Of a stretch of DNA of 32,971 nucleotides, positions 1-32,971 are shown piece after piece (positions within the stretch are counted from its first letter, which is position 1; each line of letters starts with the position of its first letter). The notes under the pieces are model-generated. The model had not been told where the DNA came from. It saw nothing but the letters and a program-made list of their open reading frames with translations, and made no database searches. Position numbers and translations under genes: made by a program. This stretch comes from a virus. Lineage: Duplodnaviria > Caudoviricetes. Location: positions 1 through 32,971 of the IMG/VR virus record IMGVR_UViG_3300031606_000003; one strand, 5' to 3'.

Positions 1-135
1 GAATCCGTACAAGCTTGGTTCTTAGATATGGTCGAGCGGGTTACGAAATGACCGACGACGAAAAGCCGAAGCCGAGCAAAGTTGACCGCGTGATTATCTG
101 CGCGCTTTGCGCCGGCTACGGTAAGACGTTCGGCG
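1..135 (+). repeat. Terminal overlap copy 1 (circular assembly)
   Basis: 1-135 equals 32837-32971 except position 9 (A) vs 32845 (T). Confidence 0.97.
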
Positions 136-362
136 TAAGGGAATCTCTCTCTTGCGTCGAGTGCGGCGGGTCGGGTCTTCTGCGGATTGTCGATAGCAAG
201 GTCGTCCGCAAAGTTCCGATGCTCGCCGAGATTAAATATAGTTGGTACGAGTTCGACTATACTGGCGAGCATCGGTCGCGGTCGCTCGAACGCAACGGAG
301 TAATATCTTTCTCCGACATCGAGTTCGACGATGAAGACGGCGACGGTATCTTATGGGAATGA
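48..362 (+). CDS. Hypothetical protein with DnaJ-type CxxCxGxG zinc finger
   Basis: CALCAGYG and CVECGGSG motifs; ATG at 48 forms an ATGA overlap with the stop of the 32690-32887 ORF across the join. Confidence 0.75.
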   Translation: MTDDEKPKPSKVDRVIICALCAGYGKTFGVRESLSCVECGGSGLLRIVDSKVVRKVPMLAEIKYSWYEFDYTGEHRSRSLERNGVISFSDIEFDDEDGDGILWE

Positions 363-844
363 ACACTTCCAAAAAAGAAAAGGTCGTTCGACTCCTAGCA
401 ATCGCGTCGGTGCTTACCGCGTTTATGTTCTTGACGAGTTGCTCTTCGTTATGGTCGACGGCGGGCGCGGGCGTCGGAGCCGGACTCGGTGCGCTTGTCT
501 CTCCGGTCGGCGCGGCGGTCGGCGCAGTCGGTGGCGCGCTCGGTGGTAGCTTGGTCGAAGAAGAAGACCGAAGCGAAGCCGCCGAACAACTCAATCGCGA
601 AGTCGTCGAAAGTTTAATCGCGGCGTCGAGCGACGAAGCGAAGAAACACGCGCTCGACATTGTTGCCGATTCGTCGGCGTCGGTTCTCGACGAAGTGAAA
701 AGCTTCATCGCATCGTTAGCGAAATGGTTGGCCGGTCTTTCCGTCGTTTACTTCATCGGTAAAATATTACTCAACCGTCGACAAGAAGAAGCACTCGTCG
801 AGCGCGTTAAGAACTTGGTCGGCAACGACGACGACAAGCGATGA
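359..844 (+). CDS. Lipoprotein with glycine zipper and C-terminal TM segment
   Basis: Basic N-terminus, hydrophobic core, lipobox LTS-C28; GAGVGAGLG...GAAVGAVGGALG zipper; hydrophobic WLAGLSVVYFIGKILL; ATGA overlap at 359-362. Confidence 0.8.
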   Translation: MNTSKKEKVVRLLAIASVLTAFMFLTSCSSLWSTAGAGVGAGLGALVSPVGAAVGAVGGALGGSLVEEEDRSEAAEQLNREVVESLIAASSDEAKKHALDIVADSSASVLDEVKSFIASLAKWLAGLSVVYFIGKILLNRRQEEALVERVKNLVGNDDDKR

Positions 845-951
845 ACGTTCGTCGGTACTGGGAAACGGCTCGACGCTTGGCGCGGGCAATACCGGTCGCG
901 CTCCGCGACGCCGCGGCGTATCTGCTCGACGTTTTAAGGGGCGTTAGGTAG
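841..951 (+). CDS. 36-aa cationic amphipathic peptide (not in ORF track)
   Basis: MNVRRYWETARRLARAIPVALRDAAAYLLDVLRGVR*; ATGA overlap with the lipoprotein stop. Confidence 0.6.
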   Translation: MNVRRYWETARRLARAIPVALRDAAAYLLDVLRGVR

Positions 952-1117
952 TCGAGCGGGCGGATACGTTGTCCTAAGCGCGTATTAGAGAAATAAAAAT
1001 AATCCCGTTTTGCCTATTGTGCTTACCGCGAAAGACGTCATAATTGTTGGCATGACGAGCATCACTCGACGCTCGCTAACTAACCAACTCTCTCTCTCTC
1101 TAGCACAAAAAACTAAA
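951..1117 (+). promoter_or_regulatory. Promoter-leader cassette copy A
   Basis: ATACG-N12-CGTAT (964-985), A-rich tract, TTGTGC-N16-CATAAT (1017-1044) containing GCTTACCG, ATG at 1052, CGAGC..GCTCG hairpin, (CT)7 at 1088-1101; homologous to 30201-30379 and 10853-10980. Confidence 0.8.
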
Positions 1118-1306
1118 ATGACTACTAACAACGAAATAACTATCGCCTTAACATACGAGCAAATGAAACTAATCGAAGGTTGCCTTCAACAAGAATGGAC
1201 TAGCCTTGTCTACAATGAAAAGGGGTCGAAGCTTGTCGCCGAGATAGCCGACAAGCGATGTCCGAAAATTATGGAAACATTAAAAGTTTTAAGAGAGAAA
1301 ATGTAA
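1118..1306 (+). CDS. Hypothetical protein (62 aa; possible longer form from ATG 1052)
   Basis: A-rich context AAAACTAAAATG; open frame. Confidence 0.7.
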   Translation: MTTNNEITIALTYEQMKLIEGCLQQEWTSLVYNEKGSKLVAEIADKRCPKIMETLKVLREKM

Positions 1307-1319
1307 CACTCGACGCAAC
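1304..1319 (+). repeat. Gene-end linker repeat copy 1
   Basis: TAACACTCGACGCAAC beginning at the stop codon, followed by a hairpin at 1326-1362. Confidence 0.8.
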
Positions 1320-1423
1320 CCAAGACCACGACCGCCGGCGATTCGATTCGCGGCGGTTGCGGCAATGAAAAAGGAACTCTCCTTAATCCGAACTTAAACT
1401 TAAACTCAAAATAAATTAGACCG

Positions 1424-2008
1424 ATGAAAAAAACTCCTGTAACTTTCTATCTCACGCTTGGACAAAAAGAAGCCGCGACTCAACTAATGAGCGACCGCGG
1501 AGCCTACTCGAAATCGAAATCCGAGGGTCGCCGTTACTACCAAATCCGCGACCGCATAGAAATAGCGGACTGGAAAGGTGGCGAAGTAAAAGTGTCAGCG
1601 ATTCAAGCCGACGCATTTTACGACGCGCTAGACTTGGCGGCTCTCGACTGCCATACTATCGGCGCGCCTTTCCGCGTATGGATTAAGATTCGCAAGGCGG
1701 TCGGCTCGGCGATAGGTCGCAAGGCGTCTCGACTCGACGCCGTAGGTCATGCGAAACCTTTGGTCGAGACGATAACTAAAGACGATGTCGCCGATGAAAA
1801 GACGCGCCAACTAATATCGCAGTACGAAACAGCGGAAGCGTTTTTCCAACAAATAATGGGTAGCGACCATGATTTTATCAGCCAAAGCTTTCGCGACTCG
1901 GCCAACGCTTTGTCTTGCGCACTTCGCCGCGAGGTGTTCGCTCAAATCCCCGCGCTTAAAACTGTAAACGTCATTGACGGCGAAGCGGTTTTAATAATCA
2001 AGAACTAA
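1424..2008 (+). CDS. Hypothetical protein; C-terminal domain paralogous to 30380-30616
   Basis: 194-aa ORF; QSFRDSANALSCALRREVFAQIPALK aligns with QSLRTSANDFACKLRRDIFARVPNLR. Confidence 0.8.
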   Translation: MKKTPVTFYLTLGQKEAATQLMSDRGAYSKSKSEGRRYYQIRDRIEIADWKGGEVKVSAIQADAFYDALDLAALDCHTIGAPFRVWIKIRKAVGSAIGRKASRLDAVGHAKPLVETITKDDVADEKTRQLISQYETAEAFFQQIMGSDHDFISQSFRDSANALSCALRREVFAQIPALKTVNVIDGEAVLIIKN

Positions 2009-2023
2009 CTCTCGACGCAACAA
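2004..2023 (+). repeat. Gene-end linker repeat copy 2
   Basis: ACTAACTCTCGACGCAACAA, identical to 2299-2318. Confidence 0.85.
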
Positions 2024-2045
2024 TTCCCAAACATAAATAAAACAA

Positions 2046-2303
2046 ATGTCAAACTTTACTTTCAATTACGACCATAGCGGTCTTGCTCACGAAGTCGCGA
2101 AAGCCTTAGCGTACACCGGCGAAAATATAGATTCGTCCGTTGCGTTTTGGTTAATCGGGGTCGCCGGCAAATCGCTCGAAGAAATCAACGGACACTTCCA
2201 CGACTTGCCGTTCCAAAAAGCGGTCGAAAAACTACTCCCTAGATACGCCTATAGGAAAGGGGCTATGCCTATCAAACTTACTTACGAGCCGGAAGACGAC
2301 TAA
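2046..2303 (+). CDS. Hypothetical protein
   Basis: 85-aa ORF with A-rich start context, between linker repeats. Confidence 0.75.
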   Translation: MSNFTFNYDHSGLAHEVAKALAYTGENIDSSVAFWLIGVAGKSLEEINGHFHDLPFQKAVEKLLPRYAYRKGAMPIKLTYEPEDD

Positions 2304-2318
2304 CTCTCGACGCAACAA
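2299..2318 (+). repeat. Gene-end linker repeat copy 3
   Basis: ACTAACTCTCGACGCAACAA, running into the terminator. Confidence 0.85.
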
Positions 2319-2354
2319 AGACCGTCGCCCTAACCGGCGGCGGTCTTTTTTTTT
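2317..2354 (+). terminator. Intrinsic terminator between convergent operons (possibly bidirectional)
   Basis: AAGACCGTCGCC-loop-GGCGGCGGTCTT followed by a T run. Confidence 0.85.
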
Positions 2355-3441
2355 ACACTTCAATCTCGCCGTCGAAGTTGGTCGCTAGATTATTGACTAA
2401 GTCTTCGCCGGCTCGTTCTTCCGCGCTCCGCTCAATCCAACTCGACAACTCGCCGCTCTCAATCGCGGCCGACTCGAAGCCGCCGCCGTCGGCGATATAT
2501 CCGTTGCGGAATCTGCGGCCGTCCGGCAATTCGTACTCGACGAAGTTCTTCTCCGTCGAAGCGTCGACTGGCGTGGCGAACGTAATCAGCTTCGGAATAT
2601 ACCGGTGGTCGTAACAGCCCGACGCTTGCAACTCGGCGGACAACGAATCAATCTTGCGGTGCGCGCACGACCAACGCGCATCGTCGCCGTCCGTCTCCGG
2701 CGTGGAGTGTAAGCAAGTGCGACAAGTCAAGGTCGGCATCTTCGAGCGGTGGCACGTCTCCGGAAAGTCGCAGAACTTACACTTGTACCAAGACGGGTCG
2801 TCGCTTATTTTCGCCGGCGGATTCGCGGCCGTAATAATCCGTCGCGCTTTTTCTAGCATCTCGTCGGACACGCTCGACTTAAACTTGACGCGCTCGGAAT
2901 ACAGTTCGTCGTTGTCTTTGTTGACCGTCATATAAAACGCCCGCTTCATGCCGGAGAACTTCATATAAACTTGCATCTGCGCGTAGTGTTCGGGCTTCGC
3001 TTTCTCGACGCCGTTTTTTACCAAGGGTCGGAACGCTTTGTTGCCGCTCGTCTTGAACTCCAAAACGTGCCAACTGGTCGGGGCTTCGACAAAGCCTTTT
3101 GCGGCTCCGTCCATGCTCCCGCCGAAGTGTCCGCCTATGTCGGAGAATCTAAATTGTTCGCCGTTAGAACCGACGTCATGCACGACCACGCCGGCCTTGC
3201 GTAGATACTCGACGAGACTTGGCTCTTCGCGATGTCCGCGAGCAAACAGTCGCAGTATCCGACCGGAATGTTCAACGCGCTCGACTCCGCGAAACGAGTA
3301 CCAAAGTTCGCGCTCGCACTCGCGCCCGATTGACGACGCGCCAAGGTGTCCGCGATACGGAGCGGGCGTCGAGTTGTTTTCTTGTTCGAGTATCTCGTCG
3401 ATACGCTCGACGGTTGTTTTCTTTTTAGGTAGTTCGGCCAT
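2353..3441 (-). CDS. Cas4-like PD-(D/E)XK exonuclease (phage recombination)
   Basis: HLGASSIGRECERELWY, GH, GSMDG, LEFKT, QMQVYM, CKFCDFPETC Fe-S type Cys cluster; additional Cys-rich C-terminus. Confidence 0.88.
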   Translation of the reverse strand: MAELPKKKTTVERIDEILEQENNSTPAPYRGHLGASSIGRECERELWYSFRGVERVEHSGRILRLFARGHREEPSLVEYLRKAGVVVHDVGSNGEQFRFSDIGGHFGGSMDGAAKGFVEAPTSWHVLEFKTSGNKAFRPLVKNGVEKAKPEHYAQMQVYMKFSGMKRAFYMTVNKDNDELYSERVKFKSSVSDEMLEKARRIITAANPPAKISDDPSWYKCKFCDFPETCHRSKMPTLTCRTCLHSTPETDGDDARWSCAHRKIDSLSAELQASGCYDHRYIPKLITFATPVDASTEKNFVEYELPDGRRFRNGYIADGGGFESAAIESGELSSWIERSAEERAGEDLVNNLATNFDGEIEV

Positions 3442-3462
3442 GTTATTTATTTTGATTGAGAG

Positions 3463-3494
3463 AAAAAAAGCAGAGCCGGCGAACCGACTCCGCT
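3463..3494 (-). terminator. Intrinsic terminator between SSB and exonuclease genes
   Basis: Minus strand AGCGGAGTCGG-TTCG-CCGGCTCTGCT then T run. Confidence 0.8.
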
Positions 3495-3515
3495 AAAAAA
3501 TAATCCTATGAAAAA

Positions 3516-4004
3516 TTAGAACGGAGTGTCGTTAGACTCGCCGCCGCTCCAAGGTTGCGCCGCCGGTTGCGGCTTGCTTGGAATGCTTCCGTCGGCTCCA
3601 CGCGCCGGCTTATACGACGCGACTTCGTTCGTCGCTTCATACCCGTTACTGGCCGGCCGCGTTTTTAATGCGACGACAAATGGTACGTCGTGAAGTTCCG
3701 CAGAATCATCGACGGATTGTTTGCCGACTGCTCGACATATATCCGCCAAGTCTCGCTCGGCTATCTCGACCGCGGTTGCGTTCGGATTGATTAAATTAAG
3801 TCTCGACCATACGCGGCGGCTTTTATATTCGCCGTCGAGAATCTCGATTGTTAGTTGTAGGTATTTACCCGTTCCGGCTTTCGTCGGCTTCATCTCCGAC
3901 TCGGAAATTATTACGTCGTAATCTCCGTTTGGTAGCGGGTCGTAGTTCGTTGCGGCACTCGCGGGAGCGTCGGCAACATTAAAAGTTCTTTCGAGGTTTC
4001 CCAT
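3516..4004 (-). CDS. DUF669-type single-stranded DNA-binding protein
   Basis: YDPLPNGDYDVII..SEMKPTKAGTGKYLQLTIEILDGEY; acidic tail ending DTPF; TAATG coupling places the start at 4004. Confidence 0.85.
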   Translation of the reverse strand: MGNLERTFNVADAPASAATNYDPLPNGDYDVIISESEMKPTKAGTGKYLQLTIEILDGEYKSRRVWSRLNLINPNATAVEIAERDLADICRAVGKQSVDDSAELHDVPFVVALKTRPASNGYEATNEVASYKPARGADGSIPSKPQPAAQPWSGGESNDTPF

Positions 4005-4789
4005 TAGTTTACTTTCGTTTTTGAGTTTATGGAAGTGCCGTCGCTTAATGCTTCGGCGATTGAGTTCGCGAGAGTCGACCACTTAAGCGGCATCGTCTCC
4101 GGTATGTCGTAACGACTCTTCGCTAAGTGCGTCGGTCGTTCTGTCGTATGAAGCAATCGTTCGCCCGACCCGACTGCGCGAGTGCGCTTCTGTCCGAATC
4201 CGGTGTCGCTTTCTTTCGTATGAACTTTATAGTTCGCGAAGCCGAGAACGTCCGCCCACTCTTGGAACATCGCGCTCGACGCTTTGTGCATCTTGGGTTG
4301 ATAGCGGTCATACGGTTCGGAATCCGGCGCGTCGAATCTTTTAACTTCGCAATGCGCGGTAAGCACGACGGTCATGTTGCGGTCGTTTCTTAGCGCGTTG
4401 AAGCCGTCGATTATCTGTCGCCAATAGTCGAGAGCGATAACGTACCCTTTGCCATAGCCAAAGTCTTCGATGTTCTCTTTGCCATGTAGCTTAGAAGTAT
4501 GACTCCAAACTAAAGGCTCGCACCAATCGAGCGAGTCGAGTACAACGGTGTCGAAGTCGTGGTCTTCTTTATATAAAGTTCGCAACGCTTCAATGACATC
4601 GTCGAAAGTTTTAGCAACTGGAAACGCGCTCGACTTAATGCCGGCAAGACCGTCTTCGGTGCGAATGAAAATCGGGTTCTTTGCTTCCGACGCGAACGTC
4701 GACTTACCGATACCATGAACACCATACAAAAGGATTCGCGGCGGCGCGGGTGTTCCGGTCTTGGCGATTGAGTTTAGGTCGATACTCAT
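4004..4789 (-). CDS. Sak4-like AAA_24 ATPase (single-strand annealing)
   Basis: Walker A GVHGIGKST, Walker B VVLDSLDW, LTAH, AKSRY; adjacent to SSB and exonuclease. Confidence 0.88.
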   Translation of the reverse strand: MSIDLNSIAKTGTPAPPRILLYGVHGIGKSTFASEAKNPIFIRTEDGLAGIKSSAFPVAKTFDDVIEALRTLYKEDHDFDTVVLDSLDWCEPLVWSHTSKLHGKENIEDFGYGKGYVIALDYWRQIIDGFNALRNDRNMTVVLTAHCEVKRFDAPDSEPYDRYQPKMHKASSAMFQEWADVLGFANYKVHTKESDTGFGQKRTRAVGSGERLLHTTERPTHLAKSRYDIPETMPLKWSTLANSIAEALSDGTSINSKTKVN

Positions 4790-5244
4790 ACGTTCAACTC
4801 CGAAATCTTGACCGCGACTTTTGCCGGTCGAGTTGTAATCGCTTCGAGCAATTCGTCGGCGTAAGGTAGTGCTATCTTCGCGCCTTTGCCACCAAGGCCA
4901 CTAAGCATATCGAGCAACGCTTTAAGTTTCGTCGCGTTGACTCCGTACTTGACTGGCAATAAGTCGAAGACTTCTCGGCCATACTTTTCGCGAAGTCGTT
5001 CCGCCGAAGCTTGGTCGACCGAGCGAGTCATTTTCGCGGTGGTTGTAATTTTGTAGTTCATCGACTCGACGGTCGAAGAGCCTTCGGATTTTACGCCGAT
5101 GATTGAGATTAACTTTTCTTCGAGTTCTATTCGATTCGCTTTTGCCATAGTCTCGCGAGACTTTGCGGCGATAAGTTGTTGGGAAAGAAGAGCGAATTGT
5201 TGTTGTTCGTCTTCGGTAAATGTTTGAGTATTGGTACTCGTCAT
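4786..5244 (-). CDS. Coiled-coil recombination-module protein (Gam/Gp157-like position)
   Basis: N-terminal coiled coil, ITTRPAKVAVKI C-terminal strand; typical position upstream of AAA_24; family not certain. Confidence 0.6.
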   Translation of the reverse strand: MTSTNTQTFTEDEQQQFALLSQQLIAAKSRETMAKANRIELEEKLISIIGVKSEGSSTVESMNYKITTTAKMTRSVDQASAERLREKYGREVFDLLPVKYGVNATKLKALLDMLSGLGGKGAKIALPYADELLEAITTRPAKVAVKISELNV

Positions 5245-5306
5245 GTTGTTACGTTTAGTTCGTGAAATTAAAAGCCGAGAGCGCAATGCTTCGACGTGGA
5301 AAGTGA

Positions 5307-5335
5307 AGTATGGGTTCGCCGATATTGAAAGTCAA
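5307..5335 (-). promoter_or_regulatory. Leftward sigma70-type promoter
   Basis: Minus strand TTGACT-N17-CATACT. Confidence 0.7.
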
Positions 5336-5350
5336 GCGCGTACCGCTTGA
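5332..5350. promoter_or_regulatory. Palindromic operator candidate overlapping both -35 boxes
   Basis: TCAAGCG-N5-CGCTTGA. Confidence 0.55.
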
Positions 5351-5376
5351 TTTTATATATTCTAATTTGCTAAGAT
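5347..5376 (+). promoter_or_regulatory. Rightward sigma70-type promoter
   Basis: TTGATT-N18-TAAGAT with a TGn extension. Confidence 0.6.
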
Positions 5377-5421
5377 ACTCGTCGCGGCAACTGGCCGCAT
5401 AAAACAAAAACAATCCTTACC

Positions 5422-5691
5422 ATGAAAGATAATAAAACTAATCTCGACATCGAGCGGGCGCGCTTGTTCTTACAACACCATAAGAAGTATATGGATATTC
5501 ACGACGCGACTGGACTCGGTTACTTTTGGCTCCAACGATTCGCGACCGGAAAGATTAAAGACCCGCGAGCGTCTTTACTTTCTCGACTACTAACATACAT
5601 CGACGAGCAAGCGGTCGTTCTCCCCGAATGGTTTACCGACTTGGGCGACATCGAGTTCCCTAGTATTAGAAAGACGGAGTCGGACGAATGA
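5422..5691 (+). CDS. Cro/XRE-like helix-turn-helix regulator
   Basis: IHDATGLGYFWLQRFATGKIKDPRASLLSRL fits the XRE HTH pattern; first gene of the rightward operon. Confidence 0.75.
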   Translation: MKDNKTNLDIERARLFLQHHKKYMDIHDATGLGYFWLQRFATGKIKDPRASLLSRLLTYIDEQAVVLPEWFTDLGDIEFPSIRKTESDE

Positions 5692-7931
5692 TTGACCACG
5701 AACAACGGTTACTCGACGCGGCTCTTAGTTATGCCGAGCGCGGCTTCGCGGTTCTTCCATTACATTCGATTCATCTTGGCGCGCTTTGCACTTGCGGTTC
5801 GCTAACTTGTAAGTCGGCCGGCAAGCACCCGCGAACAACGAACGGCGTTAAAGACGCATCGACTAACTCGGCGATGATTCGTTCGTGGTGGTCGAAGTAT
5901 CCGCGAGCGAACGTCGGTCTTGCACTCGGCGAAGCGTCGGGATTGTGGGCGTTAGATATTGACCCGCGTAACGGCGGCGACATATCACTCGACGACTTGC
6001 AACTGGAATACGAACTGCTACCCGAAACACTTCACGCGCTAACCGGTGGCGGTGGCGAGCATTACTTTTTCAAGTTCAACAAGGCCGACGGAATCCGTAA
6101 CGGAAAACTCGGCGAGGGTATCGACGTAAAATCTTCCGGCGGTTACGTTGTTGCCGCGCCGAGCGTTCACTTGTCCGGCAAGCGTTACGAATGGACGGAC
6201 GAAGAAGCAACACCGGTCGACGCGCCGGCGTGGGTCTTAGATAAGTTGAGCGGCGAATCGAAATCGGCGTTCGCTAAAGTTCTCGGCGTCGAGGTCGACG
6301 ATGATAGCGTTCTTCTTTCGACGACTAAGGTCGACGAGATTCGTTCGGCGTTACTGGTCATTGACTCGAACGACCGCGAGACTTGGCTCAATATGGGAAT
6401 GGCTGTTCACTCGACGCGAGCCGGACAACAAGCGTTCGAGATATGGAACGAATGGTCGGAGTCGTCGCCGAAGTACAGCTACGAAGACGCGAGCCGAGTA
6501 TGGTCGTCGTTCTCTTATGGAGCCGGCGGCGTAACACTCGCGTCGCTCTTCGGCCAAGCTCAGTCGCTCGGTTGGCGCGTACCGGAACGAACGTTAGAAC
6601 TCGACGCAATGACCGACAAGACTCCGGTCGCCGTTGACTCGGCGCGCTCGGTCTTGTCCGTCGCAGATATTGCCATGCCGATAATGCCCGACGTTCTTAA
6701 TCGACCAAGCGGAATCATCGCGGACATCGCCGACTACATAACTCGGACGGCGGTTCGACCGCAACCGTTGTTCTCTATGGTTGGCGCGTTGTCTTTGGTC
6801 GCGAATGTTATGGGTCGCAAGTACGAAACAGAATCCGGTCTTCGCTCGAACTTATATCTCGTTGCTATCGGCGCGACTGGTTGCGGAAAGAATCACGCTC
6901 GGTCGTGCATCAAAAAGATATTAGCGGCGGCAGACTTGGAAGATAATCTCGGCGGCGAAGAACTGGCGTCGGGTCAATCAATTCTCTCGCGAGCATCATC
7001 GACGCCGAACGTTCTCTTTCAACTCGACGAGTTCGGAATGTTTATGAAGTCGGTTCAATCGCCGAACTCCGGCTCGCACTTGGCGAGCATACTCTCGATT
7101 CTAATGAAGCTATTCTCGTCGGCCGGCGACATCTATGTCGGAACCGAATATGCGAATCACGACAAGCGACCGCGAGTAACAATCGAGTATCCATGTATCG
7201 GCGTTCACGCGACGTCGACCGGCGAGACTTTCTATGACGCGCTCGAATCGAAGCACGTTCTCTCCGGCTACCTTAATCGACTGCTCGTTGTCGAGACTCC
7301 TATCGACCGACCGGAACGCAACCGCAAGAAAGTTAATCGCGACATACCGCACGTTATTCTCGAATGGTGTAGCGTCGCGGCTAATCCCGCCGGCGCGGGT
7401 CGCGGCAATCTATCCGGTGTCAATCCGGCGACGCCGTTAATGGTCGTCAAGACTGCGGACGCCGCGACGATGTTCGACCAATACGACGAGCGCATCGACG
7501 TTGCGATTCGCGAGACGTCCGGCTCCGGACTCGACTCTCTTTACAATCGAGCGTGGGAACACGCCGACAAAGTTGCGCTCGTCTTGGCGGTCGCGGAGAA
7601 TCCCGTCGAGCCGGTCGTCAAGAAAGAACACGCCGAGTTCGCTATCGCGTTCGTCGACTGGTCAATCGCTTGTCTCGTTCATCAAGTCAACGCCCGCGTC
7701 GCAGATTCTCCGTTCGAGGCACGAACGAAAGAATGTCTCCGCGCCATTGCCAAGTCGGGCGAGCGTGGCATGACCGAGCGAGAAATGGGTCGGCATGGCG
7801 CGTTCGCTAAACTTACGCCCAAGGAACGGTTGGAAGCGTTGACCGCTCTCAACGACGCCGAGCAAGTCGAGCGGGTACAGATTAAAACGGCGGGTCGACC
7901 GCGCATCGCGTACATCGCGTTAGCCGAATGA
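5688..7931 (+). CDS. Bifunctional primase-polymerase with PriCT-2 and C-terminal P-loop (DUF3987-like) helicase domain
   Basis: CTCGSLTCKSAGKHP, ALDIDPRNGG, TGGGGEHYFF, GIDVKSSGGYVVAAPS; RETWLNMGMAVH..WNEWSESSPKY; GATGCGKN, QLDEFG, GYLNRLL. Confidence 0.9.
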   Translation: MIDHEQRLLDAALSYAERGFAVLPLHSIHLGALCTCGSLTCKSAGKHPRTTNGVKDASTNSAMIRSWWSKYPRANVGLALGEASGLWALDIDPRNGGDISLDDLQLEYELLPETLHALTGGGGEHYFFKFNKADGIRNGKLGEGIDVKSSGGYVVAAPSVHLSGKRYEWTDEEATPVDAPAWVLDKLSGESKSAFAKVLGVEVDDDSVLLSTTKVDEIRSALLVIDSNDRETWLNMGMAVHSTRAGQQAFEIWNEWSESSPKYSYEDASRVWSSFSYGAGGVTLASLFGQAQSLGWRVPERTLELDAMTDKTPVAVDSARSVLSVADIAMPIMPDVLNRPSGIIADIADYITRTAVRPQPLFSMVGALSLVANVMGRKYETESGLRSNLYLVAIGATGCGKNHARSCIKKILAAADLEDNLGGEELASGQSILSRASSTPNVLFQLDEFGMFMKSVQSPNSGSHLASILSILMKLFSSAGDIYVGTEYANHDKRPRVTIEYPCIGVHATSTGETFYDALESKHVLSGYLNRLLVVETPIDRPERNRKKVNRDIPHVILEWCSVAANPAGAGRGNLSGVNPATPLMVVKTADAATMFDQYDERIDVAIRETSGSGLDSLYNRAWEHADKVALVLAVAENPVEPVVKKEHAEFAIAFVDWSIACLVHQVNARVADSPFEARTKECLRAIAKSGERGMTEREMGRHGAFAKLTPKERLEALTALNDAEQVERVQIKTAGRPRIAYIALAE

Positions 7932-7944
7932 CGCAAGACGGAAG

Positions 7945-8197
7945 AAATGACAGAAGTCTGTCGAAAGTAAAACGCTATCCGATAACCGGTTGCGAAAGAA
8001 CCGGTCGACTTTCGTCAAGAATTAGACCCCACCCCTGTCGGCGTCAACAAATAGAGAGAGGTGTGTGTGTGTCTGTCTATGACATAAGTATTATATATAT
8101 ATATATATATATAGTATATTATATATATAAACATAGTTAAACGCTATAAAACAGAATCAAGAACTTTCGTCAAACTTTCGTCAAACTTTCGTCAAGC
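7945..8197. other. Putative replication origin (iterons plus AT-rich unwinding element)
   Basis: AACTTTCGTCA x3 tandem at 8162-8194, another copy at 8008-8018, inverted degenerate copies at 7948-7968, (TA)n tract at about 8089-8130; directly downstream of the primase-helicase gene. Confidence 0.7.
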
Positions 8198-8198
8198 A

Positions 8199-8594
8199 AT
8201 GTCAAAACTAATTAAGAAGTCGTACACAATACGCTTACCCTTTCCGCCGAGTCTCAATCGACTATGGCGAGCCGTCAAGAATCGCGGCATCATACTCTCA
8301 AAGGTTGGTCGTGATTATCGGCGCGACGTACACGCGGCACTTCATGCGCAGTCGTCCGACTTACCGGTCGTAACGTTGACCGGTCGGCTCGCGGTTCGCA
8401 TCGAGGGGTATGCGCCCGACCGTCGGAAGCGAGACATCGACAACTGGACGAAAGCGATTCTCGATTCGATTGAAGCGACCGGCTCAATCTTTCTCGACGA
8501 CGGGCAGTTCGACCGGTTGGAAGTTATAAGAAGAGAAGTTAATCCGCGAGACGGTTTTGTCTTGGTTACTATTGTCGCGTTGACCGACGAATAG
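8199..8594 (+). CDS. rusA: RusA family Holliday junction resolvase
   Basis: LPFPPSLNRLWR, PDRRKRDIDNWTKAILDSI, DDGQFD. Confidence 0.92.
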   Translation: MSKLIKKSYTIRLPFPPSLNRLWRAVKNRGIILSKVGRDYRRDVHAALHAQSSDLPVVTLTGRLAVRIEGYAPDRRKRDIDNWTKAILDSIEATGSIFLDDGQFDRLEVIRREVNPRDGFVLVTIVALTDE

Positions 8595-8606
8595 TATCTT
8601 CGTTGC

Positions 8607-9014
8607 ATGGTCGAACTAATCGACGTCAACGTTTTAGAAGCAGTCGCGAACACAATCGCCGACACCGGATTCGACTTCGATACATTATCGAAAGCGTTAA
8701 TGAGTTACGCCGGCATGAACATTGCCGCGTTCATACACGAGAACGACTTGCGGCTCGGAGACTTCCCGACGCCCGCCGAGTTGGTCGGCTCGATTAACTT
8801 CCGGCGACGGCGGTTCGATGTCGAACGTCGAGTAACGGTTGAGATATTCGATAGGCTTCGCGACGCTCTCATTACGTCGGACGGTAAAGATTTTGCGTTG
8901 TGGTATATGGACGACATCATCGAAGCAATGCGCGACGTTCTTATCGGCGTCGAAGAAGAGGCGCAAGAGTTGGAAGACTGGTTCTCGTTACCAACGTTCG
9001 ACGATGAACGATAG
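8607..9014 (+). CDS. Hypothetical acidic protein
   Basis: 135-aa ORF fitting between rusA and HNH. Confidence 0.7.
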   Translation: MVELIDVNVLEAVANTIADTGFDFDTLSKALMSYAGMNIAAFIHENDLRLGDFPTPAELVGSINFRRRRFDVERRVTVEIFDRLRDALITSDGKDFALWYMDDIIEAMRDVLIGVEEEAQELEDWFSLPTFDDER

Positions 9015-9447
9015 GGAACGCGAGCGGGTCGAAAAGAAATACGCTTATGACAAAGCGTGGAAGAAGAAGAACGTCGAGCGAGCGATAGAACATCGCGACA
9101 AGTATCAACGAAGCGAGAAAGGAAAGCTAACGAGAAGGAACGCGAAGCATAGACGACGAGCAATAGAGAAAGCCGGAAGCTGTACGACAACGCAACTAAA
9201 CAAACTGGTCGCGTCGAGTATGAACGAAGACGGATTGTTCTTATGCGTTTACTGCAACAACTACTCGACGCTGTATGAAGTCGAACACGTCTTACCACTT
9301 AGTCGCGGCGGGCTTCACGACATAGATAACATCGCGGTCGCTTGTCCGCCATGCAACCGACGCAAAGGTAACAAGACCGTCGAAGAGTTCAACGCATCGA
9401 CGGTCGACTCTACGCACGACCGGACGAATCCCGACGATTCTCTATAG
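9004..9447 (+). CDS. HNH endonuclease
   Basis: CVYC..EVEHVLPLSRGGLHDIDNIAVACPPCNRRKG; basic helical N-terminus; likely start ATG 9004. Confidence 0.92.
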   Translation: MNDRERERVEKKYAYDKAWKKKNVERAIEHRDKYQRSEKGKLTRRNAKHRRRAIEKAGSCTTTQLNKLVASSMNEDGLFLCVYCNNYSTLYEVEHVLPLSRGGLHDIDNIAVACPPCNRRKGNKTVEEFNASTVDSTHDRTNPDDSL

Positions 9448-9627
9448 GCTCGAAACACTTTCTTTAGTTTATTTTAGGTCTGTACTACCGCTTAACGGGT
9501 AAGAGAGCGTCATATCGAAGATACTCGACGCATAGGGCTATCTTAACGCGAAAGCGACGCTAGACTTTCCGTATCGACGCAGTCAGTTCGACGGTCGGTA
9601 AACTCAAAAAACTAAAAAACTAAAATC

Positions 9628-10839
9628 ATGTCTTACTCTTACAAAGCTTTTCTTTCTTCTGCTAACGATACTACTTCACGCGACGCAACATCATGTTGCT
9701 CGAACGCTCACTCTTCTAAAGGTGCGGCGATGAAGTGCGCTTCTAAAATGTTCGGCTCGCACAACAGCGGCGACGATATGAAAGTATTCGTTACCTACTG
9801 CGGCGGCCGTTACGTCGACGTCTACGATTCAACAATCGCGTTGACTAAAGTTGGCGACCTTTGTTCACGCTGTTCTAATCAAGGCCGCGTTGGAACTTAC
9901 ATCGAGTCGCATATCGGAGCCGGCGTTATCGAATGCAACTCTTGTCCGAACGCTCGCGACTCACGTCTCGACTTCGCTTGGAAGAACGAACGCACAATGC
10001 GCACCAAGTCGAAGCAAACTAAAATCGAAACAGCAATCGAAGAAGCGTTCCGTCCGTCGAACGAACGCGGCGACCGCCACATTCCAATCAACGGCCACGC
10101 GCACCCAATCTTTTCCGACTTGGTTAATCGTATCAAGTGTCAACTGCCTGTCATGTTGGTTGGCGAAGCGGGAACGGGTAAGACGTTCATCGCCGAGCAA
10201 GTAGCCGAGTACCTTGGTCGTCCGTTCGCAACTATCAGTTGCACCGGCGGCATGAGCGAATCACAACTAACTGGTCGTCTACTTCCACTAAAGGCCGGCG
10301 GCACGTTCGAGTATCTTCCAACCGAGTTGGTGCGCATGGTTAAAGAGGGTGGCATCTTTCTCGCCGACGAGTTCGACGCGGCCGACCCGAACGTTGCTCT
10401 TGTTCTTAATCAACTATCGGCGAACCGTCGCTTGGTACTTCCTAACAATCCGGCCGAACCTTGCATCGACGCTCACGAAGACTTTGTAATCATCTTCTCC
10501 GCTAACACGTTCGGAACTGGCTCCGACCGTATGTACGTCGGACGTAACCAAATGGACGCGGCGACACTCGACCGCGTTGTCATGGGAACGATAACAGTCA
10601 ACTACGATAACGGCCTAGAGCGTAAGTTGGTATCAAGTACACCGCTTCGTCGCGCTTACCAAGACGTGCGCAAGAAAGCGCAAGCGGCTCGCATACGTCG
10701 CACCGTCTCTATGCGCGCTATGATTAACGCGCAGACTTGTATGGACAGCATGGGTTGGAGCGTCGAAGAGTGCGTCGACCAACTATGCAAGGCGTGGACA
10801 CCGGACGAGCGCGCTAAGTGCGGGGTCGCTACCCGCTAG
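9628..10839 (+). CDS. MoxR/CbbQ/CobS-like AAA+ ATPase with Cys-rich N-terminal extension
   Basis: Walker A GEAGTGKT, Walker B FLADEFD, SANTFG, GRNQMDAATLDR, sensor SMR. Confidence 0.88.
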   Translation: MSYSYKAFLSSANDTTSRDATSCCSNAHSSKGAAMKCASKMFGSHNSGDDMKVFVTYCGGRYVDVYDSTIALTKVGDLCSRCSNQGRVGTYIESHIGAGVIECNSCPNARDSRLDFAWKNERTMRTKSKQTKIETAIEEAFRPSNERGDRHIPINGHAHPIFSDLVNRIKCQLPVMLVGEAGTGKTFIAEQVAEYLGRPFATISCTGGMSESQLTGRLLPLKAGGTFEYLPTELVRMVKEGGIFLADEFDAADPNVALVLNQLSANRRLVLPNNPAEPCIDAHEDFVIIFSANTFGTGSDRMYVGRNQMDAATLDRVVMGTITVNYDNGLERKLVSSTPLRRAYQDVRKKAQAARIRRTVSMRAMINAQTCMDSMGWSVEECVDQLCKAWTPDERAKCGVATR

Positions 10840-10852
10840 AGCCTAGCGAGTG

Positions 10853-10980
10853 GGCGTATCGGAGAAATAATAATAATCCGATATGCCCCCTTGCGACGGT
10901 AGCCGGCATCGTCATAATGCTTACCGTTAAAGAAACGACCTACCCCCTACTCTCTCTCTCTCTCCCGAACGAACTACCTA
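10853..10980 (+). promoter_or_regulatory. Promoter-leader cassette copy C
   Basis: GCGTATCGGAGAAATAATAATAATCC (cf. copy A), TTGCGA-N16-CATAAT (10891-10918), GCTTACCGTTAAAG (10919-10932), (CT)7 at 10950-10963. Confidence 0.75.
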
Positions 10981-11889
10981 ATGAAAACTACCGCAACAAA
11001 CATCACGACTTGGTCTAGCAAAGCCAAGACAACATCTACCCGCGTCGAGGGCGCGCACATGAGTCTTCAAGACTTGGCGAACATATCTTCCGCCGACGCC
11101 GCTCCAATCAATAAGGACGTCGCAAGAAACTTGCAGACCGGCTACTTGTCCGGTCAAAAGTTGGGCGGCTTTCATGGAACTATAAACAAAGTGCAAGACG
11201 CTCGCGAGTACGTTGGTGTTGGTTGGAGAAAGGGAGCGGACAAGGCTCTCGGTTTTATCTCCGACATCTACGCTACCTGTTCAATACCGGAACCGAAGAA
11301 CGTTCGCCGTCAACAAGTATGGGCGGAAGACGGCGACGACCTAGACTATGATAAGTTAATGAGCGGCGAACTGGAGACAATGTGGCGCACGACTAAGCGT
11401 AACGGTAAGGCGACCAATCCTCACGCGACGCTCGTTATAAACTGGGGCGGCAACTGTAATCTAAAAGCCGACTCTCTCTTTTGGTCGGGCGCGGTTGCGA
11501 TTATCTTGGCGGACGTCTTAGAGAACGCCGGCTACCGCATCGAACTCGTCGGTTGTATTACGAGTAAGCATGACGCCGGCTACTCGGCAACAAGCGTAAC
11601 GGTTAAAGAACTGGACGAGCCGGTACGCACCGACGTTCTCGCCGGCACGTTATGCGAAGCGGGCGTCTTTAGAAGTCTCGGCTTCATGGCCATGACCGCG
11701 TCGAATATAGAAATGGACAGCGGTCTCGGCTACAACAACGCCGGCGGGTTCAAGAGAGCCAACATCGCTAACATGGAAGAGTCTCCGTTCTCCGAAGACG
11801 TATTCGTTATCGACCAATGCTTAACACTCGACGACGCTAAGAAAGAAATCGAGCGGGTATGCAACTCGCTCGACGAGACGAACGGTTAA
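10981..11889 (+). CDS. vWA-like partner of the AAA+ ATPase (degenerate MIDAS)
   Basis: EDGDDLDYD followed by TLVINWGGNC..GAVAIILADVLENAGYRIELV..VTVK; adjacency to a MoxR-type ATPase. Confidence 0.65.
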   Translation: MKTTATNITTWSSKAKTTSTRVEGAHMSLQDLANISSADAAPINKDVARNLQTGYLSGQKLGGFHGTINKVQDAREYVGVGWRKGADKALGFISDIYATCSIPEPKNVRRQQVWAEDGDDLDYDKLMSGELETMWRTTKRNGKATNPHATLVINWGGNCNLKADSLFWSGAVAIILADVLENAGYRIELVGCITSKHDAGYSATSVTVKELDEPVRTDVLAGTLCEAGVFRSLGFMAMTASNIEMDSGLGYNNAGGFKRANIANMEESPFSEDVFVIDQCLTLDDAKKEIERVCNSLDETNG

Positions 11890-11915
11890 TAGTTTTCCCC
11901 GACGTCTCTCGAATT

Positions 11916-11950
11916 GAAAGTCATCGCGCTCGACGCGGTGGCTTTCTTTC
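11916..11950 (+). terminator. Intrinsic terminator
   Basis: GAAAGTCATCGCG-loop-CGCGGTGGCTTTC then TTTC. Confidence 0.7.
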
Positions 11951-12003
11951 GTTATCTTGTTGACTATGGACAAGACTCCCGCATCATCGCTCGACGCTAA
12001 CTA

Positions 12004-12663
12004 ATGGGTCGCGCTTCTTTCTTTCACTTTGTACTCGAAGAAGAAACATCGACGTCTCTTAATCTATTAGACTTCGAGAAACACTTGACCGACTTAGAGC
12101 GCAAGGTCTTTCCGACTGCGGTAAGCAGAACGGTCAACGACATCGGAGCGAAAGCAAAGACCGCCGCGTTGAAAGAACTGGCGAAAGGAATGGGCGTCAA
12201 GAAGAAAGCGTTGAAGCCGCGTTACTTTAAGTTAGACCCGTCGACTATAAGTATGCACCCGAACCAAGCTTACTCGTGGTCGGGTCGGTCGAAGCCGCTA
12301 CCGCTCGCGGTGTTCGGCGGTAAAGGATTAAAGCATAAGTCGAAGAAGGGAAGTATGGGCTACTCGGCGGCGGTGCTTGGTAAGCGTCGTCAATACAAGT
12401 TCTTCCAAGCCACAATGAAGTCGGGTTATGTCGGCGCGTTCTATCGCAAGTCGAACTCGACGCATGGTCGGTCGAACACCGGCAATCTCGGAGAGTATCC
12501 GATTAAGCAAGCGTACGGCGTATCAATCCCGACGGGCATGGTGCAACGGGCGGTCGAGCGCGCATGGAATAGAATGACGTCGACCGCCAAGTTCCATATC
12601 AAATTAAAAAAGAATATCGACTTTTATTCGAGCCGATATTTAGAGAGACGAGCGAATCGTTGA
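12004..12663 (+). CDS. Lambda gpZ-like tail completion protein
   Basis: Very basic; AVSRTVNDIGAKAKT..ELAK.MGVKKKALK; FQATMKSGYVGAFYR..YPIKQAYGVSIP. Confidence 0.72.
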   Translation: MGRASFFHFVLEEETSTSLNLLDFEKHLTDLERKVFPTAVSRTVNDIGAKAKTAALKELAKGMGVKKKALKPRYFKLDPSTISMHPNQAYSWSGRSKPLPLAVFGGKGLKHKSKKGSMGYSAAVLGKRRQYKFFQATMKSGYVGAFYRKSNSTHGRSNTGNLGEYPIKQAYGVSIPTGMVQRAVERAWNRMTSTAKFHIKLKKNIDFYSSRYLERRANR

Positions 12664-12692
12664 GCGGCCGGCCGGCTCGACGGCCAAAGCCA

Positions 12693-12740
12693 AGGTACTA
12701 TCCGGCCGACGTCAGAAATGCGGGTCGTAGAAGCACGAAA
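12693..12740 (+). other. Putative lambda-like cos site (cosQ-cosN)
   Basis: AGGTACT-ATCCGG resembles lambda cosQ GGGTCCT-TTCCGG, with GCGGGTCGTAGAAGCACG at similar spacing; about 180 bp upstream of terS; GpA-type terminase. Confidence 0.55.
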
Positions 12741-12779
12741 AACGACTCTCTTTATTGCTTTTTTGAGGGTTGACGTCGA

Positions 12780-12849
12780 GCGCGCTAAGGCGTTCTCTCG
12801 CTCCGCGTATGGATTGTCGTCCTATATAGAGAACGTCGCTTAGGCGCGC
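12780..12849. repeat. Imperfect inverted repeat at cosB-like position
   Basis: GCGCGCTAAGGCGTTCTCT ... AGAGAACGTCGCTTAGGCGCGC. Confidence 0.6.
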
Positions 12850-12910
12850 CCGCTATCGTTGTCCGTCGGCGTACACCGTTGACGCTCGGCTAACGCTATA
12901 ATATATAGAC

Positions 12911-13408
12911 ATGAGCGAATCAGTATCACAGGCGGAGTATGGTCGGCGCAACGGTTGGTCGCGAGCCTACGTTAATAAGCTAGTCAAGACCGGCAAACTA
13001 ACGCTCGTCGATAAGAGGGTCGACGTCGAATTAGCCGACGCGGAACTGGCAAAGAACATCGATTCGACGCGGTCAAATAACGGACTCGCCGTTCGCGAAT
13101 CAGCGGCGGCCGTCGGGTCGGAAGCCGGACTCGCTCTCATGGAAGCGAAGCGGCTCCACGAAGAATACAAAGCGCGGCTCGCTCGACTGCGATACGAAGA
13201 AGCGCGTGGCTTGCTCGTTGAGAAAAGCGAAGTCGACCGCGAAGCTTACGCAATCGGACGAGTCGTTCGCGACGCGATGTTGGCAATCCCGTCGAGACTG
13301 CGCGACATACTTGCGGCGGAAGATAACGCGAAAGAAATACACCGGATTCTCGAACGCGACATCGGCCACGCGCTCGACGAGTTGACGAAGACGGAGCGGG
13401 GCGAATGA
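12911..13408 (+). CDS. terS: Terminase small subunit (Nu1-like)
   Basis: N-terminal wHTH SQAEYGRRNGWSRAYVNKLVKTG, coiled coil, GLLVEKSEV..LAIPSRL; ATGA overlap with terL. Confidence 0.88.
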   Translation: MSESVSQAEYGRRNGWSRAYVNKLVKTGKLTLVDKRVDVELADAELAKNIDSTRSNNGLAVRESAAAVGSEAGLALMEAKRLHEEYKARLARLRYEEARGLLVEKSEVDREAYAIGRVVRDAMLAIPSRLRDILAAEDNAKEIHRILERDIGHALDELTKTERGE

Positions 13409-15264
13409 CGTTCGGCGACGCATTGCTTCGCGGCGTAAAGCCCGACCCGAAATTAACGTTGTCGGAATGGGCGGACGAATACTTTTACTTGTCGCCGGAG
13501 TCGAGCGCGACAGCGGGTAAGTGGTATTCGTTACCGTATCAAAAAGGAATACTTGACTCCATGACGGACGGCGATGTCGAATACATTACCGTAATGAAAT
13601 CGGCTCGCGTCGGATATACGAAATGCCTAAACATAATCGTCGCCGCTTGCATGGCCGAGACGCCGTCGAACGTTATGGTCGTGCAACCAACAATCGCAGA
13701 CGCCGAGGGATATTCGACTTCCGAAATTACTCCGATGTTGCGCGACGTTCCATGTTTGCAAGGTCTAGTCGCCGACTCGCGTAATCGCGACAACTCGAAT
13801 ACGATGTTGCGGAAAAACTTTACCGGCGGTCAGTTGCTACTGGTCGGCGCGAACTCCGCGACCGGCTTCCGTCGAGTCTCGGTTAAGGTTTTACTGTTCG
13901 ATGAAGTCGACGGTTATCCGACATCGGCCGGCGCAGAGGGCGACCAAATCAAACTCGGAATCCGACGCACCGAATACTTCCACGACCGCAAGATTGTAAT
14001 GGGTTCGACGCCGACGCTAAAAGGATACTCGCGCATCGAGAGTTCTTTCGAGCGAAGCGATAAGCGACGCTACTTCGTACCTTGTCCGTTCTGCGACGAG
14101 TATCAATATCTAAAGTGGTCAAATATAGAATGGCCAAAAGGCGAACCAAAGAAAGCGCGTTACCGTTGCGAGAATAAAGAATGCGACGAACTTATACCGC
14201 ACTCTAAAAAAAGAACAATGGTCGAGCGCGGAGAATGGAGAGCGACCGCGCCGTTCGACGGTCATGCCGGCTTTCATATATGGGCGGCGTATTCGTTTTC
14301 GCCAAATGCAACTTGGGGGCATCTCGCCGTCGAGTTTCTCGAAGCGAAAGAGGGCGGCATCGAGACAATGCAAACGTGGGTCAATACTGCGCTCGGCGAA
14401 ACGTGGGAAGACGACGCGACCGAGGGCGTCGACTCGCACCAACTGGCGGAGCGTCGCGAGTCATACGACGCGAACGAAGTTCTACCCGACGGCGTGATTT
14501 TAATTACTGCCGGCGTCGACGTTCAAGACGACCGACTCGAATTAGAAATACTTGGCGTCGGGCGTGGCGAGGAAACTTGGTCGATAGATTATCTAACGAT
14601 TGTCGGCGACGGCGGAGCCGATACAACGTGGAAGAAATTAGACGAGGTCTTGCGCCGAACTTATTTTACGTCGGGCGGTGTCGAGTTAGGAATCGCCGCG
14701 GCTTGCATCGACTCCGGCGGACATCATACGCAATCAGTTTATGACTTCGTCCGAGGAAAAGGGTCGCGCCGAATCTATGCGATAAAAGGAATGGCGTCGG
14801 TCGGTAAGCCCATGGTCGGTCGACCGAGTAGAACGAACAAAGGAAAGATACCGTTAATCCCGCTAAACACTATTGCGGCGAAAGACTTGTTGTACGCTCG
14901 ACTAAAGTTAGGCGACGCCGGTTCCGGCTACTGCCATTTTCCAATGAGTTACGACGACGAATACTTCGCAATGCTTACCGCCGAAAAGGTTGCGACGCGA
15001 TACGTTAAAGGCGTACCGAAGCGCGAGTACATTCAGACGCGCAAACGTAACGAAGCTCTCGACTGTCGCGTTTACGCAATGGCCGCACTACGTCTTCTTA
15101 ACGCGAGACTAGACCGCGTCGCAATCAGCGTCGCCAATAAGTCGGGCGGCAAAGCAACGGCGACCAAGAAAAAGAAGAGCAAGAAGACGGGGAAGAAGCC
15201 AACCCGCTCGCCGCAATCGCGTCGACCAAAGGCGGGCGGATTTATTGATTCGTGGAAGACTTGA
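13405..15264 (+). CDS. terL: Terminase large subunit, lambda GpA family
   Basis: MKSARVGYT, LLFDEVDGY, GSTPT, CPFC..C zinc site, GVDVQ, IDSGG, RNEALDCRVYA. Confidence 0.96.
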   Translation: MTFGDALLRGVKPDPKLTLSEWADEYFYLSPESSATAGKWYSLPYQKGILDSMTDGDVEYITVMKSARVGYTKCLNIIVAACMAETPSNVMVVQPTIADAEGYSTSEITPMLRDVPCLQGLVADSRNRDNSNTMLRKNFTGGQLLLVGANSATGFRRVSVKVLLFDEVDGYPTSAGAEGDQIKLGIRRTEYFHDRKIVMGSTPTLKGYSRIESSFERSDKRRYFVPCPFCDEYQYLKWSNIEWPKGEPKKARYRCENKECDELIPHSKKRTMVERGEWRATAPFDGHAGFHIWAAYSFSPNATWGHLAVEFLEAKEGGIETMQTWVNTALGETWEDDATEGVDSHQLAERRESYDANEVLPDGVILITAGVDVQDDRLELEILGVGRGEETWSIDYLTIVGDGGADTTWKKLDEVLRRTYFTSGGVELGIAAACIDSGGHHTQSVYDFVRGKGSRRIYAIKGMASVGKPMVGRPSRTNKGKIPLIPLNTIAAKDLLYARLKLGDAGSGYCHFPMSYDDEYFAMLTAEKVATRYVKGVPKREYIQTRKRNEALDCRVYAMAALRLLNARLDRVAISVANKSGGKATATKKKKSKKTGKKPTRSPQSRRPKAGGFIDSWKT

Positions 15265-15290
15265 CATTATGGTCGCGAACTTGTTATCTT
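15261..15290 (+). promoter_or_regulatory. Sigma70-type promoter for the head operon, near-leaderless
   Basis: TTGACA-N18-TATCTT with TGn extension; ATG 8 nt after the -10 box. Confidence 0.55.
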
Positions 15291-15298
15291 GCTAAGGA

Positions 15299-15871
15299 AT
15301 GGCCGGAATCCCCAATCCAACTAGCGTACCGAGAAGCGTCGTCGCGGGCGACACTCTAAAGTTCAAGATAAGCAACTCCGACTTTTTAGCGTCGGCCGGT
15401 TGGACTTATAAGATTGTGCTAACGAGTTCGACTTCGCGCTTCGGCATATACTCGTCCGTCGCCGATAGCGACAACCATCAAATAACAATCGAAGAAGCAG
15501 TAACCGCAACATGGACGGCGGGCGAATACGAATATCAAGCTTACTTCGAGCATACCGGCGGCGACCGTTGGACGACCGACACCGGACGCTTCGAGGTTGT
15601 TTATGACGTAGCCGGTGGAAGCGGCAACAAAGACTTGCGCTCTCACGCGAAGACCGCACTCGACGCAATCGAGTCGGTACTGGAGTCGCGCGCTAGTCTC
15701 GACCAAATGAAATTTCAACTCGCCGGACGTTCGCTAGAAAGAACACCCGTCGAAGACTTGTTAAAGTTCCGCGAATACTATCGACGCGAAGTGCGCGCCG
15801 AAGAAAGGGCGGACAAAATATCAGACGGCAAATCTACCGGCAGTAGAATCCGCGTTCGTTTTCTCGATTAA
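15299..15871 (+). CDS. Head completion/adaptor protein (gpW-like C-terminus with beta-rich N-terminal domain)
   Basis: ALDAIESVLE..KFQLAGRSLERTPVEDLLKFREYYRREV; lies between terL and portal. Confidence 0.75.
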   Translation: MAGIPNPTSVPRSVVAGDTLKFKISNSDFLASAGWTYKIVLTSSTSRFGIYSSVADSDNHQITIEEAVTATWTAGEYEYQAYFEHTGGDRWTTDTGRFEVVYDVAGGSGNKDLRSHAKTALDAIESVLESRASLDQMKFQLAGRSLERTPVEDLLKFREYYRREVRAEERADKISDGKSTGSRIRVRFLD

Positions 15872-15877
15872 ATAGAA

Positions 15878-17392
15878 ATGGGTATCTTCGACTTTTTCCG
15901 CAGTAGTAATCCGACGCCGGCGAATACGTCTCGGCGTCCGCGCCGTCGCGCAAACATCTCCGGCGCGGCGAACTCCGCTCGCTCTTTCTTGTCCGGCGAC
16001 AACGACGACTTGTTCGCTAACTTTAAGGGAACGAACCTTACGGCCGACGGCGAGTTGTTTACTAGCTTGGTAAAAATGCGCGGGCGTTCCCGCAAGCTAT
16101 GCAACGACTCCGATTATGCGCGCAAGTATTTAGAACTTTGCAAGTCGAACGTGGTCGGTCATACTGGGGTTAAGCTAACGCCGAAGTCGCGTCGCAATCC
16201 TAACGAACTCGACCGCGAAGATAATCGCATCATCGTCGAAGCTTGGAAGAGTTGGGGTAGTCGCAAGAACTGCACGACGTCCGGCGCGTTGACTTGGCTC
16301 GACGTTCAGAATCTATTCATCGAGACAGTAGCGCGCGACGGCGAATGCTTAGTTAGACTGGTCGGCGGTTACGACAACGAGTTCGGTTTTGCTCTCCAAG
16401 TATTCGAGGGCGATTCGCTCGACGTTAATCTTAATCAAGAGTTATCGAACGGCAACTTCATCTCGCTCGGCATAGAAAAAAACTCATGGGGTAAGCCGGT
16501 CGCTTATTACTTTAAGAGCAAGTCGCGCACCGGCAACTCTTCGTATGAGTTCGCTACTGGAAATTACGAGCGCGTACCCGCCGAAGAAATAATTCATGGC
16601 TTCCGTTCTATGCGACCGAATCAGTCTCGCGGCGTTCCTTGGTTGAACACTTCAATACGCGCTCTAAAAATGCTCGACGGTTGGCTCGAAGCCGAACTAA
16701 CTGGCGCACGAATCGCCGCGTCGAAAATGGGATTTTATACGGAGAGCGAGGGCGCGGACGCTTACGTCGGCGACGATGTCGACTCCGACGGAACTCTTGT
16801 CTCCGAAGTAACGGCCGGCACGTTCGAGAAATTACCGGCGGGCGTATCCGTTTCAATGTTCGACCCGCAATATCCGAAAACGGAAGCGACCGACTTTGTG
16901 AAAGTTGTTCTCCGTTCTGCGGCGGCCGGCTTGGGCGTTTCATATAACTCACTAGCGAACGACTTGGAATCGACAAGCTATTCGTCAATGCGTTCGGGCG
17001 CACTCGAAGAACGCTCGACGTGGCGGTTGCTTCAAGCTTGGTTCATAGAGACATTATGCGACCGCGTTTACAAAGCGTGGCTCAAAGAAGCTTTGCTTCG
17101 CGACGCTTTCTCTCGACCGCTACCGGCGGCGAAGTACGACAAGTTCGCAGTCGTCGAATGGACGCCGCGAGGTTGGACGTGGGTCGACCCGTTGAAAGAC
17201 CAACAAGCGGCGAAGATAGGACTCGAACTCGGATTGACGACTCGCGAGGAAATCGCGGCGTCGCAAGGGAAGAGTTACGAAGACATCTTTGCGCAACTCG
17301 CGGAAGAGAACTTGCTCGCGGCGTCGCTCGGCGTTAGTGTGGAAGACAGCGAGCAAGACTCCCCAATGACGGAGAATAACAATGACAAATAA
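15878..17392 (+). CDS. Portal protein, lambda family
   Basis: MRGRSRKL..N, RDGECLV, RPNQSRGVPW, SYSSMRSGALE, WTWVDPLKD. Confidence 0.95.
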   Translation: MGIFDFFRSSNPTPANTSRRPRRRANISGAANSARSFLSGDNDDLFANFKGTNLTADGELFTSLVKMRGRSRKLCNDSDYARKYLELCKSNVVGHTGVKLTPKSRRNPNELDREDNRIIVEAWKSWGSRKNCTTSGALTWLDVQNLFIETVARDGECLVRLVGGYDNEFGFALQVFEGDSLDVNLNQELSNGNFISLGIEKNSWGKPVAYYFKSKSRTGNSSYEFATGNYERVPAEEIIHGFRSMRPNQSRGVPWLNTSIRALKMLDGWLEAELTGARIAASKMGFYTESEGADAYVGDDVDSDGTLVSEVTAGTFEKLPAGVSVSMFDPQYPKTEATDFVKVVLRSAAAGLGVSYNSLANDLESTSYSSMRSGALEERSTWRLLQAWFIETLCDRVYKAWLKEALLRDAFSRPLPAAKYDKFAVVEWTPRGWTWVDPLKDQQAAKIGLELGLTTREEIAASQGKSYEDIFAQLAEENLLAASLGVSVEDSEQDSPMTENNNDK

Positions 17393-19310
17393 CGAAGACA
17401 ATAATCAAGAACTCGAAGAGCGTCAGTTAAACACCGACACTATTCAGACCGGAACTTTCTACCGCGACTTAGCTTTTAATCGCGAAGAAATTGACGTCGA
17501 GAATAGAACCGTCTCGCTCGCGTTCTCTTCCGAAAATCCCGTCGAACGTTTCTTCGGCGAAGAGATTTTATCTCACGACCCTAGCGCGGTGCGCATGGGT
17601 CGTCTTAAAGACGGTGGAGCCTTGTTGGTCGACCACGACGCTCGCGACATCGTTGGCATCGTTGAGTCAGCCGACATAGGTGGCGACCGTCGAGGGCGCG
17701 CGACTGTTCGTTTTGGTAATTCAACTAGAGCGACGGAAGTGTGGCAAGACGTACAAGACGGAATCCGCCGACACGTTTCGGTCGGTTACGTTATTCACGA
17801 ACTGCAACAAGACGCGAAAAGAAACTCCGACGGACTCGACTCGTTTCGGGCGGTCGACTGGGAACCGTTAGAGGTTTCTCTCGTTTCAATACCGGCAGAT
17901 AATACCGTCGGAGTCGGACGCTCGTTAGAGCAAGTAGGCGAAGACATCTCAACAAAGGTTCTAAGAACCGAATCATCATCATCATCATCAATTAAAATCA
18001 TGTCAGATAACGACAACATAAAAGACGAGCAAATCGTCGCTCCTGTTGCTTCATCTCCAAGCCCGACCGATGTTCGCGTATTACGCGAAGACGTTCGACG
18101 CGGCGAAATGGAACGCATCAATTCAATCGAGACACTTGGCTCTAACCACAACAACGTCGAACTCGCTCGCGAGTTTATCGGAAGTGGTAAGTCAGTCGAC
18201 GACTTCAAGGGTGCGCTACTAGAGCGCGTTGCAAAGCCGGTCGCATCTAAGGACGCAGACGCCGGACTAAGTGATAACGAAGTTAAGCAATTCTCTTTCC
18301 GCAAAGCTATCAACGCTCTTGCAAATCCACACGACCGTCGCGCGCAAGAAGAAGCGGCGTTCGAGTTTGAGGCTTCACGCGCCGCGGCAGATAAAGCCGG
18401 CGTCGAGACTCGCGGCTTGCGCGTTCCGAACGAAGTTCTAAAGCGCGACCAACTTGTTGGTACAGCGACAGCGGGCGGACACTTGGTCGGCGAAGACACA
18501 ACCGGTTTCATCGACCGTCTAACTGCGACATCAATCGCAATGCAAAGAGGAACAACACTCGGCGGCTTAGTCGGCGACGTTGCAATCCCACGCATGACCG
18601 GCGGTTCGACTGCGTACTGGTTAGCCGAAGCCGGCGCGCCTACAGAAACAGCCGCGACGTTTGACCAAGTAAGTCTCTCTCCGAAAACCGTGGCCGGTTG
18701 GGTGGACATCTCTCGCAAACTAAGCAAGCAATCTAGTGTTGACGTCGAGTCTATGATTCGTAACGACTTGGCTCGCTCTCTTGGTCTAGCAATCGACGCC
18801 GCCGCCATTAACGGCGGGGGAACTAACGAGCCGAGCGGCATCTTGCAAACTTCCGGCATCGGTGCGGTTGCGGGTGGCGCGAACGGTCTTGCTCCCTCTT
18901 GGGCGAATATCGTAGACTTAGAAACTGCGGTTTCTCAAGACAACGCTCTCGGCGCAGATATGGGGTACTGGTCGAACTACAAAGTCGCCGGCAAGTTAAA
19001 GCAAGTCGAGAAGTCTTCCGGAAACGGCGACTACATATTTAACAGCGGCGAGGTAAATGGTTATAGCTTCGAGTTATCAAACCAAGTGCCTAGCACTTTA
19101 ACAAAGGGTACTTCATCGGGCGTTTGTTCCGCAATCATCTTCGGCAACTTTGCCGACTTGATTATCGGAATGTGGGGCGGACTAGACCTAACGGTCGACC
19201 CTTACTCCGAGTCAACGAAAGGCACGATTCGCGTTGTTGCTTTCCAAGACATGGACGTTGCTATTCGTCATGCCGAGTCGTTCGCGGCTATGCAAGACGC
19301 ATTAACGTAA
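17382..19310 (+). CDS. Fused HK97-type prohead protease - scaffold - major capsid protein
   Basis: AFSSE, LLVDHD, VSVGY, EVSLVSIPAD (protease); then GGHLV, AYWLAE, FDQVSLSPK, EPSGIL, IFGNFAD, VDPYS (HK97-fold capsid). Confidence 0.93.
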   Translation: MTNNEDNNQELEERQLNTDTIQTGTFYRDLAFNREEIDVENRTVSLAFSSENPVERFFGEEILSHDPSAVRMGRLKDGGALLVDHDARDIVGIVESADIGGDRRGRATVRFGNSTRATEVWQDVQDGIRRHVSVGYVIHELQQDAKRNSDGLDSFRAVDWEPLEVSLVSIPADNTVGVGRSLEQVGEDISTKVLRTESSSSSSIKIMSDNDNIKDEQIVAPVASSPSPTDVRVLREDVRRGEMERINSIETLGSNHNNVELAREFIGSGKSVDDFKGALLERVAKPVASKDADAGLSDNEVKQFSFRKAINALANPHDRRAQEEAAFEFEASRAAADKAGVETRGLRVPNEVLKRDQLVGTATAGGHLVGEDTTGFIDRLTATSIAMQRGTTLGGLVGDVAIPRMTGGSTAYWLAEAGAPTETAATFDQVSLSPKTVAGWVDISRKLSKQSSVDVESMIRNDLARSLGLAIDAAAINGGGTNEPSGILQTSGIGAVAGGANGLAPSWANIVDLETAVSQDNALGADMGYWSNYKVAGKLKQVEKSSGNGDYIFNSGEVNGYSFELSNQVPSTLTKGTSSGVCSAIIFGNFADLIIGMWGGLDLTVDPYSESTKGTIRVVAFQDMDVAIRHAESFAAMQDALT

Positions 19311-19340
19311 TCTCCTTCTTAGTAGGTTTAATTTTGTTTT

Positions 19341-19371
19341 ACCGAGGGCGGGTTCGCTCGCTCTCGGTTTT
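19341..19371 (+). terminator. Terminator/attenuator after the capsid gene
   Basis: ACCGAGGGCGGG-TTCG-CTCGCTCTCGGT then a short T run. Confidence 0.7.
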
Positions 19372-19387
19372 ACCACCAAAAAAAATC

Positions 19388-19591
19388 ATGGCACAAATAA
19401 AAATCATAGCAAACACTTTCTGCGGCGGACTCTTTTTAGAGAGCGGTTCAGAATACGAAGTTACCGCAGACGACGCAATCCGTCTTGTCGGTTTAGGAAA
19501 AGCAATCATGCTCGACAAGCGCAAGTTGCCGGCCGCAAAAAAGAAGTCGACCAAGACAAAAATCGTCGACGCAATAAAGAAGAAAAAGTAA
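19388..19591 (+). CDS. Small capsid-associated protein
   Basis: AAAAATCATG start; GSEYEVTADDAIRLVGLGKA plus Lys-rich tail; usual post-capsid position. Confidence 0.7.
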   Translation: MAQIKIIANTFCGGLFLESGSEYEVTADDAIRLVGLGKAIMLDKRKLPAAKKKSTKTKIVDAIKKKK

Positions 19592-19882
19592 ATGGCTTTT
19601 ACCGAAGACTTGTCGCAATATTTTAACACCGAAGACTTCGGTGTTGTTGCTTCGTTTACTTCGGGCGGAACGGCTTATACCGCGAACGGAATCTTCGAGA
19701 ATATTTACTCCGAAGACCTAAGCGTCAACGGAACCGTACCGACTTTCGCTTGCGTCGAATCCGAAGTCTCCGCGCTTGCGGTCGACGCGACTTGCTCAAT
19801 CAACTCGACGACTTATTACGTCCGCATAAAGAAGCCGGACGGAACGGGCGCGACTTTAATCGTACTGGAGAAATCTATCTAA
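19592..19882 (+). CDS. Head-tail joining protein (gpFII-like)
   Basis: EDLSQYFNTEDFG..GIFE..PDGTGATLIVL; synteny. Confidence 0.8.
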   Translation: MAFTEDLSQYFNTEDFGVVASFTSGGTAYTANGIFENIYSEDLSVNGTVPTFACVESEVSALAVDATCSINSTTYYVRIKKPDGTGATLIVLEKSI

Positions 19883-20304
19883 TGGCGCACCCACGCTCCG
19901 ACATACGAAAGAAGTTCGTCTCGTTATTAGTTAGTCAGACCGACGCCGGCACTCGCGTACACGACTCGCGGACTCAACCGATAACAACGCTTCCGGCAAT
20001 CCGCGTACACGCGACCGCCGACTCTTTCGTCGAGTGGCGTTCGTTAGGACACGCGGCGCATCGAAGCGTCAGCATCGCCGTCGAGTGTTTAGTCTCCGGC
20101 AACAACGAAGTAACGACGACCGACGCTTGCGATACTTTGTGCCGGCAAGTCGAACAACGTCTCGACGCATATCCGGACGTCGACGGAACCGCGCTTCTTC
20201 GCGTTTATAACTCGACCGACTTCGACACGAATGGCGACGTCGACCCGCCGGTCGTAATCGGAACCGTTACTTTCGACGTCGAATATCTCGACGACTTCTC
20301 TTAA
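19882..20304 (+). CDS. Tail terminator protein (gpU-like)
   Basis: MAHPRSDIRK..RVHDSR..LPAIRV..DTLCRQVEQRL..FDVEY; TAATG coupling. Confidence 0.78.
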   Translation: MAHPRSDIRKKFVSLLVSQTDAGTRVHDSRTQPITTLPAIRVHATADSFVEWRSLGHAAHRSVSIAVECLVSGNNEVTTTDACDTLCRQVEQRLDAYPDVDGTALLRVYNSTDFDTNGDVDPPVVIGTVTFDVEYLDDFS

Positions 20305-20315
20305 TCATTAACATC

Positions 20316-20525
20316 ATGGTCAACATCAAAAACACTTCTCCGCTAAAGTCGGCTCTCCAAATCGAGGGCAAGACGGTAGCATTCGGCGACGTTATCGACG
20401 TACCGAAAAACATAGCGGACTATCTCGTCGCGACACCTAACTTCTCGAAAGCGTCTCTCGACGATACAAAGAAAAACAAGGCCGCGAAGAACTCTTCATT
20501 AACATCGTCGCAAGACACAATCTAA
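20316..20525 (+). CDS. Small virion-module protein
   Basis: GDVIDVPKNIADYLV; lies between terminator and tube genes. Confidence 0.65.
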   Translation: MVNIKNTSPLKSALQIEGKTVAFGDVIDVPKNIADYLVATPNFSKASLDDTKKNKAAKNSSLTSSQDTI

Positions 20526-20534
20526 AAAATAATC

Positions 20535-21599
20535 ATGGTCAAAATCGGAACCGGTTTTTCTATCGGCTATATGGAAGAGTCAACGTGGGGAACCGCGGCT
20601 TCTACTGTAGCGCATAATCTCGACCCGCGTGGTGGTATGGAATCGTTGCAAGGCGAAGTCGACCACATAACACCGGAGTCTCTCTCTTTCCGCGGCATGG
20701 ACTCGTCGCAGTTCGTCGCGGGAATGCGTCGCGTAAGCGGCAACGTAACGCACGACCTACGCTTCGGCGGCGGTTGGCCGATGTTCCTTTCGCATCTAAC
20801 GGGGCATAAGTTCTCGACGACCGGCGCGGCATCTCCTTACACGCATACAACGCAACTCGGAATGGACTTGTCTCTCGGAACGGTTCAACCACAAACGCGC
20901 GGCATCACTTTCTTAGTTGACCGCGAGGGTTCTAACGCAAGCGCATCAACAAAAGCTTGGAAGTATTCGGGTTGTCGTCCGACGGCTTGCGATATGACTT
21001 TTGCGCAAGGTTCAATCGCAACGGCGAGTTGGGAGTTCGTCGGCAAAGACGTCGAGAACGCAACGTTGCCGGCGAGCGTAGCGTTACCGACTAACGACTA
21101 CATCACGAACCCGTCAGCGGGTGGCGGAACTCTTGTTAAGTCTGTCAAGTTCGGAACCGACGGTTCCGAGACTGGCTACGATGTTCGCTCTATGAGTCTG
21201 CATCTTGAACAAGCTACGGCCGAGCGTCGCAACTTAGAAGACGCGACGCAACTCCAACCTGTCGCCGGCGGTAATTTTATCGCAAGCGGTTCGTTCGAGA
21301 TTGAAGCACCGGACAACGTCGCGGCGTTCGACGCATTTACTGCGGCGTACCGCGCACTAACAACTAACTCTCTAGTTATGACGGTTGAGGGCGCAGTATT
21401 AACTGGAAGCACCAACGCTTCGTTGGCGTTCGACTTTCCAAAGGTGCGCGTTACTAACGTGGGCGAGCCGCAAGTGGCCGACCATGGATTGATTCTTCGT
21501 ACCGTCGAATGGGAAGCCGTTTACTCCGGCACTCCCGCGACCGGCGTTGGAACTTGTACTCTAATTACTTCCGACGCGGTCGGGTATACAGCGGCTTAA
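20535..21599 (+). CDS. Major tail tube protein
   Basis: IGYMEESTWGTA N-terminus, YTHT, YSGC..WEFVG; position before tail chaperones. Confidence 0.85.
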   Translation: MVKIGTGFSIGYMEESTWGTAASTVAHNLDPRGGMESLQGEVDHITPESLSFRGMDSSQFVAGMRRVSGNVTHDLRFGGGWPMFLSHLTGHKFSTTGAASPYTHTTQLGMDLSLGTVQPQTRGITFLVDREGSNASASTKAWKYSGCRPTACDMTFAQGSIATASWEFVGKDVENATLPASVALPTNDYITNPSAGGGTLVKSVKFGTDGSETGYDVRSMSLHLEQATAERRNLEDATQLQPVAGGNFIASGSFEIEAPDNVAAFDAFTAAYRALTTNSLVMTVEGAVLTGSTNASLAFDFPKVRVTNVGEPQVADHGLILRTVEWEAVYSGTPATGVGTCTLITSDAVGYTAA

Positions 21600-21616
21600 T
21601 CTGCTAAAATGTTGGC

Positions 21617-21916
21617 ATGACAAAAGACTCTAAAGAATCTCTCGACCTAGGCAACGGACACGAACTCACGTTCGGCCGTCTCGTTGCTTGGGATTTACTG
21701 GCCGTACAAAAAGAACTCGGAACGACGCTCGACAAGGCGGATAGTTTCGAGTCGAGTCTCGCGCTATCATGGCGCGCGGCAAAGCATGGCGGATTCGAGG
21801 GAGACTTTGAGGACTTTTGTCGCGTCGTACCTATGGACAAGCTAGAAGAAGTTTCGGCGGCGGCGGCTCCGTTCTTGGGAAAGAACGTCGCTCCGTTGGA
21901 GGACTCGGACTCTTGA
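21617..21916 (+). CDS. Tail assembly chaperone (gpG-like)
   Basis: Between tube and tape measure genes; ends just after an in-frame G GGA AAG. Confidence 0.8.
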   Translation: MTKDSKESLDLGNGHELTFGRLVAWDLLAVQKELGTTLDKADSFESSLALSWRAAKHGGFEGDFEDFCRVVPMDKLEEVSAAAAPFLGKNVAPLEDSDS

Positions 21917-22107
21917 TTCTTTTGCGCAACGGTGTCAGCGTCGGCGACTTGCGGACGCTCGACATCGACGACGCGCAAACATTACTAGAAATAATTTTAG
22001 ATAGTCGCGACGAAGACTCGGCGCAATTATCTAAGTTCTTAAAATCGCCGAAAGGACGCGGCGTACAAGCGGTCGTCGAAGTTGCATCGGCCGGCCGTCC
22101 GTACTAA
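21617..22107 (+). CDS. Frameshift-extended chaperone (gpGT-like)
   Basis: The -1 frame is open from the slippery site to TAA at 22107, 8 nt before the tape measure start. Confidence 0.8.
21877..21883 (+). other. Programmed -1 frameshift site
   Basis: G GGA AAG in the X XXY YYZ register, identical to the lambda G/T slippery heptamer. Confidence 0.85.
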
Positions 22108-22115
22108 GTAGAATC

Positions 22116-24593
22116 ATGGCCACAGAAAAGAGCATTAAGTACAAACTAAGTATGAAAGACGGAACGTCTTCTGTACTTAAAAAAGTATCGAAGCAAGTAA
22201 AGGCCAACCAAAAAAGCTTTCGCAATCTAACCGACTCGCTTGCGAAAATGACGATTATCGGAACCGGTGTTTCGAGAGCGTTAAATAAAATCGGTCAAGT
22301 CGGAGCGCGAGTCGCGACCGAGACGGTCGGTAAGTTTATGGAGTTCGAGAAAGGTATGGCGGAAGTCGCCACCATTACGAACTTGACCGAGAGCGAAATG
22401 GCGAATCTCGGAACCGAGATACAAAAGTTCTCGCGCACTTATGCGGTCGACGCTAACGACGCGGCGAAAGCTTTATACATGACAATCTCGGCGGGAACCG
22501 ACGCGACGAACGGCGGCACGAAAGCGTTCGAGGTAATGGGTCAAGCTATCAAGTTCGGCAAGGCCGCGCTCGTCGACGCTTCAACTTCCGTCGACTTAAT
22601 GACGACGGTTCTTAACTCTTACGGAATGGAAGCCGAAGACGCGACGAAAGTCTCGGACATATTATTTACGACGATTAAGTTAGGTAAAACTACCGGCGAA
22701 GAACTTGCCGGCTCAATGGGTCGAGTAACTTCAATCGCATCGGCGGCCGGAGTATCGTTCGAGGACTTGTCCGGTGCAATGGTAATGCTAACACGCGCCG
22801 GACTCTCGACGGAAGAAGCGACGACGTCTTTGCGCTCTTTGATTGTTTCAATCGTGAAGCCGACCGAACAAGCGAAAGAAGCAATCGGCGACCTTGGCTT
22901 GTCGTTGTTTAACGAACGAACTCTCGCAAGCGAGGGCGGGTTGTTTAAGGTACTAGAACAACTCAACGAGAAAGCCGGCGACTCGGTAGGAAAACTCGGT
23001 TCGGTTATACCAAATATTCGCGCATTGACTGGCGCGCTTGCGGCGGCGGGTCAGCAAAAAGACGTTCCGGATATTTTGGCGCAGATAGGAAACGCGAGCG
23101 GTAACACCGACATCGCGTTAGAAAAAATGACGCGGACGTTCGCGTTCCGGTGGGAGCAACTTATCGCGCAATTCGACTCGTTGAAAACGAGGTTCGGCGA
23201 AATCTTTGCGTCGAGTGAAGTTCTTAGCGGAGCGATAAAAGGAATCGGCGAAGCGATAGAAAATACTATCGAGCATCTCAAAGAGGGCGGCGAGGGAGCG
23301 GAAGAGTTCGGCAAAACGATAGACTCTTTCTTGCAAACCGCTCTTCCGGCTATGGTTCGCGGATTCGGAACTATGGTCAAAGTAATCGGCGGCCTTGTTA
23401 TCGGCCTTTACGAAATGACCGACCACCCGTTTTTTGGCGGAGACTTCTTCGGCGAATTAGTAAGAGTCGAAACAGAAACCGGCACGACTTGGGCGCGAGT
23501 TACTTCCGACATAGAAGCGCGGTCAGACGCCGCAAGAGAGACAATCGCGGGTCTTGGTAATATGTTCAACGAGTTGGCGGTAACAATGGAGGGTAGCGCG
23601 CAAGCCGCGCAAGAAGCGGCGGAAATGGATAAGGTTTTATCGTTCACTCGCGAGACAGTATCAGCGGCGACCGAAAAAGCCGCGGCCGGCATAGAGAAGA
23701 CGACCGATGCAATGGCCGCCGGAACTAAAGACACGAAAGCGTCGGCGGCAGAATGGTCGTCGTTCGAGGATAATGTAAACGCGGCGGCGAGTACGATAAC
23801 AAAAGCCGGCGGAATGATACCGGCAATTAGCGAGACAGCAACCGCAATCGAGACGGCCGTTCATCAAGTCGACAATCTTAAGCATCAGTTTCTCGGAACG
23901 GTAACGGCGGCGATGGACTTGCGCGGTCTTGCCGACGGACTGGGCGCGGCGTTCGCTAGTTCGATGTCGCCGGCACTCGGCGAGGTAACGACTTGGCTCG
24001 ACGACTTGTTCGACCGACTCGGCGAATGGGGAACGGAACTAAGCACGACGCTACAAGACGCGGTCGCCGGTTGGTACACGACCAAGCACGAATTGGAAGT
24101 ACTCGACGCGGCGCGAAGCCAAGACATACACGCGGCAAGTGCGTCGCAAGCGGCGGCAATAACTAACTCCGCAGTCGCGGCAATCATGCCGAGTCTTTCG
24201 GCGGCGGCGACAGCCGCGTTGATAATGACCGAGGGCGGCGCGCAAGTTCACGCGGGATTATTGCCGGCACTACTCGCGGCGGCGGCGGCGCAAGGCGCGG
24301 CGTTCGCGGCGTTCGCAGACGGTGGTCGCGTAACATCTCCGACGCTCGCTCTAATCGGCGAAGCGGGAGACGAGACAATCATACCGGAGACGCGCACCGG
24401 ACGAGCGAGAGACGTTCTTTCAGACTTAGCGTCTCGTCGACCGGAGTTGTTCGCCGGCGGCTCACGCGGCGCGGGTGGCAACGTTACGAGCAATAACATA
24501 AACATAAGCGTCGAGGGTGGCGGCGGCGACGAGGGAATCGCCGAGCGCATCGCGGACGAAGTAGACCGGATACTCGGTCGGAGAATTAGCTAA
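22116..24593 (+). CDS. Tail tape measure protein (TP901-like core)
   Basis: 825 aa, Ala-rich; FEKGMAEVATIT, GKTTGEELAGSMG; C-terminal FADGGRVTSPTLALIGEAGDETIIP. Confidence 0.93.
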   Translation: MATEKSIKYKLSMKDGTSSVLKKVSKQVKANQKSFRNLTDSLAKMTIIGTGVSRALNKIGQVGARVATETVGKFMEFEKGMAEVATITNLTESEMANLGTEIQKFSRTYAVDANDAAKALYMTISAGTDATNGGTKAFEVMGQAIKFGKAALVDASTSVDLMTTVLNSYGMEAEDATKVSDILFTTIKLGKTTGEELAGSMGRVTSIASAAGVSFEDLSGAMVMLTRAGLSTEEATTSLRSLIVSIVKPTEQAKEAIGDLGLSLFNERTLASEGGLFKVLEQLNEKAGDSVGKLGSVIPNIRALTGALAAAGQQKDVPDILAQIGNASGNTDIALEKMTRTFAFRWEQLIAQFDSLKTRFGEIFASSEVLSGAIKGIGEAIENTIEHLKEGGEGAEEFGKTIDSFLQTALPAMVRGFGTMVKVIGGLVIGLYEMTDHPFFGGDFFGELVRVETETGTTWARVTSDIEARSDAARETIAGLGNMFNELAVTMEGSAQAAQEAAEMDKVLSFTRETVSAATEKAAAGIEKTTDAMAAGTKDTKASAAEWSSFEDNVNAAASTITKAGGMIPAISETATAIETAVHQVDNLKHQFLGTVTAAMDLRGLADGLGAAFASSMSPALGEVTTWLDDLFDRLGEWGTELSTTLQDAVAGWYTTKHELEVLDAARSQDIHAASASQAAAITNSAVAAIMPSLSAAATAALIMTEGGAQVHAGLLPALLAAAAAQGAAFAAFADGGRVTSPTLALIGEAGDETIIPETRTGRARDVLSDLASRRPELFAGGSRGAGGNVTSNNINISVEGGGGDEGIAERIADEVDRILGRRIS

Positions 24594-25414
24594 TGAGTTG
24601 GACGATAACATTTGACGGAAACGCGCTCGACGAAAGCATCGGAGCTTCAATCGACAAGGTTCGCGATACGCCGGTAACAAAGATAAAAGAAACCGGCTTG
24701 CTCTCGGACGGCTCCGCAATCGAGCAGTACTCGAAACGCGGTCGACGTATAACACTTAGCGGAACCGTAATCGGAACAAGCACGACGCAACTCGACACTA
24801 GAGTTAGTAATATTGTCGAGTCGTTTTCTAATCCGTCGGGCGGAGTGTTGTCGCTTTCAGCCGGTCGAGAGATATATGCGTATCCGAAACTCGGCTCGAT
24901 AGAATTAGTTAAGGGCGCGTCGAATCTCGCGCTAACTTTCTCGGTCGAACTTTATACGGAATCTCCTTACTGGCGGTCGACGACAGTAACGACCGAAGAT
25001 ATTCATCTCGCGACGTTGTCGGCCAACTCTACGACGGCGACGGTGGCTTATGCGGGAACGGCTCCGGTTCGACCGGTAATCCAAATAAAGCAACACGCGT
25101 CGGCCGCGGCCGCGGTGCGCGACCCGCTAGTGTTAAGCATAGGAAACATCTCGCTCGACTCTCCGGAATATATTAAAATAACGAACGCGGCACTCGGCAA
25201 CCTAGCCGATATTATAGTTTTGGACGGAACGGACGAGTCGGTCTATCTAAAGAACGACACTTCGTCTTCGACCAAACCGCCAAGGAGAATCGACGGCGCG
25301 TTCTTCCGGTTACAAAAAGGAGACAATACAATCTTTCTCGACGCGCATACTACCGGCGGGCATATAACGGCGTCATTGATTTATAGAGAGACTTTTTACT
25401 CGTCGGGTTTTTAA
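24593..25414 (+). CDS. Distal tail protein (Dit-like)
   Basis: RRITLSG, ESPYW, GTAPVRPVIQI, FFRLQKGDNTI; follows the tape measure gene. Confidence 0.82.
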   Translation: MSWTITFDGNALDESIGASIDKVRDTPVTKIKETGLLSDGSAIEQYSKRGRRITLSGTVIGTSTTQLDTRVSNIVESFSNPSGGVLSLSAGREIYAYPKLGSIELVKGASNLALTFSVELYTESPYWRSTTVTTEDIHLATLSANSTTATVAYAGTAPVRPVIQIKQHASAAAAVRDPLVLSIGNISLDSPEYIKITNAALGNLADIIVLDGTDESVYLKNDTSSSTKPPRRIDGAFFRLQKGDNTIFLDAHTTGGHITASLIYRETFYSSGF

Positions 25415-25416
25415 TC

Positions 25417-27939
25417 ATGGCTACGGTCTACAATCCTAAAAGTAAGATTGTCGTCGTCGTCGACGATGTCGGCACGTTCAACGCCGCGCAACGCGTAACG
25501 CTCGGCGCGTTCTCGTCAAACCTACTATCGTGCGAGTGGACATACTTGCCTACCGACGGCGGACTAAGAGACGCGTCGGTTAAAATAAATCTACCCGTCG
25601 GAAGTGTGGCGCGCGAAGCGTTCGACGGGGGGCGTTTCGGGTTAATTAGTATTTACCGGTCGAATCATCTCGCCGAGCTTCCGATGTCGGGAAGCAATGT
25701 CGATATAACTCAAAACTTCGACAACAACGAGCGGTCGTACCTACTCTTTCAAGGCTTACTGGAGAATCCGTCGTCGAGTAGTGTGTCCAACACCGTATCT
25801 TTTAAGGTCAAAGGGTACTCGTCATGGCTCAAAGAATTAGAATATACAGGAACGTTTACCGATATAGCTATCGGCACTATATTCTCGACGGTAATGGCCG
25901 ACGTTACTGCGCGTAGCTATCAGCCTATAAAAAGTTATGTTACGGAAGACATGACATTTACGGGCAACGTGCCGAACTCGTTTCATGTTTTACATAGAAC
26001 GTTGACAGGAACTTACGAGTACAAGAGCGCGAAGCTAACGAAGATTCTCGAAGACCTACAGTCGGCCGCCGGCGGGCAAGCGGCGGTAACGTTCGGCGTT
26101 CGTTGCGGGTCGACGAGCGATAGTTACGGCGAAGCGTATCTTCTCGAATGGCGCGGGAAGTCTTGGACGCCGGATTATCAAGAGGACTCCAACCTTCTCG
26201 ACGCTATTACGCCGATACCATATACGCGGGCGACAGGGTACAACGTGGAGGTAGACACTTCGAGCATAGTAAACTCGGTCGAGGTGTATGGCGCAGATAA
26301 TCCGGAGGGAACCATACCGTCTTTTTACTCTTCCCAAGAGTTGGTAATGAGCCGCGAGAAATACGGCCGACGTCATAAAACACTAGTCAATGCGAGCTTG
26401 ACTTCCGACCGTTCTTGCGAAGAGTACGCGAAGAACTGGTTAGTCGGCAGAGCGAATCCAACCGTAAACGTTTCGGTAGAATGGTCAGACGAGCAAACGT
26501 TAAACGACTCGCAAAGAGTCGGCGGGTCGACGCTCGCGAAACCGCACGACATACTTCACTATATGCGCGACATGAACTCGATGTTGCACGTTACGAATGC
26601 GGAGACGAGTAGCTTGTTAATCGACGGCAAGTACTCCGACGATGTCGGCATCGACAGTCGACCGACGGCGATTCAGTTATCGAAAGTAGCGAGCGGCAAT
26701 CCGCCGGTTATAAAAATCGACACAACACTCGCGCCGTTCTATGGAACAAACTGGTCGAGTGCCGATACGTTCGGACACCCGAACAAGGCCGTAACTTACG
26801 CGCAATATTCGACAACACGCTCGACGCTCTTCGTCGTTCGCTTCGGATTAAAACTCGACGGCTCGGACGCCGGCGACTTAAACAACTTGGTCGTATGGGA
26901 ACACTCCAGAAGATTAAGAATAAGGCTTGTTCAATCGGGCGGAGCCGGAACAAACTTCGGCGCGACGATTGATACTTGGCGCGGTGGCTCGGTTGGTTGG
27001 GTCGACGAACTCGCGACGTATGGACACAAAGAAGTCTTGACTCATTTACTACCGACCGCCGACGGCGGCATCGCAATCGCGCTACAACTTGGCGGACTAT
27101 TGTCGACCGTTCCGACCGTCAGTCTTTGGGCGTCGACGAGCGGCTCCGAAGCGTGGCGAACATTGCTCGCGACGACGAACGCGGTCGACGTTGTCTTCGC
27201 AAGCGCGACGGATTTTATTTTATACACTCAGTTGGCCGGTCAGAACGAAGACTATATTCTAATCGGCGTGGGAACGAAAACAGACGGCGCATCTTTGGAG
27301 CCGGCCACGTCGGGCAACTTCGAGATATATTCGGCGCGGTGTTACGAGGGAGAACTAAACGCGACGACTGGCGACTTCGAGTACGGTCGAGGACTCGACG
27401 CCGAGGGGTCTAGCACGACCGACAAAGCGGGTTCGTTTTTATATCAAGAAGCGTTCTCGCACTTGCCGCGCATCGGGTATAGTGCCGGCCGTTTAATGAC
27501 GCTCGAACCGTCTTTCAAGAAGACCGTATCGGGCAACGATTATCACTTCGTAAAATGGACGCGAGCGCAACTCAACGCAAGCGGCGTCGAGATATACGAC
27601 GGCTTTTCTAACGACGGCTATCATGCTCGACTATACTCCCCGCAAACCGGCGACGGCCTTGTTGTTGGCGACGGAGTAACGACCGCGACCAACTGGGCGA
27701 CGACCGAAGATTTAAGGTCGCCGAGTTGGCGGCTCGGCTCGACCGGCGAATATAGCAAAAAACTCGGCGTCGGTGTATCTATCAGACCGAGAGAGATAAG
27801 GTTCAAGTACGCCGGCGAACACTCGCCGTTAAAAATATCCGTCAAGGGCGGCGTCAGCGAAGACTCTTTAGTTAAGGCGGCGTCGGAGATAATGAAAAGA
27901 ATGGACGACGCAGAACGCGACTCGAACGCATCGTTATAA
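25417..27939 (+). CDS. Tail tip hub (Tal-like) protein with large internal insertion
   Basis: Follows Dit; FKVKGY, IVNSVEVYG, SREKYGRRHK..EEYAKNWL hub-like motifs; beta-rich central region. Confidence 0.72.
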   Translation: MATVYNPKSKIVVVVDDVGTFNAAQRVTLGAFSSNLLSCEWTYLPTDGGLRDASVKINLPVGSVAREAFDGGRFGLISIYRSNHLAELPMSGSNVDITQNFDNNERSYLLFQGLLENPSSSSVSNTVSFKVKGYSSWLKELEYTGTFTDIAIGTIFSTVMADVTARSYQPIKSYVTEDMTFTGNVPNSFHVLHRTLTGTYEYKSAKLTKILEDLQSAAGGQAAVTFGVRCGSTSDSYGEAYLLEWRGKSWTPDYQEDSNLLDAITPIPYTRATGYNVEVDTSSIVNSVEVYGADNPEGTIPSFYSSQELVMSREKYGRRHKTLVNASLTSDRSCEEYAKNWLVGRANPTVNVSVEWSDEQTLNDSQRVGGSTLAKPHDILHYMRDMNSMLHVTNAETSSLLIDGKYSDDVGIDSRPTAIQLSKVASGNPPVIKIDTTLAPFYGTNWSSADTFGHPNKAVTYAQYSTTRSTLFVVRFGLKLDGSDAGDLNNLVVWEHSRRLRIRLVQSGGAGTNFGATIDTWRGGSVGWVDELATYGHKEVLTHLLPTADGGIAIALQLGGLLSTVPTVSLWASTSGSEAWRTLLATTNAVDVVFASATDFILYTQLAGQNEDYILIGVGTKTDGASLEPATSGNFEIYSARCYEGELNATTGDFEYGRGLDAEGSSTTDKAGSFLYQEAFSHLPRIGYSAGRLMTLEPSFKKTVSGNDYHFVKWTRAQLNASGVEIYDGFSNDGYHARLYSPQTGDGLVVGDGVTTATNWATTEDLRSPSWRLGSTGEYSKKLGVGVSIRPREIRFKYAGEHSPLKISVKGGVSEDSLVKAASEIMKRMDDAERDSNASL

Positions 27940-27947
27940 TATAGATA

Positions 27948-28544
27948 ATGGTTTTCCCCGACGATATTCCCGACAAGCCTAGCTTCCTCTTCGACGGGGT
28001 CGACTCCGTAACCCGAAAGGACTTACAGGGCGTCGAAGATAAGCTCTCCGCCGCGCAAGCTTTGATAGGAACGCGGGCGGACGGCGAGCCGCTATCCGTT
28101 GGAGAAATGCTCTATGGTAACTGCCAAGCGGCGTCCGGAGTTATCGAGTTCTCCATGAACTACATCGACGGCGGTACTGTTACAATCGACGGGGAAACTT
28201 ACACATATACCGACATGGTGAGCCTTGTCTCGCAAGTAAAGTTTTACTACCTACCCGACAAAAGCGACACGCTTTTCGGCGACAAGAAGCCCATGGTTAT
28301 GTCGTCGCTAAACCGAGGACTTCCACGAAACACATCAGCTACGCCAAGCAGACCGGAGGAAGCTTGGACGTCGTTCGAGACGGCTATAGTAACGTCGACA
28401 TACTTCCAAATTAGTAGCAAACTTTTCTACGGAAGAGACAACGCTTCTAACATTTTGGAAGTTAGACTACCTTGGTTTGCCATTTTGCCGAGAGGCGGTT
28501 GGACAAATAGAGTATCCGAGATAATAGACCCCAACGCGGAATAA
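27948..28544 (+). CDS. Putative tail fibre/receptor-binding protein 1
   Basis: FP..D..V..DLQ..D.L.A.Q..IG N-terminal anchor motif; position after the hub. Confidence 0.6.
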   Translation: MVFPDDIPDKPSFLFDGVDSVTRKDLQGVEDKLSAAQALIGTRADGEPLSVGEMLYGNCQAASGVIEFSMNYIDGGTVTIDGETYTYTDMVSLVSQVKFYYLPDKSDTLFGDKKPMVMSSLNRGLPRNTSATPSRPEEAWTSFETAIVTSTYFQISSKLFYGRDNASNILEVRLPWFAILPRGGWTNRVSEIIDPNAE

Positions 28545-28549
28545 ATAAC

Positions 28550-29275
28550 ATGGCAATCTCTAAAGGCAGTAGCAACAAAGTCTCTTCTCTTTTTCCGTCG
28601 AGTGCCGAAGACTTTACGAACATCGGGTCGCCCGACAGCATTACGGCCGCTTGGGCGAATAGGCTTTTTTCCGGAACTGCGGAATTGTGTCGGCAACAAG
28701 GGTCGCAACCGTTGTCGTTGCCGTCAACAATCTCGCCGTCGTGGACTCCGGCGGACTTAGGAGAATTGGCGGCCGGTGTAAAAATATGGCAAGCAAGTTT
28801 TGGGTTTGACACTTATGCTCCGGAAAACTCGTATGTATGGAATGGAGACACTCATTACTTTTCGCTATGGACTCTCTTCCCATTCATAGATACCGGAGAT
28901 TGGAGTTCAGACCGAGACCATTATGTGGAAATGCCAAGCAATCTATTTTCTTTCACAAACAGTAATTCTTCGGGTAAAGACGTAGGGTTTTGGAGTTTCG
29001 GCTCGGTAATACAGTACGAGGGAGAGGACGCGAGTTTTCTAGCCACGATGACAACTGGCGGATTCGACACTTATGTCAGAGGTTCGACCGATACGGGAAT
29101 AGACCACTTTATGCTAAACGAATTGGAAGAGACTCCGACTAATCCAATAGTCTACGCGCACGTTACTCTCGACCGAGGTAATTCCGGAAGTGGCGAGATT
29201 TTGCCGGCTCCGGATAAGGATTATCTAAAAGACCTAAAGTTAAAGATGTGTTTCATGGAGTTGCCTTTTAGTTAA
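28550..29275 (+). CDS. Putative tail fibre/receptor-binding protein 2
   Basis: FPSSAEDFTN..DSITAAWANRL..G anchor motif; aromatic-rich C-terminus. Confidence 0.6.
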   Translation: MAISKGSSNKVSSLFPSSAEDFTNIGSPDSITAAWANRLFSGTAELCRQQGSQPLSLPSTISPSWTPADLGELAAGVKIWQASFGFDTYAPENSYVWNGDTHYFSLWTLFPFIDTGDWSSDRDHYVEMPSNLFSFTNSNSSGKDVGFWSFGSVIQYEGEDASFLATMTTGGFDTYVRGSTDTGIDHFMLNELEETPTNPIVYAHVTLDRGNSGSGEILPAPDKDYLKDLKLKMCFMELPFS

Positions 29276-29277
29276 AC

Positions 29278-29898
29278 ATGGCGTCATTTTACCCTAGATA
29301 TTTAGACAAGGTTGTAACCATACGCGGCTCGGCCGTAACCGGCAAGCCGCTAACCGCGCCGTCGCCGGAAGTGTTTAACTGGTTGTCGGACAAGCTAGTC
29401 AGTACGCAAAAAGAAATGCTTTATGACTACGCGAACTTAGGCGATACCTTTGGAGTCGCGGCGGAAGACCGAGACATTAAGACCATGACTAAAGAGTTGC
29501 TAAGGACGGAGGTAGGGAACGCAAGCTTCTTTCAAGAAGACGCCGACCAAGTGGGGCTTGACCCGAATTATTATATAACGAAAACTATTCTTTTCGCTCA
29601 TACCACGAACGGGGGAGCGGCGGCCAACCAACGCTTTCTTCCCAACATTGAACCTTGGCTAGAGGTAAGAAATGTAAGTGTAAAGCATAACGCTAGTGCC
29701 GCAATTACCGACCCCATAAATGACTATACTTGGGTGCTAGGTTATTACAAAAACTCCGTAAACCCCGTCATTTTATATGACGCAAGCGGCTACCCTTACG
29801 GATTTACCATAAGGCTCTACACAGGAGCGTCGGAAGACTACGTTAGTTTTTATGTACGTTACATTGCCATGCAAGGCTTTCATCATCATCAACGATAG
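29278..29898 (+). CDS. Putative tail fibre/receptor-binding protein 3
   Basis: YPRYLD..FNWLSDKLVSTQKEM anchor motif; GFTIR..VRYIAM C-terminal strands. Confidence 0.6.
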   Translation: MASFYPRYLDKVVTIRGSAVTGKPLTAPSPEVFNWLSDKLVSTQKEMLYDYANLGDTFGVAAEDRDIKTMTKELLRTEVGNASFFQEDADQVGLDPNYYITKTILFAHTTNGGAAANQRFLPNIEPWLEVRNVSVKHNASAAITDPINDYTWVLGYYKNSVNPVILYDASGYPYGFTIRLYTGASEDYVSFYVRYIAMQGFHHHQR

Positions 29899-29906
29899 CG
29901 AGAGCA

Positions 29907-30200
29907 ATGACCGACCAACAACAACAACGCGACTCGCTCTCGACTCGACTAGAAAGAATCGAAGACAAGGTCGACCGACTTGCCGAAAGTTTAATTACAG
30001 TTGCGCGAGTTGAAGAACGCATCGCAACAATATTGTCGAACCAAGTAGAAACGAACAAGCGACTCGGTCGACATAGCAATCGACTCGACGACGTCGAGAC
30101 TGGACTAACAAAGACGCAAGGTATCGGGCGGGTCGCGGAGCGGTTGTTTTGGGTGGCGGCGACGGCGGCGATAGCGGTCTACATGGGCGCGACGTCGTAG
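29907..30200 (+). CDS. Coiled-coil plus C-terminal TM protein (XhlA/holin-like)
   Basis: RLERIEDKVDRL..RVEERI..RLDDVE coiled coil, LFWVAATAAIAVYMG TM; end of the late operon. Confidence 0.65.
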   Translation: MTDQQQQRDSLSTRLERIEDKVDRLAESLITVARVEERIATILSNQVETNKRLGRHSNRLDDVETGLTKTQGIGRVAERLFWVAATAAIAVYMGATS

Positions 30201-30379
30201 CGTCGAGCGGATACGTTGATATAACGGCGTATTAGAGAACTTTGAGAAATCGAAATAAAGTTCGGTTTTGCCTATAGACGCTTACCGTTAAAGGTGTCAT
30301 AATGTCCAACATGACGAGGGTCAATCAGACGCTCGATACTCACTCACTCACTCTCTCTCGACCCGAACAAAAACTAACA
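30201..30379 (+). promoter_or_regulatory. Promoter-leader cassette copy B
   Basis: ATACG-N12-CGTAT (30211-30232), GTTTTGCCTAT, TAGACG-N17-CATAAT (30275-30303) containing GCTTACCGTTAAAG, ATG 30311, CGAG..CTCG hairpin, CTCA/CT tract. Confidence 0.8.
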
Positions 30380-30616
30380 ATGAAAATCAACAAACTAACT
30401 TTAGAATCACTCGTCCAAGAATGGGCGAAAGCCGAACAAGCTTTTCTCTTAATATGCGGAGCGTATTCTGCGCCGCAAAGTCTTCGCACAAGCGCGAACG
30501 ACTTCGCTTGCAAACTTCGCCGAGACATCTTCGCAAGAGTGCCGAACCTAAGAGACGTCTCTCTCGACTCGAACGGCAACGGCGTTCTCTCTATCAGCGA
30601 GGACGACCAACGATGA
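30380..30616 (+). CDS. Hypothetical protein, paralog of the 1424-2008 C-terminal domain
   Basis: Protein alignment by eye; A-rich start context. Confidence 0.75.
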   Translation: MKINKLTLESLVQEWAKAEQAFLLICGAYSAPQSLRTSANDFACKLRRDIFARVPNLRDVSLDSNGNGVLSISEDDQR

Positions 30617-31065
30617 AAATCCACGAGCTAAAACTAAACTCCCAACTCTTAGAACTCTTGACGATGAACATCGACGAACTCAAATCGAGACTCTCGAAGA
30701 TTAACCATAACCAAGAACCAAGAGTGCCGACCGGCAGTTGCTACGAGTACGCTTGTCGTCTCTTGCTCGGTCGAACAATGGCGCACCCGACGTTCGGCAA
30801 CTTGCAAGACGAGTGCGGCGACATCGACTTCACTAACGCGACGCTCGTCCATGGAAGACCGTCGGGCAATCAACACGAGAACGGCCACGCTTGGGTCGAG
30901 GTCGACGACCTTGTAATCGACCCGTCGATTAAGCCTTGCTACATTACGTTGAGAGAATCTTATTACGAACGCGGCGGCATCGACGAAGCGGACAACGAGA
31001 GATACACTTCCGACGAAGCGTTCGACGCATTATCTAAGTTCCAACATTGGGGAGACTGGCGGTAA
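30613..31065 (+). CDS. Transglutaminase/papain-fold protein
   Basis: GSCY..LVHG..GHAWVE..VIDP gives a Cys-His-Asp triad; ATGA coupling at 30613. Confidence 0.72.
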   Translation: MKIHELKLNSQLLELLTMNIDELKSRLSKINHNQEPRVPTGSCYEYACRLLLGRTMAHPTFGNLQDECGDIDFTNATLVHGRPSGNQHENGHAWVEVDDLVIDPSIKPCYITLRESYYERGGIDEADNERYTSDEAFDALSKFQHWGDWR

Positions 31066-31625
31066 TGACCGACTTCCTAACGTGCCAACTTTGCAACGGG
31101 TCGAAGATACTACTCGACGACCCTTGTCCTTGCGACTCCGTCGCTTACTTAAACTCAATAAACAATAAAAAATCCGAAATGAAAAACGACTCTTCTTCTT
31201 CTTCTCACGCTCCGTCGATAACGCCGGTCGAGTTCGCCGAACGATTCGACGCCGCCATGGGCGAACTCGATAACCTAAACGTCGCGACCGTTATCATGGC
31301 GGGGCTTCATAACCTAGCGTATGACGCGCTCGCATTTACGGCGAGCCATGACGCCGGAACTTTAATGCTCGACGTCGACGGTTGTCCGCGTCTTCCTAGT
31401 CGGGAAGAACTGGACGACCTAGAACCGAAGTCGCCGGTGCGCGCTCGCATTAACTCCGGCGAGTTTCTTATGGGCGACAAGACTTTCGACGTGCTGTTCG
31501 ACGAGGAATCCGACGGCGGCGTTAATCTAATCGCGACCATGCTTGGCGAACAAACCGTTTACGGCGTCGCGTTCGTGCAAGCCATGGAAGACGAAGACGA
31601 AAACAAGGACGGCGACAATGAGTAA
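31065..31625 (+). CDS. Hypothetical acidic protein with N-terminal CxxC..CxC (alternative start 31179)
   Basis: TAATG coupling; CQLCNG..CPC. Confidence 0.65.
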   Translation: MTDFLTCQLCNGSKILLDDPCPCDSVAYLNSINNKKSEMKNDSSSSSHAPSITPVEFAERFDAAMGELDNLNVATVIMAGLHNLAYDALAFTASHDAGTLMLDVDGCPRLPSREELDDLEPKSPVRARINSGEFLMGDKTFDVLFDEESDGGVNLIATMLGEQTVYGVAFVQAMEDEDENKDGDNE

Positions 31626-31839
31626 CGACATTGACCAACAAAGCGACCGCAACTTAGCGGTCGCCAAGTTCGATAGCTTCTGCTCGTTTTGCGGGAAGCC
31701 GACTCGCGCCAAGCAGTCGGTAACTTGGATTCGAGTCGAGCGCGAACGCTCCGGCGGATTCTCTAACAAGCGCAAGGTCGGGCATTTTAATTGCTACGGC
31801 GACGGCGCGTCTCACTTAACAACTTACTCTCGACGCTAG
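31618..31839 (+). CDS. Small zinc-finger protein (CxxC..HxxC)
   Basis: AKFDSFCSFCGK..W..HFNC. Confidence 0.7.
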   Translation: MSNDIDQQSDRNLAVAKFDSFCSFCGKPTRAKQSVTWIRVERERSGGFSNKRKVGHFNCYGDGASHLTTYSRR

Positions 31840-31851
31840 TCGACGAACATC

Positions 31852-32127
31852 ATGCACAAAACAAAAACAAAATCCACTTGCGATAACGCGGCCGCGTTGC
31901 GCTTCCGAATCCTACGCGAACGAAAGCCGCTCGCGATAATCACGTTCGACGTCGACACCGAACCGGACGAAGTACAGAAGACGACCGTCTACGGCGTCAG
32001 CGAACTCGACGGCGAGGAACGTTACATCGAACACTTCATCGGCGCGCCGCGTCTTTCCGACAACCGACGAGTCGCTCTTGCGGCCATGGTCGTCTTCCCT
32101 AATCATCAACTAAAATTAACACCATGA
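31852..32127 (+). CDS. Hypothetical protein
   Basis: ATCATG start context; ATGA coupling to the next ORF. Confidence 0.6.
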   Translation: MHKTKTKSTCDNAAALRFRILRERKPLAIITFDVDTEPDEVQKTTVYGVSELDGEERYIEHFIGAPRLSDNRRVALAAMVVFPNHQLKLTP

Positions 32128-32321
32128 AAAACGAACAAATACTAAAAGATTTTCTCGGAAAAAGATACGCTCTTTTCCTTGAACAACTCGACCAACTTCC
32201 GGAAGAACTGCGTCGACTCGTAAACGATAACCGAGAAACTCTCGAAGATATGTTAGCCGCCGGCTTCGACTTGGGTATGTTGACCGCCGCTTGCGAAACG
32301 AAAGACGAGGTCGAGCAATGA
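32124..32321 (+). CDS. Hypothetical protein
   Basis: ATGA overlaps at both ends. Confidence 0.65.
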   Translation: MKNEQILKDFLGKRYALFLEQLDQLPEELRRLVNDNRETLEDMLAAGFDLGMLTAACETKDEVEQ

Positions 32322-32455
32322 AAAATCTGCTCGAACTAATAACTAACAACTTGCCGACTCGCGGCGAGTTAATCCAAGCGACCGCCGCGTCGTTCTTCCT
32401 ACTGGTCGCGCTAGTCTTAATCTTCGCGACCGACGAATCATGGAGACTTAACTAA
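32318..32455 (+). CDS. 45-aa single-TM protein (not in ORF track)
   Basis: MKNLLELITNNLPTRGELIQATAASFFLLVALVLIFATDESWRLN*; ATGA and TAATG coupling. Confidence 0.65.
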   Translation: MKNLLELITNNLPTRGELIQATAASFFLLVALVLIFATDESWRLN

Positions 32456-32685
32456 TGACCGATATGTTCTTTTCAAGACCCGACGACGAATCGCCGCCGG
32501 TCGACGTCGAGCCGGACTTTGCCGGCGACACGACCGAGCGCGAAGCGTGGCTCCGAATTGTTGGCAACACCATATTCGACTTCTTGCGGACGTGGCTAAT
32601 CATAGTCGCGACCGGCGCGTTGATAATTGTCCTAATACGAATCGTCGTCATACCGGCTTTCTTTCTCGCGGACTTGGTATCTTAA
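32455..32685 (+). CDS. Small membrane protein
   Basis: Acidic N-terminus, long hydrophobic WLIIVATGALIIVLIRIVVIPAFFL. Confidence 0.65.
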   Translation: MTDMFFSRPDDESPPVDVEPDFAGDTTEREAWLRIVGNTIFDFLRTWLIIVATGALIIVLIRIVVIPAFFLADLVS

Positions 32686-32689
32686 AGCT

Positions 32690-32887
32690 ATGAAAGAAAC
32701 CGCAGAAGAAAAACGGCGTCGGAAGAACGCCGAGTACGTCAAGCGATACAAGGCGAAGCGCGAGCGCGTGGAGTTCTTTCTACCGCAAGGCAGTCGGGAT
32801 AAATTACGAACGGCCGTTACGGGAGCCGGCAAGCACGAATCCGTTCAAGCTTGGTTCTTAGATATGGTCGAGCGGGTTACGAAATGA
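32690..32887 (+). CDS. Ribbon-helix-helix (Arc/CopG-like) DNA-binding protein
   Basis: Basic helix, then RVEFFLP strand, SRDKLRTAV helix, G..SVQAWFLDMVE helix. Confidence 0.65.
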   Translation: MKETAEEKRRRKNAEYVKRYKAKRERVEFFLPQGSRDKLRTAVTGAGKHESVQAWFLDMVERVTK

Positions 32888-32971
32888 CCGACGACGAAAA
32901 GCCGAAGCCGAGCAAAGTTGACCGCGTGATTATCTGCGCGCTTTGCGCCGGCTACGGTAAGACGTTCGGCG
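32837..32971 (+). repeat. Terminal overlap copy 2
   Basis: Matches 1-135 with one mismatch; ORFs read continuously across the join. Confidence 0.97.

What the first reader, a model, noticed from the sequence alone, without database searches (positions are those of the whole stretch)
1..32971. Genome-wide strand polarisation of CCAG/CTGG and CTGA/TCAG
Seen (by-eye counts, approximate): the + strand has about 50 CTGG (all ACTGG as far as I saw) but only one CCAG (about 26906), and about 45 TCAG but no CTGA. GAGG also seems far commoner than CCTC. The CCAG bias follows the genome strand, not gene direction: in the minus-strand operon 2353-5244 ACTGG still occurs on + (about 2567, 3073, 3649, 4617, 4952) and Trp codons there are never preceded by C (GAT TGG, TAT TGG), whereas GAC TGG and TAC TGG are common in + genes. 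Established: type III restriction enzymes need two inversely oriented asymmetric sites, and T7 escapes EcoP15I because its sites are co-oriented. Inference: this phage has co-oriented short asymmetric sites to evade type III-like or another strand-sensing defence. CTGA is partly explained by TGA avoidance and rare CTG codons.
Basis: partly seen in the sequence, partly recalled or inferred. Interest (0 to 1): 0.8.

Follow-up and report, generated by a model that had tools for sequence, protein, structure and literature searches.

The report
One-strand restriction words, evenly spaced ACTGG
A seawater virus keeps about fifteen short DNA words on one strand only, likely to dodge host enzymes that cut only between oppositely facing sites, and it spaces one of them, ACTGG, unusually evenly, which suggests a needed signal whose reader is unknown.

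Summary
Confirmed and broader than reported. The window is a complete 32.8 kb lambda-like siphovirus. On +: CCAG 1 / CTGG 53 (all ACTGG), CTGA 0 / TCAG 47, CCTC 3 / GAGG 71. Sixteen words defined on + genes are missing from + in the held-out minus operon (0 vs 52 expected) but occur on its coding strand (23), so polarity follows the genome strand. It survives 532 substitutions in a 90% relative; a 71% relative has its own nine words. GCATC, GGACT and de novo GNAATC (70/0) equal published type III specificities, and the pipeline recovers T7's CAGCAG (0/36). Best reading: T7-style escape from many type III-like enzymes; known principle, extreme breadth, host unknown. New: ACTGG alone is evenly spaced (gap CV 0.56, P=3e-6, first of 1,300 words; no gap over 1,362 bp), unlike the other polarised 4/5-mers or T7's sites; the 90% relative lost only clustered copies (p=0.048, post hoc). 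It is likely a kept signal. First candidate reader is the phage HNH nuclease (absent from the relative that has no ACTGG); host Chi-like site, primase site or chance remain open.

The parts
1..32836 (+). Complete circularly permuted genome of a lambda-like siphovirus; about 15 asymmetric 4-6-mers absent from + and present on -; 40 further words avoided on both strands
   Evidence: gene families
32837..32971 (+). 135-bp duplicate of positions 1-135 (assembly overlap, 1 mismatch), dropped from most counts
261..32405 (+). 53 co-oriented ACTGG sites, mean gap 620 bp, range 71-1362, in all three frames (14/14/18 in + genes, 5 in - genes, 2 intergenic); none forced by amino-acid sequence
2353..5244 (-). 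Minus-strand recombination operon (Cas4-like exonuclease, DUF669 SSB, Sak4/AAA_24, unknown); held-out test region where the polarity does not flip
16163..16704 (+). Cluster of four close ACTGG sites; three are lost in the 90% relative L136 while all five isolated sites in the aligned 5.6 kb are kept
9004..9447 (+). Stand-alone HNH endonuclease (147 aa); not found in relative G001, which has no ACTGG; candidate reader of ACTGG (inferred, untested)
5688..7931 (+). Prim-Pol/PriCT-2 primase; 82% identical in G001; weaker candidate reader
1327..32533 (.). 59 CACGA/TCGTG sites (46 +, 13 -), evenly spaced when strands are pooled (CV 0.59, P=1e-5, about 0.01 after correction): tentative second signal
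26906..26909 (+). The single CCAG on +, in the variable tail gene
12911..19310 (+). Terminase small and large (gpA-type), head-tail joining, lambda-type portal, fused protease-capsid; fixes the lambda map orientation (+ = top strand)

Best explanation
This seawater siphovirus has removed about fifteen asymmetric 4-6-base words from one genome strand while keeping them on the other, likely to escape a panel of host type III-like restriction enzymes that cut only between oppositely facing sites, and it keeps one word, ACTGG, at even intervals, likely as a needed signal. Shown: the one-strand absence, its independence from gene direction, its upkeep through site turnover, its change of vocabulary between relatives, and the even spacing of ACTGG. 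Inferred: (a) each polarised word is the site of a hemimethylating, inverted-pair-cutting enzyme (type III, or ISP/MANTIS-like) somewhere in the host population, about 0.75; the 40 both-strand words are the ordinary type II counterpart. (b) ACTGG is held by a cost-benefit balance: CCAG/CTGG is otherwise purged from both strands, but one ACTGG is needed within about every 1.4 kb, about 0.75 that the spacing is selected. (c) Its reader is most likely the phage's own HNH nuclease acting as a one-strand nickase, about 0.3; sites on both strands would then cause double-strand breaks, which would also explain CCAGT = 0.
For: Held-out minus operon 0 vs 52 expected, coding strand 23; + genes 13 forbidden/458 tolerated vs - genes 23/0 on coding strands, p=1e-30. 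G001 (71% identical): 9 words of its own, held-out 2 vs 13.3; L138 shares CTGA 0/14, ATTTC 0/9, GTGAG 0/12 but not CCTC (44/44). GCATC and GGACT are type III specificities in Blow 2016 table S4 (PMC4752239); GNAATC, found de novo (70 vs 0, 20.4 expected), equals M.Vpa2008II; 4-5-base one-strand motifs are typical of type III. Positive control: T7 CAGCAG 0/36, T3 6/48, as in PMC3874151. ACTGG: CV 0.56, 6 of 2 million simulations, first of 1,300 words; P<=5e-5 among 358 places where proteins allow it; both halves separately p=3.5e-4 and 8e-4; isolated sites kept 5/5, clustered 1/4 in L136. HNH not found in G001; its 3 homologues sit on ~33-kb contigs whose Sak4 is in one 90% cluster.
Against: No host found, so no cognate enzyme or methylome. 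The headline words TCAG, GAGG and ACTGG/CCAGT are not whole-word entries of Blow's tables, and CCAG appears there only as type II/IIG; none of six words was in the one held supplement of the marine methylome paper. Two exact matches among 12 polarised 5-mers is near chance (about 41 distinct 5-mer motifs in the table by eye count, about 1 match expected). GCATC is also a type II site. Fifteen specificities imply a large host pan-defence, and Rusinov 2018 (PMC6286503) saw no systematic strand-asymmetric avoidance in cultured phages. The kept orientation is the commoner one in only 10 of 16 words (p=0.23). GCCCC, GCCCT, GTGAG and TGATG are weak under the strict null and a listed population variant creates GCCCT. 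On 21.8-kb slices ACTGG evenness is not significant after correction (0.23-0.56; best control locus 0.058). ACTGG excess is modest (46 vs 28.8, rank 65 of 1,024). The L136 test is post hoc with 9 sites. The HNH link rests on one complete genome lacking both, and HNH specificity is untested.
Confidence: 0.6

Rival explanations
1. All polarised words, ACTGG included, are tolerated type III-like sites; the even spacing is chance.
For: Same panel evidence as above. About 1,300 words were scanned; on shorter slices the signal is no better than the best control loci. CTGG is at expectation under the strict null (53 vs 56.5). A CCAGY row labelled type III exists, with 0% detected and no candidate gene.
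Confidence: 0.15
2. The panel is type III-like escape, and ACTGG is a Chi-like site read by the host AddAB/RecBCD-type helicase-nuclease, protecting DNA ends (rolling-circle tails, restriction breaks) anywhere on the genome.
For: It lies on the top strand of the lambda-oriented map, the active orientation of Chi in lambdoid phages; MD8 has 32/0 (PMC12315714). A pentamer Chi exists in B. subtilis. No anti-RecBCD gene was detected.
Against: Chi-rich lambdoid phages lack recombination modules and cluster Chi near the right end; this phage has Sak4, SSB and exonuclease and even spacing. G001 and L138 share several avoided type II sites, hinting at related hosts, yet lack the lattice.
Confidence: 0.2
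3. ACTGG/CCAGT is the priming site of the phage Prim-Pol on the displaced strand of one-way replication; gaps under 1.4 kb set Okazaki-size fragments.
For: Spacing and co-orientation fit; AEP primases can use defined sites (RepB' ssiA/B, PMC4538821).
Against: G001's primase is 82% identical but G001 has no ACTGG and no comparably even word (best p=2e-3 of 1,334). ACTGG does not fill gaps left by other CTG triplets (rotation P=0.25).
Confidence: 0.1
4. ACTGG (and CACGA) are protective marks: sites methylated or otherwise modified at a density that a missing-mark defence (BREX, DISARM, phosphorothioate type) reads as self.
For: Two independent evenly spaced words (independent of each other by rotation); one-strand marks are typical of such systems.
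Against: No methyltransferase or modification gene found in the phage; no known system was found that rewards even spacing; CACGA is borderline after correction.
Confidence: 0.1
5. The polarity reflects a strand-sensing force other than inverted-pair cutting (single-strand nucleases acting on the displaced strand, direction of DNA entry) or strand-biased mutation.
For: The kept orientation is sometimes the rarer one under uniform codons (CATCT, GCATC, CATCA); the three exact type III matches all have the recognition strand on +.
Against: Composition skews are mild; the vocabulary changes between relatives with the same replication genes; words are removed to near zero as whole 4-6-mers. A shared strand is also what cooperation between different type III enzymes predicts (EcoP1I with EcoP15I, PMC6158743).
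Confidence: 0.1

Closest known systems
Phage T7 escape from EcoP15I (36 co-oriented CAGCAG sites); type III restriction-modification
   Same: Asymmetric sites present in one orientation only; the same pipeline gives T7 0/36 and finds 10 polarised words in T7.
   Different: Here 3 four-mers and 12 five-mers are polarised (T7: six-mers only), polarity is shown across an oppositely transcribed operon, the host is unknown, and ACTGG is evenly spaced where T7's sites are random.
Strand-biased depletion of MANTIS and type III sites in Pseudomonas phages (bioRxiv 10.64898/2026.09.23.753747); type ISP enzymes
   Same: One-strand depletion as an answer to inverted-site preference.
   Different: MANTIS sites are 6 bp; most words here are 4-5 bp; no cognate system identified.
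Chi-rich lambdoid phages LLS and MD8 (PMC12315714)
   Same: Co-oriented short site on the top strand of a lambda-type map.
   Different: They lack recombination modules and cluster an octamer near one end; this phage has Sak4/SSB/exonuclease and spreads a pentamer evenly.
Motif-nicked phage genomes (Rembedalsseter, tf; PMC11780129)
   Same: Motif all on one strand, inside and outside genes, function unknown.
   Different: Those are 9-base motifs, about 13 per genome, unevenly placed, with nicks shown by native reads; here 53 pentamers, evenly placed, nicks not shown.
Type II restriction-site avoidance in lytic phages (PMC6286503)
   Same: 40 words such as GATC, GCWGC, GTSAC, GGNCC are purged from both strands.
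   Different: That survey reported no systematic strand-asymmetric avoidance; this genome is a strong counter-example.

Membership tests
Type III strand-bias escape (T7/EcoP15I kind) | Asymmetric site present in one orientation only, beyond codon expectation | tested here: met
Type III strand-bias escape (T7/EcoP15I kind) | Polarity follows the genome strand, not transcription | tested here: met
   0 vs 52 in held-out minus genes; Fisher p=1e-30
Type III strand-bias escape (T7/EcoP15I kind) | Words equal known type III specificities | tested here: inconclusive
   By-eye match for GCATC, GGACT, GNAATC against 84 rows; TCAG, GAGG, ACTGG not listed; 5-mer match rate near chance; no enrichment test run
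Type III strand-bias escape (T7/EcoP15I kind) | Host encodes the cognate Mod-Res and hemimethylates the site | not testable with these tools
   host not found
Type III strand-bias escape (T7/EcoP15I kind) | Resistance lost when an inverted site is added | not testable with these tools
   needs culture or purified enzyme
Chi-like recombination site (ACTGG) | Co-oriented in the lambda-active orientation | tested here: met
   53/0 on the strand carrying terminase genes
Chi-like recombination site (ACTGG) | Phage lacks a recombination module; sites clustered at one end (LLS/MD8 class) | tested here: not met
   Sak4, SSB, exonuclease present; even spacing
Chi-like recombination site (ACTGG) | Enriched and leading-strand skewed in the host; alters AddAB/RecBCD | not testable with these tools
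   host unknown
Motif-nicked phage genome (ACTGG) | Motif on one strand only | tested here: met
Motif-nicked phage genome (ACTGG) | Nicks at the motif in native DNA | not testable with these tools
   only assembled contigs available
Motif-nicked phage genome (ACTGG) | Long (9-base), few, unevenly placed motifs as in the tf/Rembedalsseter group | tested here: not met
   no consensus beyond 5 bases; 53 evenly spaced copies
Prim-Pol priming site (ACTGG) | Site kept in relatives with the same primase | tested here: not met
   G001 primase 82% identical, 0 ACTGG

The most novel reading that the evidence does not exclude
A phage has built a genome-wide lattice of one co-oriented pentamer, one copy within every 1.4 kb, inside a word family it otherwise purges, and a strain-specific phage HNH nickase writes one-strand nicks at it, which would stall translocating restriction enzymes or seed recombination and strand-displacement replication; at the same time all its type III-like sites are aligned to one strand to avoid cross-activation between different enzymes, so the genome spells out the defence repertoire of an uncultured marine host.
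Probability: 0.25. Interest if true: 0.85.

Novelty: new variant of a known kind. Interest (0 to 1): 0.62.

Why it matters
Co-orientation escape rests largely on T7 and one recent Pseudomonas survey, and a 2018 survey found no systematic signal. Here it is massive, shown across an oppositely transcribed operon, kept under site turnover, and changes vocabulary between relatives, so polarised and doubly avoided words give a testable list of type III-like and type II specificities for an uncultured marine host, usable to match the phage to a methylome. The even ACTGG spacing points to positive selection on a 5-base signal inside coding DNA. If the HNH nicks it, the long-open question of why some phage genomes carry one-strand nicks gains a small system with a natural negative control (G001).

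Tried and rejected
Host search failed: capsid, terminase alignment and tail tube against genome contigs gave only 41-60% or no relatives; cultured phages under 50%; BLAST of 12900-32800 against 401 genomes each of the phyla of G005 and G007 gave 6 and 1 weak hits, and the two spacer-length ones checked (L433, L434) are GC-rich coding DNA without CRISPR repeats; 1-12899 was not searched this way. Gene-direction and codon explanations rejected. Raw-count polarisation misleads: L068, L077 and L051 score 10-11 by raw counts but 1, 0, 0 under the codon null. No extended consensus around ACTGG; no fixed period; no shorter core or partner word; no evenly spaced analogue in G001 among 1,334 plain and 4,407 plain-plus-gapped words. 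HNH: no further genomes in viral contigs, only generic PDB hits, model too poor to use (pLDDT 46.7). Primase: no PDB hit. Atlas gave nothing above 0.8 for 1424-2008. Read laying lists only 40 variants per call (637 and 705 not shown); the first 40 were scored (one clustered ACTGG lost, two exceptions removed, one GCCCT gained), the second 40 were not. A computed enrichment test of the published type III list was not run, which leaves open whether the matches exceed chance. Majority-orientation prediction not met (10 of 16). Supplements of the two bioRxiv preprints (MANTIS motif list) and most tables of PMC8919816 were not seen and may hold further matches. Paper searches for prior reports of multi-word polarisation or evenly spaced co-oriented motifs found none describing this; subscription papers such as Kruger 1995 (seen only as a reference) were not searchable.
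Full report
What the window is. The last 135 bases repeat the first 135 with one mismatch, so the window is a complete, circularly permuted 32,836-bp genome. It encodes a gpA-type terminase, lambda-type portal, fused protease-capsid, tail tube, tape measure and Dit, a Prim-Pol/PriCT-2 primase, RusA, a stand-alone HNH, a MoxR-type ATPase pair, and one minus-strand operon (2353-5244: Cas4-like exonuclease, SSB, Sak4). No integrase, methyltransferase, endolysin or anti-RecBCD gene was detected. All 24 runs listed as holding its DNA are seawater or marine metagenomes; eight were laid and cover most bins. The host was not found.

The observation. Exact counts confirm it: CCAG 1 / CTGG 53 (all ACTGG), CTGA 0 / TCAG 47, CCTC 3 / GAGG 71. 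Against 300 synonymous-codon shuffles of the + genes the missing orientations are expected 33, 57 and 101 times. From + genes alone I defined 16 non-redundant words absent from + but near expectation as reverse complement. In the held-out minus genes they occur 0 times on the genome + strand (52.1+-6.2 expected) and 23 times on the coding strand (42.8 expected); in intergenic DNA 3 against 27. A null that also keeps the next base leaves the main words far below expectation and the minus operon at 0 vs 39.9, but weakens GCCCC, GCCCT, GTGAG and TGATG. A gapped scan added GNAATC, 70 on + against 0 of 20.4 expected. Forty further words are avoided on both strands.

Relatives. Tolerated sites turn over freely: 79 shared, 42 lost, 22 gained. 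G001 (about 71% identical, 42% GC) has nine polarised words of its own, also strand-bound (2 vs 13.3 in its minus genes), and CCAG 0 on both strands. L138 shares some words and not others. So the habit is clade-wide and the vocabulary moves quickly, as expected of host defences.

Benchmarks. With one whole-genome pipeline: window 18 words (3 four-mers, 12 five-mers), G004 19 (mostly six-mers), T7 10 (all six-mers, including CAGCAG 0/36), G001 9, T3 4, CRP-811 3, G003 2, S-LBS1 2. Of 41 unrelated loci of 14-22 kb, 40 had 0-2 polarised 4/5-mers and one (G004) had 6, against 12-13 for copies of the window. Multi-word polarisation is thus not unique, but this genome is extreme for short words.

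Mechanism of the panel. Type III enzymes methylate one strand and cut only between inverted sites; T7 escapes EcoP15I with 36 co-oriented sites (PMC3874151 and PMC12707154, passages). MANTIS and type III sites show one-strand depletion in Pseudomonas phages (bioRxiv 10.64898/2026.09.23.753747, passages and section 10). Blow 2016 assigns 4-5-base one-strand motifs mostly to type III (PMC4752239, passages). By eye against its 84 type III rows, GCATC, GGACT and GNAATC match exactly, CATCA lies inside two listed sites, and three of G004's 19 words match exactly. Two 5-mer matches are near chance; the gapped match is harder to get by chance. TCAG, GAGG and ACTGG are not listed. Rusinov 2018 found no systematic strand asymmetry (PMC6286503, passages). 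The kept orientation is not simply the commoner one (10 of 16). The three exact matches all carry the recognition strand on +, which cooperation between different enzymes would favour (PMC6158743 and PMC3553950, passages; one Res with three Mod in the Mbo45V preprint, passages), but three cases prove little and the CCAG family points the other way. The step from pattern to enzyme is inference.

ACTGG is different. Its 53 gaps have CV 0.56 (random 0.97): 6 of 2 million simulations, first of 1,300 words, about 0.004 after correction; the longest gap is 1,362 bp. Seven gaps are under 200 bp (14.6 expected) and none over 1,400 (5.5 expected). It holds among the 358 places where proteins allow the word and in each half. 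The other polarised 4/5-mers are random or clumped, as are T7's sites. No site is forced by amino acids and all frames are used. In L136 all five isolated sites are kept and three of four clustered ones lost (p=0.048, post hoc), a pattern not seen for other tolerated words (20/36 vs 53/76). Against: on 21.8-kb slices the signal does not pass correction and resembles the best of 83 control loci; excess is modest; G001 has no analogue. CACGA/TCGTG pooled over strands is a tentative second case (P=1e-5). Since every other NCTGG is purged, the simplest reading is a costly word kept because one copy is needed every kilobase or so.

Who reads it. The HNH is the only nucleic-acid enzyme among the nine window genes without a match in G001, its homologues are confined to about 33-kb contigs of the same species cluster and diverge faster (68-84%) than Sak4, and one-strand motifs mark nicks in other phages (PMC11780129, passages; PMC3517423 listing only). 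That small phage HNH proteins nick 3-5-base sites is recalled, not checked. A Chi-like role fits the orientation (PMC12315714 and bioRxiv 10.1101/2021.07.08.451572, passages) but not the gene content or spread. A primase site fits the spacing (PMC4538821, passages) but not G001. I put these at about 0.3, 0.2 and 0.1, a protective mark at 0.1 and chance at 0.15.

Verdict. Real and larger than reported; works like T7-type escape from type III restriction, membership unproven without a host; the evenly spaced ACTGG lattice was not found in the papers searched. Two unchecked notes of this scan mention evenly spaced words in other phages; they are leads only. New variant of a known kind, interest 0.62.

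Noticed in passing
window 1309, 2011, 2306: CTCGACGCAAC follows the stop codons of three successive small genes; possible promoter, operator or processing signal.
   Followed up: no
window 957-992 and 30204-30239: 36-nt repeat (83%) upstream of two blocks of window-specific genes; 1424-2008 and 30302-30616 look paralogous at their C-termini by eye.
   Followed up: no
window gene starts: No Shine-Dalgarno motif; A-rich leaders, often A at -3. Recalled as typical of Bacteroidota and some PVC bacteria; a host lead only.
   Followed up: partly
G004 (L016, L132-L133): Unrelated phage with 19 polarised words, three equal to published type III sites; a second strong case.
   Followed up: partly
L425 (phage T7): Besides CAGCAG, nine further six-mers are polarised, two containing the StyLTI site and one of the GNAATC family.
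   Followed up: no
G001 (L128-L129): CCAG absent from both strands (0 vs 35.7 and 0 vs 94.1), like CCGG, GATC, GGCC; suggests a 4-base asymmetric two-strand restriction site in its host. It is 42% GC against 52% for the window at 71% identity.
   Followed up: partly
window 9004-9447: HNH homologues in the same species cluster differ by 16-32%, mostly in the N-terminal helix, while Sak4 differs by under 10%.
   Followed up: partly
window 30613-31065: Conserved small phage protein with YunG-like features (Atlas 0.92-0.95; family carried by 10% and 72% of members of two clusters).
   Followed up: partly
window 353-844 and 29907-30200: Glycine-zipper lipoprotein-like and XhlA-like membrane proteins (both below cut-off) but no recognisable endolysin.
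   Followed up: no
window 25417-29898: Tail genes are the most variable part (28-55% to G001; replaced in run X3) and hold several of the exceptions to the polarity (26906, 27986, 28218, 29244).
   Followed up: no
L051, L053, L064, L074, L077: Several distant relatives avoid CCAGA on both strands.
   Followed up: no
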